From the IMG/VR virus record IMGVR_UViG_3300032562_000003, positions 62,001 to 126,000 of that record: a stretch of 64,000 bases of DNA. The stretch is one strand, 5' to 3'. Below, in pieces: positions 1 through 64,000 of the stretch; positions within the stretch are counted from its first letter, which is position 1; each line of letters starts with the position of its first letter. The position numbers and the translations under genes were made by a program. The notes beneath the pieces were generated by a model. That model was not told where the DNA came from. It worked only from the letters and a program-made list of their open reading frames with translations, and searched no databases.

Positions 1-666
1 GGCGGCTACATACAATGGAAGAATGTATCGATGGACCAGTCACAGCTTTTAAACTTCCTCTATAATGATCCATCAGGATTTATGGACATGATGGGTAGTG
101 AAATTGAAGCAGCAGACAAAAAGTTTAACAAGAAAGACAAGAAGACCAAACTAGTAATTCGTTGGCACGACGCAGGTGACTTCTTCTCTCCACAATATCT
201 TGCAATGGCATATTCACTAGCTAAAAAGTATCCTAAAGTAGACTTCTATGCTTACACAAAATTAGCATCGGTTGCTAAATCAGAAAAGCCTGATAACTTC
301 AAGATTAACTATTCAATGGGTGCAAAACCTTCTCAAGAAAAAGAAATCGATTTTGCTGTTACTAAAAACAGTAGAGTTGTTCCTCGTGAATTATTCACTG
401 ATCTTATTGCTAAAGACGGAGCAAAACTACTGAAGGACGCCAAAGGTCGTATGCAGTTCAAAACAAAACAGGATCTCAAGGCATTCAAAGAACGCCTTGC
501 TGCAAAATACAGTGTAGATCCAAAGTCAATACTAACATACGATGAAATGATGTCAACCCCAGTTAGTTCCGAAAAAAACAAGTACAACGTGATCGTCATG
601 CCGGGAGACGGTGACGACTCTGCAAACAGAAGTGACGTTCTAAACAGCTTCCTGCTAATGCACTAA
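1..666 (+). CDS. Gp88-like phage protein, 5'-truncated by the window edge
   Basis: Frame 1 is open from base 1 (GGYIQWKNVS-MDQ...). Motifs IRWHDAGDFF and FYAYTK are typical of the phage gp88-like family. Confidence 0.6.
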   Translation, partial: GGYIQWKNVSMDQSQLLNFLYNDPSGFMDMMGSEIEAADKKFNKKDKKTKLVIRWHDAGDFFSPQYLAMAYSLAKKYPKVDFYAYTKLASVAKSEKPDNFKINYSMGAKPSQEKEIDFAVTKNSRVVPRELFTDLIAKDGAKLLKDAKGRMQFKTKQDLKAFKERLAAKYSVDPKSILTYDEMMSTPVSSEKNKYNVIVMPGDGDDSANRSDVLNSFLLMH

Positions 667-2000
667 AATTCAAATAAATCTAGGCCCGATAGTTCTTTCT
701 TAGGTTCGAACATCGGGTCTTTTGTTAAGTATGTATCGTTATCCGTATAGATAACTCTGAACTTATGCTTATTGGTTAGAACAGACTTTATGTCATCGAT
801 GCAGATTATCTTTCTACCTAAATCTTTTATAAAATCAGCATACTTTACAGTGGTTTCATTGCATATCTTAGCAGTGCTATTGTTTGACTTCTTTTCAACA
901 AAGTTATTGATACAGTTACTCCAGCTGTGAAATACCGTTGATTCCATAGCTATAGCATTGGATAGTGATCCTACTTGATACCAATCATTTGCAGTAGGGT
1001 ACTTTTCATAAGCAACTATGATGTCATTAGCCATCGTTTTCTTATTGGTTTCAAAAAAGAATTTCTTGTTAAAGTTATTAGTCCATCGCTGATTTTCAAG
1101 CACAAATGTAGGTAATTGTATGTGCTGTTCATAAAAAGCCATGCCATAGCTTTCTACGGTGCTAGGATTAAATGCTATCCTAGACCCTGAAATGAAATCT
1201 ACTTTTTCTTGTCCTATGATCCCTACCTTAATTTCGTATTTGGCATTGATAGTTTTCAGACGATCTTCAAACTTCTTAGCGCCGGTGGCACTGGTCATGA
1301 TACGGGCCGGCAGTTTAACCTGATTTATCAATTCTATAAAAAGTTCGGGCTGTTTTCCGTCTTCCCATCTACCTACAAATAAAATACCCTCGCGAGGTCC
1401 GCTGTATTTTTCGAGCAATCCTTTTTCTGATATAGGAATAGGTAGATACTCTGCGTTAGAGAATGTCGATTGATTAAACCTACTTTGTGTTCCAATAGTA
1501 AGGCTATTCAACTGTAACTGCTCACGCATCATTTCATTGACACTGTCCAAAAAAGGATTTTTAGTATCTTTAAAAATCTGTGATTCTAGGTGAGTGTAAG
1601 CGATATTTTGAATACAATCAGATAATCCTAATGCGGCGGCAACTTGTATAGTTTCATAGGTGTTGCATACAAATGCGTCATAGATGTTAGTTGTTAATGC
1701 TTTAACGATTGCATCTCTAAAGTTAGCCATGCGTTCATAACAATAGCTATCTTCATACATAAAAATTGCACTGTGATCAGTGTATTGAAGCGGAACCTTA
1801 GGATAAATTACATTAACCTTAAGCTCTTTAACAAAATCTTCTGCAAGACCCTGTGGAACTTTATCTGTAATGATATCAACTTTTATGCCATGACTACTCA
1901 TCATTTCACAGAAACTCTTTGCGAATTGTCCAATTCCACCATGCGGAATTAGGGTCTGTGAACTAACCAAAAAGCCAATTCTGTGAGTATATAAGTTCAT
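663..2000 (-). CDS. GT-B (GT4-like) glycosyltransferase with C-terminal extension
   Basis: HGGIGQF N-terminal loop, ILFVGRWEDGKQPE, and PSTVESYGMAFYE (ExFG-type motif). Confidence 0.85.
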   Translation of the reverse strand: MNLYTHRIGFLVSSQTLIPHGGIGQFAKSFCEMMSSHGIKVDIITDKVPQGLAEDFVKELKVNVIYPKVPLQYTDHSAIFMYEDSYCYERMANFRDAIVKALTTNIYDAFVCNTYETIQVAAALGLSDCIQNIAYTHLESQIFKDTKNPFLDSVNEMMREQLQLNSLTIGTQSRFNQSTFSNAEYLPIPISEKGLLEKYSGPREGILFVGRWEDGKQPELFIELINQVKLPARIMTSATGAKKFEDRLKTINAKYEIKVGIIGQEKVDFISGSRIAFNPSTVESYGMAFYEQHIQLPTFVLENQRWTNNFNKKFFFETNKKTMANDIIVAYEKYPTANDWYQVGSLSNAIAMESTVFHSWSNCINNFVEKKSNNSTAKICNETTVKYADFIKDLGRKIICIDDIKSVLTNKHKFRVIYTDNDTYLTKDPMFEPKKELSGLDLFEF

Positions 2001-2230
2001 CTAGCAACCAACAATAGATGATAATCTTGAATCGTGTACCAACGATCTATCCTATAGGTAGTTCCTAATTCATTATATGTTAGTCTCTGCGATATTCTAT
2101 ATGCAGTTTTAAACCAAATCCAATCTCCGCTTTGACTGCACTTGTGTGGAAAGAAACAGAACATTAATCGAATTTCATCTGCACCCCTTATCCAAATTTG
2201 GTTAGCCTCTGTGTTGACCATATGCCACAT
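1997..2230 (-). CDS. Small hypothetical protein
   Basis: Fills the gap between queE and the GT and overlaps the GT start by 4 nt. True start uncertain. Confidence 0.6.
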   Translation of the reverse strand: MWHMVNTEANQIWIRGADEIRLMFCFFPHKCSQSGDWIWFKTAYRISQRLTYNELGTTYRIDRWYTIQDYHLLLVAR

Positions 2231-3112
2231 TTACGTTCCCCATTGGTTCTTCCAGAGCGTGACCTGCAATCTATCACTATAACGAAGCCCATGCTTCATT
2301 GCTGCTAGTGCCACGTTCTTGTTATTCAGTTGATACACACTTTCTACGCCACCAACTGGCATCAGATAAACATCACCCGTAAATCCAGCATCACGGTACA
2401 CTTGAGTCGTTTCTAAGGCCTCATCAATGTCATTTTCTGTAGCTACAACAAACTTTAGATACGTGTGTCCAACTTCCTCATAGCTGCATACGATATCGGG
2501 CTGAATCGCCTTCTCGCGTGCTTCGCCCGAGCAGCTTAGTTTGGCACTGACAGAAAACGTAATCTCACGATCCTTGTCATCTGAACCAAATCCTAACTTT
2601 CCACCTTCATACACCCAATCCTCTAGATAGTGTCTAAGTTCATGAGTAAGCGGCTGGGTGCCATTTGTCTCAAAGGTGATTTCTCGCAGACCCTTCATTT
2701 TGGGATGACTCAACAAAGACGGATATGATCGTTGCCACGTAAGCAATGGTTCTCCGCCAGTAATAACAAGATGCTCTCGCCTCCATTCATTGAACGGTAG
2801 TATTACCATAATGTCATCAACTATTTCATTGACCGTCTTGAATGGAGACAAGTCCTTGAAGCGAGGATCCCAGCTAGCATAACTGTCACACCCGGTGCTG
2901 ACTAATGGTAGAGATTCATAATTTTCATAAGGAGTATTCTTATGAGCGAAGGCGATAGCATCAACCTCGTCACTTAACTCACCTTTGGGCATTCCGAAAC
3001 CAGCACATTTGAAGTTACAGCCAAACGTGCGTAAAAATACCGACGGGACGCCTTGATATCTTCCCTCGCCTTGAATTGAGTAGAATAACTCACTGATCTT
3101 TATTTTTGTCAT
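2231..3112 (-). CDS. queE: 7-carboxy-7-deazaguanine synthase QueE (radical SAM)
   Basis: ISELFYSIQGEG, FLRTFGCNFKC...GCDS, VITGGEPLL, FETNGT, and C-terminal RYSDRLQV. Confidence 0.93.
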   Translation of the reverse strand: MTKIKISELFYSIQGEGRYQGVPSVFLRTFGCNFKCAGFGMPKGELSDEVDAIAFAHKNTPYENYESLPLVSTGCDSYASWDPRFKDLSPFKTVNEIVDDIMVILPFNEWRREHLVITGGEPLLTWQRSYPSLLSHPKMKGLREITFETNGTQPLTHELRHYLEDWVYEGGKLGFGSDDKDREITFSVSAKLSCSGEAREKAIQPDIVCSYEEVGHTYLKFVVATENDIDEALETTQVYRDAGFTGDVYLMPVGGVESVYQLNNKNVALAAMKHGLRYSDRLQVTLWKNQWGT

Positions 3113-3548
3113 TTTCTTCTTTCAAGTTATCATTTTCGGACTTATGCTGATTACTCGACAAGTATCGTATTAGTTCTTTGTCCGTTGGTTGAACCGCATA
3201 GTTATTTTTGAAAAATATTTCATAACTGTCGCTGCCGTATTTACCAATACCATAGAGCATTGTAGCATCATCATGATCCCAATTCAAATAATCTCGGGTC
3301 ATTCCAAGCAATCTTTTTACCCGAACATTAGTCATGCCTAAAGGAGAGACTACACGTTTGATATCGTCTTCGATAGCTAACAGCAACTTCTCAGGTGTAT
3401 CCCAACTCGTTAAAAACTCAGGTAATACTTTCTTTACTTGCTGCCTGGATGTTTGGTTCAACATGATTACTCCGACCATGTGTTGCCATGGTCCTTTTAT
3501 TTGCTGCTGCACCATCAAGTCGGCTCGCATTCTGTTAGATTTATCCAT
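3090..3548 (-). CDS. MBD4-like HhH-GPD DNA glycosylase
   Basis: VGVIMLNQTS and the HhH motif LYGIGKYGSDSY, matching the MBD4 glycosylase signature (LNxT...GIGKYxxDSY). Confidence 0.8.
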   Translation of the reverse strand: MDKSNRMRADLMVQQQIKGPWQHMVGVIMLNQTSRQQVKKVLPEFLTSWDTPEKLLLAIEDDIKRVVSPLGMTNVRVKRLLGMTRDYLNWDHDDATMLYGIGKYGSDSYEIFFKNNYAVQPTDKELIRYLSSNQHKSENDNLKEENDKNKDQ

Positions 3549-3705
3549 GCCAGTGTCTAATTGCGTTTTCGATAATAAAAATGTTGGTAATCACAGACTG
3601 GGTTATTAAGACTGTTCGAATCCAAGCGATCCGATCAGACTCTATATCACAAGGAGAAGCCTTTTCTCCTAAAGCCTTAGCCCATAATCCCCAAAGTTTA
3701 TTCAC
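3541..3705 (-). CDS. 54-aa small phage protein missed by the ORF track (MNKLWGLWAKALGEKASPCDIESDRIAWIRT...)
   Basis: Manual translation. The GTG start overlaps the queD stop, and the stop overlaps the glycosylase ATG, so it is coupled at both ends. Confidence 0.75.
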   Translation of the reverse strand: MNKLWGLWAKALGEKASPCDIESDRIAWIRTVLITQSVITNIFIIENAIRHWHG

Positions 3706-4211
3706 GCAAAAAGGTCCTCATTCCATTCACGGTGCCCTTCTCTGAATGCCATATTGCTTTGAGTCTCGCGCACTTCGACGCGATAGCACCACAGCCGGGC
3801 CGCCTCGGAAGGCCCCCACATTTCAGGAATATAAACTCCATTGACATACTTATAAAGCATGTCGGCTAAGCTTTCGCATCCCAATTTCGGGAGTATAGTT
3901 AACTTCATAAGACCACGCTTTTCTGCTTCTTTATACCAGTCAAGTTCCGGGTCATCAGAACTAACTAATGTGGTATGGTCAAATTGGTCTTCAAGTACCT
4001 TCTTTAGCTCCTTAAGACCGCCATAATCGGCGGCCCAATTACGAACGTCTAGCTCGTTAGTTCCAAAATAGAACTTCATAGAAAAGCTATATCCGTGAAT
4101 CAAATTGCAATGAGAATCTGCTCTCCATTGCCGATAAGCACAAGGAAACGCATCGTGGTATTCCTTTGTACTAGTATATGCATATGATACTGGTTGTAAT
4201 GTCATTTTCAT
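3702..4211 (-). CDS. queD: 6-carboxytetrahydropterin synthase QueD
   Basis: HCNLIHGYS, DQFDHTTLV, GCESLA and VEVRET motifs. Confidence 0.9.
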   Translation of the reverse strand: MKMTLQPVSYAYTSTKEYHDAFPCAYRQWRADSHCNLIHGYSFSMKFYFGTNELDVRNWAADYGGLKELKKVLEDQFDHTTLVSSDDPELDWYKEAEKRGLMKLTILPKLGCESLADMLYKYVNGVYIPEMWGPSEAARLWCYRVEVRETQSNMAFREGHREWNEDLFA

Positions 4212-4217
4212 TCTTTC

Positions 4218-4430
4218 TTACGTAAATCGTTCAACGGTTATGATACCGTAACGATACATTTTTGCTTCACAGCCAATTCTTTCTATGACTGCTTCTGCTA
4301 GCTTAATCATTTTTACACTGTTACCACACAGTATGGTAAGCGGAAACTCCTTCTGATTTAACAGAATGAAGTTTTCCACCATAACATCAACGTCTTGATG
4401 TCGTACACCATGTAAATCTAGATTTAGCAT
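4218..4430 (-). CDS. Small Smr-like domain protein
   Basis: N-terminal LDLHGV and the later ILCGNS resemble the Smr DLHG...ITG-G pattern. Confidence 0.55.
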   Translation of the reverse strand: MLNLDLHGVRHQDVDVMVENFILLNQKEFPLTILCGNSVKMIKLAEAVIERIGCEAKMYRYGIITVERFT

Positions 4431-5104
4431 TTTCCCATTCTTGCAATGCTTAGGAATTCATTTCTAGCAGCAGGGTCAGTCTTGAATCCACCACCTAAAC
4501 GAACAGTTACCGTTGAAGATCCGGTATCCTCAACACCACGCGATTTCACGCAATAGTGCTGTGCATCAATCATAACTGCAACATCCTCAGTATCTAGAAT
4601 AAATTGCAGAGTATGAAATACCTGTTCAGTCAGTCTCTCTTGAATTTGAGGACGCTTACTGAAGTATTCGACAATGCGATTGATCTTAGACAACCCAAGA
4701 ACCTTATCCTTAGGTACATATGCGACCGTCGCAACTCCATCGATGACCACAAAATGATGCTCACAGTTAGATTGAACGTTCACGTTTCGTTCTACTACCA
4801 TTTCGTTATATTTCATCTTATTCTCTACAGTCGTACACTTCGGGAATGCATCATAATCCAAACCCCAAAATATTTCGTTGCAGTACATTTTAGCAACCCG
4901 CTTTGGCGTTTCAGCCAAGCTGTCGTCTGTTAGATCAAGTCCTAACGTTTTCATAATATGTTCGAAATCTCGTTCGATGATTTCAATCTTGTCTTTACGG
5001 TCTAATCCGTTATCTTTAAACGGAGTTTCTACTCCGACTTTAACAAGATGTTCATGGACGCTACGACCCAGATCGGGGTCCGTTTTGGTTTTGTTGTATG
5101 ACAT
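4424..5104 (-). CDS. folE: GTP cyclohydrolase I
   Basis: ETPKRVAKMY, SNCEHH, GLSKINRIVEYFSKRPQIQERLT and HYCVKSRGV. Confidence 0.97.
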   Translation of the reverse strand: MSYNKTKTDPDLGRSVHEHLVKVGVETPFKDNGLDRKDKIEIIERDFEHIMKTLGLDLTDDSLAETPKRVAKMYCNEIFWGLDYDAFPKCTTVENKMKYNEMVVERNVNVQSNCEHHFVVIDGVATVAYVPKDKVLGLSKINRIVEYFSKRPQIQERLTEQVFHTLQFILDTEDVAVMIDAQHYCVKSRGVEDTGSSTVTVRLGGGFKTDPAARNEFLSIARMGKC

Positions 5105-5169
5105 AGTAAATCCTTCCTTACGCGGATGTCAATTTTGAGTGCGTCACCGTTGTGTGACACATGTATTTA
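5105..5169 (-). promoter_or_regulatory. folE leader: TAAATA promoter, two hairpins and SD
   Basis: Minus strand reads TAAATAC-at-GTGTCAC-acaacg-GTGACGC...ATCC-gcgtaaggaa-GGAT-ttact-ATG. Confidence 0.45.
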
Positions 5170-6342
5170 GTACTTTGATTCTCTTGTATATTTTCTATAA
5201 TCCGTACGATCACGATTCCACTTCTCCCCGTTTCCTTCAAGGATATCGCAAATACGATCCACAGTTTTATCGGTCCAATCACTGATCTTGCCCATATTTG
5301 CGTGTGGACGACGCAGCAAAGGATCTAGCTTGTTGATCGCATCTTGAATAGACCACGGAATGTACAAACGCTCAGGATCATTAGCAAAAGTTTCAGGAAA
5401 CGAACGATATGCGGGATACAGCACATTGCAACCCAATGCATCAGCCTCGCTTACAGTGTTGGATACCCAATCTTGTAATGCACAGTTGAAGACTACTCGG
5501 CTATCGTTAACAATCTCATAGTATTGATTCTTTTCCAAATCTTCATATAGCGTTAATTTTCGATCTTCGATCATCTTGCGAGTGCGTTGCATGTAGCTGT
5601 CATTGTTGCTTTTCAGCTTGCTGCCGCTACAAATAACGAATTCTACATTTTTGCTCGGATGTTGCTTGTGCCATTCATCGATCAAATCGAGATAGAAGTC
5701 AGGTTGCTTCTCCTGATCCCAGCGTGCAGAGAAAACAACTCGCATACGACGGTCATTGAACGGCTTGATACGTTCAACTCGACTTTGCACCTCATCCTTA
5801 CCAAAAGCAAGACCGGAAATATTATAGATGGGAGCAGTCCAACCAGCAATGGCCATGTGCGCAACCATTTCTTCATTGGTTGCAAGAACACCGTCGACAA
5901 ATTCGTTAACCATCTTCTCGTAATGCCCCATCCAGCGTTCCATTCCCCATACGTGAACAAAATCATCAGGGTCAATCGTTTGTGCTAGACAGCGAACATA
6001 TACTTTGGGTCTCATGTCATATGGAATCTGATCCATGATATACGGAAGAGACTCAATTCCCGGCTGAAACATATCTTCAAAGTAGATAACATCTTCTTGT
6101 GTGATCTTACCTTCCTTCATCAGCTTTACCAAATTCATCATCTGGCTCATACCGAAATAAGAACGACCATGTGCGTCTAGCACTTGACCAGTTACGATAG
6201 CCTTGCTGCTATCGAGCGTTTCGCCCGGCACCACTATGTAGTCGATGCCCCTACGATCAAAGACTCTAGTATTCCAGTATGTCAATTGGAGAGTGTACCG
6301 AGCCTTATAAGGCTCCAATCCCATATAGTATAGTTTACGCAT
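5167..6342 (-). CDS. GT-B glycosyltransferase (second)
   Basis: VVFSARWDQEKQPDF and NCALQDWVSNTVSEADALG. Confidence 0.82.
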   Translation of the reverse strand: MRKLYYMGLEPYKARYTLQLTYWNTRVFDRRGIDYIVVPGETLDSSKAIVTGQVLDAHGRSYFGMSQMMNLVKLMKEGKITQEDVIYFEDMFQPGIESLPYIMDQIPYDMRPKVYVRCLAQTIDPDDFVHVWGMERWMGHYEKMVNEFVDGVLATNEEMVAHMAIAGWTAPIYNISGLAFGKDEVQSRVERIKPFNDRRMRVVFSARWDQEKQPDFYLDLIDEWHKQHPSKNVEFVICSGSKLKSNNDSYMQRTRKMIEDRKLTLYEDLEKNQYYEIVNDSRVVFNCALQDWVSNTVSEADALGCNVLYPAYRSFPETFANDPERLYIPWSIQDAINKLDPLLRRPHANMGKISDWTDKTVDRICDILEGNGEKWNRDRTDYRKYTRESKY

Positions 6343-6355
6343 AATATTGTCCTAA

Positions 6356-6388
6356 TAAAAAGGTAACGGGTGGTTAACCACCCGTTAC
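6356..6388 (-). terminator. Rho-independent terminator
   Basis: Perfect 26-bp palindrome gtaacgggtggttaaccacccgttac (6363-6388) followed by a T-run on the minus strand. Confidence 0.75.
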
Positions 6389-6402
6389 TGTATGTCGATA
6401 CT

Positions 6403-6636
6403 TTATCGACGGGTATTAAGAAGTTCACGTTCCTTAAACTTCTCTGCATCGATTTCCCATTGATTCTTTGCAGGTTTGCTTGCAACTGTCTTTTGGTACT
6501 GCCGATAGATATAGCTCTTGTTGTTATATAAATCTCGCTCATCATATCGATAACCGTAGTCTCTACAGAAAATACGGTAGTTCTCCAAATCTTCAAAGAT
6601 TTGATTGACGATAGACTTATTGTCGAGCTTTGCCAT
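6403..6636 (-). CDS. Hypothetical protein, 77 aa (MAKLDNKSIVNQ...)
   Basis: SD TAAGGA lies before the ATG at 6636. The longer start at 6735 in the track is unlikely. Confidence 0.7.
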   Translation of the reverse strand: MAKLDNKSIVNQIFEDLENYRIFCRDYGYRYDERDLYNNKSYIYRQYQKTVASKPAKNQWEIDAEKFKERELLNTRR

Positions 6637-6646
6637 TTTTAGTTCC

Positions 6647-6742
6647 TTAGATGGTGAGTTGTTGAGATTGAGTAGTATTATAGAAAATCGTGGCACCGTT
6701 TTCACCGTCTTCTGAAACGGTAATTTCAATATCACGATTTGG
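6647..6742 (-). pseudogene. Orphan duplicate of the dpdL C-terminus
   Basis: Translates PNRDIEITVSEDGENGATIFYNTTQSQQLTI*, versus the dpdL end PNRYIQISVSEDGENGAELTFTTA*. Confidence 0.85.
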
Positions 6743-6817
6743 GTTAAAAATTTTATCTCATACTGGTCTCCTTTAAAGGTTTAGGCATAAATACAATGAT
6801 GAAAGAAAGATTGAACT

Positions 6818-7585
6818 ATGCCTAAACTTCAAGAGCAACATAATTATACTTGCGTATACTGCGGGAATCAAGCAAAATGGATAAGTGTAAATTCTAAGGT
6901 TTTCCGTTGTGTAGAAAAAATTACTCAATGTCCGGGCTTCATCGCAAAGGCAGAATCTTCTAGGAAAAAAAACATTACTCCTGAGGAAAGGAGAGTCCAC
7001 ATGAAGAAGATGAGTGAGGTTGGGAATAAGAAACTTCAGCAACTGCATACTGATCCTAACTGGGTAGAAGAAAAGGGTAAGAAAATTTCTGATGCTTTGC
7101 AGCAACGAGGTGGACATACCGGTGAACGCAATCCGATGTTCAATAAAAAACATACCTCTCATACTAAACAGATGCAATCATCGCGGGCATCAAACAGATC
7201 ACCTGAGTCATATCAAAAAGCTACACTGACAAAAATAGAACGTGGAATTTCTATACCGAAAGAACTCAAGACAGAATGGGAATTATATAGAGAGCAAGTC
7301 ACTAATTTCACTAATACTAGCTGGAAGTATGCAGAACATATTATTAATCCGAACAATCTAAAAAGAGGAAATGAATACGAACTAGATCACCGATTTAGCA
7401 TTACAGAGGGATTCAAACAAAGTATTCCACCTGAAATTATAGGCCATGCTGCCAATCTAGAACTGTTATTAAAAAGCGATAATAGATCAAAACGGACAAA
7501 ATGTTCCATCACTAAAGAAGAACTTTATGCTGTGGTAAAAGTTAGTTCTGCTCCATTTTCTCCGTCTTCACTCACTGATATTTGA
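6818..7585 (+). mobile_element. Free-standing HNH homing endonuclease (antisense)
   Basis: ELDHRFS...GHAANLELLLKSDNRSK, a NUMOD3-like NPMFNKKHT segment, an N-terminal CxxC, and its own TAAATA at 6788-6793. Confidence 0.85.
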
Positions 7586-7971
7586 ATATATCTGTTAGGA
7601 TATTTAGACGCAATAACTTCATATAAATCTTCTGCTATCATTTCGCAAGATTTATAATCTAATTGCAAAACGCCGTTACCGTATAAACTTTCCAACCAAC
7701 GCTTGAATTGTATAAATTCAATTGCTCGGTTAGAATGCTCTACCGCAATCGCCACCTTAAAATGAAAGATATGTCGGTGAGGATGTGCCAGAAAACTAAC
7801 GTCATATTCATCGCCAGTCTTAAGGTTGGGATCGTCTTCAGCAGCAGGATACCTATGAATGCCTTCGCGTTGAAAGGTCACCCACACTTTACGCTTTGCC
7901 CTTGCGGAGATTCTATTTCGTTGATCGGCTAGAGCCTGAATAGCTTGTTCGGGTAAATTATTAGTATTCAT
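7525..7971 (-). CDS. dpdL: QueD-paralog T-fold protein, DpdL-like (predicted CDG decarboxylase)
   Basis: FLAHPHRHIFHF fits LxxxHRHxF; also IEFIQFKRWL and SCEMIAEDL. Start reassigned to MNTNNL at 7971. Confidence 0.72.
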   Translation of the reverse strand: MNTNNLPEQAIQALADQRNRISARAKRKVWVTFQREGIHRYPAAEDDPNLKTGDEYDVSFLAHPHRHIFHFKVAIAVEHSNRAIEFIQFKRWLESLYGNGVLQLDYKSCEMIAEDLYEVIASKYPNRYIQISVSEDGENGAELTFTTA

Positions 7972-7978
7972 TATTTCT

Positions 7979-8173
7979 TCAGTAATCATTATATTCAATA
8001 ATATCAGACATTTGACGTTCTTGCAAGCGCTTAGCTGCCCGAAGTTCTTCAAAGGTATGTATACGTTGCATAGCCAGAATTTTTCGCACCGGCTCTTTTG
8101 TTTCATTGGCAATTTGTTCAGTTAGCAAATCCAGTTCGACTTGCAGAAGATTAATTTTGCTGGTCAAGTTCAT
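7979..8173 (-). CDS. Small coiled-coil hypothetical protein
   Basis: 64-aa ORF in operon order, with SD GGAG upstream. Confidence 0.65.
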   Translation of the reverse strand: MNLTSKINLLQVELDLLTEQIANETKEPVRKILAMQRIHTFEELRAAKRLQERQMSDIIEYNDY

Positions 8174-8239
8174 TTTTATACTCCACTGCTTAAGATTTAT
8201 TTTAACGTTTGTGTATATAATTTCAACCTATTTGGATAA

Positions 8240-9790
8240 CTATTCTAAAACTTCTAACATAGCGTCATCGCTATCTTCAACAACTTCTTCGATTTCAGGA
8301 TCAGGTTCTTCTATAGTAAAACACTCCTCAAACTTTGAAAGAGCATTTGTAGCCCTTTTTCCGGAAAACCCTTGTCCGGCCTTCATCTGCTGCCAGAATA
8401 GATTATATTGATCAATCATTGCAAGGCTTTTCTCACGATCCTTTAGAGAAAAAATCTTATCAATAAGATCACCGAATGTGGTACCATCAAACTTGTCCAA
8501 AACCATTTTAGGATTAATACCCGAGTCTGATTTACGATTGGCTTCTTGTACCGCATAAATGTGCCGATATACGTTATGTGCTTGCATCAATGTATAACTA
8601 AGAGTGTCCCAGCTGGTCTTCGTTTCTTTGCCGTGTTGCCCCAGAAAGCCTGGTCCTCTGTAACAGAGATCCTTAACCATCATTATATCAGTTACAGGGC
8701 TATCACTAAACACTTTATGGATGCCGTCTTCCAAAACCGCATCTTTGAACTTGCGAGTATCAGTCGCATAATTTTTGTTTTCAGCAGTTTTTTCCATCGA
8801 ATACGTCCACTTCGTGTTATGTCTAAACGTATTGTTGTTATACGCAAGCCCCTTTGCGGCCGCGTAGAATGGAGACGCACAATCAAACGTGATTTGCAAA
8901 TTTGGATTGTGATACTTGCGTATTGCTCTTTGAATATCGGTGAACAAAATAGCGTATTCTAGAATAGAAGTACCCAAACAGTGAATAAGATCATGTTTGC
9001 CTGGCTCAAGCAGACCATCATGAATGATGTTAACCATACGCTTTAGCATCAGATGCACGTCGATCTTTGTTTGACCACCAAACGCCCATCCGTTGAAATG
9101 ATTGTCTGGGTAAATATTAGGATCGCAATACTTCTTCATTTCTTCATACCAATCATCAGACTGTTTATGATTACGTCCTTGTAGAACGTTTAGAAACTTA
9201 CAACGGCCATCACGATTAGCAATGAAATACTCATTGTTAATATGAGTAGCAGCAATAGCGTCCTCAATGGTTCGAATGCCGTGCACGGACTTACCCGTTT
9301 TGGGGTCTTTGATATGATATGTAGTAAGCGACTGTGAAGGAATGTCGAGACACATACCGTAGTCCATGTACTCGTCCATCCACTTCAAAACCTCAGTGCG
9401 TTTCTTCATGGCCTTCGGGCAGTTAGGATCTTTCCAGTCAGCGGGCCATTGACACTTTAGAATTTGGAATCCACCAGAATCACCTAACATGAATGTATTT
9501 TTACGATCACGCTTACGAATGATGCTCTCATTGTGATCATTCTTCGTAATGTCTAGATTAGCGTGACCAGCTGAATACAGGCCCCACTTGTAAGTGTACA
9601 GTCCTTCTTTTTCGTTCAGAAAATTTAGCTTTTCAACATTACCGTTTAATCCAACAGGTATTCTAGCCGAATCAAAATAGTTTTCACCCTCACGTTGTTT
9701 ACCTAAACCAGCAATAAAAAATGACGATACTGCCGGCAGGAACAAAGCCCAGTCTGACTGGTGTGCGTTTGATAAGTTAATTTGTTCCAA
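8240..9790 (-). CDS. dpdA: DNA-guanine transglycosylase, DpdA2-like (TGT family)
   Basis: TGT motifs MLGDSGGFQI, CLDIP, LNVLQG, WAFGG, HCLGTS and TFDCASP, next to folE/queD/queE. Confidence 0.88.
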   Translation of the reverse strand: MEQINLSNAHQSDWALFLPAVSSFFIAGLGKQREGENYFDSARIPVGLNGNVEKLNFLNEKEGLYTYKWGLYSAGHANLDITKNDHNESIIRKRDRKNTFMLGDSGGFQILKCQWPADWKDPNCPKAMKKRTEVLKWMDEYMDYGMCLDIPSQSLTTYHIKDPKTGKSVHGIRTIEDAIAATHINNEYFIANRDGRCKFLNVLQGRNHKQSDDWYEEMKKYCDPNIYPDNHFNGWAFGGQTKIDVHLMLKRMVNIIHDGLLEPGKHDLIHCLGTSILEYAILFTDIQRAIRKYHNPNLQITFDCASPFYAAAKGLAYNNNTFRHNTKWTYSMEKTAENKNYATDTRKFKDAVLEDGIHKVFSDSPVTDIMMVKDLCYRGPGFLGQHGKETKTSWDTLSYTLMQAHNVYRHIYAVQEANRKSDSGINPKMVLDKFDGTTFGDLIDKIFSLKDREKSLAMIDQYNLFWQQMKAGQGFSGKRATNALSKFEECFTIEEPDPEIEEVVEDSDDAMLEVLE

Positions 9791-10145
9791 GTTTAGCTTC
9801 TTCTTTAATCAATATCTTAACGACTTCAATTTGTTTTTGTTTTTCTTTAATTTGATCAACCAGATCACGGATAGTAGCATTCGTTTCAGAAAGATTAAGC
9901 AGGTCTTTTTCTTCCTGCTGTTTATTTCTTGCCCAAGCTAAGATCGATACAACTTCCGGAGAAAGTTCCATGCTCGCAGTATTATTAATACCATACCAAG
10001 TAGAACCGTCATCTACTTCCAATGATTGGATGGTGCCGTTAAATCTTACCATGCCAGCACTCTGGTTGCTCATGTTGATGTAGGGTACCGAAGGCATCCC
10101 TCCATTAACAATAATTCCCTGTCCTCCGTAGATGCTCTTAATCAT
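9777..10145 (-). CDS. Hypothetical phage protein
   Basis: 122-aa ORF coupled to its neighbours, with a C-terminal coiled coil. Confidence 0.7.
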   Translation of the reverse strand: MIKSIYGGQGIIVNGGMPSVPYINMSNQSAGMVRFNGTIQSLEVDDGSTWYGINNTASMELSPEVVSILAWARNKQQEEKDLLNLSETNATIRDLVDQIKEKQKQIEVVKILIKEEAKLGTN

Positions 10146-10877
10146 TTACTTTCCCTGACAAGGAATCATATAGCGATATACTGCCAGACCACTATCAACG
10201 ACAATCTCTGCAACGCCCTGATCAGACATTCTGATGGTCTTGTCACCGTCTAAGTCTAATACGGACAAGAACACCTTTACCGGCAAATTCCAAACTTTTG
10301 TTAGCTTTCCGGTAATGTTAGTTTGGAACACAAAGTTACCAGAGTGAGACGACTTGTCACCAAAGAAAAACTTGAGTTCGTTGTTTTCGACCTTCGTTGA
10401 GAAGTTTACTTCTTCACTGTTAGCCTGTGCTTGCTTCTTAAGACGTTGAATGCCGGCGTTTGTAGGCTCAAACGTGATATCCCAAGTTGCTCCGTTGAAC
10501 TTAACTGGAGCAACAGTAGCTTCTATGACAGACTTAGCCATCAGTCGGTAGTCATTAACAAAGTCACCATTACTAGTTTCAAAGTGAATTGATGCAGGAT
10601 GATCTTGTCCATCGTATGTTTCGCGTACAAGGTTTATAGTTGAAGTGTCATCATAATCCTCGAATCCTAAAATAGTCTTTAGCTTAGACAAGTTAGGCAT
10701 ACCAAACGTGCCTTTGAATTCTGGGATCGGATTCTTGAAATCACCAAACAGAATAAGCGATCTGTCAGTCGCCAATCCTGCAATTTTTGTTTCTGTGTCT
10801 GTACCCACAACCTTTATAAGCTCGACTACACCGAGTCCTTGCGTGTGTTGGATCAGATCAACTAAGTAATCTTTCAT
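10146..10877 (-). CDS. Probable sliding clamp (gp45-like)
   Basis: 243 aa, directly downstream of polB, with a clamp loader elsewhere in the window. Assigned from size, context and family recall. Confidence 0.55.
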   Translation of the reverse strand: MKDYLVDLIQHTQGLGVVELIKVVGTDTETKIAGLATDRSLILFGDFKNPIPEFKGTFGMPNLSKLKTILGFEDYDDTSTINLVRETYDGQDHPASIHFETSNGDFVNDYRLMAKSVIEATVAPVKFNGATWDITFEPTNAGIQRLKKQAQANSEEVNFSTKVENNELKFFFGDKSSHSGNFVFQTNITGKLTKVWNLPVKVFLSVLDLDGDKTIRMSDQGVAEIVVDSGLAVYRYMIPCQGK

Positions 10878-10915
10878 GTGTTTTCCTTTAATGTATTTAG
10901 GTCTTTATTTTGTTT

Positions 10916-10944
10916 ATAATAGTGGAATTCTTTACGAAAGTCAA
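10916..10944 (-). promoter_or_regulatory. Sigma70-type promoter
   Basis: TTGACT-N17-TATTAT; a TAAATA follows at 10894-10899. Confidence 0.7.
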
Positions 10945-10952
10945 CTATACTG

Positions 10953-12197
10953 TTAGCCGAAAGTAAACAACGAACTAAATGTACTATTAGTATTGGTGTC
11001 ATATCTGATTTTCCAATCTAACACACCTAACAGGTTGTCTATCTTTTCATCCACTAGTTTACGTTCCATATCAAGATCATCGAATGGTAGTTCTAGGAAC
11101 CATTTTGGAAGTCGTAATTCATCGGTGGGATATGCGATTGAAGTAATACCTAAGGGATTTGATTTTAGTGTACACACCACAACCTTCATGCCGTCGACAA
11201 TTTTTTGGCTGTACTGGTCGCTATTCATCTTACGCAGTTGATTGTAGTGAATGGCGGCCTTAGCATGACCAACACTGCACTTACCGGTTCTCTCATACTT
11301 AATGGTATGATTTGTCAAATTATTAACTGATTTAGGTGAACCCTTAGTCCAACTGTCTTGTTCTGAAAGCTTTCTTTTAAACTCTTTGATCTTTTCGATC
11401 ACTTCGTCTCGGCCCTTACCCTCTTGAATTACCATACAAAGAATTTCCATAAGAAATTCCTGAACGTACTTAGGTGTATCTGCACGCTTTAGGTCTAGAC
11501 CCATAGCTTTGATTTCACCTAATTTACCTTCCTTATCCTTGCGTTTACCTTCTTTGTCGAAGATGTTGATTGCGTAACGCTTCTTTGTAATAAAGATAGA
11601 ACGATCACCGATCAATTCTCTACCAGCTTTGATGACCTCACCGTTCTTGCGGGGACAATGGAACGCTTTCTCCATGAAAGCAGGAAAGCTAGCGTTAGTT
11701 TGCTCTGCGATGTTGTCGTACAGTTCGATGCAAACTTCCTTGTTCCATTCTATTTCACCTTGTTCGATTCTATCTTTTAATATAGAATATGCAGTGAAGT
11801 AGCAGGAGTCAGTATCACCGTAGATGATCGCCTCACCTTCGTGAGTGTATTCACCTGCAATGATTTCATTGATCTGGCTCATCATGTGCCTAACAATTTG
11901 ACGACCAGACAAAGTAACTGACTGTCCGATCCGCTTATCATAAAACCTGCAATATTCGTTCAAAATGGATCCATATGTAGAGTTCAAGAGAATTTTTTTT
12001 ACTAACTGTCGTTTGTCCCAATACTCCATTGCTAACCCCCAAACTGATTTATATGCTTCCATTGGATGAATGGAGCGGTCTCGTATTTCTAATCCGAAAC
12101 CAGTTATGTATTCAACAAGACCAATTTTGTCTTTGTTTTGAATAAAATCATTCACTTTATTAGTATCGTATTCCAATATAATTTTCGTTAGATTCAT
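10953..12197 (-). CDS. polB: DNA polymerase B, C-terminal subunit (motifs B and C)
   Basis: EYWDKRQLVKKILLNSTYGS, IIYGDTDSCY, KKRYA and KAMGLDLKRADTP. Confidence 0.93.
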   Translation of the reverse strand: MNLTKIILEYDTNKVNDFIQNKDKIGLVEYITGFGLEIRDRSIHPMEAYKSVWGLAMEYWDKRQLVKKILLNSTYGSILNEYCRFYDKRIGQSVTLSGRQIVRHMMSQINEIIAGEYTHEGEAIIYGDTDSCYFTAYSILKDRIEQGEIEWNKEVCIELYDNIAEQTNASFPAFMEKAFHCPRKNGEVIKAGRELIGDRSIFITKKRYAINIFDKEGKRKDKEGKLGEIKAMGLDLKRADTPKYVQEFLMEILCMVIQEGKGRDEVIEKIKEFKRKLSEQDSWTKGSPKSVNNLTNHTIKYERTGKCSVGHAKAAIHYNQLRKMNSDQYSQKIVDGMKVVVCTLKSNPLGITSIAYPTDELRLPKWFLELPFDDLDMERKLVDEKIDNLLGVLDWKIRYDTNTNSTFSSLFTFG

Positions 12198-12251
12198 ATT
12201 TTTGCTCTATAAGATAAATACATATGGTGCTTTTTTAAAGGAGAGTCGTAT

Positions 12252-13151
12252 ATGGTGGATTGTGCTATTTGTAACAAAGAAATGAAACGAGTGACTAGTA
12301 GTCATTTAAAAACTCACAATATAACTACGGCTGAATACTTAGCGCAATTTCCAGGATCTGTTTTATTTTCTGATGAGCTAAGGCATGCATACGGAAAACA
12401 CGCGAGAGATAACAACCCAATGCATGATCCAGTTAGTGTAGAAAAAGTAAGAAACGCATTAACTGGTAAACGAAAAACAGAGGAACATAAACAAAAATTA
12501 TCAACCGCACGAACCGGAGTATCTTGGGGAACCCACACACCTGAACATAAAGAATACATGAAGGTTGTCAGCAAGATTAATATGGAAGAGAGAATAGCCA
12601 ATGGATGGAAACAGAAACCGTGGACTGCGGAGAGAAGAGCCAAACAGTCTACTAAAATGATAGGAAATACCATTGGGTTAGGCGGCTCCGGAAATAAGGG
12701 TAAAAAGCTTGATCTATCAGATAACCAACGACGCAATAGGAGTAAAAAACGAGTAGAATTCATGTCTAAGAACGATACTCCTAAAAAACATACTTCTATT
12801 GAATTGTCGTTTATTGAATTTTGCAAGAATAATGATATATTGTACATTCATCAGCATCCTATACATACTGAAAAGGGTAGTTGGTTATTTGATTTCTTAT
12901 TACCAAATCTAAATTTACTAGTAGAAGTTGATGGTGAATATTGGCACACATCTAAAAGACAAATAAATCGAGATTTAATAAAAAATAACGTGGCATTGGC
13001 AAGCGGACATACAATATTGCGCTTATCAGACACTAACCTTGATTTCTCCTTTATCTTCGGCAGCAAGGATGCAATCATTTCGCATACTAATGGCATAATG
13101 GAAAGTAGGATTCAATCGGTAAAAAAATCATCAGGTAAAGATTTACCATAG
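12252..13151 (+). mobile_element. Antisense homing-type endonuclease (Vsr/DUF559-like PD-(D/E)XK, with zinc finger and NUMOD3-like repeats)
   Basis: CAIC...HLKTH, FDFLLPNLNLLVEVDGEYWH and RDLIKN. SD AAGGAG and TAAATA (12215-12220) lie upstream. Confidence 0.85.
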
Positions 13152-14791
13152 AGTATTTCTCTAACTGCGTATTGTTTTTTCTGAAGTTTTTTACGTTCAG
13201 TATACCACCGAGAAAGTAGTCCTGGAATCACTCCTTCTTTTTCGTAAGTAAAGATGGTACCATTTGCTGAAAGGATCCATGGTCTGTTACTGTCGAAGAT
13301 CATCTTCCAAATTTCAGCAGCAGACATTTGTACACTTCTACCATCTTCATAGTCTATCCAAAGGGTAGTTCCGCGTTCTTGATTCATGATTGCTGTATAC
13401 TCAATTGAGCCAAACAATCCTTCCCACAGAATTGCACCAATGACGCCTTCTTCCTCGCTGTCATCTCCGAACTTTTTCTTCTTCTTGTTCTTCTTTTCAG
13501 AAGCCAATCTCATGCTCTTTTCGTGCATGTATTGGTCAGTCAGTGTTTGACGAACTTGACCTATGATGGTTTCCGGAGACATGTTCAGCGCTCGAATGTC
13601 AGACGGATACAGAGAGTTGATGTCAACTGCACCAGGATATTCGTGCATTCCTTGTTTAGGAATAGCAACAAACGCACCAGCTGCCGGAAACCCAGTATCT
13701 TCTTTGGGCTTCTTGTTAGGTACGATCATTCCACGTGCGTGAGCTTCATTGAAGATAGCCATTTCGATCATCTGCACCGAACCCATAACTGTCGGAAGAA
13801 GTACGCTATTCTCGTGTGCTAGTGCGTTAGCAAGATCAAGGAACTTTAGCTTATTGTGAATTTTAACCATAAGCATCGTGTCTTGTCTGTTATACTCCAC
13901 GAACGTTTTAAAGTCCTGATTGTATAACTGATCCAAACTGCCTTCGTACTGAGTTTTACGTTCACCTACTTCCATCTCACCGATAGCATCAAGAGAATAA
14001 CTATGACGAGACTCGTAGTTGTACTTCTTATACAGTTGAAGGTAGTCCATATGAATTCTACCAACTAGATCGTATGTTTCTTCTTCCTTGCCGAAACGTT
14101 CATAGGTACGAGTCTTAGGGAGTTTCCCCAGCAGACAAAACTTACGAGTATCGTTTTTAGACATGATTCTAGTAACGCGATTAACCGTATACGGAATGTC
14201 GTATCCCTCTGAGTTCCAGCCAGTTAGAATGTCAGCATCTTCGATCAACTCAAAGAAGGTTTCAAACATCTCTATTTCAGAACGAAACAGAAAGCAGTTT
14301 GGAAAATCTTTAGTTAACTCTTGCGCAGTTTCATCTGTCATGTGCTTAGGTGGCATGACCAACGTAATCAGTTGATCAAGCCAATCTAGATACATTGAGA
14401 TTGCAGTTACTGGATTGAACGGATCACTAGTAGGACTAAATCCTCGCTCAGGATCAAAGTCCACTTCAATGTCGAAAAAGCAAGTATGAAGCTTTGGTGG
14501 TTCAGCATTAAGGTAGTTATCAGCCAAACACCTAAATACTACGTTAACGTCGCTCTCAAATAGTTTTTTGTTACTATGTATTCTGCGTTCCTTCTCGAAT
14601 TCGCTACGTTTACGAGTAGAGAACCGAGACAGCGGATCACCGTAAATAGAACGATACTTTCCTTTAGGATCAGCATAGTACATTACGTAGTTCGTAGGGA
14701 ACTCTTTGTATGCACGTTTACCTTCAGGAGTACGTTCTACAACGTGGATTCGATCTGCGTTGGAATCTAATACTGCATCGACATATGCCAT
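13112..14791 (-). CDS. polB: DNA polymerase B, N-terminal subunit (3'-5' exonuclease and motif A)
   Basis: FFDIEVD, TGWNSEGYDIPY, YNRQDT, AVDINSLYPS and GLLSRWYTERKK. Confidence 0.95.
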   Translation of the reverse strand: MAYVDAVLDSNADRIHVVERTPEGKRAYKEFPTNYVMYYADPKGKYRSIYGDPLSRFSTRKRSEFEKERRIHSNKKLFESDVNVVFRCLADNYLNAEPPKLHTCFFDIEVDFDPERGFSPTSDPFNPVTAISMYLDWLDQLITLVMPPKHMTDETAQELTKDFPNCFLFRSEIEMFETFFELIEDADILTGWNSEGYDIPYTVNRVTRIMSKNDTRKFCLLGKLPKTRTYERFGKEEETYDLVGRIHMDYLQLYKKYNYESRHSYSLDAIGEMEVGERKTQYEGSLDQLYNQDFKTFVEYNRQDTMLMVKIHNKLKFLDLANALAHENSVLLPTVMGSVQMIEMAIFNEAHARGMIVPNKKPKEDTGFPAAGAFVAIPKQGMHEYPGAVDINSLYPSDIRALNMSPETIIGQVRQTLTDQYMHEKSMRLASEKKNKKKKKFGDDSEEEGVIGAILWEGLFGSIEYTAIMNQERGTTLWIDYEDGRSVQMSAAEIWKMIFDSNRPWILSANGTIFTYEKEGVIPGLLSRWYTERKKLQKKQYAVREILYGKSLPDDFFTD

Positions 14792-15048
14792 TAATTAGCT
14801 CGACCAACAGTCTCCAAAATGGTATTGAGTTCCTCATTTTCCTCGTTAGTTTGTGCGAGGCGCTGCTTCTGTGCAACCTTGATAGCCTTCTTAAGAATGG
14901 CTGGCTTTATTTCTAGTTCTTCTGCGATTGCCTTAATGGTGTCGTTTAGACCTTCATTAAGAGTTTCAATTTCTTGTAGGACACCTAAGCCCTCGTTAAC
15001 CAGTTGGGTCAACTTAATCTTTGCGTCAGTGTTGAATACTCTAGACAT
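14791..15048 (-). CDS. T4 DsbA-like small dsDNA-binding protein
   Basis: EIETLNEGLNDTIKAIAEELEIKPAILKKAIK pattern, upstream of polB. Confidence 0.6.
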   Translation of the reverse strand: MSRVFNTDAKIKLTQLVNEGLGVLQEIETLNEGLNDTIKAIAEELEIKPAILKKAIKVAQKQRLAQTNEENEELNTILETVGRAN

Positions 15049-15072
15049 GTATACTCCTTCTATGTCTTGTGA

Positions 15073-15101
15073 AGTATATAGTACTTACAAGTATAGTTCA
15101 A
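15073..15101 (-). promoter_or_regulatory. Sigma70-type promoter
   Basis: TTGAAC-N17-TATACT, followed by SD GAAGGAG and the ATG at 15048. Confidence 0.7.
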
Positions 15102-15126
15102 TTGTTTTGGGAGGATGTACTGTATA

Positions 15127-15504
15127 TTACTTTGCTTTTAGTTTAGCAACCAAAGCTTTAACTTTGTCTGTTGGGTTTTTTATAAGGTCAAATGCACGCA
15201 TGTCTCTTCGAACAGCAGCCAATTGTACTTTTTCGGTGGGGTTTTTTATATTCTGAATATGGTACGTTTCAGAGTTAATAATTTGTGCTTGTTCGGTTGG
15301 GTTTTGTATAAATCGTATTGCGGACGCCGCATCAGTTACCGCCGCAAGTTGTATTTGGGCTGAAGGATTTGTGATATCCCTTATAAGGAATCCATTTTTA
15401 GAAACTGTTTCAAATTGTACTTTTTCGGTAGGATTTTTTATATATATAAATGCACGTATGTCTCTTCGGACCGCAGCCAGTTGAACCTCTTCTGGTGGAT
15501 TATC
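15127..15504 (-). pseudogene. Frameshifted continuation of the KNP-x4-QLAAV repeats of the upstream ORF
   Basis: The alternate frame reads DNPPEEVQLAAVRRDIRAFIYIKNPTEKVQ...KLKAK* and has no start of its own at the junction. Confidence 0.8.
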
Positions 15505-16513
15505 TATATATGTAGCGTTTCATAGACATCGGATTAGTTTTAACCGCGGCCATCATAACCGCATTACTTGGATTTTTTATATAACGAATAAGGTATCCAT
15601 CAGACTCAACTGCAACTAGTTGCATTTGTTCAGTTGGGTTTTCTATGTATTGAATTATCTCAGGATCGGATGTTATTGCTGCTAATTTAACTGCATTACT
15701 TGGATTTTTTATATATTCTAGAGCTAGCAATGCCGAATCCGTAACTGCTGCTATTTTTTGTTTCTCAGTTGGGTTTTTTATGTATTTTAACATCTCAGCT
15801 GGACGATTGATAAACGCATCATTCCATATCTTTTTAGAAAAATAATGCGAGACTGATCTTACTTGTTCTATACCGAGTTCATTATCAGCCTCATCCATAA
15901 ACTGGGCAGTTTCAAAATGAAACTGCCACTTGTTCGGAAATTTCTTGAATAGAATTATATATATCTTGCCTTTTGTATTATAATGATTGAAATAATTTTC
16001 ACCCTTTGTGGCTGCTGTACACCACCGCGTGCCTCTACCATAATAACATGCTGCTGCCTCATCTTCTGGTATGATTATTCTTACATTATCATCTTCAAAA
16101 TAAAGAGTAGATTTTCCTTTGTTGACCTCCTTCGGATCAGTATTCAATTGTGAATACTTTGACATCATGGTATCTTCAAATTCTTTATATGTTTTAAATT
16201 TGTTGATGTCAGCGTCTTCTGGTTGAATTTGTCTTCTCTTCTTGCCTATATTATATGAACTTAAAACATCCATTCTGTTTAGGTCTTCGAACGGTACTCC
16301 GCCTTTGGCATACATACGAGCCAACCACTGAGTATATTCTTTATTTGGAGTTGGATCCTTAGTCTCTATCTTTTCTAAAATATCAGATGGTGTTATTCCG
16401 GACCTATAGGTCCTATAGGTGTTATCTTCGTACGCAACATGAATGAGCTTATCACCCAAAGTAGCGGCGGTCTTTGTTCTGTCATATTCAATAAGAAATT
16501 CATTTGCTCGCAT
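15500..16513 (-). CDS. PcfJ-like domain protein with DUF4116-like helical repeats
   Basis: DPTPNKEYTQWL, AACYYGRGTRWCTAA and repeated IKNPxxxxxxAAV. Leader MRANEFLIE. Confidence 0.7.
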   Translation of the reverse strand: MRANEFLIEYDRTKTAATLGDKLIHVAYEDNTYRTYRSGITPSDILEKIETKDPTPNKEYTQWLARMYAKGGVPFEDLNRMDVLSSYNIGKKRRQIQPEDADINKFKTYKEFEDTMMSKYSQLNTDPKEVNKGKSTLYFEDDNVRIIIPEDEAAACYYGRGTRWCTAATKGENYFNHYNTKGKIYIILFKKFPNKWQFHFETAQFMDEADNELGIEQVRSVSHYFSKKIWNDAFINRPAEMLKYIKNPTEKQKIAAVTDSALLALEYIKNPSNAVKLAAITSDPEIIQYIENPTEQMQLVAVESDGYLIRYIKNPSNAVMMAAVKTNPMSMKRYIYR

Positions 16514-16524
16514 GTATACACCAA

Positions 16525-17100
16525 TTATTGGAATATATAATGATGACGTTCACCATAAATTTTAATGTATTTGCCAGCTAAGAGGTCGGCCATCGCTTCG
16601 ATTGGGCTACCAGGATAGCTGTCACCAGGCTTAATCATACCTAGTTCACTTTGACGACAGTGTACGATTTCATGGAATACCGTTCTAAGAATATCTACTA
16701 GGTTTCTGTTCTTAGCATAAACCCAGATCGTGGGATCACCTTCAGTGTGCCTGCCAGTATGATGATTATGCTGAGCTTCTTCGGTGTCGTAGCTGAGGTC
16801 TACTTTAATGGGATTCTTTAGATGAACTCTACGTGAAGCCCATTCTGCAAACTTTTGTACTTCTTCGGGAATATTTAATTCTTCATCGGTTTCATCTAAC
16901 TTATTTTTGATCCAACTGTCAGGTGTAGAGCTATATCGCTTCACAAAAAGGTCGTGCAGGGCCTTACCAGTAATGTGATGCTTAGCAGCAATCTTTCGCA
17001 TTAGTTGGTCAATAGTGTTATAGTCGTGCTTTTCTAAAGATGGTAGCTTTTTGGCTAACTCACTAGCAGCAGACTCTAGAATGATTTCATTTCCGATCAT
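16525..17100 (-). CDS. Zincin-like metallopeptidase domain protein
   Basis: RTVFHEIVH (HExxH) with a downstream E in GSPIEAMAD. Confidence 0.7.
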   Translation of the reverse strand: MIGNEIILESAASELAKKLPSLEKHDYNTIDQLMRKIAAKHHITGKALHDLFVKRYSSTPDSWIKNKLDETDEELNIPEEVQKFAEWASRRVHLKNPIKVDLSYDTEEAQHNHHTGRHTEGDPTIWVYAKNRNLVDILRTVFHEIVHCRQSELGMIKPGDSYPGSPIEAMADLLAGKYIKIYGERHHYIFQ

Positions 17101-17124
17101 GAATATATTTATCTTACATATGAA

Positions 17125-17152
17125 TAACGGCGGAGATTGCTCCCCGCCGTTA
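17125..17152 (-). terminator. GC-rich hairpin after the OMP gene, probable terminator
   Basis: taacggcgg...ccgccgtta inverted repeat. Confidence 0.6.
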
Positions 17153-17173
17153 CTTTAATCAGTTCAAGTTTTA

Positions 17174-17734
17174 TTAAAAGTTGCGAGTATAGTTAACACC
17201 CAAGATGTCAGAGGTGACACTATTGCTACGAGTGCGATAGTAATTTACACCTACAATATTATCTTCGGTGATAGCAAAAGCGACACCGCCGTTAAGACGA
17301 TCTTCTGTAAAGGTAGGAGTGTTAGGTCCTTGACGATGACGATAACCAACGTTTACTGATACCGGGCCGTATACTTCATGCGAAACAGAAGCACCGTATC
17401 CCCAGAAGTTAAAGTCCTTATTAGTGTTCAGTGAACGGCCATACTCACCATAAGCAGCAGGAGTAAATCCTGCAACTGTGGGAAGTGCAGGGCCGCCTTG
17501 CAGCACGATCTTGCTGTTTAGAGTACCGTTATGATACGGTTGAGACCCGGTGAACTCGGCGCCGACATTAGCAATATTGGCAACAGTTTCACTATAGGTT
17601 AGACGATATTCAGTTGAGTTTGCTATCTTAGCAGGTTGCGGATCAATAGTACGAACTTCACCGGTGATAGATTCAGCAAGAGCCGGAGTAGCAACAGCCG
17701 CCGCAAGTGCTGCGATCAAGAATAACTTATTCAT
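17174..17734 (-). CDS. Outer-membrane beta-barrel protein
   Basis: Signal peptide ending ALA, alternating beta-strand pattern, and C-terminal VNYTRNF (BAM-type terminal Phe). Confidence 0.75.
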   Translation of the reverse strand: MNKLFLIAALAAAVATPALAESITGEVRTIDPQPAKIANSTEYRLTYSETVANIANVGAEFTGSQPYHNGTLNSKIVLQGGPALPTVAGFTPAAYGEYGRSLNTNKDFNFWGYGASVSHEVYGPVSVNVGYRHRQGPNTPTFTEDRLNGGVAFAITEDNIVGVNYYRTRSNSVTSDILGVNYTRNF

Positions 17735-17886
17735 AGATTGTATTTCCTTTTGTTAATCTGGCTTTTAAGGCCAGTGTATTGGTACCTGTGTAAGTCTTAT
17801 ATTGGTACCCACAAGAACCTATTAAGGAGCTTGAGATATATATTTAGTATGTATAACACTACTATAAACATATAACATATTGTAAG

Positions 17887-19923
17887 TTACTTTGAAGTTG
17901 CCCTATACACTCCATCCCAGTTAACTGGTGGATTCTTAGCATATTCCTCTATACGGTCAATCATTTCCGTGTAGTACTTGTTTAGCTCTCCGCTCCAGAA
18001 CTTCTTCATATTAGAAGCATATGTTCTAGCAGAGTCCCATTCACCCTTACGATAGCTATCCAAGAATCTCAAGTGTTGTTTTTCTCCCGATGCATCATAT
18101 GAAGATAGGACAGTATAGATGCGAGCCGGTTCAGTTTTTCCTTTGACTGCAATAAGATCAAGTTCTACTACCTGATATTCATCTCTCACGTATTCGGCAG
18201 TTTTTGGTCCGATGATGATTTTGACCCCGTACGGTTTAGATTGACCTTCGAGGCGAGATGCAAGATTGACGCCGTCCCCAAGACAAGTATAGTCAAACCG
18301 CTGAGTGCTACCCATATTACCAACAACCACAGTATCAGTATTAATACCGAGGCCCATTCCAAAAGCCGGGACTCCTTCCAGTGTAATCTCATCGTTAAAT
18401 CTCTCTAATGCCTTCATCATCTCAAACGCCGTCTTGACAGCATCCTTAGCGTGTTGTTGATTACTAAGAGGTGCATTCCAAAATGCCATCTGAGCATCAC
18501 CTATGTACTTATCGAGGGTGCCGTTGTTCTCTAGAATTGCTTTTGTCATCGCAGTCATATAGCGATTCATGATCTTTGTAAGACCTTGAACATCTTTGCC
18601 GTAATGTTCAGAAATAGTAGTAAATCCACGAACATCTGTAAACATAATAGAAAGTTCTCTAGAATCACCTCCAAGTTGTAATAGTTCTGGATTCTTTTGT
18701 AATTTTTCAACCATAGCTGGAGATAGATAAGTTCCAAATTGCTTTTTGATTTGTTGCTTCTGTAAGAATTCTGAGATAAACTTGATTGTATAAATGTGCA
18801 AATAAAGTATCATTGCAATAAGTGCATTAAATGTTACATCTATTAGAATATGATTATGATTAAACATATAAACGGGGAAGTAAAGATAAACACCAATAAG
18901 AGCTATAATCCAAACTACAGAGAATCTTACTTTAGATAACAAAATGATTCCGAGAGCCAATACTACTAAAAGTGCATAATCCAATATTCCAGCCCAGTTT
19001 GGAATAGAAACTGTATCTCCATTAATTAGAGTTTGAAGAAGACTAGCTTGAACTGCTTGTGGAAATTGTGCACCAACTGGAGTAGCTACTGGATTGGCCA
19101 CACCTGAAGCAGTTACACCAAGAATTACAATTTTATTAAGCAAATCTGGAGTTTTGTCTCCAATATCAAATTGAGTAAACTTATAGTTCCAGTTCACAAA
19201 TACTCTAGAGTACTCATCTGTTTTAATAGTATTGAATGATGGAATTCTTAAAGCTTCCACACCAGTCTCGTTAATCTTAGCTTGATAAGATGGATCACCG
19301 GAAATTGCTCTTAACATTTCCATAGAAAAAGATGGATAGTATTCACCTTGAGACATTGATAATAAAGGTACACGGCGAACAACACCATCAGATTCCGGTA
19401 AAGTAGAAGTTACACCAATACCAACAGCAGCATCTTGAAATTCTGAAATATTATTAAGAACTGAAGGATAATTTGGCAAAAACTGTGTAGTTTTACCATC
19501 TCCAATTATAGCCACACCAGTTTTACGAATATTTTGATTTGGCTTAGATTGCGTCGATAGTGTCTGAGATAAAATTATTGGATGCTGTTTTAAAGTAGCA
19601 GTAAGATTTTTGTCTGTATTAAATCTATCTGGTTCAGAAAAGATTATTGTATTTCCAATTACACCAACACGATGTAAATACAAATCGTTGATTATTTTAG
19701 AATAAGTTTCTCTTGGAAAAGGATATTGTCCATATTTCTCTATAGTCTTATCTGATATATTTGCAATTACAATCTGTTCAGACTGTTTTGCTGGACCACG
19801 CATAAGATAATCATAGTATTTTAATTTGATTGCATCTACCAAAAATGGATTGGATATTTTAATAGTAAGTAATAGAGCAAAAGTAATAATCGCAAGCCAA
19901 GGCGATAGAAGAATCTTTTTCAT
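17887..19923 (-). CDS. CHASE2-domain class III adenylate cyclase
   Basis: N-terminal TM, periplasmic CHASE2 (YGQYPFPR, DGVVRRVPL), three TMs, then FTDVRGFT, DKYIGD and GDGVNLASRLEG. Confidence 0.93.
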   Translation of the reverse strand: MKKILLSPWLAIITFALLLTIKISNPFLVDAIKLKYYDYLMRGPAKQSEQIVIANISDKTIEKYGQYPFPRETYSKIINDLYLHRVGVIGNTIIFSEPDRFNTDKNLTATLKQHPIILSQTLSTQSKPNQNIRKTGVAIIGDGKTTQFLPNYPSVLNNISEFQDAAVGIGVTSTLPESDGVVRRVPLLSMSQGEYYPSFSMEMLRAISGDPSYQAKINETGVEALRIPSFNTIKTDEYSRVFVNWNYKFTQFDIGDKTPDLLNKIVILGVTASGVANPVATPVGAQFPQAVQASLLQTLINGDTVSIPNWAGILDYALLVVLALGIILLSKVRFSVVWIIALIGVYLYFPVYMFNHNHILIDVTFNALIAMILYLHIYTIKFISEFLQKQQIKKQFGTYLSPAMVEKLQKNPELLQLGGDSRELSIMFTDVRGFTTISEHYGKDVQGLTKIMNRYMTAMTKAILENNGTLDKYIGDAQMAFWNAPLSNQQHAKDAVKTAFEMMKALERFNDEITLEGVPAFGMGLGINTDTVVVGNMGSTQRFDYTCLGDGVNLASRLEGQSKPYGVKIIIGPKTAEYVRDEYQVVELDLIAVKGKTEPARIYTVLSSYDASGEKQHLRFLDSYRKGEWDSARTYASNMKKFWSGELNKYYTEMIDRIEEYAKNPPVNWDGVYRATSK

Positions 19924-19942
19924 AGTATAATCCCCGTTTTAA

Positions 19943-21094
19943 TTATTTATTTGCTATATTAGTTTGAATTATAGTTATATGACCATTTGGTCTACCGGTT
20001 CCTGATGTTGGCCATTTCTGCTCAGAGAAGTTATAATAATCATAAGATCCGTCTTGTATTGTTGTAATATCTACACCAGTTGCTTTTGGTAAAACCACAG
20101 TAACAACTTCTAGTTTAGCTTGAGATAATAAAGAATATGCCCAACCAATTTGAATTTGTTTTTTCAAAAGTGGAGAAATATCTGTATATAAAGTCTGTTT
20201 TAATGGAGCATCAGAATTATATTCTTCATATACTTGTAATAATTCTGACGGAGTTGGAGTTCTTTGAAGAGCAGCAAACACTTGATTTAAATCATCCGTT
20301 CCAGTATTAGGATCTTGGTTATTGTCTGCGGCCGCCCCAGCTGGATTTACTTTATTCTTAATATCTTTTCTAGCTTGTGTTAATAGATTAGCTCCTCCTT
20401 CAAGAGAAGGAGTTGAAAGTTGAATATTATTATCTGCCGATCTTCCTTCCATACTAATTACTGATGGAGTGCTTGGGGGACCAGAAGATGTTTCTACGAC
20501 TGTAGCCTGGAATGGTTTATCCATTTTAACTACTCCAGCAGCAGTAGCTACTTCAATAGCTCCAGTTTCACATTCTTTATCCATTCTAATCTCACCATTA
20601 TTCATAAAGCATTCTGGAACTAAAATTACTGTAGTTCTTCCTACTTCATCTACAGACATAAGGAAATCTGTTCCACGAACAGCTATGGTGGCAGTTGGAG
20701 TTCTAATATCTACTGAATTTGGATTGTTGTGAGCAATTGCTCCGGAGGTATATCGTACTGTTCCTAAAGCTACTTTAAGTCCAAGTTTTCCTTTAGATTT
20801 CTCATTATCATCATATACAAAATCATCAATGACTAATTTACTATTTTCAGTAATGTTAACTTTAGTCTGATCATTAAATGTAATTCCAAACTTACCCTGA
20901 CTATTAGTTATGATGGTGTCCATCTTCTCTATACCTGAACTTTTATTTGCCGGTATAGTAGAAGATGAACGTTTTATTTGTCCGCCGCCTTTAAAATCTG
21001 TTATTGCACCAATACTAGCAAAAGCTGGAGTAGCTAACAGAAGAAAAAAACTAGTGGCCAGTCTTAATGTTAATGTTACCATTATTTCCAACAC
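19943..21094 (-). CDS. FecR-domain exported protein
   Basis: Signal peptide ending AFA; DQTKVNITENSKLVID and IRTPTATIAVRGTDF. Exact start uncertain. Confidence 0.85.
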   Translation of the reverse strand: MLEIMVTLTLRLATSFFLLLATPAFASIGAITDFKGGGQIKRSSSTIPANKSSGIEKMDTIITNSQGKFGITFNDQTKVNITENSKLVIDDFVYDDNEKSKGKLGLKVALGTVRYTSGAIAHNNPNSVDIRTPTATIAVRGTDFLMSVDEVGRTTVILVPECFMNNGEIRMDKECETGAIEVATAAGVVKMDKPFQATVVETSSGPPSTPSVISMEGRSADNNIQLSTPSLEGGANLLTQARKDIKNKVNPAGAAADNNQDPNTGTDDLNQVFAALQRTPTPSELLQVYEEYNSDAPLKQTLYTDISPLLKKQIQIGWAYSLLSQAKLEVVTVVLPKATGVDITTIQDGSYDYYNFSEQKWPTSGTGRPNGHITIIQTNIANK

Positions 21095-21857
21095 TTGTCA
21101 CATTAATAACAGTTTCAGTAGCTCCATATTGTTGTGTAGTAATAGCATTTCCAGTTCCTGTTAGATTTACATATAGACTGTGCCCATATGTGCCACCAAG
21201 GTCTGTTTGTGTAGTATTTAAAGTATTGTAATCACCAGATACTAAGATTGTTTGAGAAGCATTTGGTGAAATTGCAGACATTGTTAATGAGTTATTTCCA
21301 CCAGTAATATCAAGGGTAGTTGTAATATTAGCACCTGCACCATGATAATTTAGAGAATTACTATCACCTGTAAATCTAGCATTAAAGTTTAGACCGGTAC
21401 AACTCGCGTCGCCTAAACTACTTCCACAACGAATTAGAGCATAGTTGCTATTTCCAATTTGTTGAAGAGATAATGAAGCATTATCTGTTCCAGCAGTACC
21501 AGATACAACTGAGATTAGGGCTTCATTATTATTACCAGTTTGAATACCAATAATAGATTGGTTAGCTCCTCTCAAATATACAGGATCTGTAAAAGTACCA
21601 AAGATATTTGTCTGGCCAGTTTGTTTAATATTAATATTAACATTATCACCAGATTGATTAATATAAACATCATTTGTCGTTGACATACTATCAGCATTAT
21701 TTTGATTTGGTGAAGTTGCTATAATAGATGGTGCTGATGGCGCACCAGGTAATGCCGCAGTTGCTGGAGTTGCGGGACCAGTTGGCGATGCAGTTTGAGC
21801 TAATGCTGGTGTAGTAAATAGCATCGCCATTATTGCTAGTGTTTTTAATAGTTTCAT
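21051..21857 (-). CDS. Curlin-like repeat protein
   Basis: Signal peptide, Pro/Ala linker, and repeated QxGxxN (INQSGDN, KQTGQTN, IQTGNNN, QQIGNSN). Confidence 0.75.
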   Translation of the reverse strand: MKLLKTLAIMAMLFTTPALAQTASPTGPATPATAALPGAPSAPSIIATSPNQNNADSMSTTNDVYINQSGDNVNINIKQTGQTNIFGTFTDPVYLRGANQSIIGIQTGNNNEALISVVSGTAGTDNASLSLQQIGNSNYALIRCGSSLGDASCTGLNFNARFTGDSNSLNYHGAGANITTTLDITGGNNSLTMSAISPNASQTILVSGDYNTLNTTQTDLGGTYGHSLYVNLTGTGNAITTQQYGATETVINVTSVGNNGNINIKTGH

Positions 21858-22675
21858 TTGTGTTTCTCCTGTGTGGTTTTATAATGCCATAGCCCTATTT
21901 TTTCACCACTCTTTATTAATTCAACAACACCTGTTTCTATGGCAGATCGAATAGCATAATTTTCCGGCTCATTCTTAGTTTGTTGTGAATCTATTTCAAA
22001 AGCATTAGTTCCCTGATTAAAGAAAGTAAATGCGCTAATGCCTTCAGAAGTAGACAATAGATTCTTTTCTACAGATACTGAAGTAAGTACTTCTCCAGTC
22101 TGTACAGACACCAATCTCATATTAATTGTTACTTGATCTTGGATATACTGCGTGTTTGGTCCAATACCAAGATATCTAGCACCATTTCCTCCAGTTTTTA
22201 TAGAAGAATTATAATCTATAATTGCGCCTTCTAGCAATACTCCTGCAACTAAAAGTGGAGGAAGAGCTTGAGCCTTATCGCCTTGTTCTTGCTCTCTCAT
22301 TTGACGAATAAGTTGGCGCTCTTTTACTAAATCATCTAATCCTACTCTTTCAACTGGCTTAAACCATTTCCCATTTCCAGCTTCATAAAGTGCTTTTACA
22401 ACGTAAGCATCTGCTCCCTGAGTTACTGCGGTAGAAAATGAACTTACAGTTTGAGAAGGTTTTCTTTGACCAGTTTTATCAATAAATGAATATACCGCAA
22501 TTGGAATAGGTGTACCATCTAATTCTGGAATATTATCAAATATATGCGGTTGAGCTGTATGAGTTATCTTTGGTGAATCTTTTTGAAGAAAAGACTGGTT
22601 TAATGCCGGAATAGATCCACCTAAACAGCCAGATAGAAATACACAAAGAAATGGAACTATAATTATTCTCTTCAT
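21854..22675 (-). CDS. csgG: Curli secretion channel CsgG (lipoprotein)
   Basis: Lipobox LSGC; AVYSFIDKTGQRK, FSTAVTQGA, ERVGLDDLVKERQLIR and RLVSVQTGEVL. Confidence 0.92.
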   Translation of the reverse strand: MKRIIIVPFLCVFLSGCLGGSIPALNQSFLQKDSPKITHTAQPHIFDNIPELDGTPIPIAVYSFIDKTGQRKPSQTVSSFSTAVTQGADAYVVKALYEAGNGKWFKPVERVGLDDLVKERQLIRQMREQEQGDKAQALPPLLVAGVLLEGAIIDYNSSIKTGGNGARYLGIGPNTQYIQDQVTINMRLVSVQTGEVLTSVSVEKNLLSTSEGISAFTFFNQGTNAFEIDSQQTKNEPENYAIRSAIETGVVELIKSGEKIGLWHYKTTQEKHK

Positions 22676-23124
22676 CAGAATGCAAACGTTGCTATTGGAA
22701 CAGTAACTATAGTTTGATTTCCATTTGTATCTACAACTGTAAGTGTTACACTGGTTCCAGATTTAACATATGATATTGTATCACCAGACAAATTAAACAT
22801 TCCGGAATTAGAAGAACTAGTTCCAGAGAATAGATTATTTGATAGCTGTGTAGCCAATTGAGAATATACTTGGCTTGTGAACAAAGCTATAAATTTTGCG
22901 GTTGGAGTACTGGCAGCAGCATTTTGTTGAGCTATTATAGAATTTTGTTTTGCGGTAGCTATAGTTTGTTTAGCTGATTCTTCTTGTTGATATGTAGAAG
23001 TAGCAAACGTGCCATAGCTGACCCCATTAAATATAGGATCTTTAAATTGTTGAACTAACTCCGAAGCAAATGCCGAACTACTCAAGCACGATGCAAACAG
23101 AGAAAGTAGTATGATCTTCTTCAT
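22675..23124 (-). CDS. csgF: Curli assembly protein CsgF-like
   Basis: Signal peptide followed by SELVQQFKDPIFNG (CsgF N-terminus pattern), directly upstream of csgG. Confidence 0.8.
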   Translation of the reverse strand: MKKIILLSLFASCLSSSAFASELVQQFKDPIFNGVSYGTFATSTYQQEESAKQTIATAKQNSIIAQQNAAASTPTAKFIALFTSQVYSQLATQLSNNLFSGTSSSNSGMFNLSGDTISYVKSGTSVTLTVVDTNGNQTIVTVPIATFAF

Positions 23125-23174
23125 AATACATATCTCCAAATATACTAACTATCACTATCAGCAGCTTTCTTATC

Positions 23175-23483
23175 TTAGTCGGTCCTGTGATCAGACCTGC
23201 TTAACTGGTTAATTGCTTTTTCTGCTTCTACTCTTCCATACTCGATTGTCTTGCCGCGTAAATGCAACACTGTTTTGACTTTTTGGTTTAGTCTAATTAG
23301 ATCATTATCTAGCATTCTAATACGGTCTATAAGTGCGATCAAAGTTGTATTAGCTTCGCCCAGCACTGGTTTAACTTCTTTAGTAGCCCACTCCCATACA
23401 TAGAATATGAGATATCCCATACCGACCGCTGCTATGATCGGAAAACCGTACTTGTTTACTAGATCAGCTAAGTCAGATCCCAT
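23175..23483 (-). CDS. Small membrane protein (TM plus coiled coil)
   Basis: KYGFPIIAAVGMGYLI and LIDRIRMLDNDLIRL; paralog of the next ORF. Confidence 0.75.
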   Translation of the reverse strand: MGSDLADLVNKYGFPIIAAVGMGYLIFYVWEWATKEVKPVLGEANTTLIALIDRIRMLDNDLIRLNQKVKTVLHLRGKTIEYGRVEAEKAINQLSRSDHRTD

Positions 23484-23764
23484 TAATCTCTCCGTGCATC
23501 TGTTTTACCATCGGCGCGGGCTATTCTATCTATATCTGGTTCTAGCCCTAAAGCGTTAGAAACCATAGTGTCAATACGAATAACATCATGATTCATGGTT
23601 TTTACACGATTGTCAAGCGCCGTGATGATGCCAGCCATACCTTTGATACTACCGGTGACGCCGGCAAGTATGAATTTCAGTGTTAGGAATACGAAGTATC
23701 CTGCACCCATTGCGGCCGCAATAGGAAAACCAACATCAGCAATAAGTTTTAGGAAATTTCCCAT
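23483..23764 (-). CDS. Small membrane protein (TM plus coiled coil)
   Basis: DVGFPIAAAMGAGYFV and LDNRVKTMNHDVIRI; TAATG coupling to the previous ORF. Confidence 0.75.
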   Translation of the reverse strand: MGNFLKLIADVGFPIAAAMGAGYFVFLTLKFILAGVTGSIKGMAGIITALDNRVKTMNHDVIRIDTMVSNALGLEPDIDRIARADGKTDARRD

Positions 23765-23856
23765 CTCTATCTCTTTAAACACGAACATGCCATAGCACAA
23801 CTGTACTATGACACATTAGTATTTAGTCAAAATGGGTAAAAAAATCGCTGTATATA

Positions 23857-24135
23857 TTACAGCGACTGCAGGACCTTAGCGAAATCGTCCTTGCTGCGAA
23901 TAGCGATGTCTTGCAGACGCTCGCGATCCATGGGCTTAAGGCGAGAGAACTTGCTCATGAATTGAGTGATGATATGAGTGGGAACAACCGCCTTAGTGCC
24001 ATCCTTAAAAACAATCGGATAGTTGCCCTTCAGATCAAGAACCTTCTTGAACTGCATGACGATGTGGGGGACCTGATCTTGATCAGGATCCGAGACCGAG
24101 TCAACTTCATTTTGGAAATCGTCGTAGATGTTCAT
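23857..24135 (-). CDS. Hypothetical early protein
   Basis: 92-aa ORF with SD AGAGGA and a sigma70 promoter. Confidence 0.75.
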   Translation of the reverse strand: MNIYDDFQNEVDSVSDPDQDQVPHIVMQFKKVLDLKGNYPIVFKDGTKAVVPTHIITQFMSKFSRLKPMDRERLQDIAIRSKDDFAKVLQSL

Positions 24136-24165
24136 AGTGGTGTAGTCCTCTGTTTGAATGAAGAC

Positions 24166-24194
24166 ATACTACTGTCCATCATTCAGAGTGTCAA
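24166..24194 (-). promoter_or_regulatory. Sigma70-type promoter
   Basis: TTGACA-N17-TAGTAT. Confidence 0.8.
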
Positions 24195-24203
24195 CCGAAA
24201 TTA

Positions 24204-26474
24204 TTATATTCTTTTAAAAAGAACATCACCCTTAATAGGAGTAATTAACTTGCTTTTATTTTGATTAAGCATCCCTGTTTGAAGATGCTTCACGATTTCA
24301 GGAGTTAAATGTCTAGCACGAAGTTCACCTAATCCAAACATATGAACCTCTACCGGATCGTCACCTTCTAAATCTTGAATAGCCAATATACGGTTACGAC
24401 CTTCGTGTCCTACTATTCTAGCTGACTCGCTGAAATCACCGTCTTCCCATTCAACGGGAAAATCAAAAATTAAAAATGGTGAACCTAATGCTCCGCCGGC
24501 CTGCATATGTTGTTTTATATGCTCTACTGATACTGGTTTATCTAAAGGTAGTGCCAAAGATAAGAATGTGCTAGGACGCATAAGAACACGCATTCCTCTG
24601 TACGCTACATTCGCATTGTATCCAGTAGCACCAAGACCTTCACCATTTATGTCGTTATCAACTTTATACTCGTTTACTGGCGAAGGTGTTGATCTATGAT
24701 TATTAGCTATTACTTGCATAATAGCATTAAATTTGTTTACTCTATCTTCAAGACCATGCAGCCCTGCGTTAATTGGTTTAGTCGCAGCCTGAGTATTGTT
24801 GAAATTAGTAACCTTAGGTGCAACTCTGTTTTGCCAAAACCAAACAGCAACCCTGGCTGCAACGTTTGGTCGTTCAACAAGTTCAGGTTGCTGCTCTAAT
24901 GGTAAACCTAAGGCTTTTCCTACCTTACGGTAATTTTCTCTACCTGTTAATTGAATGAATCCTCGCCCGTGATATCGTGCACCATCTCCTGGATGTGTGT
25001 TACCCAATAGCTTTGCTTTTTCTGGATTATATTTAGGATCATATTTCTTAAAATCTAATTTTCCGCCAAACTCTTTTAGTGACGAAAAATTTTGTGTCTC
25101 ATGTGCGCATTGTGCCAGAAACTGCGCAAGTTCGGTTCCGGTGATGCCAGCTGCCTGTGCTGCTCGTCTAAGTGCTACACCATATGGGTTAGTTAACCCG
25201 GACAGCGTTTGCTTTACTACAGCAGGATCAACCTTAGGTAATTGCACCTGATGTGATACCGGCATGTGTGGCGTAACTGGTTCTACTGTCTTGTTGGGCA
25301 TACCGTGCATACCCAAAGCTAATCCTGCAGCTACGCCCATACCTTTAGCGGCTGATTTCCAGTCTTCGTCTAATTCACTTGTAGAATTATCTTTGACTAG
25401 TGCCTTCTCTAATTTAGGATCAAGGGTAATTGCTAGCTTAACTGTATTAGGATTTGGATTTTTAATAAGTAGAATAGCAGCAGGATATTCGGTGACTGCT
25501 ATTTTTTGTACTTCCAGTGAAGGATTCTTGATGACCTGAATTGCGTCCGGAACTTCAATTACAATATCTCTTAATACCTTTTCATTTGGTTGAGGGTTCA
25601 TGCATCTCAATACAGAAGGACTATATACTGCTGCATCTACTAATAATCGATCCGGTATTTTAGATACATCTACATTATTACTAACTAGTTCTGAGATATA
25701 ATCATATGTATATTTGGTATTATTGATAAAAAGTAGATCCTTTTCTATAGATAAATCACGATCCACGTAGCTTCTCGGGCCGTATAACCAATCCTTTACG
25801 CGAGTTACTGCGCTAGAGTGCGGTACTCTAGCTAATTCAATTTTATCCTTTTTTTGTAAAGCTAGGTTGAGTAATTTTTCTGAAGATAACTTAGTTTCTG
25901 CTGCAAATGAACTGTGAGAAATTTCGTCATCCTCTGCATCAAAATATTGAGTATCCCCGTCGTATTCTGATCCTCGCATAGTGTTGTCAGAAGGCATTAG
26001 GTTGGTTACCGTGTGTGACGCGATTGCCCACTTGGCGCCGGACTGTTTATTGATACAATATATTAAAATAGATTCATCTTGATAGAAGTGTTGTTCAAAA
26101 TGACCTGGAGCACGTTTGGCTGTGCACCAATCAGTATTTTTACCATAGAAACAACTTGCATCTTTATCTAGAGGAACAATGACAAGCCACTTGTCATTGT
26201 CAACCAATGTAATACTTTTTCCAGGAATCTTTCCGCGCTTTAGTTGTCTTTTTGTTCTTGATGGATCGATAGAATTTACAAACTGCGTAAACTCACTAAA
26301 GGACTTCTTTCCCCACCAGTCAATATTTCGCTCAGTGCCACTAACTTGATTTTTGTTGACGAGTTCCTTAAAGGCGGCGATGGCTCTTTGTACATCCTCT
26401 GCAGGTACTCCTGAGTTAATATATTTCTGCGCTACTTCTTTGTAGCCCTCAGCGATGAATTCTGTTACTCGCAT
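24204..26474 (-). CDS. Multidomain protein: PcfJ-like, helical repeats, GH19 lysozyme-like and ParB-like
   Basis: SCFYGKNTDWCTA; KNP repeats; AQFLAQCAHET...YHGRGFIQLTGRENY; C-terminal IVGHEGRNR. Confidence 0.8.
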   Translation of the reverse strand: MRVTEFIAEGYKEVAQKYINSGVPAEDVQRAIAAFKELVNKNQVSGTERNIDWWGKKSFSEFTQFVNSIDPSRTKRQLKRGKIPGKSITLVDNDKWLVIVPLDKDASCFYGKNTDWCTAKRAPGHFEQHFYQDESILIYCINKQSGAKWAIASHTVTNLMPSDNTMRGSEYDGDTQYFDAEDDEISHSSFAAETKLSSEKLLNLALQKKDKIELARVPHSSAVTRVKDWLYGPRSYVDRDLSIEKDLLFINNTKYTYDYISELVSNNVDVSKIPDRLLVDAAVYSPSVLRCMNPQPNEKVLRDIVIEVPDAIQVIKNPSLEVQKIAVTEYPAAILLIKNPNPNTVKLAITLDPKLEKALVKDNSTSELDEDWKSAAKGMGVAAGLALGMHGMPNKTVEPVTPHMPVSHQVQLPKVDPAVVKQTLSGLTNPYGVALRRAAQAAGITGTELAQFLAQCAHETQNFSSLKEFGGKLDFKKYDPKYNPEKAKLLGNTHPGDGARYHGRGFIQLTGRENYRKVGKALGLPLEQQPELVERPNVAARVAVWFWQNRVAPKVTNFNNTQAATKPINAGLHGLEDRVNKFNAIMQVIANNHRSTPSPVNEYKVDNDINGEGLGATGYNANVAYRGMRVLMRPSTFLSLALPLDKPVSVEHIKQHMQAGGALGSPFLIFDFPVEWEDGDFSESARIVGHEGRNRILAIQDLEGDDPVEVHMFGLGELRARHLTPEIVKHLQTGMLNQNKSKLITPIKGDVLFKRI

Positions 26475-26477
26475 TTA

Positions 26478-27458
26478 TTAAGCCAATTCGGGTTGTTCAG
26501 GATTTTCTTTGGGTTCTGATGCAAATGCTGTTGGGAAATCACGTTTTATTCGACCTACTTCTTCTGCGATGTTCCACCCACCGTGTGTAATTCCCATATC
26601 CTTAGAGGCTTGTTTGAGGTCTTCTGAATGTTTTTCTAAAGCACTAACAATTTGCTTCATCAATCCCGGAAATAATTCAGCAAATTCAGCATCATTACGG
26701 TGCGGATAGCCTCTGTTATTTTGGTTTGCATCTACTAGCTGATTAGTCTGAGAATGCATTTGCCACTTTCCCTTAGGGTCATTCATGTTTTTCTTATCGA
26801 TGATACTCACAATCGGACCGTCTTTAGAATATCGGTTGAACCAACGTTCACCGTCACTGCTACCAGTACAGAATGATGCCTGAACACCCTCTTCATTGTT
26901 GAATGTATAGCAAGAACCGTAATTCAATGGTACCATGACAAAAAAGCGGTCGTCATTAATCAAAATGATTTCCTTTTTGTCTCGCTTCATCTTTGCAATA
27001 CGCTCAGCATCTTTAATTCTGGCCAATGCGTCTCTGTATTCTCTGCTACGAACTACATTATATAATTGTTCTAAAGAACGAAATCTATTAAAGTCTTGAT
27101 GTTCTGGGCGAAGGAGATTACGAATACTAAGTGCCTTCCATTGACCAAGAGCAGGTACTCCTTCACCTGATATATCTTCATAATCAGCAACGTGATTCAT
27201 ATATAGTCTAAGCAACCACTGATCAAACTTACCATCTCTGGATAGATCACCATATTCAGAATTGGCCAAAGCATTGTCTACCATATTAGCCCAAAGTAGT
27301 GCGATGTCATGGTCAGATGCGTTTGGGCCAATCGACGCCCTTTTTGCAGCAGGAAAGGTATGATCATGGCGAAGAGCCAATGCGATCATTTTTTCTGTTT
27401 TTGGATCATTTGCTATTTTAGCAGCTATAGTCTCAGTGAGATTTACTCTAGTTTTCAT
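26478..27458 (-). CDS. PcfJ-like domain protein (divergent)
   Basis: VPLNYGSCYTF...SFCTGS...KWQMH, homologous to the domain in 15500, 24204 and 30087. Confidence 0.6.
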   Translation of the reverse strand: MKTRVNLTETIAAKIANDPKTEKMIALALRHDHTFPAAKRASIGPNASDHDIALLWANMVDNALANSEYGDLSRDGKFDQWLLRLYMNHVADYEDISGEGVPALGQWKALSIRNLLRPEHQDFNRFRSLEQLYNVVRSREYRDALARIKDAERIAKMKRDKKEIILINDDRFFVMVPLNYGSCYTFNNEEGVQASFCTGSSDGERWFNRYSKDGPIVSIIDKKNMNDPKGKWQMHSQTNQLVDANQNNRGYPHRNDAEFAELFPGLMKQIVSALEKHSEDLKQASKDMGITHGGWNIAEEVGRIKRDFPTAFASEPKENPEQPELA

Positions 27459-27463
27459 GATTT

Positions 27464-28501
27464 TTATACGTGCACCAATTCTTGCTTGAGGAAGGCCATC
27501 ACAGTTGATAACTTTTTAGTATCCCCGTTGATGATATCAGCAATAACCTTATTTGGACCGGCTGAATAAGCAGAACTAGCATTTGATAGCATTACTATAT
27601 AATGATCGCGGGGACCACCGCCGCGACTAATGTTTCCGGTTTCTTCAGGATAATAATAACCTGCTGCCATCAATATAGCTAAATTTAGCGTCTGATTAAG
27701 CACAGGCGGCAAAGCCTGTACTGACTTTGCTTGTTCCAGAGTGTCGTACAATTCTTGTAGACGCTTTGCTACTTGTAACTTTTTCTTGGCTCTATCGAAT
27801 GCGTCATTCTTAATAGAAATACCAACGGCTCCTTTAACGTCCGCTAATGCTTGTTGAACATATTTTCCTAACAGAGGACGTAACTTAGCCAATAGTACCT
27901 GTCTATTATGCGATGACCCGCGGTTTATATCATACATATTAGGAATAGTTAGGGCCTTTGCTTCTCTGCGTTTTGTGCGAAGTTGATCTACTGAAGTTTC
28001 AGATCCATGTGCAGCACTGTGATAAGCGCCAGGTCCACGAACACGATACGTTTTAGGATTAATCCAAAATCCAGTTATTTTACCGATATTAGATTTAATT
28101 TGGCTAGCTGCTGCGTTTATACTAGTAATTCTATCAGTCTGTATACCTTCACTATTCGCAGTTACCAAATAATAATGTCCACTTGCCCATTTTACAGCAG
28201 CGGTTCCTTTAGTACCTGCCATAAGAACAAAATTAGGTGCATAATCCTTAACATCAGTCCAACTAATAGAATCTACCGGAGCCCATTCTTGATTATGAGG
28301 CAATGATAAGCTACTGTGAATTGTCTTTATGAGTTGATCAGCATATGGGCTGTTTCTAACTGCGGACATTGCAGTAGATGCCTCAGAAAGAATCTCTGAT
28401 AGGAAATGTCCTACAGATTCAGTCAACTCGTTTGCCGGTTTTTTAGCTGAACCAATCATTGGTTTAGATACATTTTCGGATAGAAATTCTGTAACTCTCA
28501 T
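27464..28501 (-). CDS. Hypothetical protein with CTS-like leader
   Basis: Start reassigned to MRVTEFLSE at 28501. Confidence 0.7.
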   Translation of the reverse strand: MRVTEFLSENVSKPMIGSAKKPANELTESVGHFLSEILSEASTAMSAVRNSPYADQLIKTIHSSLSLPHNQEWAPVDSISWTDVKDYAPNFVLMAGTKGTAAVKWASGHYYLVTANSEGIQTDRITSINAAASQIKSNIGKITGFWINPKTYRVRGPGAYHSAAHGSETSVDQLRTKRREAKALTIPNMYDINRGSSHNRQVLLAKLRPLLGKYVQQALADVKGAVGISIKNDAFDRAKKKLQVAKRLQELYDTLEQAKSVQALPPVLNQTLNLAILMAAGYYYPEETGNISRGGGPRDHYIVMLSNASSAYSAGPNKVIADIINGDTKKLSTVMAFLKQELVHV

Positions 28502-28503
28502 AA

Positions 28504-28947
28504 TTATGCCCTTGAAATTTTTAGTATGGAACGAAGCATCCATTGATGTTTACCGTGGGCGTCAATTCTCTCCGCGATAAAGTTAGCAATACCTTGCTCA
28601 TCTGCATCTTCTGCTACGTGAAATGCTGCCTTATACATCGCAAGCATTTTGGCATTATCTTCAAAAAGTTCTTTCATCATTAATTCGGCGCGGGGAACTT
28701 TAGTTTGGTCTGCGATTTGACTAAGTTCTGAAAAACGAATGAGACTGCCCGGAGTGTATTCATCAACTTGACGAATTATTTCTGCCAGTCTATCAATCGT
28801 ATTGTCATACACTTCTTCATAGTAGTTACCGAAAAATTCATGGTATTGGGGAAAATCCGGAGTTTCTACATTCCAGTGAAAGAATTGAGCTTTGATCGAT
28901 AGTGCATACGCGGATGCCAATAGTGTCTTAAGAGTATCTGCTAACAT
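28504..28947 (-). CDS. dps: Dps/ferritin-like protein
   Basis: FHWNVE..F..HEFF...Y, IDRLAEIIR and HGKHQWMLRS. Confidence 0.9.
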   Translation of the reverse strand: MLADTLKTLLASAYALSIKAQFFHWNVETPDFPQYHEFFGNYYEEVYDNTIDRLAEIIRQVDEYTPGSLIRFSELSQIADQTKVPRAELMMKELFEDNAKMLAMYKAAFHVAEDADEQGIANFIAERIDAHGKHQWMLRSILKISRA

Positions 28948-28968
28948 GTTTGTAATCCTATAGACTAT

Positions 28969-30090
28969 TTATGCTTCTTGACTCACATCCACGTACTTAA
29001 TTGGTTTCCTATTTAATATCGCTGCTAATGCACGATGATGCCCGTCGACTACAATTCCGTCGTTCATGACAATAATACTATTTGATAAATTAGGATCTGA
29101 TCTATATGAATCTACAATATCTTCTTGATCAGAATCTAGCATGTCATAAATTTCATCGATATGATCTACGCCATATTGACTTTTAAATAGTAGTTCCAGT
29201 TTAACTGGTGAAATAGTTTGAACTGTAAAAGGTACATTAAAGTCTGAGTCACCTACAAAATTCCAAATCATCTCATCGTGATCTGGGAGACCCTTACTAT
29301 ACAACTGTTTCAATGTAATCTTATTTTCTGATGAAAAATCCTCATATGTCATAGCAGTAATACGATGAGGTCCTTTGGTTTTGAATTGACCATACTCTTG
29401 TTCATATGTAGTTGGACCCCCGACCATCGATCCGCCGCCTATCCCGGCCGAACCTCCGCCCTGACCAGTACTGATGGTTTCTCTCAGCTTCTCAACATCA
29501 GCAATAGGATCAGTGATAACAGGAATGTCACCTTTTCTCCAAAGTATGTTACTTATACCTACATCTATTACAACGGTTCCACCTGCTGCACTTCTAATAA
29601 AATCCAAAACTGGTTTTAGTTGAGGGAATTCTTCAAAAAGTGTAGTTTCTTCTGCGTATGGGCGCCGCGGATATACCTCTAAATATTCTTGTATCTGATA
29701 TCTAATATTTTTTCTCTCTAAAGTGAATAGATTTTTGTTATCCAACAACTCCATTCGCATTAGATTAAATCTGCGCAATAACTTTACTGGGCGGCCAATA
29801 ATCTTTGGAACATGTGGGTTAGATTGATTCTGTAACACAAAAGAAAGATAGGTGTCATATGCAGGATCATCTTTCCAAAGCTTGATGATACTGTCTTCGC
29901 CGGGACGCTTGAATGCTGTGCCGAAACAACCTGAGCCTAATACGTATTGCTGATATCCTGCCAGTTTTAAGGCATCCAAAAATTCTTCCATATTTCTGCT
30001 GTTCTGCAACAGAGAATACACTGGATCTTTCTTATAACCAGTTAACTCGTTGAGCGGTTCATTTTCAGAGATGAATTCTCGGGCTCTCAT
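28969..30090 (-). CDS. Protein-kinase-like domain fused to a ParB-like domain
   Basis: LGSGCFGTAF, IIKLW, PHVPKI, RMELL, DVGISNI and ITDP; C-terminal VVDGHHRALAA. Confidence 0.75.
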   Translation of the reverse strand: MRAREFISENEPLNELTGYKKDPVYSLLQNSRNMEEFLDALKLAGYQQYVLGSGCFGTAFKRPGEDSIIKLWKDDPAYDTYLSFVLQNQSNPHVPKIIGRPVKLLRRFNLMRMELLDNKNLFTLERKNIRYQIQEYLEVYPRRPYAEETTLFEEFPQLKPVLDFIRSAAGGTVVIDVGISNILWRKGDIPVITDPIADVEKLRETISTGQGGGSAGIGGGSMVGGPTTYEQEYGQFKTKGPHRITAMTYEDFSSENKITLKQLYSKGLPDHDEMIWNFVGDSDFNVPFTVQTISPVKLELLFKSQYGVDHIDEIYDMLDSDQEDIVDSYRSDPNLSNSIIVMNDGIVVDGHHRALAAILNRKPIKYVDVSQEA

Positions 30091-31376
30091 TTGTTTCTTT
30101 CGATCAAATCTACGTCCCAGCTACCATCTTTCTTTTTTTGTACAAGAACGTTCTTTACCAAATATTTAGCAATACCAGTGTCATGTAGTCGGCTACCTCT
30201 AAAATGGTTTAACAACATGTCTGATATTATGCTTGGTGTGTCATCTATTCCGACACCGACATAATCACCTTCTTGTGTCATCTCTTGCGTGCAGGCCTTC
30301 AGATGACGCGGTGATGGTGTAACTATGCTTTCAATATTATCCACCCATTCTTTAGCATCTGGATTCCAAGACATATAATCGTTACCTGCTGCATATGCTG
30401 CGTCCCAATCAATATCTCCGTCCTCATCGCCATAAAGTTCTCTCATGTCTCGATAATAATAATCGTCATTCTGTTCCCATTCCGCAATTTCTTCGTATGC
30501 CTTATCCATAGCTATTTGACTAATTTTAGTAATAACCGAAGTCAGAACGTCGTCATCTGCAAATAATATGCTGTTTTTAATTGCTGGTTCATTTTCTCTA
30601 AAGAATGAGGACAAATCTCCAAATCTTTTGGTAATTAATTCCTCTACGTTTACTGGAGAATCGGCTTCATCCATGAATGAACCGGTTTGAAAATGTATTT
30701 GGTATTTTTCACCGTCGCGTTTAGGATGTTTTGGTATCAAGATATACAATTTACCTTGACTACTATAATTTTTGAAGTAGTTCGTTCCTTTAGTTGCAGC
30801 AGTACACCAGCGGGTGCCTCTTCCATAGTAACATGCAGCGGCTTCGTCCTCAGGAACAATTATGCGTACTTGTTCATTGTCAAATATTGTGTTAGCCTGA
30901 CCCTTTTCTTTAGCTTTTGCAGAATCCGCACCTTCAATCTGATCTAAATCATAATTACTCAGCATAGTATCTTCAAATTCTTTGTAGTTTTTGAATCGAT
31001 TAATATCAGCATGTTCTGGTTTAATCATCCTGCGTTTCTTACCTAAATTGTAGATACCAAGTAGATTTCCTCTGTTTAAGTCCTCTAACTTCACTCCACC
31101 TTTAGCATACATTCTAGCAAGCCACTGAGTGTATTCTTTATTTGGTGTTGGATCTTTTTCTTCTATAGCCTGCAATATGTGTTGAATTATGTCGGCTTTG
31201 TCGGCCTCAGTAGCCTTATTACCAGGTACTAGAACTTCTCTAGCGAATTGCCTGTATACCATCATATTACCACTAATGGCGCCCATATCCTTAGCAAATG
31301 CAGGAATGAGACCAGTACCTAGTGTCTGTGCGGTTTTGTTTCTATCATATTCAATTAGAAACTCTATGGCTCGCAT
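30087..31376 (-). CDS. PcfJ-like domain protein, close paralog of 15500-16513
   Basis: Shares DPTPNKEYTQWLARMYAKGG and EDEAAACYYGRGTRWCTAATKG, with a different acidic C-terminus. Confidence 0.75.
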   Translation of the reverse strand: MRAIEFLIEYDRNKTAQTLGTGLIPAFAKDMGAISGNMMVYRQFAREVLVPGNKATEADKADIIQHILQAIEEKDPTPNKEYTQWLARMYAKGGVKLEDLNRGNLLGIYNLGKKRRMIKPEHADINRFKNYKEFEDTMLSNYDLDQIEGADSAKAKEKGQANTIFDNEQVRIIVPEDEAAACYYGRGTRWCTAATKGTNYFKNYSSQGKLYILIPKHPKRDGEKYQIHFQTGSFMDEADSPVNVEELITKRFGDLSSFFRENEPAIKNSILFADDDVLTSVITKISQIAMDKAYEEIAEWEQNDDYYYRDMRELYGDEDGDIDWDAAYAAGNDYMSWNPDAKEWVDNIESIVTPSPRHLKACTQEMTQEGDYVGVGIDDTPSIISDMLLNHFRGSRLHDTGIAKYLVKNVLVQKKKDGSWDVDLIERNK

Positions 31377-31380
31377 AATC

Positions 31381-33363
31381 TTAGCGACGAAGTCCCTTCA
31401 TTACAGAGCTTTCCTTTTTGATGACCTTTTTTGGTTGTTCGTTAATAGAACCTCTAAACTGTCTATCTTTTTGTCCACCGTATGGATTAACTGCAGGAGT
31501 CTTTTCGGCAGCGAATCGCATATCAGAGTCTTCTTTGAATGTTCCAGCCACCTTAGGTTTAAACTTGCGATATGATTGACCAGCATTTCCACCTTGACCC
31601 ATACCACCTGCATATGCAGTATCTTCCTTAAGATCATCATAGTATCCAGACTCTAGATCCTTAATAACTTCTTTAGTCCAAATACTAACATCACTTGAAC
31701 CAATTTCTTCTAAGTCATGATAATGACTTGCAAGTTCATCAACTGCCGCCATCACTGCGGCTGGACCGTATTTACTCAATACATCCAAATATTGAGTAGT
31801 GATGCGGCGTATGATAGCATTAGCAACTGCTTCAGTCGTGTCTTCACCCTCTGACAATTTACCAGCTGGTTTTGTGCGGTATTTACGCCATCCACCTGGT
31901 TGCTGAGCAACTGCAGGATAATCTGGGCTTTCACCGATTGTCCATGTGCCGTCATCGTCCTTAGGACCGATTGTCCATGTGCCGTCATGACAGGCCCATG
32001 CCCATGTGCCGTCATCGTCCTTAGGAGCCTTACGTTGGTATGAGTTTTTCCAATCTTCGGCGGCGTGTAGATTTTTAAATGCCTTCTCGACGCCGTCTTT
32101 AGACTTAACTATGTACATTACACCTGAGCCGCGGGCTTCTTCAACTTCGCTTGATCCAGTTAAGCTCGGCTTTTCTTTTAGCTTCTTTAGAAGCAATGAC
32201 TTATAGTGCGGTACTGATCGTTTGTTAAGTCCAGTTACTGCTGGTTTACCGTCGATAAAAACTGCCCAACTATTCTCGTCATTTCCGCCGTGCTTTTTTA
32301 CAGTTATACGCTTGAGTAGGTGAGCATCCGCTTGAGCTTCTCTGACCTCAGGCTTAAGATCATATTTGCTGCTAGGGTGCTTTTTTCTTAAAAGTTCCAT
32401 GGCTGCTAATGTTTGATCTGGATCTCTATATTTTATACTAGGTTTATCATTGATATAAAGTGTATCAACTGCATCGGATGCATGACCTTCAGGTTGATGC
32501 TTTATCTCAAATTTCTTATCAGGGAACTTTGACTTCATCATACTAACTGCGGCTTCAGCTTTTTTGGAATTTACATATTTAGTTGCTGGTTTGCCATTAA
32601 TGTAGATGACAAAAGATGCTCCATCTTCATCTACGATGCCTTTCATGATACTACTTTCACGTAGACCTTTCATATTATTACTCATTTTATTCTCCTTAAT
32701 GGGTATGTCGTTGTATTCTGGTAAGTTAATGCCGAATTTTAAAACTACAAAGGTTCTTAATTTATCGTATTGAACAATACTATTAAACAGTAAGGTGACC
32801 ATAGGCGCGACATCTGACAGTGTTTTTTCAGGCAATTTTACTGTTCTGTTTTCAGCAGGTATATACAATACATATGAATCGTCGTTGATTTCTAACAATT
32901 TGGCAATACATGGCTGATGCGTCACACCTAATGTGTCATTAATAAGATACAACCCAATAATCAGATACGAGGTTCCTACTTCTGGGGCCGCAGCTTGTTT
33001 GGGTAAATTACGAAATGCTGTTAATAAAGTCGTGTCATTAGATTCTAGTAAACTCTCATTATTAAGTAGATATGATTCCATAAATGCTACTCTTGTGGAC
33101 ATATCGCCTAAGGATTCAGTGTCTACAAATGAAAGTTTTGTGATCGACGTTTTATTGTTACAATGGCTTAGCCCTTCGGTAAGTCCCTGTTTACGGAATT
33201 CGTTGTCTCTACTCATCCACTTGTGTATAATAGATTCCTGAATAATAGTGTTACCTGTAGCAAATAAAGCTCTGTCTTCTTTCCAATTAGCCTCTGTGGT
33301 ATTGTTTTTCAAATCATAGGCATCGCGGACATTCAACGTATTCACTACAATAGAGTTTGACAA
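31381..33363 (-). CDS. Modular hypothetical protein, possibly with an internal start at 32685
   Basis: Three units of the type YINGKPA / YINDKPS / FIDGKPA; in-frame SD AAGGAG before MSNNMKG. Confidence 0.65.
   Translation of the reverse strand: MSNSIVVNTLNVRDAYDLKNNTTEANWKEDRALFATGNTIIQESIIHKWMSRDNEFRKQGLTEGLSHCNNKTSITKLSFVDTESLGDMSTRVAFMESYLLNNESLLESNDTTLLTAFRNLPKQAAAPEVGTSYLIIGLYLINDTLGVTHQPCIAKLLEINDDSYVLYIPAENRTVKLPEKTLSDVAPMVTLLFNSIVQYDKLRTFVVLKFGINLPEYNDIPIKENKMSNNMKGLRESSIMKGIVDEDGASFVIYINGKPATKYVNSKKAEAAVSMMKSKFPDKKFEIKHQPEGHASDAVDTLYINDKPSIKYRDPDQTLAAMELLRKKHPSSKYDLKPEVREAQADAHLLKRITVKKHGGNDENSWAVFIDGKPAVTGLNKRSVPHYKSLLLKKLKEKPSLTGSSEVEEARGSGVMYIVKSKDGVEKAFKNLHAAEDWKNSYQRKAPKDDDGTWAWACHDGTWTIGPKDDDGTWTIGESPDYPAVAQQPGGWRKYRTKPAGKLSEGEDTTEAVANAIIRRITTQYLDVLSKYGPAAVMAAVDELASHYHDLEEIGSSDVSIWTKEVIKDLESGYYDDLKEDTAYAGGMGQGGNAGQSYRKFKPKVAGTFKEDSDMRFAAEKTPAVNPYGGQKDRQFRGSINEQPKKVIKKESSVMKGLRR
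31933..32026. repeat. Short in-frame tandem duplication (33-bp period)
   Basis: ccatgtgccgtcat occurs three times, encoding PKDDDGTW...HDGTWTIGPKDDDGTWTIG. Confidence 0.85.
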
Positions 33364-33367
33364 GCAG

Positions 33368-34456
33368 TTAACCCTTTTTGTTTTTGTTATCTAGATAGCC
33401 ACGCTTGTTGACCGTGGCCCATGCAATATCTGTTGCTTTCTTTGCTGGCTTGCCGGCTTCACGTTCTGACTTAGCAATGTGCTTAACCATGCGATCTACT
33501 TTGGCACCTTCGTCAGTTACCTTCTTACCGAAGTCTTCCATATCTTGCCAGGGGCTACCCTTGCTAGGTTCTCTACTGATGATTTTTCTAGTGGTGCCTA
33601 GATCGTCGTGATTGTCTTTGCGCCACTTCTTATAATCTTGTACTTCTTTCTCGCCGCCCTGTTTACCTTCGCTTAACTCTTCTTCCATGCTATCAGCTAC
33701 GCTACCTAGATAGTCACTAGCTAAAGTGATATAGCTTTGCTGCCATGCCATTAATTCATCACGCTCATCTAGCATTTGATAGATTCTTTTTGCGGCTTTA
33801 GCAGCGCTACGCATTTCGCTCTTAGCCATGCTTATCTCATGATCGAAGTGTTCTTGGTTTTCACCGACGCCACCGGCGGCAATAACACCTTCTGATTGTT
33901 GTTTCTTGCTAACCATGTAATTATTAACATTGGTCATCATGCCCTTAATCTGGCCGACCTTCTCACTTACCCATTCAGGAATACTATCACAATTTTCTAA
34001 TACGTCATATAGTTCTTTTGCATTACGTGATATTGTTCTGAGACTGTTCTTTAGAGTTTCACCTTCGTGTTCTGCTTTATCCGGATCAAATGAATGGAAT
34101 CCAGTCTTCAATCTATGACCTTGGCCTGGCACAAGAATCAAATCGTCTTCTTCTAATTGTGCTTCTTGTATCTTGAATCTTGCTCTAATTTGTTCTTTGG
34201 TAGCCTTGTACTTTTTCTGAAAGTTTAGATTGTCAAGGTAATCTAAATCTGACGCGAGTTCCTTCATCTTACCTTCATGAAGGGAATTAGCAAATTTCTT
34301 GTTGGTCTTCTTACCGGTAAGAAGATTCCCGGGCTTTTGATTAGCGTAGACTCCTTTGCCTACAGTTGAACGTTTTTGTGTTGCGCCGGCCATTGGCTGT
34401 GCGACAGTAGCAATCGCGCCTGAGGTCGTACTTTCATAGATATCGCTAATTTTCAT
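33368..34456 (-). CDS. Probable head/internal protein with a duplicated helical domain
   Basis: Leader MKISDIYES; two related units (HEGETLKNSL...PEWVSEKV and HEISMAKSEM...AWQQSYITLASDYL). Confidence 0.6.
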   Translation of the reverse strand: MKISDIYESTTSGAIATVAQPMAGATQKRSTVGKGVYANQKPGNLLTGKKTNKKFANSLHEGKMKELASDLDYLDNLNFQKKYKATKEQIRARFKIQEAQLEEDDLILVPGQGHRLKTGFHSFDPDKAEHEGETLKNSLRTISRNAKELYDVLENCDSIPEWVSEKVGQIKGMMTNVNNYMVSKKQQSEGVIAAGGVGENQEHFDHEISMAKSEMRSAAKAAKRIYQMLDERDELMAWQQSYITLASDYLGSVADSMEEELSEGKQGGEKEVQDYKKWRKDNHDDLGTTRKIISREPSKGSPWQDMEDFGKKVTDEGAKVDRMVKHIAKSEREAGKPAKKATDIAWATVNKRGYLDNKNKKG

Positions 34457-34496
34457 GAATCAAATCCTTAGTAGTGTAGTATTTATGCTGATTGAT

Positions 34497-35191
34497 TCAA
34501 GTTGTCGGTTTGTATTTGCATCGGTCAAAGTGCCATACCTTTATGCCGCCGGCACCTCCTGTTTTCCCACAATATGGACAGGTTACGATTTCGTGTTTTT
34601 TAATAGATTTCCCCAGACGAGTTGCGGATCGTTTGGCGATTGCCTCTGCGGATTTATTCACGCCGCGCTGCCAGTCCCCCAATTTAGGGTAGGTTTTTCC
34701 CTTACGAGTTTTGGTTCTTTTTGAAATAGACTCCGCTGATTTAGGTACTCCGATGAGTGCAGCACTAACTTTAAGATTTGGTTTCCCCTTTAGTCTATCA
34801 GACACATCTGGGCGCGACTTTCCAGTAAGAGCATCACTTCGTTTTTTATTAGATGAAGCGGATTGAACCATTCCCGACACGCCCTCGTCGCCGTCAGTTC
34901 TATTGTGTAATATTCCCCAAGATATTTTATCTTTACGACCATACCACCTAATATACCTGCGTTCTAAAGCGAAAGCACCAACCTCAGTAAGATTTGTTTC
35001 CATAATAATGATTCTAGAATTGGGAGGGACGTGTACCCCTTCCATTTCCCACTATTTGCGTCTTTGTATCGGTGACCTGTCCAGGCTCTACCGTCTTGTC
35101 CTTTGCCTATATAATAAGGGGTTCCACTAGTTCGCACATACGCATAGATATAGAAACCAATTGGTAGATTGTCTGTAGAATAAATATTCAT
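34497..35191 (-). pseudogene. GIY-YIG-like homing endonuclease with NUMOD3-like tail, broken by a -1 frameshift near 35037
   Basis: FYIYAYVRTSGTPYYIGKG...GKWKG joins [18 protein letters not shown]...LHNRTDG if one G is added to aagggg. Confidence 0.85.
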
Positions 35192-35217
35192 TGCTGATAC
35201 TCCATAACAGTGTTAGA

Positions 35218-35258
35218 GTAGTTGGGAATCTCACCTCCGCGAACTACATTTTTATTTA
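35218..35258 (-). promoter_or_regulatory. TAAATA promoter plus leader hairpin upstream of the endonuclease
   Basis: TAAATA at 35253-35258, then GTAGTT-cgcggaggtgagattccc-AACTAC. Confidence 0.55.
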
Positions 35259-35271
35259 TTACGAAATATCC

Positions 35272-35302
35272 AAAAAGGGAGGGAAGATTTCTCTCCCCTC
35301 CC
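35272..35302 (-). terminator. Rho-independent terminator
   Basis: gggagggaaga...tctcccctccc hairpin followed by TTTTT on the minus strand. Confidence 0.65.
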
Positions 35303-35316
35303 AGTCCTATAGAAAC

Positions 35317-36219
35317 TTAAATCTCGTTTCCGTTTTCGTCAATAATCTTGTAGCCTTTTGCCTTCTGCGCTTCAGCCCACATGGGGCCGATTTGATCAAG
35401 CAAATACTGCTGATTTTCCATTGAAAACACATAGCTTCCCGAGTGACGTAGCAATACTCGCTTGTCAACCCAAATCTTACCGCCTAAATCTCTAAAGTTC
35501 TCACACCAGGTCCAGTCCTCGCTATAATAGCGATTTTGGCGAACAGCAGTATCAAAATAAGTCTTCAAATACTGATCGTACATGGGATCAAGACCGATAT
35601 CGTTTTTATATTGCTTAACAGCCGGATGTGAGTTTAACTTTTCAAAACAGCGTCGTTTCATAAGAAGAAATCCAGTACCAGCCTTAGATACTTCTTGCAA
35701 GCCATCAGGGCCTTCTTCTGCGCCTTCAAATCCATTAACTACCCACTTAACTGGCATAGTCTTCATTGGATATAGGCCCCCGATCGCATCAACATCTCTG
35801 TTCAAGAGGACTAGCAAGTGCCATGGTTCCCAACCAATATCAGCGTCAACGAAGAACAAGTGAGTTGCGTCCGGCATTGCAAGAAACTTAGCAGTAAGAG
35901 TATTTCTTGCACGACTGATTAAACTCTCATTGGTCATGGTTTCGAGAGTCCAGTCGACACCCAATTGACGTGCAGTATTTGCCCACTTGATAAATGACAT
36001 GAATGTAGATTCAGTCAACATACCACCGTAGCATGGCATTGCGATGTGAACCTTAGTGGTACGTAGATAGTCTACGTTTACTTGAACTTGGCCTTCTTGT
36101 GGCTTTTGTTCCTGAGCAGCCTGCTCAATAACCTCTTGTACTTGTTCTGCAGGTACAGTTTGTTGCTCGCCGTTCGGCTTAGCGATAGTGACGTTTGAAT
36201 TTTTTGATTTACGTGCCAT
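35317..36219 (-). CDS. GT-A fold glycosyltransferase
   Basis: IAMPCYGG, SLISRARN, LFFVDADIGW (DxD), GTGFLLMKR and SEDWTWC. Confidence 0.8.
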   Translation of the reverse strand: MARKSKNSNVTIAKPNGEQQTVPAEQVQEVIEQAAQEQKPQEGQVQVNVDYLRTTKVHIAMPCYGGMLTESTFMSFIKWANTARQLGVDWTLETMTNESLISRARNTLTAKFLAMPDATHLFFVDADIGWEPWHLLVLLNRDVDAIGGLYPMKTMPVKWVVNGFEGAEEGPDGLQEVSKAGTGFLLMKRRCFEKLNSHPAVKQYKNDIGLDPMYDQYLKTYFDTAVRQNRYYSEDWTWCENFRDLGGKIWVDKRVLLRHSGSYVFSMENQQYLLDQIGPMWAEAQKAKGYKIIDENGNEI

Positions 36220-36223
36220 TAAG

Positions 36224-36264
36224 TCCTCTTTGTTGTAAAACTATACAGTTATTTACAACGAAGA
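36224..36264 (-). promoter_or_regulatory. Late promoter embedded in a hairpin that overlaps the SD
   Basis: 13-bp inverted repeat (36227-36239 and 36252-36264, one mismatch); TAAATA at 36250-36255; SD AAGAGGA at 36224-36230. Confidence 0.7.
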
Positions 36265-36276
36265 CAGGGGGTGGAA

Positions 36277-37911
36277 TTATTTTTCGTCTAGATAATCAGC
36301 GTTTTTTGTAAAACTCTCTTTAACTGTTTGTTTTACGATCCATTTATCGGGAACCACACGATGCTTTTTCACAAAATCGTTATGTAATTTATCACCGGTT
36401 AGATGATATTTTTTACAGATTAATTGCATCATTTTATCTATTTTGTCATAGTCTAGTTTAACGCCGGGCGCTTTGGTTCTTAGCAATGCTTTTTCTAAGG
36501 CCTCTACAGAACCAGATTTTTCTTCACCAGTAACATGAGTCGGTTTCATAGTGCCTTCCTTCAATCTTTGAGCAGGAAAATCTACCGATTTGGAAGAATT
36601 CATTTTTCCAACCTTTCGGTCCAGAGTATCAACTCTGTCTTTTAGTTCATCGACTTCTTTATCTAAACGCTCATCGTCTTCCTTAGAATGCTTGAGGCTG
36701 CGCTGAACAAACTTGATAAATGCAGCTTGCTTTTTTGGATTACGATAGTGCTGTTGTGCAAAAGATACAGTAGCATTTAGTTCTGGATCAATATCAAATG
36801 GATCCTCTTCTTCGTCCAGAGGACTTTTGGCTTCATCAGCCGCGATAATACGGTTTATTTCAGCTTCAAGTTGACCAGGCTTACGATTGCCAGGATAAGG
36901 ACTTACTTTCAGGGTACCAACTGGAATATATTTCTTTGTTTCGTTTGGAGCAAGCTTAACTACTTCAAAACCTTCCTTACGAACATCATCATCTTCGTCC
37001 ATCTCGTATGAAAGTAAGTATCCGTTTCCTAAATCTTTTACAATGTTTACGTCTGATGGACCATAGATACGTTGAACACTATACGATTCCTTCACCGGAA
37101 CGCAATTAGGAACAGTCTTACCGTTCTTCTTTTTGGTGCCAACTGGTTTGTACCCATCCCAACATGGGTTAGTATTTCTTAGTGTCTTCTTAGCTTCACT
37201 CAATAGCTTAACAAACTTTGCCTTTTGTTGAGGGGACGCCTCACTGATAAGAGGTTTGATTTTGTTGATTAGAGCGCGGATGCTCTCAGTGACTTGTAGG
37301 TTATTGTCGAATGTCTGCTTCATTTTCTCTGCTGAGTCTCCGTATAAATCTGTAAGAATTTTCATTTTTGTTTTGTTATCAGAGCCTGCATATGCCTTAC
37401 GAATAGCACTAGCATCGCGCATAGTTTTGCCAGCGATAGGAAACTCTGCTACGTCAGTAGAAAGAATGTATCCGTGCTGTGTCATTGGTTTAATGTTTTT
37501 GCCTTTTAGCGGCTGAAAGTAAGATGCTGTACCATCCTTTTTAGGCTTAAAGGAGAAGCGAGGATCGGGTTCAATGCCCATAGAAGGATCACCCTCCATA
37601 TCCTTTTTACTGACACCAAATACCAAAGCAGTATGTTCGGGATCATATCCTTTAGTTTGAAACATTTTCATGTACTCATCGCCTGAGTACGGATTCTTCA
37701 CTGCAATAATGTTTTTTGATGGAATGCCCAAAGCCATTGCCATCTTTGCACGATCTTGTGCTGAAAAAGGACTCTTTGGTTGATCTTGTTTAGCAGAGAT
37801 AGCAAGGTAAGTGTTTTCCAAACCAAATCTACTAGCCAGCTGCTTAAAACTTGCGGCGTGGCCTTTGTGAAAGGGATGAAATCTTCCCGGATAAACTGCT
37901 ATCACCTTCAT
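36277..37911 (-). CDS. HxGH nucleotidyltransferase (cytidylyltransferase/NMNAT-like) with additional C-terminal modules
   Basis: YPGRFHPFHKGH, SPFSAQDR, DASAIRK and the CWDGYKPVGTKKKNGKTVPNCVP module. Confidence 0.8.
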   Translation of the reverse strand: MKVIAVYPGRFHPFHKGHAASFKQLASRFGLENTYLAISAKQDQPKSPFSAQDRAKMAMALGIPSKNIIAVKNPYSGDEYMKMFQTKGYDPEHTALVFGVSKKDMEGDPSMGIEPDPRFSFKPKKDGTASYFQPLKGKNIKPMTQHGYILSTDVAEFPIAGKTMRDASAIRKAYAGSDNKTKMKILTDLYGDSAEKMKQTFDNNLQVTESIRALINKIKPLISEASPQQKAKFVKLLSEAKKTLRNTNPCWDGYKPVGTKKKNGKTVPNCVPVKESYSVQRIYGPSDVNIVKDLGNGYLLSYEMDEDDDVRKEGFEVVKLAPNETKKYIPVGTLKVSPYPGNRKPGQLEAEINRIIAADEAKSPLDEEEDPFDIDPELNATVSFAQQHYRNPKKQAAFIKFVQRSLKHSKEDDERLDKEVDELKDRVDTLDRKVGKMNSSKSVDFPAQRLKEGTMKPTHVTGEEKSGSVEALEKALLRTKAPGVKLDYDKIDKMMQLICKKYHLTGDKLHNDFVKKHRVVPDKWIVKQTVKESFTKNADYLDEK

Positions 37912-37912
37912 G

Positions 37913-38299
37913 TTAGTAACTGAGTTTCACGTAATTGACACCGCCACCTTGAAAGTCCTGAATCTGTGCGCGCATGTATACGAAATTTCCATCGATATTA
38001 GTATACATTGAGGCGTTTGATGCAATCTGTGGAGCTGAATTTGCTACAGCATTTGCGTTAGCTTCTAATTCATACACATTAAACCAGTCAGTGTCAAGTG
38101 GGGCAGGTGCCAACGTAGCTTGAATCACGATATTACCCGTACATTGTGTCAAACTAATATTAACGGTCTGCAAATCCTTGTTTCCTAAATAATAGGCCGC
38201 CGCTGGTTTTGAATCGCCGATAACAGTGTAGGGTGCTCCGTTGCCTGGATTTATATAGGTTGTTTGTGGGAATAGGATTAGGGTCGTAGATTGGCTCAC
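37913..38299 (-). CDS. Hypothetical beta-rich protein, possibly structural
   Basis: 128-aa ORF coupled to its neighbours. Confidence 0.65.
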   Translation of the reverse strand: MSQSTTLILFPQTTYINPGNGAPYTVIGDSKPAAAYYLGNKDLQTVNISLTQCTGNIVIQATLAPAPLDTDWFNVYELEANANAVANSAPQIASNASMYTNIDGNFVYMRAQIQDFQGGGVNYVKLSY

Positions 38300-38982
38300 G
38301 GGTTTACTCCAGGATTAGATATAACTCGAAACGTGTACCCGTTTCGAGTTACTCCGTTTTTTATTGATCCACGTTTGACGTTATTATTTCGACACCATTC
38401 GCACATATTAACGATGGTAATTATCTCTCCGACAGGTGAGGTTATCTCCCAAACTTTAGCCGTTTGACTGGCAGTTTGGGTAGCTTTCTTAGCTAAGTAT
38501 GCGTGGGTCAGTTTTGTTCGGCCGGCAAGTTTGGCTGCCGCCGCTGCAATATGTGGATGGGTTTCTTTTGTTCGGCCTGAAAACCTAATAGACAGTTCCA
38601 TCAATGCAGGCCAATTGTCCTTGTTTCGGGTTTTTCGTTTGGCTGCTGCAATTTTGGCAGATTTACCACAATCTTCAGGTGATATCGATTTGTTATCCGT
38701 GCGATTTAAAAACGTAGGATTGGTTATTACTTTCCTTCTACGTAACACGGTGTGTTCCCAGCGTTGAGCCTTTTCTACCGCGTTTTTACCACGAAATACC
38801 TTCCGTACGGAAATTATGTCAGGATTTCCATACTCCTGAACATATGATTTAACGTGCTTACTTGAAGTCTTGTATGGATTCCATAAATCTGTCGGATGAC
38901 AACCAGAGGCGTACCTGACACCATAGTACTTCATTCCGGTAGTTGACCATTTAAGTAAATATGTGTAAGGTAGTTGCGACAT
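38296..38982 (-). mobile_element. Seg-like/GIY-YIG-type homing endonuclease
   Basis: PYTYLL...KYYGVR...YKTSS, ..WE..VL and FLNRT, with a basic NUMOD-like tail. Confidence 0.7.
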
Positions 38983-39146
38983 TAAGCTTTCGCAACCTCC
39001 ACTATGATCCCATCGCCTACTAGTTCTTGGGCTACTTGTTCCAGTGCAGATTGCACTTCATTAGTAAGGATTCCGCTGTCAGCAGCATCATCCTTCACAA
39101 GCTTACTAAGCTTGATAACAAGTACGTCTTCGACGACCTTTGCCAT
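38982..39146 (-). CDS. 54-aa protein missed by the ORF track (MAKVVEDVLVIKLSKLVKD...)
   Basis: Manual translation; SD GGAG upstream and TAATG coupling to the endonuclease. Confidence 0.75.
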   Translation of the reverse strand: MAKVVEDVLVIKLSKLVKDDAADSGILTNEVQSALEQVAQELVGDGIIVEVAKA

Positions 39147-39177
39147 AAAAATACTCCATTTTATTAGAGTATTTATC

Positions 39178-39852
39178 TTATACCGTTTTCTTTTCTAATT
39201 TGTAACTTTTACCTATGATGTTCGGAAACATCAGATACATCATCATGAGATTCTTTTCATCATTGTAGTTGATAAAGTGGCTAGTGCTTAGGTAAGTAAA
39301 ATTATAATTTAATACCATTGACAAAGACTCACTAATGACAAGATCCGGTGTTCTTTTCAAGTATTCTTTTAGGTCTTCCTTAATATTGCCGTCTCTGTCG
39401 TAAAAGTTTTTTAGATAAACCCTAAACTTAGCAGGCGGATCCTTCTTGAAATATTTTATACCGGCTGGTAACAAATTCGCTTCATGAATTTTAGGATCTG
39501 ACCAAAATTTACAAATCTCCTTAATGATATTCTCGTCATTTGTATAGACAGAAAATGCAGAATCATACTGCCGGGTTTGAATTTTAGGATCTTTGTAGTG
39601 ATTTGCTCTAAATTTAATGAGGCCTTCCATTTTAGACAAATCTATATCTTCTAACCTTATTTTTCGGGACCACCGGTCCTTTAGTAATATTTGGTTCTTA
39701 ACGTACTGCACGTATTGTTCAATGGTTTTGGCTCTAAATACAAAGCTAATTGCATTGTCTTTTAACACAACCTTATACTTGAAATTGTTGTAGTATAGAA
39801 GGGTTCGGTCTTCGACCTCAACCTTCGACTTGAATGATGCCGTCATCGCCAA
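39178..39852 (-). CDS. Hypothetical phage protein
   Basis: 224-aa ORF overlapping the clpA end. Confidence 0.7.
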   Translation of the reverse strand: MAMTASFKSKVEVEDRTLLYYNNFKYKVVLKDNAISFVFRAKTIEQYVQYVKNQILLKDRWSRKIRLEDIDLSKMEGLIKFRANHYKDPKIQTRQYDSAFSVYTNDENIIKEICKFWSDPKIHEANLLPAGIKYFKKDPPAKFRVYLKNFYDRDGNIKEDLKEYLKRTPDLVISESLSMVLNYNFTYLSTSHFINYNDEKNLMMMYLMFPNIIGKSYKLEKKTV

Positions 39853-42082
39853 TTCTCGCAGTTTGCTTTGAAGTTACTTGAAACACGATTTCATTGTTCT
39901 CCAACACAGCCATAATGTTTGCGTTAGCAATACGCTCAAACAAAATTTTCTTTGAAAGAGGAACACGAATCAATTCATCGATCTTACGACCGAGAGGTCT
40001 TGCACCCATCTTGCTATCATAGCCCTTATCAGCCAAATACTCAATGACTTCCTCACTGAGGTTCAGCGTGATATTGTGCTTGTCAAGCAACGGCTTCTTA
40101 ACATCTTCCAAGAATTTCACAACGATCTTCTTTATCGAAAGCATGTCTAGCTTTTGGAATTTGCAGACCATATCAAGACGATTACGGAACTCAGGCTTGA
40201 AGAATTGCTTAAGAGCCTTATCATCTTCACCAGTGCGTTCTTGCGAACCGAAACCAATATTGTTTCGTTCACCGTCAGCCGACCCTAAATTAGAAGTCAT
40301 AATGATAAGAGTATTCTTACAAGAAACTTCCTTACCGTTTGATCCGGTGATTCGACCTTCATCCAAAATCTGTAGGAAGATGTTGAAGATATCAGGGTGA
40401 GCCTTTTCGACTTCATCGAACAGAAGAATAGAGTGCGGGTTCTTGCTCAAGTCTGAAATTAGGCGTCCACCTTGAACTTGTGAATCGCCAAAGCCTACGT
40501 AGCCCGGGGGCGGCCCGATCAAGCTGCTTACGCTGTGCTTCTCTGCGTACTCCGACATGTCATACTTGAGAAGCGGCATATCCAAATTTTTGGACAGCAA
40601 CTTAGCCAATTCCGTTTTACCCGTACCCGTTGGGCCCAAGAACAAGAAGCTCGCAATCGGCTTCTTATCGTTACCGATCCCCGCAAACGAGACATACACT
40701 CGTTCAAGAACCTTATCGACAGTCTCATCCTGCCCATACAGCTTATTCTTGACGTTCATTTCAAGATTATTGATCCGGTCGAAGTTATCACCGCTCAACT
40801 TATCTGCCGGAACGCCGGTGAACTTTTCAACTTGTTCGTGAATAAGTGCCGTAGTAATTTCAGCGTCCTTGTTCTGCAGGACACGTTGCTTAGCACACGC
40901 CGCATCTAGTAGGTCGATAGACTTGTCAGGATTCTTACGATCATGGATGTATCGATCAGCGGACTCTACTGCTGCTTTAATGGCTTCTGGTGTAATCTTC
41001 ACATTGTGGAAATCATTGAGACGTTCAGATAATCCGTTAAGAATACGAACAGTCGTGTCATGAGAAGGTTCATCAACCGAAACACGATAGAATCGACGCA
41101 TCAACGCACGATCCTTTTCAAATGATTCGTAGAATTCTTCCCACGTGGTAGAAGCAATGACCTTAAGCGTACCCTTAGTGATTGCAGGCTTGATCATGTT
41201 AGCAAAATCAACTGATCCAGTAGTGGATCCGCCCGCACCTTGCATAGTATGCGCTTCGTCAATGAACAGAATCGCCTTCTTTTTGACGTTCAACGCATCA
41301 AGAACCTGCTTGACCTTTTCTTCAAAGTCACCTCGATAACGAGAACCAGCAAGAAGCGAACCAACTTCAAGTGAATAAAGTTCGTGGTCTAGTAGGAAGT
41401 CCGGAACTGTTCCGGCAACGATTGCGTTTGCGATACCTTCAGCGATAGCAGTCTTACCTACACCCGGATCGCCGACCATAAGTACGTTAGACTTGAATCT
41501 CTTGGCAAGAACATTGATAATGTCATCGATTTCCTTATGACGACCGATCACTGGCTCCAACTTGTCTTGACGAGCCAAATCAGTCAGATTGATTGTATAC
41601 TCATCAAGAATTTCGTCAGCCTGATTTGGACTGATAGCTGCGTAGTCGCCACCCGCATAATGCTTCTGCCAGTAAGTAAGAAAATCAGACTTAGAGACAC
41701 CGTACTTAAGTAGGAAATAGTGAGCATGAGAATTAGATTCTGTTGCGATGCTCATGTACAAATCAATAGTAGCAACTTGTCTGCGGCCGGTGAATAGAAC
41801 CTGTGTCACAGAACGATTCATCACACGTTCAAGCGTGTTAGTGCGCTTTGGTTGGCAATTTGGATCTTTAGAAACAATTGCGTGCAGTCCATTGAGATAA
41901 GCCTCAATTTCAGCAAGCATCAAATCCGTATCTACATTGATGCCATTTAGACATTTCTTAAAAGGAGGGTGCGAAACGAGAGCCCAAAGCAAATGCTCTA
42001 CAGTAACATATGCATGTTGTCTTTGCTTTGCAGCTTGGACTGCATGTTCAATAATATTTTCAATTTCAGGGGATGATTGCAA
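39818..42082 (-). CDS. clpA: ClpA-type AAA+ chaperone/protease subunit
   Basis: Clp N-domain, GDPGVGKT and GPTGTGKT Walker A motifs, FIDEAH and LFDEVEKAH, no ClpB middle domain, IGF loop (NNIGFG). Confidence 0.93.
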   Translation of the reverse strand: MQSSPEIENIIEHAVQAAKQRQHAYVTVEHLLWALVSHPPFKKCLNGINVDTDLMLAEIEAYLNGLHAIVSKDPNCQPKRTNTLERVMNRSVTQVLFTGRRQVATIDLYMSIATESNSHAHYFLLKYGVSKSDFLTYWQKHYAGGDYAAISPNQADEILDEYTINLTDLARQDKLEPVIGRHKEIDDIINVLAKRFKSNVLMVGDPGVGKTAIAEGIANAIVAGTVPDFLLDHELYSLEVGSLLAGSRYRGDFEEKVKQVLDALNVKKKAILFIDEAHTMQGAGGSTTGSVDFANMIKPAITKGTLKVIASTTWEEFYESFEKDRALMRRFYRVSVDEPSHDTTVRILNGLSERLNDFHNVKITPEAIKAAVESADRYIHDRKNPDKSIDLLDAACAKQRVLQNKDAEITTALIHEQVEKFTGVPADKLSGDNFDRINNLEMNVKNKLYGQDETVDKVLERVYVSFAGIGNDKKPIASFLFLGPTGTGKTELAKLLSKNLDMPLLKYDMSEYAEKHSVSSLIGPPPGYVGFGDSQVQGGRLISDLSKNPHSILLFDEVEKAHPDIFNIFLQILDEGRITGSNGKEVSCKNTLIIMTSNLGSADGERNNIGFGSQERTGEDDKALKQFFKPEFRNRLDMVCKFQKLDMLSIKKIVVKFLEDVKKPLLDKHNITLNLSEEVIEYLADKGYDSKMGARPLGRKIDELIRVPLSKKILFERIANANIMAVLENNEIVFQVTSKQTARIGDDGIIQVEG

Positions 42083-42102
42083 CTTTTAATCCTTTTAAAA
42101 AG

Positions 42103-42909
42103 TTATTTAGATCGACTACGCTTGATACTTTCAATAATATCATTGTCGATGTTAGCAGGGACTATTACCTTTAACAATAGTATTTGGTCACCATAACCGT
42201 TGTTGGCTGTGGGCATTCCGTAGCCAGGCAGTCTAAACTGATGATATGTTTGAGTTCCAGCTGGAATATCAACCTCAATTTTATTTCCGCCTATGGTAGT
42301 AAACTCAATTTTAGTACCGACAATCAAATCTAAGACAGAGATAGGTATATTCGTATACAAATCGTCACCTTTTCTGTCAAATCGTAGATCATCTAGAACA
42401 TGGAATTCGATGATTAGCGTACCTTCTTCAATCAGATTGTCATATCGAATGCTACTTCTAGACGAGATGCCGGGTGGCACCTTAACATTCACGACCTTTA
42501 CGCCGTTTGGCGTACCTAATTGCAGTACCTGCTCGGCACCACTAAATGCATCTTGCAATGACACTGATACTCTAGTTCTAAAAACTGGTTTCTGTGGTTG
42601 TCTATTTTGTGCAAAGTTTTGTGGTCCGCCAAATGATTGTGCAAAAAACTCGTTTAAATCAAATCCATTGAAGCTGAATGAGAATCCACCCGGTCCAAAT
42701 TGCGGCGAAGGCTGGGGAGGCCTGTCATATGCTGCTCTCTTGTCAGCATCACCTAATATTTCATAAGCCACACTGATTTCTTGAAATTTTGCTAGATCAC
42801 CTCCCCGATCAGGGTGATGCTCCATTGCTAATTTACGATATGCTTTTTTAATTTCTTCTTGGGTGGCTGTCCTAGAAACACCCAGCGTCATATAATGATC
42901 CATAATCAT
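42103..42909 (-). CDS. dnaJ: DnaJ/CbpA-type co-chaperone (no zinc finger)
   Basis: IKKAYRKLAMEHHPDRGG, G/F-rich linker and C-terminal substrate-binding domain. Confidence 0.92.
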   Translation of the reverse strand: MIMDHYMTLGVSRTATQEEIKKAYRKLAMEHHPDRGGDLAKFQEISVAYEILGDADKRAAYDRPPQPSPQFGPGGFSFSFNGFDLNEFFAQSFGGPQNFAQNRQPQKPVFRTRVSVSLQDAFSGAEQVLQLGTPNGVKVVNVKVPPGISSRSSIRYDNLIEEGTLIIEFHVLDDLRFDRKGDDLYTNIPISVLDLIVGTKIEFTTIGGNKIEVDIPAGTQTYHQFRLPGYGMPTANNGYGDQILLLKVIVPANIDNDIIESIKRSRSK

Positions 42910-42938
42910 ATAGTATCACGCTGGGTGTTATATGTCAA
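42910..42938 (-). promoter_or_regulatory. Sigma70-type promoter
   Basis: TTGACA-N17-TACTAT immediately before the dnaJ start. Confidence 0.75.
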
Positions 42939-42941
42939 TTC

Positions 42942-43463
42942 TTACTTTCCAGGAATTCCCGGTGGAGGTGTACCCACTGAAGTATCTACGTTCGTTGCAC
43001 CTTGAAGTTTTTCTTGTGTACGACCAAAAGCAGCAATACCAAGAACAGCGCCCATTGCAATGTGAAATAAACCTGCACCTTGAAGGGTCAATGGTTGCCA
43101 TGGCGTCGTGACACTTCCCTTACCGACAAGCTGTACGATAGACCAGAGAATTGGGAATAAAATGAAGTCGCATATGCAGACTGCCATATACATCCACCCC
43201 ATTGCTGGGCGCCACTTCTTATTGATCCAATCCTCATTATCGTTCTTAACAAGAACATCTGCGTTCTGTGCAGCATTGCTTCCTGCTTGCGTGAGAGAAG
43301 CATTGGTTAGATTCTGCAATTCATTTTTCTGTACCATATCTTCGTAAAACTCCTTATCATTTACCATGCTATCATAGTGTTCATCGTTCTTTGCGACGAC
43401 TTGCATTTCTTCATTATCGTTCGGTTCTGGCAATGTCATGCCGGGTAATCCTGAATCTGCCAT
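42942..43463 (-). CDS. 3TM holin-like membrane protein
   Basis: KWRPAMGWMY...DFILFP...LTLQGAGLFHIAMGAVLGIAAFGRTQEK. Confidence 0.7.
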   Translation of the reverse strand: MADSGLPGMTLPEPNDNEEMQVVAKNDEHYDSMVNDKEFYEDMVQKNELQNLTNASLTQAGSNAAQNADVLVKNDNEDWINKKWRPAMGWMYMAVCICDFILFPILWSIVQLVGKGSVTTPWQPLTLQGAGLFHIAMGAVLGIAAFGRTQEKLQGATNVDTSVGTPPPGIPGK

Positions 43464-43464
43464 A

Positions 43465-44058
43465 TTACATTCCTGCCATTGATTTTATATTTTTAATGTA
43501 TTCATCATTATTGTATGGCGCCTTCGGATCAATACCTGCACGAATTCTCACTTCATTTAATCCGTCATCTTTTTCGTTTTTTTCGTTTTTTTCGTCATCA
43601 ACGTTTCCGTCGTCGCCGCGATCAATCTTGTATTCATTAGGATTGCATATAATAGCCTGATGTAGAATTTCTTCGTCAGCATCATAATCTTCTCCCTCAA
43701 CCTCAACGGTCCAATCCTTAAGCTTTAATCCAGTTAAGGTCTCAAGATCAGAAAGAAGCGAAATGATTCTTTTAGGCGTAGTTGATCTGCGATCCATTTC
43801 AACAAATACTAACCACTTACCAGGTTCAATTTCACCATCGCTTACACTGGCATCTAATACCCAGGTATACCCACGTTCAAACCAGGTTACTAAATCCTTT
43901 GCAGCCAACTTTGAATATGCCATAAAAGTGACAGTTACTATGTCTGCATCTGAACCGATTTTAGCAGAATATTCGTCAACCGTTATCTTATCTGATAACT
44001 GGTCTTCTAGATCCATGTAATCGAGGGCTTCATTTAAAATTTTCATTATACGCCTCAC
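43465..44058 (-). CDS. Hypothetical jumbo-phage protein
   Basis: 197-aa acidic ORF in operon order. Confidence 0.75.
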   Translation of the reverse strand: MRRIMKILNEALDYMDLEDQLSDKITVDEYSAKIGSDADIVTVTFMAYSKLAAKDLVTWFERGYTWVLDASVSDGEIEPGKWLVFVEMDRRSTTPKRIISLLSDLETLTGLKLKDWTVEVEGEDYDADEEILHQAIICNPNEYKIDRGDDGNVDDEKNEKNEKDDGLNEVRIRAGIDPKAPYNNDEYIKNIKSMAGM

Positions 44059-44666
44059 ATCATCGGAGCAGGGCCCAGCGCGGCGCCAGGAGCATTACCT
44101 AATTGATTTTCATCTGCTGTGGTTTTAACTGATGGTTCTTCTTTAGTGGAGTCATCCAAATCCTCAGCATATGCATCTTCAATCTCAGACAAGTCGATAG
44201 TTTGGTCTGCAAGATCAATAGTACCTTCCTTAATGTCATCCATAAGTTCGAACGGAATAGTGATTTCTACAAACCAAACCTTACGTTCCTTCATCTTTGG
44301 ATAGCGAGTTCCTGGTACAAAATCTTCATAATCTTTTACTTCTACGGGAACTTTCAACTCACCCTTTCCAAAGGTTACTTTACACCCAATAGTAGTGAGG
44401 CGCAGAGCCCCACGTGGATCAGGCATTAACTTATATGGCCACATGAAAATACATTTACAAGTGTATCTGCCTATTTCTGGACCTTGAACCAACTCGCCTA
44501 AAATCCAATTTTTGAAGGCATAAAGATCAGCTTCGTCTAAAACTCTCTCAAAGTCTATCAAAGTAGACATCGAGCCGTCACTCATGTAGATACCTTTGAT
44601 CGTATCTACAATACTGACAAAATCGATGTCATTAAAAAAAGTATCTGCTGGTAATGATTTGCTCAT
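44055..44666 (-). CDS. Hypothetical jumbo-phage protein
   Basis: 203-aa ORF with TAAATA 5 nt before the ATG. Confidence 0.75.
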   Translation of the reverse strand: MSKSLPADTFFNDIDFVSIVDTIKGIYMSDGSMSTLIDFERVLDEADLYAFKNWILGELVQGPEIGRYTCKCIFMWPYKLMPDPRGALRLTTIGCKVTFGKGELKVPVEVKDYEDFVPGTRYPKMKERKVWFVEITIPFELMDDIKEGTIDLADQTIDLSEIEDAYAEDLDDSTKEEPSVKTTADENQLGNAPGAALGPAPMM

Positions 44667-44840
44667 GTAAGTATTTATCTTTACAGCGTATTAATGAAGG
44701 AAACGTTTTTGAAACGAACATTATATTTATCATAGGAAACTATTTCCTAGATGCTCATAGTTTACTTAATTACAGACCTTAAATACATTCGAAGGCAGAA
44801 TACAGCTTTCAATACTTTGTTTCAAACTCAGGAGACTTTA

Positions 44841-45620
44841 GTGAGTAAAAGAAAAACAAGCGAGCTTCGCAAAGACACAAGATATGCTAATAGAAGATAT
44901 CAAGATGAGAATAGAACATACTATATGAAGGAATCTAAAACTATAGATTTTGCTCAAGCCCAACCTAAAAGAGCTAACAAAAAACCAGTCGAACTAATAC
45001 CTCAGAGTATAAATCAGGAAAAATACATCATCGCATTGACCGACCCTGAAACAGATATCGTCGTGGTGAGTGGCCCTGCAGGAACAGGTAAAACTTATCT
45101 TGCTATGCTAGCAGCTATCAAAGCTATGAAACAAGGAGAGTGTGATAAAATTCTACTAACAAGACCTGCAGTTGCAGTTGACGATGAGAAGCACGGCTTT
45201 TTGCCTGGCGACTTAAACGAAAAAATGGAACCGTGGGTTAGACCATTATTTGACGTGCTGAGAGAATTCTATACAGCTACGGAACTCGAATATATGGTCA
45301 AAGAACAAGTCATCGAAATTGCACCATTAGCATTCTGTCGTGGTCGTAATTTTAAGCACAGTTGGATCATTCTTGACGAAGCGCAAAATGCCACACCTAG
45401 CCAAATGAAAATGTTGATGACTAGAATCGGTGAAGGCAGTAAAATTGTCATCACCGGTGACGTAGAACAAACAGATCGCAAAACCCCTGAAAACGGGCTA
45501 TTGGATCTTACTCACAGACTTCAAAAATATAGCGTGCCTGGCATGGTAGCTTGTGAGTTTGATAAAAAGGACATTAGAAGACATTCAATTATTGAACATG
45601 TCTTAACAATGTATTCGTAA
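44841..45620 (+). CDS. phoH: PhoH-like ATPase
   Basis: GPAGTGKT, GFLPGD, RGRNF and ILDEAQN. GTG start chosen from SD GGAG. Confidence 0.93.
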   Translation: MSKRKTSELRKDTRYANRRYQDENRTYYMKESKTIDFAQAQPKRANKKPVELIPQSINQEKYIIALTDPETDIVVVSGPAGTGKTYLAMLAAIKAMKQGECDKILLTRPAVAVDDEKHGFLPGDLNEKMEPWVRPLFDVLREFYTATELEYMVKEQVIEIAPLAFCRGRNFKHSWIILDEAQNATPSQMKMLMTRIGEGSKIVITGDVEQTDRKTPENGLLDLTHRLQKYSVPGMVACEFDKKDIRRHSIIEHVLTMYS

Positions 45621-45622
45621 AG

Positions 45623-45647
45623 GTAAACGGGGCAGTGCCCCGTTTAC
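45623..45647. terminator. Bidirectional hairpin between convergent genes
   Basis: gtaaacggggc-agt-gccccgtttac. Confidence 0.8.
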
Positions 45648-45922
45648 TATTTCTTCTTCTTTTCTTTGGCAGTAATAGGAGCTTCTCGCTCTAACTGGTC
45701 AATCAACTGAGGATATATCTTTTGATAGTAATTGCGCATTTGCTCGAATGTAGTGTCGTGCTTCTTCCCCTCAATTACGCACTTGTCAACTTTCTTTTCA
45801 GCAAAGTCTAGAATGACATTGGAGTTGGTTAGGTCAGAAGTTCTAACTCGCTTACTAGTGGTTACCATTTCGTCAATTTGACCATTGGCCTTACGGGAAA
45901 AGGTGAGGAGAAGATATCTCAT
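45647..45922 (-). CDS. Hypothetical phage protein
   Basis: 91-aa ORF coupled to the clamp loader stop. Confidence 0.7.
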   Translation of the reverse strand: MRYLLLTFSRKANGQIDEMVTTSKRVRTSDLTNSNVILDFAEKKVDKCVIEGKKHDTTFEQMRNYYQKIYPQLIDQLEREAPITAKEKKKK

Positions 45923-46845
45923 GATGTTAACTCTATAATTGTAGCTGCCAATGAAATTTCGGGAATACCAACAAGCGGAAGATTAGCGAGTCCGTTACGA
46001 ATGATGACGATACTGGCATCCTTACGTTCTTGTGTCTTTCCCCACAAATCTAAGTTCATATACATCCATCGATAGGTGTCTTCAATCCTAGTCGGGTAGA
46101 GGCTGATGTACTGCATTAGTTGTTGGCGCCCCTCAAGAATCTTGCCATCTTTAAAAAGTTCGGTAGCAGCGAGCAATATTTCGTCCTCGCTATTTCCCTC
46201 AGTATTAGGAGGAACAAGTTTTCCTGTTTTAGAGTTATTCTGTAATTGATTCAAGCACTTACGCAAATCAGGATAGGATGCACGAACATATGTGTCTAGA
46301 GTGTCTAGATCAAAATCTATACCTTCGGATACCAATACTGTTGCTGCTCTTGCGGTAAACTCTACGTGATCAGGTTTGGCGATATGAAATTTATAACAGC
46401 GGCTTTCTCTTAGAGCAGGGATAATCTTAGATTCATAGTTACAAGTCAGAATGAATCTAACGGTGTCTGCATAAGTTTCCATATCGCTACGCAATGCAGC
46501 CTGAAAGTTAGGAGTCGTATAGTCTGCTTCGTCAAGTAGAATGACTTTAAACTTACCAAAAGGCATAGTCTGCGCAAAACCGTTAATCTTGTCTTTTACG
46601 ATATCGATGCCGTTTTGACGAGAAGCGTTGATTTCCATCACGTCATATGGTTGTACACCAAGTTCACTGATCAGAACCTTAGCTAGGGTAGTCTTACCTG
46701 TACCCGGATCACCTGACAAAAGTAGATGTGGAATAGTCCCTTCCTTAATCCAAGCTTCTACCTGATCCTTTTGTCGCTGATCTACGAATACATAGTCAGT
46801 GATTGATGTCGGGCGGTATCTCTCAACCCAAAGGGCATTTTTCAT
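45919..46845 (-). CDS. Clamp loader AAA+ subunit (gp44/RFC-like)
   Basis: LWVERYRP, GDPGTGKTT, EINAS, LLDEAD and RFILTCN. Confidence 0.93.
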   Translation of the reverse strand: MKNALWVERYRPTSITDYVFVDQRQKDQVEAWIKEGTIPHLLLSGDPGTGKTTLAKVLISELGVQPYDVMEINASRQNGIDIVKDKINGFAQTMPFGKFKVILLDEADYTTPNFQAALRSDMETYADTVRFILTCNYESKIIPALRESRCYKFHIAKPDHVEFTARAATVLVSEGIDFDLDTLDTYVRASYPDLRKCLNQLQNNSKTGKLVPPNTEGNSEDEILLAATELFKDGKILEGRQQLMQYISLYPTRIEDTYRWMYMNLDLWGKTQERKDASIVIIRNGLANLPLVGIPEISLAATIIELTS

Positions 46846-47042
46846 AAATATTCTCTCATTTCTCTCAACAATGATTGTATCGCAGGATCCTGATCAAAGT
46901 CAAGGGGAGGATCTTCTATAGGTTCCCGTTCTTCTTCACCTTTAGAAGAAAGATACCAGGTATATGCCGCAACAGCTAAACTTGCCGCAACAAAATACGG
47001 AGCAGCCTGCATAAGGGCACTCTTTTTATTTTCAGTTTTCAT
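46842..47042 (-). CDS. Small membrane-anchored protein
   Basis: Single hydrophobic helix followed by an acidic tail. Confidence 0.6.
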   Translation of the reverse strand: MKTENKKSALMQAAPYFVAASLAVAAYTWYLSSKGEEEREPIEDPPLDFDQDPAIQSLLREMREYL

Positions 47043-47109
47043 TGATTTGCCTTAAAATCGGGGAGCACGGGGCCAATTGCACCGTATTTTTCTCGCTCCC
47101 CTTTTGTTT

Positions 47110-47475
47110 TTAAATTTTATCACTCATAGTATAATCGTTAACGTACTCATCGCTAACTAGTAAAATATCATTTGAATCAACTTTACGGATAATTTTCTCG
47201 CCGTCCGCGTCTTCTATAGTCTGTCCGCGCGACCAGCGACCGTGCGCTATCATAATATAACTGCCTACTTTAATATCTTCATCTTTTACTTCAGGCCCCA
47301 CTGCATATACTTTTGCCCAGCGGGGTCGAATCCCTGAACTTTTCATGTCATCATCCATGAGAATAATTCCCCCACGGCTTAGACGTTCTTTAAACTCCAT
47401 GTCACATACTAGAATAGTATCTCTTAGTGGTCGGAGTTTTTCTAATTTAGTTATTGTAGCGTTAACTTTTGTCAT
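47110..47475 (-). CDS. groES: GroES-like co-chaperonin
   Basis: LRPLRDTILV, GGIIL, VYAVGP and IKVG. Confidence 0.85.
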   Translation of the reverse strand: MTKVNATITKLEKLRPLRDTILVCDMEFKERLSRGGIILMDDDMKSSGIRPRWAKVYAVGPEVKDEDIKVGSYIMIAHGRWSRGQTIEDADGEKIIRKVDSNDILLVSDEYVNDYTMSDKI

Positions 47476-47481
47476 ATGTAT

Positions 47482-47931
47482 TTATTTTGTTTTCTTAGGT
47501 TCTGGTTTGAAAAAATCTGGAGCCTCACTAGCAGGCTTGATTACTACTTTTTTCTTTGCTTCGGCTGCTTTAATAGATTCAATTTCTGCTGCCTCTGCGT
47601 CGTCTTCCAATTCAAGTTCGTTTGCTAATAGCTCGTCAACTGGAATAGGTACCGGAGCCGCTACTGGCGCCGGTGGAACATTATCAACTGGTTGTGGATT
47701 TGGTCTACGTTGAAGTCCTTGATTAAGTTCATTTGCTGTACGGTTGTTTACAGTATTTTGATAACGTTGGCCTGCCTTTTGTGTCATAGGGGAAATAATT
47801 CGACCTTGAGAATCGATGCTATCACCACGCGCATTAACCTTCATATTACCGACTGCACGCACACGCTCATTTCTAGCCACAATCTGGGACATATCTACTG
47901 ATCTTCCCATTGCTGATCTATGTGTTGCCAT
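47482..47931 (-). CDS. Hypothetical protein
   Basis: 149-aa ORF with SD and TAAATA upstream. Confidence 0.7.
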   Translation of the reverse strand: MATHRSAMGRSVDMSQIVARNERVRAVGNMKVNARGDSIDSQGRIISPMTQKAGQRYQNTVNNRTANELNQGLQRRPNPQPVDNVPPAPVAAPVPIPVDELLANELELEDDAEAAEIESIKAAEAKKKVVIKPASEAPDFFKPEPKKTK

Positions 47932-47973
47932 TTTAGTCTCCTTTTTTGTATTTATGCTCGTATATACACGACT

Positions 47974-48483
47974 TTATTTTAAGAATTCGTCTATGGACAA
48001 ATCGTAATGTAAAGAATTAATCCGATGGACTCCTAGAAGATACAGAACGAAACTACTTACGCTTGAACCTCTCCCCACACCCCACACTATTTTATTTCTG
48101 CGCATTGTATCTACTAGATATTTTAGATACTGCAATAATATAAACATGCCGCGTTCTTGATAGAGAATCAATTCTTCTCCTGCTCGTTGAAGTTCTGCTT
48201 CATTTTTGCATTGGTCTAACACGAACTTTGCGATGTCAAAGTTTTTATATGCCTCAGGCAAATGCCAATTTTGCTGGCATATTTCATCAAATTTTTCTAC
48301 TGTATTAGACTCATCTACTATATGATGAATGAGTTTAGGAACTTGATCTAGGTTTAACTTAGGATCAAAGTTTATATCAGATGAAACCAAAGCATTATTG
48401 AATACCATATCTGGATTGGTCATGTATAAATCGCAGATGTCCTGCTCAGAATAGATTTGTTGACCATATTTGTCGGTAATCAT
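47974..48483 (-). CDS. dnaE: DnaE (Pol III alpha)-like fragment
   Basis: LQYLKYLVDTMRRNKIVWGVGRGSSVSSFVLYLLGVHRIN; ends before the PDxD catalytic motif. Confidence 0.8.
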   Translation of the reverse strand: MITDKYGQQIYSEQDICDLYMTNPDMVFNNALVSSDINFDPKLNLDQVPKLIHHIVDESNTVEKFDEICQQNWHLPEAYKNFDIAKFVLDQCKNEAELQRAGEELILYQERGMFILLQYLKYLVDTMRRNKIVWGVGRGSSVSSFVLYLLGVHRINSLHYDLSIDEFLK

Positions 48484-48489
48484 ATTTCA

Positions 48490-48518
48490 TATATACGACA
48501 TTATGTCTTAAATGTCAA
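48490..48518 (-). promoter_or_regulatory. Sigma70-type promoter
   Basis: TTGACA-N17-TATATA before the dnaE-like fragment. Confidence 0.6.
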
Positions 48519-48767
48519 TTACTTTTGGGTATCAGATTGAATATTGATTTTGGTGTTGATCTTTTGTTTTTCAAAAATCTCATCCATCTTTTTTCGTTGC
48601 TGGCCTTTGTATGATTCCAGTGCCATCTGCAATTGCTGAATCAGCGGACCGTTCATGGTTCTATATGCGAACGTTAGCTTGTTTGTTAGGCTAGATACTG
48701 TTTCTTGAAGTTCTTCTAGAGATTTACTTTCAAGTACAATTCGATCAATGAATGGATGTTCAGACAT
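48519..48767 (-). CDS. Hypothetical protein
   Basis: Start reassigned to MSEHPFID, after the upstream stop. Confidence 0.7.
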   Translation of the reverse strand: MSEHPFIDRIVLESKSLEELQETVSSLTNKLTFAYRTMNGPLIQQLQMALESYKGQQRKKMDEIFEKQKINTKINIQSDTQK

Positions 48768-48771
48768 CAGA

Positions 48772-50061
48772 TTACCACGGCGTGAGCGAAATGCGTTTCC
48801 AAATATCATTTCCACCAGTATAACATGTTGCTACAGCAGTGCCGTTAGCATCAGTAAGAGCAATATTTGCACCGGCGACACCGTTGACACGGGTTTGGCT
48901 TACTGAAATATTAGGAGAACTAATTGATGTAATGTAGTAAACTGTATTAGCTACAATACCACCGAACACGTTACCCGTAAATACGATTGGAGCATTAACT
49001 ACTAAGTTTGCAGTACCATCTAGATTAATTAGGTTACCAGTTGCATACGTATTCTGTACTTGTTTGGCCTGCGGGGTCGAGTTAAAATTTCCAGTAGCCA
49101 GATAAAGATATGTAGCCGGATTAGCGTACATTGACAATGTAGGTGAAGAGCATCCTGCTAAATTTACATTGGCTCCACCTAATGTACTTGATACGGTAAA
49201 CGTATTGCTAGAATATACGTTTCTTACATAATAGGTTGTACCAGCAGTAATGTTTGCCTCAAAGCTAGTACCGGTGAACACAATTGGTAAAGTTGGATAT
49301 AGTTGAGAAGTATTTCCGCTAGTAGTAAATAATTCGCTTGTTCCGGCTGATGACGTGATTGTCAATTGTCCAATAGATGACCCCATTGCAACGTCGCCGG
49401 CTGTGTCTCCTGGCAGACCAGTTGGTGGAGGGTCACGAGTAACAATTTGGGTTGACTTGTATGATCGATTGATTGGAGAAACTATAACTGTATTTCCACA
49501 ATCTATTGTCGAAAAGGTGTATTCTAATAGAGAAGTATTTGCGGGTGCTGTTAATGTTGCAACATTGGCTATGTTTGCATAATTTTCTAATAACGTAACA
49601 CCATAATCATTATTCGAAGAAACACAGCTACTAGGAAGCGAAATAGTTGCATTAGCATTTGCGACAGTCAGTCTCAATACGACATTGCTTTCGGTGTTAG
49701 TCGGAGACCAACCACCAAATTGAAGTGTTACATTTCCTGTTATAGCGCCAATTTGCACATCTGCTCTGTTTACATCCACAAGAACAGTTCCTGACAACGC
49801 ATTGCCTAGATTATAAGTGGTAGCTCTAAATCCTCTAGTAGAGGCATTGCTGATTAAAGTATTGGCCATGTCATTGTTCAACGTGGAGTTGTTCAATGCA
49901 GCTTTTAACAAAACCTTAGACTGCAAATCTGTAATTTCAGACGCACCGGTATCTAGCTGTGTCGTTATTTGACTAAAATTATCTCTGAAACCCTGTGAAC
50001 TATTGTTTTGTCCAGGTACAGGATAATTAGTGTTGATTCCGTTTGTGTTTATTTGGCTCAT
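48772..50061 (-). CDS. Baseplate/tail structural protein
   Basis: NYPVPGQNNSSQGFRDNF N-terminus, beta-rich Thr/Asn/Gly composition, and C-terminal DIWKRISLTPW. Confidence 0.65.
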   Translation of the reverse strand: MSQINTNGINTNYPVPGQNNSSQGFRDNFSQITTQLDTGASEITDLQSKVLLKAALNNSTLNNDMANTLISNASTRGFRATTYNLGNALSGTVLVDVNRADVQIGAITGNVTLQFGGWSPTNTESNVVLRLTVANANATISLPSSCVSSNNDYGVTLLENYANIANVATLTAPANTSLLEYTFSTIDCGNTVIVSPINRSYKSTQIVTRDPPPTGLPGDTAGDVAMGSSIGQLTITSSAGTSELFTTSGNTSQLYPTLPIVFTGTSFEANITAGTTYYVRNVYSSNTFTVSSTLGGANVNLAGCSSPTLSMYANPATYLYLATGNFNSTPQAKQVQNTYATGNLINLDGTANLVVNAPIVFTGNVFGGIVANTVYYITSISSPNISVSQTRVNGVAGANIALTDANGTAVATCYTGGNDIWKRISLTPW

Positions 50062-50083
50062 ATTTCTCTATTCCGTAATGTAT

Positions 50084-52627
50084 TTAGTATTGAGTCTTGT
50101 TCGGTAAAATTGTTTGTTGCGGGAACAACACACTAAAGTCTTTAGAATCCAGTGGATTAGGTGTAGGAGTAGCACTTGGAAGACCAGTCCATGCGGGAGG
50201 ACTTAGATTGTTTTCATAATCGTAAGTAACACTCTTATCTACTGTGATTCTGTCTATCTTGAAGTTAATAGTATTAAGTGTGTTTACATATCCCAACTCG
50301 TTCACCCAGTTGTTTTGAATTTGATATTGAATGTACTGTGCATAGCTAACGTTGGTACCATTTAAATTTACTGTACCTGGGCTACAATATGCTATTACCC
50401 AAGCAGGAGTATATCCTAATGTGGATCCATCTGATTGTTGACTAGTCATCCAAGCGGGAAGTATCTTAGAGTTAAATGTCTGTCCTAGTTCTTGCCCGAC
50501 TCTGTTTCTCATATTTGGTAGAGAGTTAGGATATACGACTTGAGCAACTCCGGGAGTTAGACTAGTATAAAACTCTTGACCGTCAGGAGCCTGTTCGTAG
50601 CTCGTAAAAATGTCCGTGACGCTATCATACCATGGTCCCAAATTCAATGGAATAGGTCTAGGCCAATACAGTTCTTCTGAAACGCTAATACCTTGAGGAT
50701 TTATCAAGTTATCTATAACTTCGCTATATACTACTTCATAAATGATATTTCCGTTATCATCTTTTGCGACCGCAGTTTTTATTTCACCTAAGGTTATGTT
50801 TCTCCAATAGTGATTTTTTGTGATTGCTGCTACATATTCATCAAAGTTGCTTGCGAAAATACCATATGCATGTTCATATACAATACTGGATGCCTTACCG
50901 AAATAAGGATCATTTGGTCTGTACAGATAGCTATTTGGTATTAATGAATCATTGTTAAGCAAACTAGCTAATAACTGTCTATCCGATACACTAGGTACAC
51001 ATTTTATGTAGATAGTATCTGTGGGTTGAGAATACTCTTGATAAACAGACAGAGTAAATGTCTGAGTCGAAGATATCATAGGAAAGGATGATGAATAGGC
51101 TTCTACAGTAAAAGTAAAATCTGTAGTTGTTCCAACATCTAGAAGTACATCAGTCGGTTGAAATGCAACTACTCCAGAAATTTCACCGTTGTCGAACAAG
51201 GACAAATTAGGTGGTAATGCATTTGAACCAGGTGCCAATCTATAATTCAACGGAACATCAGACAAAGCTTTTACTTTACTCGTGCTAATAGTACCATTAT
51301 AGATTTCACCCAGATTAGAAGGTGTTATCCATACGACATTTCCTAATATGCCGTTTGAAACCGTTAGAGAAAAGTTAAACGACGGCGTTTGAATTGCAGG
51401 ATTATTTGTTTTAGAAACAGACACACTAAAATTGTACTCGCTTATGGAATTATTACCTATAATAGGTATTCCAGTAAGCCAACCAGTAACAGTATCACCT
51501 GATAACCATATCGGCAAGTCAGCAAATATATACGTTAGAGGATTACCATCAAAATCATGTCCCAAAATCTTAAAAGAAAAATAGTTATCGTTAGATACTT
51601 GACCTATATACGCTAGCTGAGTAGGTGCATATGTTTGACCTTCCGAATTCGGGGGCAGTACATAATATCCAAATTCTTGCTCATTACTAGCCAAATTGTA
51701 TGTTTCTGGTCTAGTATTAAAAATTGTAGGTATTCTGGTATTAGGTGGTTTGGCCGGCCCAAACGAAGACGCCGCATTTTGATTACTTACTGTGATTGAA
51801 TAATTTTGAACACTACTACCATTTGGGCTATCTAACTTCAAGGTAAACGAATATGTTTGTGTAGTTGGTTCACCAACTGTTATCGATGGTAAAGTCACTG
51901 TCATGAATCCCGAAGCGTCGTCCAATAGAAATACCGGGCCGCCTGCAGTAGTAGAAATTGTGAATGAATTACTGTTAACGATAGATTGAATGTAGTATGT
52001 TGTAGAGGGATCAACGCCACCAAAAACTGTACCAGTAAATACGACTGGTCTGCCTACTGTAAATCCAGTGGTACTAAAACATACAATAGCATTAGCATGT
52101 GTAGAAGTAGCAGTTGTGGTAACTGCTACTAAGTTCACACTTATTATCGGGGGAGCCGCGTATCCCTGTATTAGTCCATATGGATTAATCTCTATTCCCG
52201 GGGGCAATCCACCTTGAACCACTCGAATGTCTACTGGATTTGTGCTTATTTGATTACTATATTCTATTTGATATGAGAACCAGGTACTGTCTAATATAGT
52301 TGCAATAACACCTGAGGAAGTAGTGAATTTAGGAGCTACATTTCCGGAAATTACCAAATTAAAAGTTCTGTCTCTGATGTTTTGAAGATTGTCTGTTGCA
52401 CGTACCACGAACGTAGAGGTAGCATTACCGTTTACTATCGACGGGATTCCAGTAATTAGACCAGCAAAATCCATGTTCAGACCCGGCGGAAGATTTCCGC
52501 TGATTATAGTGTAAGTTACCGAAATCGCAGGTAAAACCGCCGATGCTGACAGTTGATAAACCAATGCGCTGTTTGCAGAATATGTTCCTAATGCTCCTGC
52601 AGGAGTATTCCAAATCGGCTGTGCCAT
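50084..52627 (-). CDS. Large virion protein with Ig-like (He_PIG-type) repeats, probable baseplate component
   Basis: Repeated GNLPPGL / GGLPPGI / NALPPNL...G.I.G.P units. Confidence 0.7.
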   Translation of the reverse strand: MAQPIWNTPAGALGTYSANSALVYQLSASAVLPAISVTYTIISGNLPPGLNMDFAGLITGIPSIVNGNATSTFVVRATDNLQNIRDRTFNLVISGNVAPKFTTSSGVIATILDSTWFSYQIEYSNQISTNPVDIRVVQGGLPPGIEINPYGLIQGYAAPPIISVNLVAVTTTATSTHANAIVCFSTTGFTVGRPVVFTGTVFGGVDPSTTYYIQSIVNSNSFTISTTAGGPVFLLDDASGFMTVTLPSITVGEPTTQTYSFTLKLDSPNGSSVQNYSITVSNQNAASSFGPAKPPNTRIPTIFNTRPETYNLASNEQEFGYYVLPPNSEGQTYAPTQLAYIGQVSNDNYFSFKILGHDFDGNPLTYIFADLPIWLSGDTVTGWLTGIPIIGNNSISEYNFSVSVSKTNNPAIQTPSFNFSLTVSNGILGNVVWITPSNLGEIYNGTISTSKVKALSDVPLNYRLAPGSNALPPNLSLFDNGEISGVVAFQPTDVLLDVGTTTDFTFTVEAYSSSFPMISSTQTFTLSVYQEYSQPTDTIYIKCVPSVSDRQLLASLLNNDSLIPNSYLYRPNDPYFGKASSIVYEHAYGIFASNFDEYVAAITKNHYWRNITLGEIKTAVAKDDNGNIIYEVVYSEVIDNLINPQGISVSEELYWPRPIPLNLGPWYDSVTDIFTSYEQAPDGQEFYTSLTPGVAQVVYPNSLPNMRNRVGQELGQTFNSKILPAWMTSQQSDGSTLGYTPAWVIAYCSPGTVNLNGTNVSYAQYIQYQIQNNWVNELGYVNTLNTINFKIDRITVDKSVTYDYENNLSPPAWTGLPSATPTPNPLDSKDFSVLFPQQTILPNKTQY

Positions 52628-52635
52628 TTTAATCC

Positions 52636-53259
52636 TTAGCTCAATGCAGCAATAGCAAGTTCATAGTTATGTTTTCTATCTTCTAATCCGATGGTTCCAC
52701 CATTTATTCGTCTAGTTAAGCCCACAAAATCTTCTGTGTCTGCATATATACTTAGCTTGTTAACGTCCCAAAACCAACCCGCACTTGCTGTTGCACCTTC
52801 TGGTGTTTCTAAGTATGCGACCGTTTCGTCAAGTGTTTTACCAATTGATGCTGCAAACTTAGTATAATTCTGTCTTCCGGTTAACTGAATTAGGCCCCGT
52901 CCGCAGAATTTATATCCATCACCGGATGCTTCGTTTCCATTACCCATACGATTGGCATATACTTTGCTTGCAATCTTTTGTGCATTACGTTCATATGGTT
53001 TAGCGGAATCTACCGTAGGGAAATACTTTTTAAAGACTTCATTCAGAGAAATTGCTGAGTAGCTCAATCCTTCTTTGATGGAGTTGAACCCACCAGATTC
53101 ATGTGCTACTTGTGCCAAAAAGGCCGCCATTCTTTTTGGATTATCAAACAATCCAAAATGATGACCTACCGTATTTAGAGGGTCAAAAAATTTAGCCAAA
53201 ACAGTAGATTTTGTATTTGGACAAATTTTCTGTAATAACTCTAGTGTAACTTCGCTCAT
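52636..53259 (-). CDS. GH19 lysozyme (endolysin or tail lysozyme)
   Basis: AAFLAQVAHESGGF, GRGLIQLTGRQNY and RRINGG..GL.DR. Confidence 0.92.
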   Translation of the reverse strand: MSEVTLELLQKICPNTKSTVLAKFFDPLNTVGHHFGLFDNPKRMAAFLAQVAHESGGFNSIKEGLSYSAISLNEVFKKYFPTVDSAKPYERNAQKIASKVYANRMGNGNEASGDGYKFCGRGLIQLTGRQNYTKFAASIGKTLDETVAYLETPEGATASAGWFWDVNKLSIYADTEDFVGLTRRINGGTIGLEDRKHNYELAIAALS

Positions 53260-53261
53260 GC

Positions 53262-53444
53262 TTAGCTACCTTGTCCACGATATGCTTTATAGCTTGCACG
53301 CTTCTTCTTATTCATAGTGCTGAATTTGATTGAGCTAGGATTTTTGCCGATAGAGCTTTTACCTTTTTGTGTACTAAATATGACCTTAGTACCTTTACTT
53401 GAACCTGAAGTTGAACCTGAAGTTGAACCTTTTGCTTTAGCCAT
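53262..53444 (-). CDS. Small basic protein
   Basis: 60 aa, Lys/Ser-rich, ending YRGQGS; contains a 12-bp tandem repeat at 53401-53430. Confidence 0.7.
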   Translation of the reverse strand: MAKAKGSTSGSTSGSSKGTKVIFSTQKGKSSIGKNPSSIKFSTMNKKKRASYKAYRGQGS

Positions 53445-53460
53445 TTTAATTTCCCTTCAA

Positions 53461-55521
53461 TTAAGCGTATGTGGCGCCTACTGTATACCACTGAGTGGTA
53501 GTTGGTGCAATGTACTGTATTGTTGAACCTGCAGACTGAACAAATGCTACGTTGGCTGCCAATGTGTTTATTGCACCAGATGATGATGGGTAAACATTTA
53601 ATGCGTTCGCTGAAGTGTTAGTAATGAAAATTATACCACCTGCAAGGTTAAGAGGAAGTTGCACGCCATTTGCGCCGGAAGATACTGTACTTACCACATT
53701 AATTTCTTTAGTTAGAACTGTAGCATTTCCTTGAGCGGAGCCGGCCGCCGCGATACCAGTCGCAACTGGATGAATATAATATGATGTCGCTGTTATGTTG
53801 GCCGAGACACCTAAAGTACCTGTGATATTTGCACCAGTGCCAGTGACAATTAAGATATTGGCGTTACCCGCCGATGAGATATTAACATTGCCATTTGCAG
53901 CAGGAATATTGACGTTTGAGTTGCCGTTAGCATGTGGCCCAATCAAGTTACCACCGGTGATATTGCCAGTCGTAGTAATAGTATTACTACCTGCTGCAAT
54001 AATACCTATGATATTACCAGCAGTGATGTTACCAGTGCCAGTTATAACACCCGAACCAAAGCCCAAATTACCAACGTTAGCATTACCTGTAGCATTTAAT
54101 GTACCGGATACGTTAACACCAGTTCCAGTAACTACAAATGTCACATTCCCGGCAGCAGTTATGTTAACATTGCCATTTGCAGCAGGAATATTGACATTGC
54201 TATTGCCATTTGCATGAGGTCCTATTAAGTTTCCACCTGTAATATTGCCTGTAACAGCAAGTGACGTTAGTGTACCTACAGACGTAATGTTTGGCTGTGC
54301 GTTAGTATATACAGTTCCTGCTACTAGTGCATTAGCTACTTGTCCAGTAACATTAGCACCTGCAAGACCGGTCAATGCCTGACCATTACCAATGATGTTG
54401 CCAACACGAACGTTACCTAGTGTAGTAATAGTTTCAACATTAGCAGTTTGAGTAACGTTACTTGCAAAAACAAATTCAGCATTAGCTGATTTCCAACCCA
54501 TAAACGCAGCTACCGGAGCACTTGTGTAATAATTGAGTTGTAGACCGACATCATAGCCAGTATTACTTACTAACGGAGCACCATTTGAACCTGTTTGTAG
54601 ATTAATGATTGGATCTACAACAGCAAGAGTCTGTGAGTTGATATAGGTTACAGTGCCGCCAACTGTTAAGTTACCAGTCAATACCAAGTTACCACCAGTG
54701 ATGTTACCTGAACCCGTGATCTGACCTGAACCGAAACCTAAGTTACCAACGTTAGCATTGCCAGTTGTGTTTAGTGTACCGCTGACATTGACACCTGTGC
54801 CTGTTACAACAAGAACGTTTGCTACACCAGCAGCAGTTAAGTTGATGTTACCATTTGCAGCAGGGATACTAATGTTTGAGTTACCATTAGCAACCGTACC
54901 GATCAAGTTACCAACTGTAGTGTTGCCAGTTACACTCAATGATGTAAGAGTACCAACACTTGTGATATTTGGCTGTGCTGCTGTAGTGACCGTACCTGCG
55001 GTTGTAGCACTTGAAACTGTTCCACTGACATTAGCACCCTGAATATTACTGAGATTGCCACCCTCACCCTTTACTGTAGTAAATACGCCAGTTGCTGCGC
55101 CGATATTACCTACGTTAGCGTTGCCAGTAGCATTCAATGTGCCTGAAACATTTACACCAGTACCGGTTACTACTAAGATATTAGCATTACCGACAGCAGA
55201 TATGTTGACGTTGCCGTTAGCTGCTGGGATATTTACGTTTGAGTTGCCGTTAGCATGTGGCCCAATCAAGTTACCACCGGTGATATTGCCAGTCGTAGTA
55301 ATAGTATTACTACCTGCTGCAATAATACCTATGATATTACCAGCAGTGATGTTACCAGTGCCAGTTATAACACCCGAACCAAAGCCCAAATTACCAACGT
55401 TAGCATTACCTGTAGCAGTTAACGCATTAGCCGTAACATTGGCGTTAGCGTCTATTACGCTAACTATAGTAGCATCTCCTACTGTGAATCCCTGTATTGC
55501 GTTAAACTGTTTGCTTGCCAT
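53461..55521 (-). CDS. Tail fibre-like repeat protein
   Basis: ANGNSNVNIPAANGNVNI...VTGTG repeats. Confidence 0.8.
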   Translation of the reverse strand: MASKQFNAIQGFTVGDATIVSVIDANANVTANALTATGNANVGNLGFGSGVITGTGNITAGNIIGIIAAGSNTITTTGNITGGNLIGPHANGNSNVNIPAANGNVNISAVGNANILVVTGTGVNVSGTLNATGNANVGNIGAATGVFTTVKGEGGNLSNIQGANVSGTVSSATTAGTVTTAAQPNITSVGTLTSLSVTGNTTVGNLIGTVANGNSNISIPAANGNINLTAAGVANVLVVTGTGVNVSGTLNTTGNANVGNLGFGSGQITGSGNITGGNLVLTGNLTVGGTVTYINSQTLAVVDPIINLQTGSNGAPLVSNTGYDVGLQLNYYTSAPVAAFMGWKSANAEFVFASNVTQTANVETITTLGNVRVGNIIGNGQALTGLAGANVTGQVANALVAGTVYTNAQPNITSVGTLTSLAVTGNITGGNLIGPHANGNSNVNIPAANGNVNITAAGNVTFVVTGTGVNVSGTLNATGNANVGNLGFGSGVITGTGNITAGNIIGIIAAGSNTITTTGNITGGNLIGPHANGNSNVNIPAANGNVNISSAGNANILIVTGTGANITGTLGVSANITATSYYIHPVATGIAAAGSAQGNATVLTKEINVVSTVSSGANGVQLPLNLAGGIIFITNTSANALNVYPSSSGAINTLAANVAFVQSAGSTIQYIAPTTTQWYTVGATYA
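53912..55417. repeat. 183-bp exact direct repeat (53912-54094 and 55235-55417)
   Basis: Base-by-base comparison by eye from acgtttgagttgccg to cattacctgtagca. Confidence 0.85.
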
Positions 55522-55558
55522 AATTTATTCTCAGGTATTTATTCGGAGAAACAAATCA

Positions 55559-58500
55559 TTAAACTAATCTATACTGTGTTGTCCAAACAGTTGAGTTGCT
55601 GCTGGCTGGTGTAACAGCCAAACGAATCGTAGAACCTGATATATTAACTGATAGAGAACCAGTAGTACTTACTAAGTATGCTCCGCCGTATACCACCCAG
55701 TCAACGTTAGCACCATCTGTTACTGCATGTACAGTTGACATGCTGTACTTGCCACCAACAGAATCGATTCCTTTAACTAGGAATTCTACACCAGTTACAC
55801 CAGTTACTGAGAAGCTTGCAATTGTTTGGTTTGCTGTAACTGAGGTTGTAGTAACAGAGCCCCAGGTTATAGTAGTAGTAACCGAAGTGTTGCCTAAGAC
55901 GACACTAGTACCTACGTTTGCGGTGGTGCTTATGTTTGCAGAACCGGCTGAGCTTATATTACCAGCAGATACGTTTCCTGCAACGTTCGCATAACCTGCA
56001 ACATTGACTCCAGTAGATGCAATTACAAACTGAGCAGTAGAGTTGCCACCTGTGTACGTAGAAACATTGCCGCCGGATGCAATTGTTACGTTGGTTGTTC
56101 CGTTTTGCAATAGTCCACTGTTTATAGTAGTAATATTACCAGTAGTGATAATTGCAGTAGTTGTACCTAAATTACCTACGTTTGCGTTACCAGATACGTT
56201 TGCAGTACCTGTTATATTCGCACCAGTACCAGTAACAACTAATGTTGTATTACCGACAGCAGCTATATTGACATTGCCGTTAGCAGCAGGAATATTTACG
56301 TTTGAGTTGCCGTTTGCTAATGTACCAGTAAATGTAGTAGCAGATATAGTATTTGATGCAAAATTAGCGGTAATACCTGTCACAATGTTAAGTGCGCTAT
56401 TACCGTTTGAAGAAGAGGTTACACCAGCAAGATATACAGTAGAGCTAGTAGAAGTGTTGGTCTGTACTGCTGCTGCGTTAGTAGCACTTCCTGCAGTAGC
56501 AACGTTTAGATTTGCTACCTGAGTAGTTGAGGTCACGACGAACGGAGCAGTACCAGTTGAAATGTTTGAGATTAATTGCGGAGCAGTTACGTTTGCAGTT
56601 GCAAGTACTTGTGCGGTACCTAAGTTACCAACGTTCGCGTTACCAGTAGTAGTAAATGCTCCGCTGCCTAAGTTTGCATAGCCTGCAATATTAACACCAG
56701 TGCCAGTTACAGTTACGATGTTAGTACCTACTGCGGCGATGGTTACGTTACCATTTGCAGCAGCAATATTGACGTTTGAGTTTCCGTTTGCTAGACGCCC
56801 TACAAAGTTACCAGCGGTCGCATTTCCGGTTACAGATAGTGATCCAAGAGTACCTACGCTCGTTAAGCTTGAGTTAATAATAGACGATGCAAGAGTATTA
56901 CCTGTCAGATTGGCAGCATTTGCGGTGATTGAAACATTAGAGGCGGCAGTTAATTGTCCTTGACCGTTAACAGTAAATGTTGCAACTGCGTCTCCATTAC
57001 CATAACTACCAGAAGGTACTGTAGTATTAGTGATGCTGAACTGTAAGTTGGATGCAAGTGTTAATCCAGTACCAGCGGTGTATACCTGAGTCTGTGAGAA
57101 CAGAGCAAATGTTAAATTAGTAGTACCAAACACAATTGTTCCGGTAGTACTTAGAACATATGCTGCACCTCCATCACTGGCGCTTGTTACTAAGAAATAT
57201 GCACCAGTGTCAAGTCCTGCTGCGCTATCTAGAATATATGTGTTGCCGTCAGTTGCGCGAGTTAGAATCCATGGAGTAGAACTTACAACACCAACCTGTG
57301 AGATATAATACACACCGTTTTGTGAAGCAGTTGACTGTCCAACAACAAGAATTCTGTCATTGAGTGCAGCAGTATATCCTGCAATTACAAGTGGGCCTGT
57401 ACCAGTTGATGTTAGTGTTGCGCCAACACCCGCATTTGCAAGTGATGTAATCGTTAGACCTGTACCATTTGTTAATGCTACTGCATCACCGCTCCAATTT
57501 AACGATACCGTAATCGCAGTTGACGAAACAATTGACTGGACGAAATATGGTGTACCAGCAGTCAATCCTGTTCCCGTTGTGCCTGTATTGAATACGATGA
57601 CATCGTTTACAGACAAGCCGTGAGCAGAACCTGTATTAAGTGTGTTGCCGCCGGTGATGCTTGTCCAAGTAGGAGTTGTACCGCCATTGGCATATGTTGC
57701 AGATAGGTTAGTGTCTGAGGCATCAACTACTGCTGGGTGAATATCAATTCCTGCTGCAACTGCGTTATCAACGTAGTATTTTGTAGCGGCGTCCTGTGCA
57801 GCAGTTGGGTTAGAAACTTCCTTAATCTGAACATTATTAAGAACAACATTTCCGCTAGTAGCAGAAAGATTAACATTGCCACTTGTTGCAGTTAATGTTA
57901 GTGATGTTGAACTTGTTACGTTTGGTGTGTTGACACCGACTGATGCGTTTGCGTTAGATACAACAGCATTAGTTGCACCAATGTTTCCGACATTGGCATT
58001 TCCAGATACGTTTGCAGTACCTGTGATGTTTGCACCTGTGCCAGTTACAACAAGTACGTTGGCAGTGCCGGTAGCAGAGATATTAACGTTGCCATTAGCA
58101 CTTGGAATGTTAACATTTGAATTACCATTTGCAAGTGCGCCAGTTAGATTACCTACAAACGTAGTTGCGGAGAACGATCCGTTTGCTACGTTAGCAGTAT
58201 ACGCCGAATTTGCAGCAGTTTGAGTATTACCTGAAGTTGCGCTAGTAAACTGCGGATAATAAGTACCACCAGTGACCGCAGTAACGTTTGAATACATACT
58301 AACGTTTGCTCGTTCAACAAATAAGTTAGGTACCTGAGTTGTGGATGATACAACTAATGGAGCAGTACCAGTCGCAACATTAGATATTAACTGAGGTGCA
58401 GTGACGTTTGCGGTTGCGAGTACCTGTGCAGTACCTAAGTTACCAACGTTTGCGTTTCCAGATACGTTTGCTGTACCTGTGATGTTTGCACCAGTACCCG

Positions 58501-59806
58501 TAACAACAAGAACATTTGCAGTACCAGCAGCAGAGATGTTCACATTATCGCTTGCAGTAGGAATTGCAACGTTTGACGTACCATTTGCAAGAATACCTTG
58601 AATGTTTCCGATCACGTTGCCGCTTAAATTACCAACAAATGTTGTAGATGTAATTGCGTTGTTGGCGTAGTTTGCAGTAATACCAGTTACAATATTAAGT
58701 GCGCTGTTACCATTTGAGCTTGACGTAGTACCAGTCAGATACACAGTTGAGCTAGTAGAAGTGTTGGTTTGCACTGCTGCGGCATTAGTTGCTGCTGTTG
58801 CAGTACCTGAAAGCGATCCGACAAAAGTAGTTGCCGTGATCGAGTTATTTGATAAGTTAGCACTGATACCAGAAACTGTATTCAATGAATAGTTTGCATT
58901 GGTCGACGCAGTTACGAATGTAGGGTATACCGTAGTTGCAGTTGAAGCATTTGTCTGTACTGCGGCTGCGTTAGTTGCAGCATCGGCGAATCCGGCATTT
59001 GCTACGTTTAAATTAGCAACGCGAGTTACTGACACCACTGTAAACGGTGCAGTACCAGTTGCAGCGTTTGATATAAATTGCGGTGCAGTTACGTTCGCTG
59101 TCGCGCCAACAAAACCTGTACCAATATTACCTAGATTTGCATTTCCTGTAGTAGTTAGTGCACCAGAACCTAGATCTGCATAACCTGCAATATTAACACC
59201 AGTACTAGTAAATGTCACAGTATTAGCAGTGCCGCCAATAGAAACGGTAATGTTACCGTCAGTTGTGCCTGCAGTGATGTTAGAGGAACCGTTACTAATA
59301 GCGTTTCCGGTTGCTACTGCTTCCCAAGATAGGCCGCCTGACCCGTCTGTTTGCAAATAGTAACCTGATGAACCACCGGTAATAGTTAAATTGCCTACTG
59401 CGCCTAAATTGCTTAATCCAGAAACATTTAGATTAGCAGTATTTGACGTTCCAGTTACATCAGATGTACCGGATACATTTATTCCGGTATCAGTAATTAC
59501 AACTACGTTGGCATTTCCTGCACTACTGAAGTTGATATTACCATTATTAATTACCTGTATATTACTAGTACCATTGGACAGCGATGCAGTACCTACTGTA
59601 GTGAATGATAAGTTTCCAGTACCATCAGTGGAGATGACCTGCCCAGACATCCCACCAGTAATTTTGACGTTACCGATCGAGTTGAGATTGGCTACACCAG
59701 TAGTAGTTATGTTCGTCGTGGTGATGTCTCCGTTAGCCAATATAATATTGGAAGGTGTTTCTCCTACCGAGAAACCTGCTACTGAATTTAAAGATTTAAT
59801 GGCCAT
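55559..59806 (-). CDS. Long tail fibre-like repeat protein
   Basis: 1415 aa with the same repeat family, a central DRILVVGQ...QNGVY...LTRATD module, and a C-terminal beta domain. Confidence 0.82.
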   Translation of the reverse strand: MAIKSLNSVAGFSVGETPSNIILANGDITTTNITTTGVANLNSIGNVKITGGMSGQVISTDGTGNLSFTTVGTASLSNGTSNIQVINNGNINFSSAGNANVVVITDTGINVSGTSDVTGTSNTANLNVSGLSNLGAVGNLTITGGSSGYYLQTDGSGGLSWEAVATGNAISNGSSNITAGTTDGNITVSIGGTANTVTFTSTGVNIAGYADLGSGALTTTGNANLGNIGTGFVGATANVTAPQFISNAATGTAPFTVVSVTRVANLNVANAGFADAATNAAAVQTNASTATTVYPTFVTASTNANYSLNTVSGISANLSNNSITATTFVGSLSGTATAATNAAAVQTNTSTSSTVYLTGTTSSSNGNSALNIVTGITANYANNAITSTTFVGNLSGNVIGNIQGILANGTSNVAIPTASDNVNISAAGTANVLVVTGTGANITGTANVSGNANVGNLGTAQVLATANVTAPQLISNVATGTAPLVVSSTTQVPNLFVERANVSMYSNVTAVTGGTYYPQFTSATSGNTQTAANSAYTANVANGSFSATTFVGNLTGALANGNSNVNIPSANGNVNISATGTANVLVVTGTGANITGTANVSGNANVGNIGATNAVVSNANASVGVNTPNVTSSTSLTLTATSGNVNLSATSGNVVLNNVQIKEVSNPTAAQDAATKYYVDNAVAAGIDIHPAVVDASDTNLSATYANGGTTPTWTSITGGNTLNTGSAHGLSVNDVIVFNTGTTGTGLTAGTPYFVQSIVSSTAITVSLNWSGDAVALTNGTGLTITSLANAGVGATLTSTGTGPLVIAGYTAALNDRILVVGQSTASQNGVYYISQVGVVSSTPWILTRATDGNTYILDSAAGLDTGAYFLVTSASDGGAAYVLSTTGTIVFGTTNLTFALFSQTQVYTAGTGLTLASNLQFSITNTTVPSGSYGNGDAVATFTVNGQGQLTAASNVSITANAANLTGNTLASSIINSSLTSVGTLGSLSVTGNATAGNFVGRLANGNSNVNIAAANGNVTIAAVGTNIVTVTGTGVNIAGYANLGSGAFTTTGNANVGNLGTAQVLATANVTAPQLISNISTGTAPFVVTSTTQVANLNVATAGSATNAAAVQTNTSTSSTVYLAGVTSSSNGNSALNIVTGITANFASNTISATTFTGTLANGNSNVNIPAANGNVNIAAVGNTTLVVTGTGANITGTANVSGNANVGNLGTTTAIITTGNITTINSGLLQNGTTNVTIASGGNVSTYTGGNSTAQFVIASTGVNVAGYANVAGNVSAGNISSAGSANISTTANVGTSVVLGNTSVTTTITWGSVTTTSVTANQTIASFSVTGVTGVEFLVKGIDSVGGKYSMSTVHAVTDGANVDWVVYGGAYLVSTTGSLSVNISGSTIRLAVTPASSNSTVWTTQYRLV

Positions 59807-59807
59807 T

Positions 59808-59839
59808 TGTTTTTCCTTTGTTTTTCCTATGTTTTTCCT
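59808..59839 (-). repeat. Triple 11-bp repeat containing an SD (AGGAAAAACA)
   Basis: tgtttttcct at 59808, 59819 and 59830, directly before the ATG at 59806. Confidence 0.8.
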
Positions 59840-59865
59840 ATTTTATATTATTTATCTATTTTGTG

Positions 59866-61359
59866 TTAATCCGAATACACTGTAATCAACATTCCGTATA
59901 TAATTGACGAAGATGAATTTGGACTAACGTTGAGTTGCACTGCCGGCGGACTACTGATGTCTCCGGGATTATATTGTATTTCAAATGACCCTATACCACC
60001 ATTGATCTGCAACCCTGCATATTCGTTGAACTGCACCTGTCCATTATAAACGATAGATGTAATTTTTGATGACTGCCTAGTTAGTGTACTTTGGTCTGTA
60101 GCAATAATATTAAATTCTACTCCTGAAATGTTGCCTGCAGGAATACTGTATAAAACTTGATTAGGAACAGTGCTTGCAGTCGAAGCGAAGTACACAGCAG
60201 AAGTGCAATACTGATATACACCTGAGCCCAATTGCAATGTGTTAGCGACTAAGTTTCCAGCAATTGTTACCGTTTTGCTGTAGTCATCGTATGTGAAATA
60301 CGGACTTGCACCAAACAGTCCATTTAAATTATATTGAATCTCAGTATTTGATCCGCCTGGTTCGCCGTTGCCTCCGCCGCCACCTCCGCCAGCTTGCCAA
60401 CTCAAGTTACCTAATCCATCGGTAGTCATAACATAACCGCTAAGTCCGCCGGAGATATGAAGATTTGATATTGATCCTAGATTTACGCTAGGAGAATCTA
60501 TCAGATTGACAAGACCAGTAGCGCTAAGTGTTCCACCTACAAATGATGTTCCGGTAACATTCACATTACCTGCATTAACATTTCCTGATGTTTGTACTCC
60601 TGCTCCACTGATCTGATCCCCTGAAACTATATTTCCAGTGACAACCAATGTTGTGAGATTGCCAACGGAAGTGATATTAGGCTGAGCGTTGTCAGTTACG
60701 GTATTTGCAGTATCAGAAATAACACCAACAAGATAGTGTGCATTACCAAAATAATACGTACTCGTGGTATTTCCAGTGACCGTTAGATTCGCAATAGTAG
60801 CATTGCTTGTATGCACATTAGAAATATTAGCATTAGGTGCTGCTAGGGTGCTTGTAGTAGTATCAAATGTAAATACAGATGAACCGTCGAAGTATCCTGA
60901 GTTATTGAACTGAATCTCAGTATTTGATCCGCCTGGATTACCGTTTCCGCCGCCGCCTCCACCAACTGCCCATGACAGATTTCCGGCGCCATCAGTCTGT
61001 AAGAAATAACCGTTATTTCCTCCGCCGATGCTAACATTTGATACGTCACCTAGCGTGGTGTTATATGCTACACTAAGCTTAGGAACGGAAAGCAATTGTG
61101 AATAGTTGTCATATGTGAAATATGGATCTGCACCGAATGATCCGTTATTGTTGAACTGAACCTGCGTATTACTACCAGCAGCACTAATTGTAAGTGATTG
61201 ACCATTAGCGTAACGATAAGTGTTTGCGTAGAACACATTAGCTGCTACGTTACCTGGCGTAAAGACATTGGTTACTACATTACCGTTGGCATCGATCACC
61301 TGTACAGGTGGAACGCCTACTGAAAAGCCACCATATGAATTAAAAAGTTCTACTGTCAT
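59866..61359 (-). CDS. Tail fibre-like protein
   Basis: Shared N-terminal FNS..GFSVG motif; GY.L.TDG.GNLSW...GGSNTEIQ repeats. Confidence 0.78.
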   Translation of the reverse strand: MTVELFNSYGGFSVGVPPVQVIDANGNVVTNVFTPGNVAANVFYANTYRYANGQSLTISAAGSNTQVQFNNNGSFGADPYFTYDNYSQLLSVPKLSVAYNTTLGDVSNVSIGGGNNGYFLQTDGAGNLSWAVGGGGGGNGNPGGSNTEIQFNNSGYFDGSSVFTFDTTTSTLAAPNANISNVHTSNATIANLTVTGNTTSTYYFGNAHYLVGVISDTANTVTDNAQPNITSVGNLTTLVVTGNIVSGDQISGAGVQTSGNVNAGNVNVTGTSFVGGTLSATGLVNLIDSPSVNLGSISNLHISGGLSGYVMTTDGLGNLSWQAGGGGGGGNGEPGGSNTEIQYNLNGLFGASPYFTYDDYSKTVTIAGNLVANTLQLGSGVYQYCTSAVYFASTASTVPNQVLYSIPAGNISGVEFNIIATDQSTLTRQSSKITSIVYNGQVQFNEYAGLQINGGIGSFEIQYNPGDISSPPAVQLNVSPNSSSSIIYGMLITVYSD

Positions 61360-61468
61360 AGCGCAAACCCAGTATCTGATATAGTATTTATCGCATAGTC
61401 AGATTTTGGCTAGCCGGATCAAAGATCGCAGGAGTGCTTTATTTTCATCATATCTATAAATACAACGT

Positions 61469-61837
61469 ATGATTACGCAGCAACCAACACGGCCTATCTG
61501 TGCTCACTGCAAATTCGCTCTTGCTAAACCCAATGGCAAGAGTAAGCACGGATTTCAAAAATGGCATAGATATTGCGTTGACTGCGCAAAAGCAATTTAT
61601 GATGATAGATTCAAACATCTGCAACACAAGAAAACCTCATGTATGCAATGTGGATTCTTGCCTGAAGATTTATGTCAGATAGATTTGGTTTTTGCTGACG
61701 GCAATAAAGCCAACAAAAACAAAAAGAATCTACTGACGTTATGTGCTAATTGCGCCAGACTATACAACAAAAAAGCTAGAACAGGAAGAAAATCTATTCT
61801 AAACGTGTCAGTGGATTCTGATACTAGAATAGCGTGA
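61469..61837 (+). CDS. Zinc-finger protein with a degenerate HNH-like domain
   Basis: CxxC pairs; IDLVFADGNKAN...NLLTLCANC lacks the usual His; TATAAATA at 61455-61462. Confidence 0.65.
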   Translation: MITQQPTRPICAHCKFALAKPNGKSKHGFQKWHRYCVDCAKAIYDDRFKHLQHKKTSCMQCGFLPEDLCQIDLVFADGNKANKNKKNLLTLCANCARLYNKKARTGRKSILNVSVDSDTRIA

Positions 61838-61838
61838 A

Positions 61839-61860
61839 CTAGTGAACTATAGTTCACTAG
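61839..61860. repeat. Perfect 22-bp palindrome between convergent genes
   Basis: ctagtgaactatagttcactag. Confidence 0.8.
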
Positions 61861-61865
61861 AAAAA

Positions 61866-62135
61866 TCAGTCGTCGGCTTCGTCTTCCTCACCCGACTCAC
61901 TAGCATCTACAATCTCATCAATTAATTCTTCGGTCAGCCATCCAGCCTCTCTGAGAAAATCTACTGACTTTACAAACAGACTAAACATAGTAGCAGTAAA
62001 ATCATAGTTTGGAACAGTGTTTTGTTTTTCAAGAAGTTCTTCGATTACTGCATTTGCCTGCTGATCGCATACTGCTAAATCAAAGTAGTATACCGTACCA
62101 TCATCTAGAATTTCAATCACTTCATTGTCTTTCAT
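61866..62135 (-). CDS. Acidic hypothetical protein
   Basis: 89 aa, Asp/Glu-rich. Confidence 0.7.
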   Translation of the reverse strand: MKDNEVIEILDDGTVYYFDLAVCDQQANAVIEELLEKQNTVPNYDFTATMFSLFVKSVDFLREAGWLTEELIDEIVDASESGEEDEADD

Positions 62136-62157
62136 TTTAATGCTTTCTTAGCTAAAA

Positions 62158-62736
62158 TTACCTAGTGCGCTCATAACCAGTCACTGGATCAGTTATAACA
62201 ATAGTTTTCCCACGCATCATGATATTACCTAAATGCATATCCATATTTACCTTAGGTAACGTAGCGATAAGATCACACGCTTCAGTTATACCAGGCTGCG
62301 TCTGTTCTAAGACATACATAGCTTGAATATCACGCTCCAGATTGGCCGGCCAGCTTAGCAGCTTAGCACTATGCCATATATAACTCTCTAGCACACTCAC
62401 CATATCGTACATGTCTCTAGTTCTAACTACAGGACTGAGCTTTTCCATTCGAATTGCGTTATAGTTATCATTGACTCTCATGAATGACCCACGAAACTTC
62501 GGAAAATGCGGATTAGGATTGGACATGCACATTCTAACATATCTCGCATACGCTCTATCATCTGAGCTAACCAACTTTAATACGTAGGATTTGTCTTTTC
62601 TCCACCAAACGTTAGCATACAACCCATGACCTAATTTTTGATATCCTGCTTTTTCTAGAATATCCTCAGCCGTCCGCTGATCGGGACGTGTTACTTCTGT
62701 TAACTCTGATTCATTTAGGAGTTCTTGAATCTTCAT
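62158..62736 (-). CDS. Protein-kinase-like enzyme
   Basis: LGHGLYANV, VLKL, PHFPKF, RMEKL, DMHLGNIM and ITDP. Leader MKIQELLNES. Confidence 0.8.
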   Translation of the reverse strand: MKIQELLNESELTEVTRPDQRTAEDILEKAGYQKLGHGLYANVWWRKDKSYVLKLVSSDDRAYARYVRMCMSNPNPHFPKFRGSFMRVNDNYNAIRMEKLSPVVRTRDMYDMVSVLESYIWHSAKLLSWPANLERDIQAMYVLEQTQPGITEACDLIATLPKVNMDMHLGNIMMRGKTIVITDPVTGYERTR

Positions 62737-62738
62737 GA

Positions 62739-63320
62739 CTATAACTTCTTGATCAGAACGCCGGCCGGTCCCAGCTTAAACGGAGAAACCTCAAATTTAT
62801 CACCCAACACAGATTCTACATACTGCTGTAGTTCTTTTGTAGTAAATCCTTTTTGGTAAGTGCCGGTACTTGTAACAATGCTCATTGGCTCAGGACCCGG
62901 TTTACCTTTAGCGTCAAGAACATCTCTTCCGCGCGTTGTAATCAGAGCTATGCCACCAGACTTCAACACTCTACCAATATGTTTTACGATTTCTTTTCTG
63001 GTCTTAGGTGGAACCACATTCAGTACATTGAAGTTCGTTACCTTTTCATAGCTGTCATTAGGAATGTCTGCTGCATGATCATACGTAGGCGTGAACTTAC
63101 CTTTAGGAAATGGTTCGTAAGTATCTGCACCAAGAATGTGACTACCGTGTCCTAACCCTGCACCGAAATCCAAAACTTTACCATGCGCAGAGTGAGTATC
63201 TAAATGTGCCTTAGCTTTTGTATAGGTAGGAGCGGTTCCACTAATCTGAGTTTTTTGTGATTTCTCAGGATCTGGAAATTCAAAATCTTCTACCGATTCA
63301 AATAGTTCTTGGATTTTCAT
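62739..63320 (-). CDS. Class I SAM-dependent methyltransferase
   Basis: VLDFGAGLG and FNVLNVV. Leader MKIQELFES. Confidence 0.85.
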   Translation of the reverse strand: MKIQELFESVEDFEFPDPEKSQKTQISGTAPTYTKAKAHLDTHSAHGKVLDFGAGLGHGSHILGADTYEPFPKGKFTPTYDHAADIPNDSYEKVTNFNVLNVVPPKTRKEIVKHIGRVLKSGGIALITTRGRDVLDAKGKPGPEPMSIVTSTGTYQKGFTTKELQQYVESVLGDKFEVSPFKLGPAGVLIKKL

Positions 63321-63335
63321 GTATAACCGTTTACA

Positions 63336-63848
63336 TCATAACCCTGTGATTCTAGGATCACGGGCGGCGCCATATATCGGTTTATTGTTTCGAGACGGAC
63401 TTTTTATATTTGATTTCTTTGATATTCGGTACCTAATTTTTCTCAATGCTCTATCCAGTCGTTGGCGTATTCCTTCGCGGTTTATACCAAGCTTTTCTCC
63501 TATCTGCTCTAGAGACATTTCAGGGACTCCGATACCAAAAGCCATTCTAGCTAGGCGTTCTTCCAATGGATCTAGATCAAGCAAAATAGAATTGACTATT
63601 TTACGAACATCAGCAGCTTGGATGGCTGCGTTAGGATCTTCTTCAGAATCTGGAGTATTATAAGCTTTGTGTATTAGCGTAGTAATCTCTTGTGGATCGT
63701 CTACTATTTCCATTGGTTCTGGTAGTTGCGGTCCCTTACCAGAGAAAAAAGACCGTTGAAAGTTTGTGGGACCAAGCTTGCTGTCATCGTCAGGATTGTT
63801 GTTCTCATTGATTATGTCAATGTATGTTCTGAAAAGGTCTGCGCTCAT
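63336..63848 (-). CDS. Sigma70 region-4 domain protein (no regions 1-3)
   Basis: LDPLEERLARMAFG...MSLEQIGEKLGINREGIRQRLDRALRKIR. Confidence 0.85.
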   Translation of the reverse strand: MSADLFRTYIDIINENNNPDDDSKLGPTNFQRSFFSGKGPQLPEPMEIVDDPQEITTLIHKAYNTPDSEEDPNAAIQAADVRKIVNSILLDLDPLEERLARMAFGIGVPEMSLEQIGEKLGINREGIRQRLDRALRKIRYRISKKSNIKSPSRNNKPIYGAARDPRITGL

Positions 63849-63899
63849 GAATAACCCCGTTTTAGTTATTTATCGGTGTTTGCAGTTATCACCGTACAA

Positions 63900-63998
63900 T
63901 TAATCAACATACGGTAAATATGATTCCATCACAAAACCATTTCCACTAAACATTGGCCAAGCTGAGAAGTCTCCGGTATTCTCTAGTATGAGGCGCCA
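63900..63998 (-). CDS. 3' end of a CDS truncated by the window edge
   Basis: Open frame ...WRLILENTGDFSAWPMFSGNGFVMESYLPYVD*. Confidence 0.5.
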   Translation of the reverse strand, partial: WRLILENTGDFSAWPMFSGNGFVMESYLPYVD

Positions 63999-64000
63999 AT

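Follow-up and report, generated by a model that had tools for sequence, protein, structure and literature searches.

Why should a protein kinase, a methyltransferase, a sigma-like protein and a cell wall hydrolase encoded by one phage all open with the same kind of short peptide? The question is raised by a stretch of 64,000 nucleotides (positions 62,001 to 126,000 of the IMG/VR record IMGVR_UViG_3300032562_000003; hereafter, the window), the source of which is an uncultured jumbo phage of the T4 type, a relative of Pseudomonas phage PA5oct. The MCP is 66% identical to that of PA5oct, and when 20 kb of the window were searched at the nucleotide level against cultured phages, no match was found. 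Immediately past the right end of the window lies a T4-type head module that encodes Portal_T4, Peptidase_S77, a scaffold-like protein and Gp23; the leader genes at 62-64 kb follow directly downstream of it. The module has Gp23 and Portal_T4 domains, a prohead protease of the gp21 family (Peptidase_S77, E = 2.3e-25; phrog_207, E = 8e-57) and, between the protease and MCP genes, a 363-aa gene to which a scaffold role is assigned from its position. From comparison of the sequences, we propose that a nine-residue tag probably marks enzymes for packaging into the head and delivery to the host.

Leader Genes and Their Surroundings

The sequence-only reading of the window had listed eight N-termini of this type and three looser ones (17100, 27458, and 63848), and all of them were found at minus-strand starts. 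A short leader closing in [L/I]-x-Glu opens 11 minus-strand genes (Table 1), its core form being M-[R/K]-x-x-[E/D]-hydrophobic-hydrophobic-x-E over residues 1-8/9, or residues 1-15 in the 63848 protein. For the 28501 gene, the start lies at an internal ATG within ORF 27464-28543. This is likely the true start because it falls 2 nt past the stop codon of the preceding gene and homologs begin exactly there.

The leader is specific to N-termini. Translated in six frames, the window has seven occurrences of the strict motif, six of these being gene starts. The motif is present at 6 of 72 N-termini but at a single one of 421 internal Met positions (Fisher's test, p = 5e-5). The corresponding figures for the loose motif are 9/72 and 1/421 (p = 1.7e-7), and 0.010-0.015 occurrences per 72 genes are expected by chance from N-terminal composition. 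It was also claimed that core genes are free of the leader, and the replication, nucleotide-metabolism, and chaperone genes of the window are indeed leaderless. Some of the bearers are related to each other: the 15500, 26478, 30087, and 24204 proteins have one domain in common (group A), and those at 28969 and 62158 are paralogs. Despite this paralogy, the motif is found on at least five unrelated bodies within the window.

Table 1. Leader genes of the window, weaker candidates, and neighboring signals.
Coordinates	Strand	Length	Leader or start	Features
15500..16513	-	337 aa	MRANEFLIE	Group A domain, C-terminal repeat region; homolog of PA5oct gp205
16525..17100	-	191 aa	MIGNEIILE (diverged)	HEIVH motif at residue 143
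23843-23867				Second terminator-like hairpin, closing main cluster
24204..26474	-	756 aa	MRVTEFIAE	Group-A-related N-terminal region, GH19 (446-589), C-terminal domain
26478..27458	-	326 aa	MKTRVNLTE (loose)	Group A paralog, L-x-E retained
27464..28501	-	345 aa	MRVTEFLSE	Second [FY][LI]xE motif near residues 36-44
28969..30090	-	373 aa	MRAREFISE	Kinase-like N-terminal half, paralog of 62158
30087..31376	-	429 aa	MRAIEFLIE	Group A protein
33368..34456	-	362 aa	MKISDIYES	First gene of main cluster; homolog at L096 begins MKISDIFES
34480..34486	-		ATAAATA	T4-late-promoter-like, 24 nt upstream of main cluster's first gene
35277..35302	-			Terminator-like hairpin upstream of main leader cluster
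61866..62135	-	89 aa	MKDNEVIE	Acidic protein, weak candidate; P3 without L/I
62158..62736	-	192 aa	MKIQELLNE	Minimal protein kinase
62739..63320	-	193 aa	MKIQELFES	Class I methyltransferase
63336..63848	-	170 aa	15-residue variant, terminal I-N-E	Sigma-70 region-4 protein
63900..64000	-		MKISEMTM (partly leader-like)	3' end of GNAT acetyltransferase gene (L001 8864-9421)

Each leader group is headed by a copy of ATAAATA (34480-34486, 63867-63873, and 17106-17112), and the same heptamer is found upstream of tail-fiber genes at 61359, 59806, and 55521 and of a head-core gene at L001 2843. The coding strand has no exact copy of the T4 late promoter, TATAAATA; what sits before genes is the shorter ATAAATA alone, and it is on this 7-base motif that these sites may be read as late promoters. 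The promoters reported in PA5oct are TATAATA/TTGAC. Scans of the cluster for sigma-70 promoters and terminators were overall at chance level.

Conservation and Portability of the Leader

A back-translated leader pattern was run over a collection of viral contigs, with a codon-permuted pattern as control. At least 120 stretches matched the pattern vs. 19 for the control, with 94 of 97 matches opening ORFs (control 3/19) and 82 of 93 located at ORF starts (control 0). The matches are carried by at least 27 unrelated body families without detectable mutual similarity, and almost all belong to the same phage clade, PA5oct homologs being present at 58 of 80 loci. At the syntenic locus L096 the leaders are kept and the bodies exchanged (Amidoligase_2, SleB hydrolase); here the counterpart of the 24204-26474 gene combines a leader and the same C-terminal domain with a SleB-type hydrolase, and the C-terminal half of the 28969-30090 protein is found on a leaderless GGACT protein. 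Similarly, when the sigma region-4 protein that follows the MCP gene (63336-63848) is compared with the post-MCP protein of L032, the part in common is the first 15 residues, 11 of which are identical. These comparative data, from the control scan to the syntenic body swaps and the 27 or more bodies, strongly support the modular tag-plus-payload arrangement that had been suggested for the window. Within group A itself tag and body are inseparable, since the leader runs straight into a conserved EYxRxKTA stretch.

Judged from its pattern of variation, the leader is under selection at the level of the peptide. Its synonymous codons vary freely, Ala3 is found in 95 of 96 leaders though Val is permitted by the pattern, and conservation is higher in the leader than in the body, with homologs found from the body alone retaining the leader at 32-51% body identity. 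Six homologs of the 16525-17100 protein on other contigs have the canonical MRAxEFLSE in the position of its diverged leader, and relatives also carry T4-spaced 10-mers such as MKTFVEYLTE. The terminal Glu is lost in some distant homologs, and in some homologs Gln stands at position 5. A body-only homolog search with the sigma region-4 protein returned itself alone. Leader genes are not retained beside the MCP in relatives, where the post-MCP region is hypervariable and a strict or loose leader opens only 4 of 851 ORFs across 80 MCP loci. A conserved small core protein encoded after the portal gene has a leader-like N-terminus in all relatives.

In the AlphaFold models the leader lies outside the predicted folds. 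The only low-confidence N-terminal parts are residues 1-19 in the kinase and 1-6 in a group A protein (30087-31376, pLDDT 92), N-terminal disorder in the latter being confined to those six residues and the first helix starting from residue 12.

Payloads of the Leader Genes

The labels originally given to the payloads fared unevenly. Those of methyltransferase, sigma region 4, and GH19 hold, as does that of the kinase at 62158, which matches phrog_15752 (E = 1e-13), has invariant residues Lys54, Asp166, and Asn171 and is modeled with a pLDDT of 84; its top Foldseek matches (probability 1.0) fall without exception among protein kinases and aminoglycoside phosphotransferases. The second of the two kinases proposed (28969) is weakly indicated by a PHROG match (E = 1e-6) and by its paralogy with the first. 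The metallopeptidase label of the 16525-17100 protein finds no support beyond its HEIVH motif, neither Pfam nor PHROGs returning a peptidase family. The PcfJ-like label of group A is likewise unsupported: a Pfam search to E ≤ 5 was empty for the window proteins and for all 45 members of the family, and there is only a faint fold match to proteins so named (E = 0.012, TM 0.17). Pfam, PDB sequence, and PDB fold comparisons were all without a match for the group A payload, the homologs of which include a few giant multidomain proteins.

Virion Data From PA5oct

Virion proteins of PA5oct identified by ESI-MS/MS include gp202, gp205, and gp349, counterparts of leader proteins with leader-like N-termini; gp150, the equivalent of the small core protein encoded after the portal gene, is also a virion protein. 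Three of four counterparts are thus in the virion, a weakly supportive result, but non-leader neighbors at the same loci also map to virion proteins in 39 of 74 cases. PA5oct itself barely uses the canonical leader. The comparison of motif with virion membership that the sequence-only reading had called for was run in this phage in three ways, the mapping of counterparts and neighbors being one of them, and was weakly positive or not significant. In the other two, the strict motif opens two virion and two non-virion ORFs (p = 0.13), a window-derived leader score is enriched for virion proteins only in the top five (p = 0.035), and a rank test of that score against virion membership was not significant.

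Proposed Mechanism and Alternative Explanations

It is reasonably likely, in our judgment, that the leader is a T4-type capsid-targeting sequence (CTS), with packaging, gp21-type cleavage, retention in the head and host entry of the mature proteins. Core binding, cleavage, head retention, and ejection are here modeled on T4. Leader-bearing proteins would be produced late in infection alongside the head proteins, and their first 8-15 residues would bind the scaffolding core of the prohead under assembly. The Peptidase_S77 of the gp21 family, whose gene adjoins the scaffold and capsid genes, would then cut the terminal [L/I]-x-E behind its Glu. The mature proteins would remain with the DNA in the head and pass into the host cell when the phage next infects. 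The payload set would comprise two kinase-like proteins, the methyltransferase, the sigma region-4 protein, the fusion with a GH19 wall hydrolase, four group A proteins, and others. Head-packaged wall hydrolases would need to reach the periplasm, which counts against this mechanism. In the podovirus T7 a wall-degrading domain is carried in the head and ejected, the internal core protein gp16 having a lytic transglycosylase domain; gp16 is not known to have a CTS-type leader or gp21-type processing.

The leader could also direct entry into the prohead for cargo that works inside the head or in its assembly (as core, DNA-condensing, or maturation factors) instead of as ejected effectors. The leader-like N-termini of the small core protein and the scaffold protein fit such a role, as do the annotation of the PA5oct counterparts merely as structural proteins and the nature of group A, the most expanded payload, which is without an enzymatic signature or known fold. 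However, kinase, methyltransferase, GNAT, sigma region 4, amidoligase, and wall hydrolases lack an obvious role within a capsid, the loci are hypervariable as host-interaction genes would be, and T4 ejects both Alt and the internal proteins that carry its CTS (PMC9026906; PMC3012670), so that we regard this explanation as unlikely. Paralogy accounts for part of the resemblance, several window proteins being paralogous over hundreds of residues (15500 and 30087 are 55% identical starting at residue 1). That the common N-termini are mere descent of paralogous genes, functionless in themselves, is nevertheless highly improbable given bodies that are less conserved than the leader, and as the sole explanation it was rejected on the 27 unrelated bodies that carry one leader and on the sharing of only the first 15 residues at one locus (window vs. 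L032).

A different N-terminal signal, be it for recognition by Clp to limit the lifetime of dangerous enzymes, for localization or for translation initiation, appears quite unlikely. The leader is short and disordered, as a degron might be, and Clp components are encoded by both the window phage (ClpA-like gene, 39818-42082) and PA5oct. Against this, the leader invariably closes in [L/I]-x-E and matches the T4 CTS in E-F-I-A-E, both of them traits specific to the gp21 system; it is confined to a clade with an S77 protease, and three PA5oct counterparts are in virions. Its hydrophobicity would be too low for a secretion signal, and an RNA-level element is excluded because synonymous variation in the leader is free.

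If the leader is a clade-wide address label, the injected set would include dozens of unrelated families (kinases, acetyltransferases, methyltransferases, sigma-like factors, amidoligases, and wall hydrolases, together with a very large family, >6,000 clusters, that has no known fold), a repertoire far larger and more enzymatic than that known for any T4-type phage. We see about an even chance that the leader serves as an address label, readable from sequence, throughout an abundant uncultured jumbo-phage clade of the T4 superfamily, from which the whole injected set could be listed. A leader that functions as in T4 would allow likely injected proteins of huge uncultured phages to be spotted by eye or with a simple pattern, providing a ready candidate list of host-takeover and counter-defense factors, mostly of unknown function. 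It would also account for enzymes among the virion proteins of PA5oct-like phages and extend the CTS principle from the T-even phages to a distant jumbo-phage clade. The short tag could serve jumbo-phage engineering as a packaging handle, as the T4 CTS does.

Comparison With Known Systems

The closest parallel is the CTS of T4, carried by IPI, IPII, IPIII, and Alt and processed by gp21. Both systems have an N-terminal peptide of about 10 residues with an L/I-x-E end on unrelated bearers, a co-encoded gp21-family protease, a scaffold and a Gp23-type capsid, and in both the loci are variable. The likeness to the T4 CTS that had been noted from the letters holds up: the E-F-I-A-E of the 26474 leader is also in the T4 CTS (PMC8442874), and all 11 window leaders end in L/I-x-E, the cleavage motif of gp21 (PMC9026906). 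Targeting in T4 requires hydrophobic or aromatic side chains at residues 4 and 7. The near-invariant Phe6 is the counterpart of T4 Phe7, whereas at the position equivalent to T4 Tyr4 the 9-mers have Ala/Val/Ile and the 10-mer variants Phe/Leu. It is already established that diverse proteins of T-even phages have only a CTS in common (PMC3012670), and the novelty first attached to such sharing was therefore overstated. What differs from T4 is the phage family, the leader, which is usually one residue shorter (consensus MRAxEF[IL]xE) and has 8-, 10-, and 15-residue variants too, and the payloads, which instead of small basic proteins are for the most part enzymes, 190-760 aa long and arranged in tandem arrays. 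The leader system here, known from sequence alone, spans at least 27 body families.

The phiKZ-like giants (phiKZ, 201phi2-1, and SPN3US) are alike in the post-Glu processing of head-internal, ejected proteins by a diverged gp21 homolog and in the conserved N-termini of diverged paralogs (PMC5694885; PMC9026906). Their propeptides are mostly >100 residues with the cleavage motif S/A-x-E, and a short portable tag is not described for them, whereas the window phage has a T4-type short leader and the L/I-x-E motif. The polyvalent proteins of phages and conjugative elements (Iyer et al., 2017; PMC5512222) have a similar repertoire of kinase, methyltransferase, peptidoglycan hydrolase, acetyltransferase, and amidoligase domains, which are proposed to enter the recipient cell along with the DNA, and a weak Kinase-PolyVal match is found among the leader payloads. 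Polyvalent domains are fused in one giant polypeptide, whereas in the window phage they are mostly encoded by separate genes, each with its own leader.

Leader sequences in the window

All eight N-termini quoted in the sequence-only reading, together with its three looser matches, were found at their assigned starts, in a window where the minus strand holds nearly all genes. Although the ATG at 28501 is internal to a longer ORF, it follows the stop codon of the preceding gene by 2 bases and is where homologs begin, which makes it the likely true start. A six-frame translation of the window contains seven matches to the strict motif (M-[KR]-x-x-[ED]-h-h-x-E), six of these at gene starts (6/72 N-termini vs 1/421 internal Met positions, p = 5e-5), and the loose motif is found at 9/72 N-termini vs 1/421 internal Met positions (p = 1.7e-7). 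From N-terminal composition, about 0.01 motif per 72 genes would be expected. [L/I]-x-E terminates all 11 window leaders, and the leader at 26474 is one residue shorter than the capsid targeting sequence (CTS) of T4 internal proteins and ends in the same five residues. The leader family in the window is thus confirmed.

Paralogy lies behind part of this sharing, with proteins 15500, 30087, 26478, and 24204 (group A) having a common domain and 28969 and 62158 being paralogs; paralogs aside, the leader still sits on at least five unrelated bodies (the protein remainders) within the window. It had also been claimed that core replication and metabolic genes lack the leader, and this holds for the window genes examined, namely the split family-B DNA polymerase, clamp loader, PhoH, ClpA-like protein, DnaJ, GTP cyclohydrolase I, PTPS, radical-SAM enzyme, and ferritin-like protein.

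Phage identity and neighboring genes

A nucleotide search with 20 kb of the window found no DNA-level match among cultured phages; window genes recur on several JGI metagenome contigs. L001, a contig extending past the window's right end, shows head genes directly beyond it (see table), and its capsid protein has 66% identity to that of the Pseudomonas jumbo phage PA5oct and 63% to those of the Rak2/121Q/BF group. These identities and head genes therefore indicate a T4-superfamily jumbo phage with the protease that capsid targeting and processing would require.

Genes in the window and head genes on the contig L001
Gene	Location	Strand	Remarks
Glycosyltransferase-like genes	window 663-2000, 5167-6342		adjoin candidate 7-deazaguanine genes
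Radical-SAM QueE-like gene	window 2231-3112
PTPS/QueD	window 3702-4211
GTP cyclohydrolase I	window 4424-5104
Family-B DNA polymerase, two genes	window 13112-14791, 10953-12197
299-aa gene between polymerase halves	window 12252-13151	+	resembles PA5oct Hef-like homing endonuclease
Curli-type block	window 17174-23139	-
CHASE2 + adenylate/guanylate cyclase protein	window 17887-19923	-	signal peptide
FecR-domain protein	window 19943-21094	-	signal peptide; adjoins CsgF/CsgG
CsgG, curli-type secretion	window 21854-22675	-	signal peptide
CsgF, curli-type secretion	window 22675-23139	-	signal peptide
Ferritin/Dps-like gene	window 28504-28947		no leader; mid leader cluster, same place in relatives
T4-type portal gene with intein	L001 1-1906		PF14890 between two Portal_T4 matches
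Small core protein	L001, past window's right end
Acidic core protein	L001, past window's right end
Peptidase_S77 prohead protease, 4947-5585	L001		E = 2e-25; phrog_207 E = 8e-57
Scaffold-like protein, 363 aa, 5602-6693	L001, past window's right end
Gp23-type capsid protein	L001, past window's right end

Several other features of the window were observed. The split polymerase and its intervening gene have the same arrangement in PA5oct. Within 663-6342, the GTP cyclohydrolase I, PTPS/QueD, and QueE-like genes are likely 7-deazaguanine DNA-modification genes, with an HhH-GPD protein also beside them. The curli-type block encodes two further secreted proteins with signal peptides and is kept in the related loci L096, L134, and L144.

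The leader as a portable module

The proposal of a modular tag-plus-payload system is strongly supported by comparative genomics, and the chief new evidence of the analysis lies here. A back-translated leader pattern matched at least 120 stretches in a viral contig collection, and we considered the 97 matches in 80 loci among the matches listed. In these loci, 94 of the 97 open ORFs of 60 codons or more, the remaining 3 being cut by contig ends, and a stop lies within 30 codons upstream in 82/93. A codon-permuted control pattern of equal composition gave 19 stretches in the same collection, of which 3 open an ORF of this length and none lies at an ORF start. By body, the 94 leader proteins of the 80 loci group into 27 families with no similarity to one another, including GH19, T7-like kinases, GNAT, and DUF6267, and as many as five leader genes stand in tandem. 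By a loose definition the leader is present on 130 of 946 ORFs in the loci listed, with length variants of 8, 10 (the T4 spacing), and 15 residues. The short stretch retrieved per locus contains PA5oct homologs in 58 of the 80 loci listed and homologs of the window's core genes in 32; these loci belong to the same clade as the window phage.

Individual loci illustrate the exchange of bodies. In L096, a syntenic locus on a related 360-kb contig, flanking genes and leaders are kept (MKISDIFES, MRAKHFLDLYEA in two copies, and MRAKEFITES) and the bodies differ: one is an Amidoligase_2 protein, a SleB-type hydrolase replaces the window's GH19 ahead of an unchanged C-terminal domain, and the C-terminal half of 28969 is found on a GGACT protein without leader. 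Between the window sigma region-4 protein and its positional counterpart in the related locus L032, sharing is limited to the first 15 residues, 11 of them identical. Salicola phage SCTP-2 has its own gene array with related leaders, the group A domain being on some and absent from others.

Selection on the leader peptide

The 96 distinct leader DNAs vary freely at synonymous positions, and 95 encode Ala at position 3, where the pattern had also permitted Val; selection therefore acts on the peptide rather than the RNA. Homologs retrieved by body-only searches mostly retain the leader. Among kinase homologs it is present in about 10/14, with body identity of just 32-51% for 13 of them, and most homologs of the 345-aa protein (27464-28501) carry it, some having lost the terminal Glu. 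The group A family comprises 6,273 clusters at E <= 1e-3, and the loose leader is found in 73 of the best 150 of these, with near variants (e.g., Gln at position 5) in most others. The leader is predicted to lie outside the fold in both AlphaFold models, that of the kinase at 62158 (pLDDT 84; residues 1-19 < 50) and that of group A (pLDDT 92; residues 1-6 < 50; helix 1 from residue 12).

Additional motifs follow some leaders. Residues ~36-44 of 27464-28501 hold a second [FY][LI]xE motif in two tandem copies, and its most distant homologs (P0026-P0029) start just ahead of it, as if it could be an alternative leader or second cleavage site. The 33368-34456 family has a second conserved motif after the leader, roughly S-x-x-G-[AS]-[IV]-A-T-V-A-x-P, with members in L096 (6731-7402), L159, L170, L149, L152, and L171, and this motif is present as well in ORFs of just 61-81 aa.

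Payload proteins

The labels originally assigned to the payloads were borne out for the minimal protein kinase (62158), the class I methyltransferase (62739), the sigma-70 region-4 protein (63336), and the GH19 domain of the fusion protein (24204). For the second kinase, 28969, the label applies to a kinase-like half that is weakly supported. The metallopeptidase label of 16525, of which HEIVH was the sole basis, was not upheld, and neither was the PcfJ-like label of group A, for which there was no HMM or PDB match and just a faint fold echo.

Residues 15-64 of the 16525-17100 protein (191 aa) have 46% identity to residues 477-525 of the 36277-37911 product, a 544-aa cytidylyltransferase-like protein (NMN adenylyltransferase-type). 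The group A domain also lies inside giant proteins of 1,500-1,860 aa (P0089, P0113, P0125, P0154, and P0171 among those listed) and in proteins predicted from giant viruses of eukaryotes (Marseillevirus-like), which hints at a widely used domain.

Virion data and expression context

In the GenBank record of PA5oct, 93 proteins are flagged as virion proteins by ESI-MS/MS (PMC7318152). Group A proteins match one of these, gp205, and the pooled leader ORFs of the fetched loci lead to gp202, gp205, and gp349, all flagged and with leader-like N-termini, plus one unflagged gene. Three of four counterparts are thus flagged vs ~21% genome-wide, but ORFs of these loci that lack the leader correspond to flagged genes in 39/74 cases and the local comparison is therefore not significant. 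The link between motif and virion membership, suggested earlier as a check and run in PA5oct, was weak: the strict motif is carried by four ORFs, 2 of them flagged (p = 0.13), and scoring with the window leaders gave enrichment in the top 5 (3/5 flagged, p = 0.035) and none further down. In every relative, the small core protein encoded behind the portal gene has a leader-like start, its PA5oct counterpart being the flagged gp150. By analogy with T4, leader proteins would quite probably bind the core, be cleaved by the S77 protease, be retained in the head, and be ejected, and the PA5oct virion data lend this weak support.

The T4 late promoter core ATAAATA occurs 14 times on the coding strand, 11 of them intergenic, and 10 sites sit 4-58 bases ahead of a start codon. 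It stands ahead of the three tail-fiber genes, the head-core gene, and the gene that opens each leader group (63848, 34456, and 17100), and two terminator-like hairpins bracket the main leader cluster. As far as so short a motif can indicate, this arrangement agrees with late expression alongside structural genes. PA5oct is reported to have promoters of another type.

Comparison with known systems

The T4 CTS string cited in the sequence-only reading agrees with the literature (PMC8442874). The T4 prohead protease gp21 cleaves after Glu at L/I-x-E, and the first ten residues of IPIII are enough for head targeting, with residues 4 and 7 important for targeting and 8 and 10 for processing (PMC9026906). 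Propeptides of phiKZ-like giants, in contrast, are much longer than the window leaders (PMC5694885), and our literature search found no such leader described from phages of the PA5oct or Rak2 type. The conserved CTS is the sole part that the otherwise varied internal proteins of T-even phages have in common (PMC3012670). The tag-plus-payload principle is already established in T4; what is notable here is the clade, the scale, and the mainly enzymatic payloads.

What the first reader, a model, noticed from the sequence alone, without database searches (positions are those of the whole stretch)
17887..23124. Phage curli secretion genes joined to a FecR protein and a CHASE2 adenylate cyclase
Seen: csgF-csgG-curlin-FecR-cyclase is tightly coupled and looks more AT-rich than its flanks. 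The cyclase keeps both metal Asp (FTD, IGD), the ATP-specifying Lys and the catalytic Asn/Arg (VNLASR). No csgE was recognised. Established: curli genes are reported in pelagimyophages, and CHASE2 cyclases are periplasmic-sensing cAMP producers. Inference: an envelope-spanning circuit in which amyloid export or contact is relayed through FecR to phage-controlled cAMP, reprogramming host CRP-type regulation or aggregating infected cells. I know of no experimental description of this coupling.
Basis: partly seen in the sequence, partly recalled or inferred. Interest (0 to 1): 0.8.

Follow-up and report, generated by a model that had tools for sequence, protein, structure and literature searches.

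The report
Phage curli–FecR–adenylate cyclase gene module
A large freshwater phage carries a known phage gene set: curli amyloid secretion genes joined to a FecR-domain protein and a membrane-sensor adenylate cyclase. The set is real and intact, but it was already described in marine phages and its function is still untested.

Summary
On the minus strand, CsgF (22675-23124), CsgG, a curlin-repeat protein, a secreted FecR-domain protein and a CHASE2 class III adenylate cyclase (17887-19923) overlap or lie 19 nt apart. All cyclase catalytic motifs are present. The block is AT-rich: GC3 is 0.15-0.26 against 0.35±0.05 for the other genes.

It is not new. The same order is annotated in the cultured phages HTVC008M and Melnitz. 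Wittmers et al. 2022 (PMC9599517) described it as the pelagiphage "T8SS region" with FecR and adenylate cyclase. No experimental test was found.

What this window adds:
- The carrier is a lake-water jumbo phage (contig of 259 kb or more), not a marine pelagiphage.
- The module is larger than reported. Two small membrane proteins (23175-23788) always accompany it, and a small outer-membrane barrel (17174-17734) often does.
- At least 600 viral contigs encode a relative of the cyclase, and the order is kept in the 80 best loci fetched.
- Among 80 bacterial relatives of the cyclase, 28 have a FecR-domain neighbour and none has CsgG or CsgF nearby.
- FecR is inherited with CsgF-CsgG-curlin as a swappable cassette of two old types. 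The cyclase and the small membrane genes have separate histories.

The relay model (curlin → FecR → cAMP) is therefore only partly supported.

The parts
23843..23867 (-). Terminator-like hairpin (10 pairs, then TTTTT) just upstream of the module. Probably the end of the preceding transcription unit.
   Evidence: Consensus scan. A pattern match only, not shown to function.
23483..23788 (-). Small membrane protein 'tm105' (101 aa from the ATG; one N-terminal hydrophobic segment, helical and charged C-terminus). First gene of the conserved module. Corresponds to the gene labelled 'histidine kinase' in the pelagiphage literature.
   Evidence: PHROG 18771, unknown function, E 8e-34. Among 50,697 phage records, relatives occur only in the curli-bearing phages HTVC008M and Melnitz. 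Linked to the module in every complete locus. No kinase domain found at E≤10. Hydropathy.
23175..23483 (-). Small membrane protein 'tm102', a paralogue of tm105 (about 28% identity). Overlaps tm105 by 1 nt.
   Evidence: Same PHROG 18771, E 3e-30. Its N-terminal GFPII... segment parallels that of tm105 but stays below the 1.6 hydropathy cut-off. Synteny.
22675..23124 (-). CsgF homologue (149 aa) with a signal peptide. The N-terminal F-x-x-P-x-F-x-G motif is kept.
   Evidence: Pfam CsgF E 3e-13, covering profile positions 6-132 of 132. PHROG 35372. Motif present in 42 of 44 relatives.
21854..22675 (-). CsgG homologue (273 aa), an outer-membrane lipoprotein channel with an L-S-G-C lipobox. In the constriction loop, the residues aligned to E. 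coli Tyr51 and Asn55 are Ser, Phe56 is kept, and there is one extra residue.
   Evidence: Pfam CsgG E 7e-52. E 3e-45 to E. coli CsgG 3X2R/6L7A, with alignment. Loop variants by cassette type. The E. coli residue numbering is from memory.
21051..21857 (-). Curlin-repeat (CsgA/B-like) secreted protein, 268 aa: signal peptide, about 40 aa of Pro/Ala-rich linker, then about 8-9 Q/x-G-x-x-N strand-turn-strand repeats.
   Evidence: Own Curlin_rpt hit only E 0.55. 27 of 41 orthologues hit Curlin_rpt. Invariant periodic Q/G/N columns. AlphaFold pLDDT 77, 18 strands. Foldseek against PDB gave no significant match.
19943..21082 (-). Secreted FecR-domain protein, 379 aa: cleavable-looking signal peptide, FecR domain at aa 59-159 (numbered from the GTG start at 21094; about 55-155 from the ATG at 21082), then a poorly modelled C-terminal half. 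It has no N-terminal anti-sigma domain. Overlaps the curlin gene by 32 nt.
   Evidence: PF04773 E 2e-11. PHROG 37870 E 2e-68. 5321 relatives at E≤1e-5 among the 8,000 candidates scored. Hydropathy. AlphaFold model poor, pLDDT 50.
17887..19923 (-). Receptor adenylate cyclase, 678 aa: TM1 (aa 5-23), periplasmic CHASE2 (aa 18-324 = nt 18952-19872), three TM segments (aa 311-377), class IIIb cyclase domain (aa 423-598 = nt 18130-18657), and a C-terminal extension of about 70 aa.
   Evidence: Pfam CHASE2 3e-37 and Guanylate_cyc 9e-20. Alignment to CyaB 3R5G and others. Hydropathy. PHROG 35576 E 9e-235. Catalytic motifs invariant.
17174..17734 (-). Small outer-membrane β-barrel-like protein, 186 aa, with a signal peptide and a C-terminal Phe. 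An optional downstream member of the module, 152 nt after the cyclase.
   Evidence: Language-model neighbours are viral OMP_b-brl (PF13505) clusters of about 180 aa, scores 0.97-0.98. Found after the cyclase in the 'ttFGARCO' architecture: 8 complete loci plus partial ones. No Pfam or PHROG hit of its own. GC 0.456, unlike the module.

Best explanation
This is a freshwater jumbo-phage copy of the phage 'T8SS region' already known from marine pelagiphages and a methylophage. It is a host-envelope remodelling module built from three separately exchangeable pieces.

1. Two small inner-membrane proteins of unknown role.
2. A cassette of CsgF, CsgG, a curlin-repeat subunit and a secreted FecR-domain protein. 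During infection this cassette most likely installs a CsgG/CsgF channel in the host outer membrane and exports a phage-encoded amyloid-type fibre subunit. The FecR-domain protein would act as a periplasmic accessory of that secretion system. No CsgE is encoded.
3. A CHASE2 receptor adenylate cyclase that makes cAMP in the cytoplasm under control of its periplasmic domain, sometimes followed by a small outer-membrane barrel.

Shown: gene identities, export signals, intact catalytic and channel motifs, purifying selection, conserved order, single viral origin of the cyclase, and cassette-like inheritance of FecR with the Csg genes.

Inferred: that fibres are made, that cAMP is produced and what it controls, and that the pay-off is cell aggregation, 'sibling capture' or surface masking, as proposed for pelagiphages. 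FecR has ties to both halves. In bacteria it sits next to CHASE2 cyclases, and in phages it travels with CsgFG-curlin. It is therefore the most plausible physical link, but the direction of any signal is unresolved.
For: - Identities.
- The same six- to eight-gene order is found in HTVC008M and Melnitz and in the literature (PMC9599517).
- Order in 82 loci: ttFGARAC 25, ttFGARC 14, ttFGARCO 8 (the window's type), and the remainder are truncated or have the tm pair moved downstream.
- At least 600 viral stretches encode a cyclase relative.
- The tm genes occur only in curli-bearing phages among 50,697 phage records.
- Viral cyclases form one clade (SH-aLRT 99), sister to a mainly alphaproteobacterial clade.
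- The catalytic domain is 85% conserved against 63% for CHASE2, and the motifs are invariant.
- Among 80 bacterial relatives of the cyclase, none has CsgG or CsgF within 10 kb. 28 have a FecR-domain ORF nearby, 10 of them immediately upstream on the same strand.
- Pairwise-identity correlations: FecR with CsgG 0.84, with curlin 0.84, with CsgF 0.72, but with CHASE2 0.24 and with the tm genes 0.12-0.14.
- All four combinations of tm-type (α/β) and cassette type (A/B) exist. AU tests reject congruence: p 8e-136, 6e-10 and 1e-4.
- Curlin evidence.
Against: - No experiment exists for any phage copy. The Melnitz authors saw no clumping of infected cells (PMC9004378).
- The window's curlin misses the Pfam threshold by itself, and its model has no significant structural match.
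- The CsgG constriction loop is altered, so the channel may behave differently from E. coli CsgG.
- The co-variation analysis is descriptive. The loci are related, and the groups were defined from identity matrices before testing.
- Cassette co-inheritance can reflect where recombination is tolerated rather than who binds whom.
- No cAMP receptor was found in the 64-kb window, and the host is unknown.
- No RNA run could be listed, so expression in lakes is not shown.
Confidence: 0.55

Rival explanations
1. Curlin export or fibre contact is sensed by the periplasmic FecR protein, which acts on the CHASE2 domain and switches phage-controlled cAMP synthesis. The cAMP then reprograms host CRP-type regulation.
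For: - The FecR gene sits directly before the cyclase gene with a 19-nt gap.
- FecR-domain genes neighbour homologous CHASE2 cyclases in 28 of 80 bacterial loci. They also neighbour CHASE2 histidine kinases in Burkholderiales and P. aeruginosa (PMC5192318).
- In S. meliloti, deleting CHASE2 from CyaD1 gives constitutive cAMP (PMC5498481).
- The cyclase is intact.
Against: - FecR proteins of cassette types A and B are only 27-34% identical, yet both work beside CHASE2 domains that are 65-81% identical.
- The FecR-CHASE2 correlation is only 0.24, and the two have incongruent trees.
- S. meliloti SMc02177 (FecR domain) is a downstream cAMP-Clr target and is dispensable for signal perception.
- In most relatives a second curlin gene separates FecR from the cyclase.
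- No cAMP-binding protein was seen in the window.
Confidence: 0.2
2. Lysis-timing device. CsgG/CsgF form a gated outer-membrane pore (secretin- or pinholin-like) that, with the small membrane proteins, helps time or execute lysis. The cyclase sets the timing. This was proposed for Melnitz.
For: - The module lies directly downstream of a 756-aa GH19/endolysin-like gene.
- The two small single-pass membrane proteins resemble holin- or spanin-sized proteins.
- The hypothesis is stated in PMC9004378.
Against: - A curlin-repeat substrate gene is conserved in every complete locus, often twice.
- The CsgF coupling motif is conserved.
- In other backbones the module sits in unrelated neighbourhoods without the GH19 gene upstream.
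- A separate holin-family hit exists elsewhere in the window.
Confidence: 0.1
3. Uptake or iron-signalling device. An ungated CsgG pore imports cofactors or siderophores, and FecR acts as in the Fec system to signal iron status.
For: There is no CsgE gate. The FecR name and the import idea are raised in PMC9599517.
Against: - The protein has a signal peptide in place of the cytoplasmic anti-sigma domain and transmembrane helix that FecR-type anti-sigma factors have.
- No ECF sigma factor or TonB-dependent transducer gene is adjacent.
- FecR-domain proteins pair with CHASE2 sensors in non-iron contexts.
- Absence of CsgE is normal for alphaproteobacterial curli systems (PMC3521004).
Confidence: 0.05
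4. No functional unit. The cyclase and the curli genes are independent auxiliary genes that sit together only because they landed in the same hypervariable region.
For: The three pieces have different histories. The region is described as hypervariable in pelagimyophages (PMC7029224).
Against: - Adjacency and order persist down to 38-39% cyclase identity, in at least two very different phage backbones, in both marine and fresh water. This holds despite recombination at the junctions.
- Wittmers et al. report near 1:1 abundance ratios of the components across ocean stations.
Confidence: 0.1

Closest known systems
Pelagiphage 'T8SS (curli) region' of Wittmers et al. 2022 (PMC9599517); the annotated copies in Pelagibacter phage HTVC008M and Methylophilales phage Melnitz
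   Same: - The gene order matches: two small genes, then CsgF, CsgG, curlin-repeat protein, FecR-domain protein, (curlin 2), adenylate cyclase.
- The proteins are homologous: cyclase 38-40%, CsgG 45%, tm105 53-55% identity.
- The cyclases form one viral clade.
- There is no CsgE, CsgC or CsgD.
   Different: - The source is lake water, not ocean.
- The carrier is a contig of 259 kb or more, whose polB is closest (45%) to jumbo phages such as Phosso, PA5oct and Atu_ph07. It is not a 140-150 kb kyanovirus or a podovirus.
- The second curlin gene is absent and a small outer-membrane barrel follows the cyclase.
- The literature label 'histidine kinase' for the small genes is not reproduced here.
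Bacterial curli system (E. coli csgBAC/csgDEFG; alphaproteobacterial variants, Dueholm et al. 2012)
   Same: It has a CsgG lipoprotein channel (E 3e-45 to solved structures), CsgF, and a curlin-repeat subunit with a signal peptide. Like alphaproteobacterial systems, it lacks CsgC, CsgD and CsgE.
   Different: - It is phage-borne.
- A FecR-domain protein and a cyclase are embedded in the operon. Neither CsgG nor CsgF was found next to any of 80 bacterial relatives of the cyclase.
- The constriction-loop residues aligned to Tyr51 and Asn55 are replaced.
- There is one curlin gene here rather than a CsgA/CsgB pair.
Sinorhizobium meliloti CyaD1 (SMc02176) – SMc02177 (FecR domain) – SMc02178 – Clr cAMP cascade
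   Same: It has a CHASE2 receptor adenylate cyclase of the same TM-CHASE2-3TM-cyclase build beside an extracytoplasmic FecR-domain protein, in an alphaproteobacterial lineage. The bacterial sister clade of the viral cyclases is mainly alphaproteobacterial.
   Different: There is no curli secretion system in that locus. A Crp-family receptor (Clr) is encoded next door, and none was found in this window. There the FecR-domain gene is an output of cAMP-Clr, not a sensor.
Burkholderia 'BiofilmReg' operon and P. aeruginosa PA4035/PA4036-type pairs (LysM-FecR protein + CHASE2 histidine kinase)
   Same: A secreted FecR-domain protein is encoded immediately next to a CHASE2 sensor, and the operon is linked to biofilm formation (PMC5192318).
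   Different: The output is a histidine kinase and response regulator, not a cyclase. The FecR protein carries LysM. There is no CsgG or CsgF, and the system is chromosomal in bacteria.

Membership tests
Phage T8SS-FecR-cyclase region (pelagiphage type) | CsgF, CsgG and a curlin-repeat gene, in that order, on a phage genome | tested here: met
   Phage context.
Phage T8SS-FecR-cyclase region (pelagiphage type) | Preceded by one or two small genes (called 'HK' in the literature) | tested here: met
   tm105 and tm102 are homologous to the genes upstream of CsgF in HTVC008M and Melnitz, at 53-55% identity. No kinase domain was detected.
Phage T8SS-FecR-cyclase region (pelagiphage type) | FecR-domain gene after the curlin gene and an adenylate cyclase at the end | tested here: met
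   The viral cyclases are monophyletic.
Phage T8SS-FecR-cyclase region (pelagiphage type) | Second curlin-repeat gene between FecR and the cyclase (frequent, not universal) | tested here: not met
   The window has a 19-nt gap there. 25 or more of the related loci have the extra gene.
Curli type VIII secretion system | CsgG outer-membrane lipoprotein channel | tested here: met
   Pfam 7e-52; E 3e-45 to 3X2R/6L7A; lipobox present.
Curli type VIII secretion system | CsgF | tested here: met
   Pfam 3e-13, near full-length. No hit to solved CsgF chains by sequence.
Curli type VIII secretion system | Curlin-repeat subunit (CsgA/B) | tested here: inconclusive
   The window copy scores E 0.55. 27 of 41 orthologues pass. 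The repeat pattern and a β-strand repeat model are present. Foldseek gave no significant match.
Curli type VIII secretion system | CsgE periplasmic gate/adaptor; CsgD regulator; CsgC | tested here: not met
   No such family in or beside the cluster. These are also absent in alphaproteobacterial systems.
Curli type VIII secretion system | Formation of extracellular amyloid fibres | not testable with these tools
   Needs expression with ThT/Congo red staining or electron microscopy.
Class III (IIIb) adenylate cyclase | Two metal-binding Asp, the adenine-specifying Lys and Thr, and the transition-state Asn and Arg | tested here: met
   D430, D476, K472, T546, N553 and R557 align with CyaB 3R5G motifs and are conserved across relatives. 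The assignment of roles to these residues is from established knowledge of class III cyclases.
Class III (IIIb) adenylate cyclase | cAMP synthesis | not testable with these tools
   Needs cya complementation or an enzyme assay.
CHASE2 receptor cyclases (CyaD1 type) | TM - periplasmic CHASE2 - three TM - cytoplasmic output domain | tested here: met
   Pfam CHASE2 covers 6-253 of 257. Hydrophobic segments at aa 5-23, 311-329, 336-354 and 359-377.
FecR-type anti-sigma factor (Fec/FpvR class) | N-terminal cytoplasmic anti-sigma domain and transmembrane helix before the FecR domain | tested here: not met
   The FecR domain begins at about aa 59, right after a signal-peptide-like segment ending AFA|S.
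FecR-type anti-sigma factor (Fec/FpvR class) | Adjacent ECF sigma factor and TonB-dependent transducer genes | tested here: not met
   The neighbours are the curlin gene and the cyclase. No such families are in the flanking genes.

The most novel reading that the evidence does not exclude
The secreted FecR-domain protein stands in for the missing CsgE. It is a periplasmic adaptor that belongs to the CsgF-CsgG-curlin machine and also touches the CHASE2 domain. The four-gene cassette exists in at least two ancient, serotype-like types (A and B; CsgG 40-46% and FecR 27-34% identical between types). These types are shuffled among phage backbones, while the cyclase and the two small membrane proteins are kept. 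The module would then be a phage-assembled system that couples surface-fibre production to second-messenger output and has no bacterial counterpart. Its persistently AT-rich exported half (lower GC3 than the flanks in 40 of 40 loci) would mark continual cassette traffic between phages.
Probability: 0.2. Interest if true: 0.65.

Novelty: new member of a known kind. Interest (0 to 1): 0.35.

Why it matters
Phage-encoded curli secretion is one of the more puzzling auxiliary functions of abundant aquatic phages. Its purpose has been open since 2013-2020, with sibling capture, superinfection shielding, import and lysis timing all proposed.

This window shows the module is not a marine SAR11/OM43 peculiarity. 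It is very common in IMG/VR: at least 600 contigs carry the cyclase, and thousands of FecR relatives exist. It reaches lake-water jumbo phages.

The cassette analysis narrows what to test. FecR should be tested first as a partner of CsgG, CsgF or curlin, and the cyclase as a separately inherited unit.

If fibres and cAMP are really produced, infected cells of very abundant freshwater and marine bacteria would change their surface and signalling state. That could affect aggregation, carbon export and phage-phage competition.

Tried and rejected
- **AlphaFold model of the FecR protein.** From a 26-sequence alignment it was poor (pLDDT 50, pTM 0.34), so I did not use it for fold search. The nature of its C-terminal half stays unknown.
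- **Foldseek of the curlin model against PDB.** No match at E≤0.001. The top hits are assorted β-helix proteins, FapC and CsgA fibrils at E 0.05-2. This is consistent with a solenoid but proves nothing.
- **First structure-prediction submissions.** I rebuilt the alignments without those rows and did not send those sequences to that tool.
- **RNA evidence.** No RNA run could be listed, so I did not use read laying.
- **Rfam and tRNA scans of the window.** Nothing found.
- **The listing of cluster members.** It gave no names.
- **Sigma-70 promoter scan.** Not above shuffled expectation (36 against 29±5).
- **Recent horizontal transfer as the sole cause of AT-richness.** Rejected, because the same GC3 dip occurs in 40 of 40 related loci. 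The window's dip is unusually deep, so a recent cassette import is still possible.
- **Histidine kinase identity of the small genes.** Not supported.
- **Search for bacterial CsgG-FecR linkage.** Protein searches return only the closest hits, which are viral.

Full report
**1. What is in the sequence**

All genes of interest lie on the minus strand. Pfam identifies four of them:
- CsgF, 22675-23124 from the ATG (the longest ORF starts at a TTG at 23139): E 3e-13.
- CsgG, 21854-22675: E 7e-52.
- A FecR-domain protein, 19943-21082 from the ATG: PF04773, E 2e-11.
- A 678-aa protein with CHASE2 (E 3e-37) and a class III cyclase domain (E 9e-20), 17887-19923.

Independent gene calls in public assemblies use the same starts. 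The junctions are a 1-nt overlap, a 4-nt overlap, a 32-nt overlap and a 19-nt gap, so the genes are tightly coupled.

Export signals:
- CsgG has an L-S-G-C lipobox.
- CsgF, the third protein and the FecR protein begin with signal-peptide-like segments.
- The cyclase has one hydrophobic segment before CHASE2 and three after it. This places CHASE2 in the periplasm and the catalytic domain in the cytoplasm.

**2. The cyclase**

It aligns over the whole catalytic domain with P. aeruginosa CyaB (3R5G, E 6e-30), Spirulina CyaC entries and a bacteriophytochrome-cyclase fusion. The motifs FTD, DKYIGD, YTCLGDGVNLASR and VKGK match. By established knowledge of class III cyclases, these supply the two metal Asp, the Lys/Thr adenine pair and the Asn/Arg transition-state pair.

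The motifs are unchanged in 42 of 42 freshwater relatives. The catalytic domain is much more conserved than the sensor: median 85% identity to the window against 63%.

**3. The 'curlin'**

The 268-aa protein at 21051-21857 does not reach the Pfam Curlin_rpt threshold by itself (E 0.55). The evidence that it is a curlin is indirect:
- 27 of 41 positional orthologues do reach the threshold (best 2e-8).
- The family alignment shows invariant Q, G and N columns recurring every 22-27 residues.
- An AlphaFold model from 39 sequences has 18 regular strands after a disordered, Pro/Ala-rich N-terminus (pLDDT 77, pTM 0.72).

Foldseek against PDB gave no significant hit. I call it a divergent curlin-repeat protein. 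The fold is supported only qualitatively.

**4. AT-richness**

The five genes have GC 0.348-0.360 and GC3 0.15-0.26. The 54 other genes of the window have GC 0.402±0.025 and GC3 0.351±0.051 (Mann-Whitney p 1.4e-4). The dip stops inside the cyclase gene: the CHASE2/TM part has GC 0.323 and the catalytic part 0.415. It does not include the two small upstream genes or the downstream barrel gene.

The pattern is family-wide:
- In 40 of 40 related loci with enough flank, the CsgF-to-FecR block has lower GC3 than the flanking genes (mean -0.064).
- The CHASE2 part does so in 35 of 40 loci.
- The catalytic part does not.

These loci are related, so the counts are descriptive. The window's dip (-0.17) is the deepest seen.

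**5. Context**

The window is viral.
- It matches IMG/VR contigs at 100%, one of them 258,859 bp long. The identical FecR protein is on a contig of 314 kb.
- The sequence is held in full by 20 lake-water or freshwater metagenome runs.
- The split family-B polymerase is closest (45%) to jumbo phages such as Phosso, PA5oct and Atu_ph07.
- A GH19/endolysin-like protein lies just upstream.
- The window also encodes ClpB-like, DnaJ, Cpn10, PhoH, ferritin and 7-deazaguanine-pathway-type enzymes.

**6. This module is already known**

Protein searches of 50,697 phage records find the cyclase, CsgG and the small upstream protein only in Pelagibacter phage HTVC008M and the Methylophilales phage Melnitz isolates. 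There are two exceptions: a partial cyclase-domain hit (23% identity) in two Acinetobacter phage records, and a CsgG-like hit in a 1.5-kb Salmonella phage record.

Their GenBank annotations read as follows:
- HTVC008M: CsgF, CsgG, curlin-associated protein, hypothetical, hypothetical, adenylate/guanylyl cyclase.
- Melnitz: CsgF, CsgG, curlin repeat protein, FecR domain protein, curlin repeat protein, adenylate/guanylate cyclase.

The literature covers it too:
- Zaragoza-Solas et al. 2020 reported the curli cluster and proposed 'sibling capture'.
- Buchholz et al. 2022 proposed a lysis-timing pore and saw no clumping.
- Wittmers et al. 2022 described exactly this region: 'HK', CsgF, CsgG, CsgA/B, FecR, a second CsgA/B and the cyclase. 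They found it in marine podo- and myo-pelagiphages, stated that FecR and the cyclase are not in bacterial T8SS operons, inferred an alphaproteobacterial origin with cross-family transfer, and found transcripts in ocean data.

I found no paper on freshwater or jumbo-phage copies and no experimental test.

**7. Extent and conservation of the module**

In the 80 best loci plus the two isolates, every locus with enough flank has the same order. In the code below, t is a small membrane gene, F CsgF, G CsgG, A curlin, R FecR, C cyclase and O the outer-membrane barrel.
- ttFGARAC: 25 loci.
- ttFGARC: 14 loci.
- ttFGARCO (the window's form): 8 loci.
- A few loci have the tt pair moved downstream and inverted.

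The module therefore includes tm105 and tm102 (23175-23788), both in PHROG 18771 of unknown function. It often includes a 186-aa outer-membrane-barrel-like protein (17174-17734). That protein's nearest language-model neighbours are viral OMP_b-brl clusters.

The 'histidine kinase' label is not reproduced: no kinase family hits at E≤10. A terminator-like hairpin at 23843-23867 precedes tm105.

**8. Bacterial relatives**

The 80 best bacterial loci encoding a relative of the cyclase (30-35% identity) are mostly Alphaproteobacteria. Profile searches of their ±10 kb find no CsgG or CsgF. A FecR-domain ORF is present in 28 loci. Ten of these sit immediately upstream on the same strand, and several of those proteins are giant. 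Seven are divergent within 2.5 kb.

This fits published FecR-CHASE2 pairs:
- LysM-FecR plus a CHASE2 histidine kinase in Burkholderiales and P. aeruginosa.
- SMc02177 beside the CHASE2 cyclase CyaD1 in S. meliloti.

On a tree rooted with distant paralogues, all viral cyclases, marine and freshwater, form one clade (SH-aLRT 99). It is sister to a mainly alphaproteobacterial clade (97). The join of a FecR/CHASE2-cyclase pair with a CsgFG-curlin system therefore looks phage-specific in this sample and arose once on the cyclase side.

**9. Who travels with whom**

I compared pairwise identities among 44 distinct complete modules.
- One block is CsgF, CsgG, curlin and FecR, with Spearman correlations of 0.72-0.84 among themselves.
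- A second block is the two tm genes and CHASE2, with correlations of 0.72-0.91.
- FecR against CHASE2 gives 0.24. FecR against the tm genes gives 0.12-0.14.

The identity matrices show two old cassette types. Types A and B are 40-46% identical in CsgG and 27-34% identical in FecR. That is as far apart as either is from the marine phages. They sit beside CHASE2 domains that are 65-81% identical and catalytic domains that are 80-92% identical.

All four combinations of tm-type (α/β) and cassette type exist. AU tests reject three forced groupings:
- α as a clade on the CsgG+FecR tree: ΔlnL 848, p 8e-136.
- Type B as a clade on the cyclase tree: p 6e-10.
- α as a clade on the cyclase tree: p 1e-4.

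The groups were defined from identity data beforehand, and the loci are related. Even so, the incongruence is very large. Recombination evidently falls between tm102 and CsgF and between FecR and the cyclase, not inside CsgF-FecR. The window carries a type A cassette on an α backbone.

CsgG constriction loops also differ by type. Type A keeps the Phe aligned to E. coli Phe56 but has Ser at the positions aligned to Tyr51 and Asn55. Type B has a charged loop with Ile.

**10. Reading**

The identity of the module is secure. For mechanism, I favour two coupled units.
- A secretion and fibre cassette that includes FecR as its periplasmic accessory. There is no CsgE, which is also the case in alphaproteobacterial curli systems.
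- A separately inherited CHASE2 cyclase.

FecR is the only component with ties to both halves: it is a neighbour of CHASE2 cyclases in bacteria and is co-inherited with CsgFG-curlin in phages. It remains the best candidate for a physical link.

The direction 'FecR informs the cyclase' is not supported by the co-variation. In S. meliloti the FecR-domain neighbour is an output of cAMP-Clr and is dispensable for signal perception. No strong match to a cAMP-binding family appeared among the window's remaining ORFs, though only the best 25 of 36 families were listed and the window is a quarter of the genome. What the fibres or cAMP achieve is not addressed by any data here.

**11. Verdict**

This is a new member of a known kind, in a new habitat and a new type of phage, lacking the second curlin gene and carrying an added barrel gene. 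It is not a new system. The useful additions are:
- the true extent of the module;
- its very wide distribution;
- the absence of Csg genes next to bacterial relatives of the cyclase;
- the cassette structure that ties FecR to the secretion genes.

Noticed in passing
window 10953-14791: The family-B DNA polymerase is split into two minus-strand ORFs: 13112-14791 (exonuclease and N-terminal polymerase) and 10953-12197 (C-terminal polymerase). Between them lies a plus-strand 299-aa ORF (12252-13151) with a weak PvuRts1I-like endonuclease N-domain hit (E 5e-5, below the Pfam cut-off). The layout is identical on an independent contig (L166). This may be a mobile endonuclease insertion.
   Followed up: partly
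window 24204-26474: A 756-aa protein with a GH19 (chitinase class I / endolysin PHROG 181) domain in its C-terminal half lies directly upstream of the module. In other phage backbones the module has different upstream neighbours (Tet_JBP, GmrSD_N, DruA in L163).
   Followed up: partly
window 17174-17734: The small outer-membrane-barrel-like gene after the cyclase has the highest GC (0.456) of all 54 comparison genes. It sits next to the lowest-GC genes of the window. Homologues (34-39% identity) appear before or after the module in other lineages.
   Followed up: partly
L001-L082 (related viral loci): The CsgF-to-FecR block and the CHASE2-coding part of the cyclase gene have lower GC3 than flanking genes in 40 of 40 and 35 of 40 loci. 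This holds across backbones whose flank GC3 ranges from 0.22 to 0.54. The catalytic part and the small tm genes do not show it. The cause is unknown; it could be cassette traffic from AT-rich phages or codon constraints on exported proteins.
   Followed up: partly
L082:6935-8986 (Melnitz cyclase): The Melnitz cyclase has Ser in place of the transition-state Asn (VSTAAR instead of VNLASR) and Asp in place of the specificity Thr. The HTVC008M and freshwater copies keep the Asn. The Melnitz enzyme may differ in activity.
   Followed up: no
L081:5598-6923 (HTVC008M): The second curlin-repeat protein of HTVC008M also carries a PA14 domain (E 2.7e-6), a carbohydrate-binding or adhesion module. This fits a surface-adhesive role for the fibre proteins.
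   Followed up: no
window 23175-23788: The two small genes that the literature labels 'histidine kinase' show no kinase domain. They are paralogous proteins of about 100 aa, tm105 with a clear N-terminal hydrophobic segment, in PHROG 18771 of unknown function, with only a faint YvrJ-like hint. Their sequence divergence tracks that of the CHASE2 domain (Spearman 0.72-0.75), although the cassette lies between them.
   Followed up: partly
window 28504-28947, 39818-42082 and other ORFs: The window also encodes a ferritin-like protein and a 754-aa ClpB/ClpA-like double-AAA protein. ORFs I did not map individually gave hits to PhoH, GTP cyclohydrolase I, 6-pyruvoyl-tetrahydropterin synthase, radical SAM, DnaJ, Cpn10, a sigma-70 region 4 protein and a GTA-type 3-TM holin. 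No tRNA and no Rfam family was found in the 64 kb.
   Followed up: no

What the first reader, a model, noticed from the sequence alone, without database searches (positions are those of the whole stretch)
24204..26474. Four-module polyprotein containing a second GH19 lysozyme
Seen in order: leader, PcfJ-like domain, helical repeats, ELDE, Gly/Ala hydrophobic helix, GH19, PVNE, ParB-like domain. A stand-alone GH19 already exists at 52636. Established: T4 gp21 cleaves at (I/L)xE. Inference: the prohead protease releases several effectors, including a membrane-anchored muralytic enzyme that could aid genome entry.
Basis: partly seen in the sequence, partly recalled or inferred. Interest (0 to 1): 0.65.

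Follow-up and report, generated by a model that had tools for sequence, protein, structure and literature searches.

The report
Capsid-targeted modular lysozyme polyprotein of jumbo phage
A 756-residue gene of a freshwater jumbo phage strings three protein modules (one a cell-wall-cutting enzyme) behind a T4-like "pack me into the head" tag. Each module is preceded by the short motif that the phage's own head protease is known to cut in T4, so it is most likely a cargo polyprotein cut up inside the capsid and injected with the DNA.

Summary
The ORF (24204..26474, minus strand, 756 aa) is real, and every listed sequence feature is present in the stated order. GH19 is solid: Pfam E 5e-13, and both catalytic Glu are invariant in 120 of 120 relatives. 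The C-terminal domain is a divergent ParB/Srx fold. The "PcfJ-like" label is not supported.

The protein starts MRVTEFIAE, which shares EFIAE with the T4 IPII/IPIII capsid-targeting sequence MKTYQEFIAE. Eight genes of this phage start this way. The genome encodes a T4 gp21-type prohead protease within a T4-order head module.

Relatives form a large mosaic family:
- More than 1,100 proteins carry the GH19 module.
- The ParB/Srx-like module falls into 806 clusters.
- Modules occur alone, shuffled, or fused to other enzymes.
- About 70% of distinct N-termini carry the leader.
- An aliphatic-x-Glu motif sits at the module seams: 69 of 78 for the GH19 module and 66 of 87 for the ParB/Srx-like module.
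- When the ParB/Srx-like module is N-terminal, the leader's IxE falls in the same register as the seam.

I read the protein as a head-packaged polyprotein cut by the prohead protease (confidence 0.55). Packaging, cleavage and the entry role of the weakly hydrophobic GH19 product are inferred, not shown. It is a new variant of known kinds: T4 internal proteins and polyvalent proteins.

The parts
24204..26474 (-). Whole ORF, 756 aa (P0001), plus stop codon
   Evidence: The identical protein occurs on two other IMG/VR contigs.
26448..26474 (-). Leader, aa 1-9 (MRVTEFIAE). A capsid-targeting-sequence-like propeptide ending in I-A-E; the predicted cut is after E9.
   Evidence: T4 IPIII/IPII start MKTYQEFIAE. 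Eight such gene starts in this genome against 0 in the control. 181 of 255 distinct N-termini in the family follow the pattern.
25860..26447 (-). Module A, part 1: a phage-specific alpha/beta domain, aa 10-205. Invariant residues are P101, C108, G111, C117 and T118. Function unknown.
   Evidence: Alignment; AF2 model; no PDB or Pfam match. Hits phrog_17056 and phrog_28193.
25383..25826 (-). Module A, part 2: ARM/HEAT-like helical repeats resembling DUF4116, aa 217-364.
25365..25373 (-). Seam 1: L368-D369-E370. The predicted prohead-protease cut is after E370.
   Evidence: pLDDT below 50 at aa 364-370. Across the family, P1 is Glu in 77 of 78 distinct seams and [LIVMF]xE occurs in 69 of 78; P1' is G or D and P2' is W.
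25299..25352 (-). Module B, part 1: Gly/Ala-rich, weakly hydrophobic segment with GxxxG spacing, aa 375-392.
   Evidence: In the family the N-flank has net charge -2.9 and the C-flank +0.2.
25167..25298 (-). Module B, part 2: flexible tether, aa 393-436.
   Evidence: Length varies from 30 to 72 aa and the composition is A/Q/K/P-rich across the family.
24699..25166 (-). Module B, part 3: GH19 muramidase/chitinase-fold domain, aa 437-592, with catalytic E459 and E468.
   Evidence: PF00182 E 5e-13. PDB GH19 endolysins match at E down to 1e-26. E459, E468 and the GRG..IQLT motif are invariant in 120 of 120 relatives.
24669..24677 (-). Seam 2: V600-N601-E602. The predicted cut is after E602.
   Evidence: Low pLDDT at the start of the C-domain model. 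In the family, [LIVMF]xE precedes this domain at 66 of 87 internal seams and 31 of 45 N-terminal ones, where the leader sits in the same register.
24207..24668 (-). Module C: ParB/Srx-fold domain, aa 603-756, with the invariant motif G-H-E-G-R-[NH]-R.
27464..28501 (-). Neighbouring leader-bearing gene (MRVTEFLSE...), 345 aa, function unknown.
28969..30090 (-). Neighbouring leader-bearing gene (MRAREFISE...), 373 aa. It has a kinase-like N-terminal part and a C-terminal DGHHR ParB-like motif.
30087..31376 (-). Leader-bearing paralog of module A (MRAIEFLIE...), 429 aa.
15500..16513 (-). Leader-bearing paralog of module A with DUF4116-like repeats (MRANEFLIE...), 337 aa.
26478..27458 (-). Paralog of the module A core without the canonical leader (starts MKTRVNLTE), 326 aa.
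52636..53259 (-). Stand-alone GH19, 207 aa, with no leader and no hydrophobic segment. It lies among tail-fibre-like genes and is the candidate ordinary endolysin.

Best explanation
P0001 is most likely a head-packaged cargo polyprotein of a T4-like-headed jumbo phage from lakes.

Proposed mechanism:
1. The 9-residue leader (MRVTEFIAE) acts like the T4 capsid-targeting sequence and brings the precursor into the scaffolding core of the prohead.
2. The phage's gp21-type serine protease (Peptidase_S77) then cuts after Glu in aliphatic-x-Glu motifs at E9, E370 and E602.
3. This releases three proteins inside the head:
   - A ~41 kDa protein of unknown function: an alpha/beta domain with two invariant Cys, plus ARM-like repeats.
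   - A ~25 kDa basic GH19 muramidase. Its new N-terminus (DWK...) leads straight into a weakly hydrophobic Gly/Ala segment and a flexible tether.
   - A ~17 kDa ParB/Srx-fold protein, probably NTP-binding and possibly a nuclease.
4. All three are ejected with the DNA.

The GH19 product would open peptidoglycan locally, with its hydrophobic tip engaging a membrane. The other two products would act in the cytoplasm.

Shown here: the domain architecture, the leader, the protease gene, seam conservation, module shuffling and intact GH19 catalytic residues. Inferred: packaging, cleavage, ejection and all biochemical activities.
For: 1. Leader resembles the T4 targeting tag. It shares EFIAE with the T4 IPIII/IPII capsid-targeting sequence read from NC_000866. 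In T4 the first 10 residues suffice for head targeting, and gp21 cuts after Glu in L/I-x-E (PMC9026906).

2. The leader is selected as a peptide. Eight gene starts in this genome match the strict pattern and none match the reversed control. The codons differ synonymously (AGA/CGA, GAA/GAG, TTC/TTT).

3. The protease and head module are present. The genome has a Peptidase_S77 gene (E 3.7e-26) in the order portal, protease, scaffold, major capsid protein. The capsid protein has a gp23-like propeptide ending L-A-E.

4. Both seams fall at domain borders in disordered stretches. Only 6 [LI]xE motifs exist in the whole protein.

5. The family is mosaic. The GH19 module is fused to GNAT, deaminase, amidoligase, NT5C, LysM, DUF4116 or nothing. 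The C-domain occurs at any position in proteins of 150-1800 aa. Module order is permuted in P0015 and P0016, and each module keeps its own seam.

6. Seam statistics:
   - GH19 seam: P1 is Glu in 77 of 78; [LIVMF]xE in 69 of 78.
   - C-domain seam: [LIVMF]xE in 66 of 87 internal cases.
   - Where the C-domain is N-terminal, the leader's IxE lies in the same register in 31 of 45.

7. The minimal 225-260 aa genes consist of leader, a spacer of 0-12 residues, LxE|GW, the hydrophobic segment and GH19. 53 of 59 distinct N-termini fit this.

8. Every complete genome checked that carries a family member has S77: two complete IMG/VR genomes (517 and 361 kb) and the cultured Ralstonia phage RsoM2USA. 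In RsoM2USA the C-domain gene starts MQTFKQFLSE and lies about 4 kb from the protease gene.

9. The locus is a cluster of leader-bearing genes, like the T4 internal-protein loci. It is syntenic with a relative that also has a ferritin gene nearby.
Against: - There are no virion, expression or cleavage data for this phage or any relative.
- The seam motif could be conserved simply as part of each module's own fold or N-cap.
- Seam 2 in this protein has Val at P3. T4 gp21 is described as L/I-x-E, and the specificity of this protease is unknown.
- The leader is 9 residues rather than 10, and positions 2-4 differ from T4.
- The complex prediction of the protease with seam 1 gave no answer.
- The hydrophobic segment is below the usual transmembrane threshold.
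- The phage already has two other muralytic genes, so a need for GH19 at entry is not evident.
- No T4-type late-promoter motif is enriched in the window.
Confidence: 0.55

Rival explanations
1. An uncut, or only leader-trimmed, multidomain virion protein: a classical 'polyvalent protein'. It is packaged and ejected as a single chain. The aliphatic-x-Glu motifs at the seams are conserved module N-caps or relics of former leaders, not functional cleavage sites.
For: Polyvalent proteins with lysozyme plus ParB-type domains are known and thought to be head-packaged (PMC5512222). N4 vRNAP is packaged unprocessed (same paper). The seam motif always travels with its module, so homology alone could explain its conservation. 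At least one protein (P0175) keeps a whole internal leader, which suggests seams arise by fusion of leader-bearing genes.
Against: P1 Glu and P3 aliphatic stay fixed while P2 and P4 vary freely, which is the pattern of a protease site. The seams lie in disordered linkers outside the folded cores. The minimal GH19 genes keep both the leader and the seam only 0-12 residues apart, which makes sense as a redundant propeptide.
Confidence: 0.2
2. A lysis enzyme exported by the host Sec system. The Gly/Ala segment would be a signal-anchor or SAR-type domain that places GH19 in the periplasm late in infection, and the protein would not be in the capsid.
For: The segment is Gly/Ala-rich and weakly hydrophobic, like SAR domains. 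In many short relatives it is followed by A-x-A-like stretches (ADA|K, AQA|A) that resemble signal-peptidase sites. PHROG labels the GH19 part 'endolysin'.
Against: In P0001 the segment is 375 residues from the N-terminus. A ParB/Srx domain would have to be exported with GH19. The N-flank is strongly acidic (mean net charge -2.9; 51 of 56 negative) and the C-flank is neutral to positive, the reverse of Sec/SAR signals under the positive-inside rule. The same leader heads many proteins with no hydrophobic segment. A plain stand-alone GH19 is available for lysis.
Confidence: 0.12
3. A tail or baseplate structural lysin. The N-terminal domain and repeats would dock the protein onto the tail, and GH19 would act from outside at adsorption. 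The leader would be unrelated to head targeting.
For: Phage lysozyme domains are common in tail and baseplate proteins (PMC5512222). A BFVD hit of the repeat region to a PA5oct 'structural protein' (E 2.6e-5, TM 0.21) suggests that virion association is possible.
Against: The gene is not among tail genes; it sits in a cluster of leader-bearing genes of mixed enzymatic content. The variable N-terminal partners (GNAT, deaminase, NT5C) are not tail-like. A separate 1060-aa lysozyme-bearing protein lies next to the portal gene.
Confidence: 0.08

Closest known systems
T4 internal proteins (IPI, IPII, IPIII, Alt) with capsid-targeting sequences, processed by gp21
   Same: A short N-terminal propeptide (MKTYQEFIAE in T4, MRVTEFIAE here) ends in I-A-E. 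The genome has a gp21-family protease. The leader-bearing genes are clustered, hypervariable and of diverse function. By inference they are delivered with the DNA.
   Different: The T4 internal proteins are small single-domain proteins cut once (Alt at both ends). This is a 756-aa chain of three unrelated modules with internal seams, one module being a muralytic enzyme with a hydrophobic segment. There is no sequence similarity to the mature parts of T4 internal proteins. The host and phage lineage differ: a freshwater jumbo phage whose cyclase gene has relatives in Pelagibacter and Methylophilales phages.
Polyvalent proteins of phages and conjugative elements (Iyer et al. 2017, PMC5512222)
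   Same: Several unrelated effector domains sit in one polypeptide that is predicted to be head-packaged. Fusions of lysozyme with ParB-superfamily domains are explicitly described there.
   Different: There, processing is ascribed to an embedded zincin metallopeptidase; none is present here (Pfam and PHROG scans). Here the seams carry the prohead-protease motif and the chain starts with a CTS-like leader. The ParB-fold module is not detectably the DdrB-like family (hhalign 0.5%). The lysozyme is GH19.
Ejection / inner-body proteins of phiKZ-like giant phages (phiKZ, 201phi2-1, SPN3US)
   Same: Many head proteins are cut after Glu at a short motif by a diverged gp21 homolog, with redundant sites in the propeptides, and are ejected into the cell (PMC9026906; abstracts).
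   Different: The motif differs, since the phiKZ and SPN3US sites have their own logos. No homology to those proteins was found. The present family is modular and shuffled, with one constant GH19 module.
T7 gp16 and other internal-core or ejection proteins with muralytic domains
   Same: A peptidoglycan-cleaving domain is carried inside the capsid and used at entry (my own knowledge of T7 gp16). PHROG has an 'internal virion lysozyme motif' family.
   Different: T7 gp16 carries a lytic transglycosylase in a podovirus core protein and is not protease-released. Here the enzyme is GH19 in a T4-type-head jumbo phage and is predicted to be freed by maturation cleavage.
SAR endolysins
   Same: A Gly/Ala-rich, weakly hydrophobic segment lies directly upstream of a muralytic domain.
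   Different: The segment is internal, has an acidic rather than basic N-flank, and would become N-terminal only after the predicted cleavage.

Membership tests
T4-type CTS-bearing internal (ejection) proteins | N-terminal propeptide of about 10-19 residues resembling MKTYQEFIAE and ending in L/I-x-E | tested here: met
   MRVTEFIAE against the T4 IPIII/IPII N-termini read from NC_000866. Criteria taken from PMC9026906.
T4-type CTS-bearing internal (ejection) proteins | The phage encodes a gp21-family (Peptidase_S77) prohead protease and a T4-like head module | tested here: met
   PF03420 E 3.7e-26, 89 bits. Portal, protease, scaffold and capsid protein lie in that order.
T4-type CTS-bearing internal (ejection) proteins | The protein is present in the mature head and is cleaved after the Glu of the motif | not testable with these tools
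   No virion proteome exists. The protease/seam complex job gave no verdict.
Polyvalent proteins (Iyer et al. 2017) | Two or more unrelated effector domains in one phage-encoded polypeptide, including lysozyme and ParB-type domains | tested here: met
   GH19, a ParB/Srx-fold domain and an unrelated N-terminal module.
Polyvalent proteins (Iyer et al. 2017) | An embedded zincin-like metallopeptidase (or MuF/portal linkage) for processing or packaging | tested here: not met
   No peptidase family appears in the Pfam, PHROG or NCBIfam scans.
DdrB-like ParB domain | Profile similarity to the phage P1 DdrB N-terminal ParB domain | tested here: not met
   hhalign of A3 against P1 DdrB gives probability 0.5%. 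The template was a single sequence, so this is a weak test.
Glycoside hydrolase family 19 | Pfam PF00182 above the gathering score | tested here: met
   49.8 bits against 25.5, E 5e-13, aa 446-589. PDB GH19 endolysins match at E down to 1e-26.
Glycoside hydrolase family 19 | Catalytic Glu pair and the GRG-x-IQLT signature | tested here: met
   E459 and E468 are invariant in 120 of 120 relatives; G503, R504, Q508 and N514 are invariant or nearly so.
Glycoside hydrolase family 19 | Muralytic or chitinolytic activity | not testable with these tools
   Needs a zymogram or turbidity assay.
ParB/Srx superfamily | ParB/Srx alpha+beta fold | tested here: inconclusive
ParB/Srx superfamily | A conserved Arg-containing motif in the nucleotide pocket (GxxRxxA / DGxHR type) | tested here: inconclusive
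   H95, G97, R98 and R100 of G-H-E-G-R-[NH]-R are invariant in 54 sequences. Equivalence to the ParB box was judged by eye, not by superposition. PF02195 did not hit.
PcfJ-like (PF14284) | A match to the Pfam model or to the PcfJ protein of pCF10 | tested here: not met
   No hit at E <= 10 in the genome. hhalign gives probability 0.5%. No structural support. Only an embedding lead of 0.89.
SAR / signal-anchored endolysins | An N-terminal weakly hydrophobic domain with a basic n-region that directs Sec export | tested here: not met
   The segment is at aa 375-392, not at the N-terminus. The N-flank net charge averages -2.9 in 56 short relatives.
DUF4116 (PF13475) repeats | A Pfam match in the repeat region | tested here: inconclusive
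   P0001 itself has no hit at E < 0.1. Relatives P0065 and P0143 and paralog 15500..16513 do hit. The fold is ARM-like.

The most novel reading that the evidence does not exclude
The leader plus aliphatic-x-Glu seams may define a plug-and-play capsid-delivery system in environmental jumbo phages with T4-type heads.
- Any enzyme placed between the leader and a seam would be packaged, cut free by the prohead protease and injected.
- The constant GH19 module would acquire its hydrophobic N-terminus only by that cleavage. It would then be a proteolytically armed entry factor, or translocon, that accompanies variable anti-host cargo such as GNAT, deaminase, nucleotidase, amidoligase and ParB/Srx domains.

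If true, this would be a previously undescribed, very large repertoire of injected effectors: more than 1,100 GH19-module proteins and about 800 clusters of the ParB/Srx-like module.
Probability: 0.3. Interest if true: 0.8.

Novelty: new variant of a known kind. Interest (0 to 1): 0.6.

Why it matters
If the reading holds, T4's capsid-targeting and gp21-cleavage logic is not a peculiarity of the T-even internal proteins. It would be the grammar of a huge, shuffled family of injected proteins in uncultured freshwater and marine jumbo phages.

That would give three practical gains:
- A sequence rule (leader plus seam) for predicting which phage genes encode injected early effectors and where their mature ends lie.
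- A set of naturally validated cargo slots for protein delivery by phage heads.
- A new case of a muralytic enzyme that is armed by maturation cleavage.

It also assigns a likely context to two widespread domains of unknown function: the Cys-containing N-domain and a new ParB/Srx-fold family.

Tried and rejected
- Near-identical DNA in the cultured-phage collection: none found.
- NCBIfam scan: nothing.
- Foldseek and VIA-align of the N-terminal model against the PDB: only generic helical-repeat matches. The Atlas fold search gave only viral hypothetical clusters.
- PcfJ was tested three ways and rejected as unsupported (plus the fold searches). A literature search for 'PcfJ' returned only C. 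elegans pCFJ plasmids.
- hhalign of the C-domain against P1 DdrB: no relation.
- Profile search of the C-domain against PDB sequences: only a chance hit at E 0.08.
- T4 late-promoter motif TATAAATA: 1 match against 6.5 expected, so it is not informative.
- Internal full-length leader relics: 6 found against 2.8 expected in shuffles. This is not a general pattern; only P0175 is a clear case.
- Complex prediction of the S77 protease with seam 1 (aa 352-400): no answer, score 0.01. This is not evidence either way (two earlier attempts found the machine busy).
- The look-up of encoding contigs for P0006 returned the gene order but no DNA.
Full report
**Context.** The window is bases 62001-126000 of a 258,859-bp IMG/VR viral contig judged about 73% complete. 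Its DNA occurs in freshwater and lake metagenomes. The genome has the hallmarks of a jumbo phage with a T4-type head. Just downstream of the window lie, in order, a portal gene, a small acidic protein, a Peptidase_S77 (gp21-type) prohead protease (PF03420, E 3.7e-26), a scaffold-like protein and a gp23-like major capsid protein. The capsid protein's N-terminal propeptide ends in L-A-E just before a gp23*-like mature start. The closest cultured relatives of one neighbouring gene are Methylophilales phage Melnitz and Pelagibacter phage HTVC008M.

**Observation.** ORF 24204..26474 (minus strand, 756 aa, P0001) is exactly as described.
- Pfam finds GH19 at aa 446-589, with 49.8 bits against a cut-off of 25.5.
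- PHROGs places aa 3-355 in two families of unknown function and the GH19 part in 'endolysin' families.
- An AF2 model of aa 1-370 (pLDDT 85.7) shows an N-terminal helical bundle, an alpha/beta core, then ARM-like repeats at aa 217-364. Disordered stretches lie at aa 1-6 and 364-370.
- The invariant motif G-H-E-G-R-[NH]-R fits the Arg-rich nucleotide box of that superfamily.

So 'ParB-like' is supported at fold level, as a new family without a Pfam model.

**The 'PcfJ-like' label is not supported.** The PF14284 HMM finds nothing in the genome at E <= 10. hhalign against pCF10 PcfJ gives 0.5%. No fold search points to it. Only a language-model neighbour at 0.89 hints at it. The domain has invariant P101, C108, G111, C117 and T118 and three paralogs in the window.

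**The stand-alone GH19.** The gene at 52636..53259 exists. It is 33% identical to the internal copy, has neither leader nor hydrophobic segment, and sits among tail-fibre-like genes.

**The leader.** P0001 starts MRVTEFIAE. T4 IPIII and IPII, read from NC_000866, start MKTYQEFIAE. In T4 these ten residues are the capsid-targeting sequence, and gp21 cuts after Glu in L/I-x-E (PMC9026906).
- Eight genes of this genome begin M-R-[AV]-x-E-F-[IL]-x-E. Five are in the window, four of them in one minus-strand cluster from 24204 to 31376.
- A degenerate DNA pattern for this peptide hits those eight starts and nothing in the reversed control.
- The codons vary synonymously, so it is the peptide that is conserved.
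- Looser variants head an NT5C nucleotidase and an Fe/Mn superoxide dismutase elsewhere in the genome.

**The family.** Searches with the whole protein and with its parts reveal a very large, mostly metagenomic, mosaic family.
- The hydrophobic-segment-plus-GH19 module occurs in more than 1,100 proteins. It stands either alone or behind variable N-terminal modules: GNAT acetyltransferases, cytidine deaminase, amidoligase, NT5C, LysM, DUF4116 repeats and others.
- The C-terminal domain occurs in 806 representative clusters, at the start, middle or end of proteins of 150-1800 aa, and also alone.
- The N-domain likewise occurs alone behind the leader.
- In P0015 and P0016 the module order is reversed, with the ParB/Srx-like module before GH19.
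- Of 255 distinct N-termini collected, 181 fit M-[RK]-x-x-[EDQ]-[FLIMV].

**The seams.** The whole protein contains only six [LI]xE motifs.
- At the seam in front of the GH19 module, P1 is Glu in 77 of 78 distinct sequences and P3 is aliphatic in 69 of 78. P2 and P4 vary. P1' is G or D and P2' is W.
- In front of the ParB/Srx-like module, [LIVMF]xE is present at 66 of 87 internal seams.
- Most tellingly, when that module is the first in a protein, the leader is joined to it so that the leader's own I/L-x-E occupies the same position as the internal seam motif, in 31 of 45 cases. Examples are MRATEFITE|VTIDN and ...PLDE|VTIDN.
- The minimal 225-260-aa GH19 genes read: leader, a spacer of 0-12 residues, L-[DE]-E|[GD]-W, hydrophobic segment, tether, GH19 (53 of 59 distinct N-termini). 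That looks like a propeptide with two redundant cleavage sites, as described for phiKZ.
- The permuted proteins keep each module's own seam.

**Association with the protease.** Both complete IMG/VR genomes that carry the ParB/Srx-like module (517 and 361 kb) encode S77. So does the cultured 344-kb Ralstonia phage RsoM2USA. There the stand-alone module starts MQTFKQFLSE and lies about 4 kb from the protease gene. The other contigs are fragments of 12-77% estimated completeness, so absence of S77 from them means little.

**Mechanism proposed.** The leader targets the precursor to the prohead core. The S77 protease then cuts after E9, E370 and E602, giving products of about 41, 25 (pI 9.8) and 17 kDa. 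All three products are ejected with the DNA.

The GH19 module is very probably active: E459, E468 and the GRG..IQLT signature are invariant in 120 of 120 relatives. After cleavage it would begin with D-W-K followed by a Gly/Ala-rich segment with GxxxG spacing and a 30-72-residue A/Q/K/P-rich tether.

The segment is too weakly hydrophobic to call a transmembrane helix. 'Membrane-anchored' is therefore an inference. A membrane-engaging tip, or an interaction within the ejection channel, fits equally well.

Functions for the other two products are guesses from fold only. The ParB/Srx-like module may be an NTP-dependent nuclease or NTPase. The first module may be a Cys-dependent enzyme or binding module carried on ARM-like repeats.

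**Rivals.**
1. The chain is packaged uncut, and the seams are merely module N-caps or relics of former leaders. One protein, P0175, does keep an entire internal leader, but such relics are not enriched. The P1/P3-only conservation and the disordered context favour real sites.
2. Sec-exported lysin. The Gly/Ala segment and A-x-A-like stretches in some relatives recall signal or SAR sequences. However, the N-flank is strongly acidic (mean -2.9, negative in 51 of 56), the segment is internal in P0001, a ParB/Srx domain would have to be exported too, and the same leader heads many proteins with no hydrophobic segment.
3. A tail-associated lysin. The gene context and the fusion partners argue against this, and a 1060-aa protein with a T4-lysozyme domain next to the portal gene is the better tail-lysozyme candidate.

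**Relation to known systems.** The thing works like the T4 internal proteins (CTS plus gp21 cleavage) and like the 'polyvalent proteins' of Iyer et al. 2017, which include lysozyme-ParB fusions thought to be injected. It differs from both.
- Unlike the T4 internal proteins, it is a multi-module chain with internal seams and a muralytic module.
- Unlike polyvalent proteins, it has no embedded metallopeptidase, and its ParB-fold module is not detectably DdrB-like. The seams instead match the head protease's motif.

In the literature held here I found no description of this leader-and-seam grammar or of the GH19 family. That is absence within a limited library, not proof of novelty.

**Limits.** Everything about packaging, cleavage, ejection and activity is inferred from sequence comparison.

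Noticed in passing
window 21854-23139 (-): The phage encodes the curli secretion components CsgG (PF03783, E 7e-52, with a lipoprotein-like N-terminus) and CsgF (PF10614, E 3e-13), immediately downstream of the polyprotein cluster. From memory, similar genes were reported in Melnitz and HTVC008M.
   Followed up: partly
window 23175-23483 and 23483-23800 (-): Two small paralogous proteins (102 and 105 aa), each with one N-terminal hydrophobic helix and a coiled-coil-like tail, lie between csgF and the target gene. They look like holins or membrane proteins but have no Pfam hit.
   Followed up: partly
window 28504-28947 (-): A ferritin/Dps-like gene (PF00210, E 5e-21) is embedded in the cluster of leader-bearing genes. 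A ferritin gene is also near the P0006 homolog on an ENA contig.
   Followed up: partly
window 17887-19923 (-): A CHASE2 sensor domain fused to an adenylate/guanylate cyclase domain (PF05226 and PF00211). It is 38-40% identical to genes of the Melnitz and HTVC008M phages.
   Followed up: partly
window 10953-14791: The family-B DNA polymerase is split into two minus-strand ORFs (13112-14791 and 10953-12197). They are separated by a plus-strand ORF, 12252-13151, with weak similarity to the PvuRts1I-like N-terminal domain.
   Followed up: partly
window 28969-30090 (-): Another leader-bearing two-module protein. It has a protein-kinase-like N-terminal part (phrog_15752, E 1e-6), a Gly-rich linker and a C-terminal classical DGHHR ParB-like motif.
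   Followed up: partly
window 39818-42082 (-): A full-length ClpA/ClpB-type double-AAA+ chaperone (Clp_N, AAA, AAA_2 and ClpB_D2-small domains; phrog_4871, E 3e-237).
   Followed up: no
L003:9416-12475 (genome 133415-136474, outside the window): The portal gene is 1019 aa and carries an HNH-endonuclease-like insert (phrog_7545, aa 468-555). This may be an intein or a homing-element insertion.
   Followed up: no
L003:12508-15690 (genome 136507-139689, outside the window): A 1060-aa protein with a T4-lysozyme-type domain (PF00959, E 1e-16, aa 824-946) lies next to the portal gene. It is the third muralytic gene of this phage and a likely tail or baseplate lysozyme.
   Followed up: partly
L089:3456-4010 and L089:5140-5694 (genome ~24.4-26.7 kb): An Fe/Mn superoxide dismutase (starts MREYITILED) and an NT5C nucleotidase (starts MKIIELIES) have leader-like N-termini. 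NT5C is fused to the GH19 module in other phages.
   Followed up: partly
window 53461-55521 (-): A 686-aa protein made of long internal repeats rich in G, N, A and V (GNANVGNLGFGSG...), probably a fibre. It lies next to the stand-alone GH19.
   Followed up: no
window 34497-35045 (-) and L003:2505-3284: Homing-endonuclease-like genes (phrog_655) are scattered in the region, one of them directly beside the major capsid protein gene.
   Followed up: no
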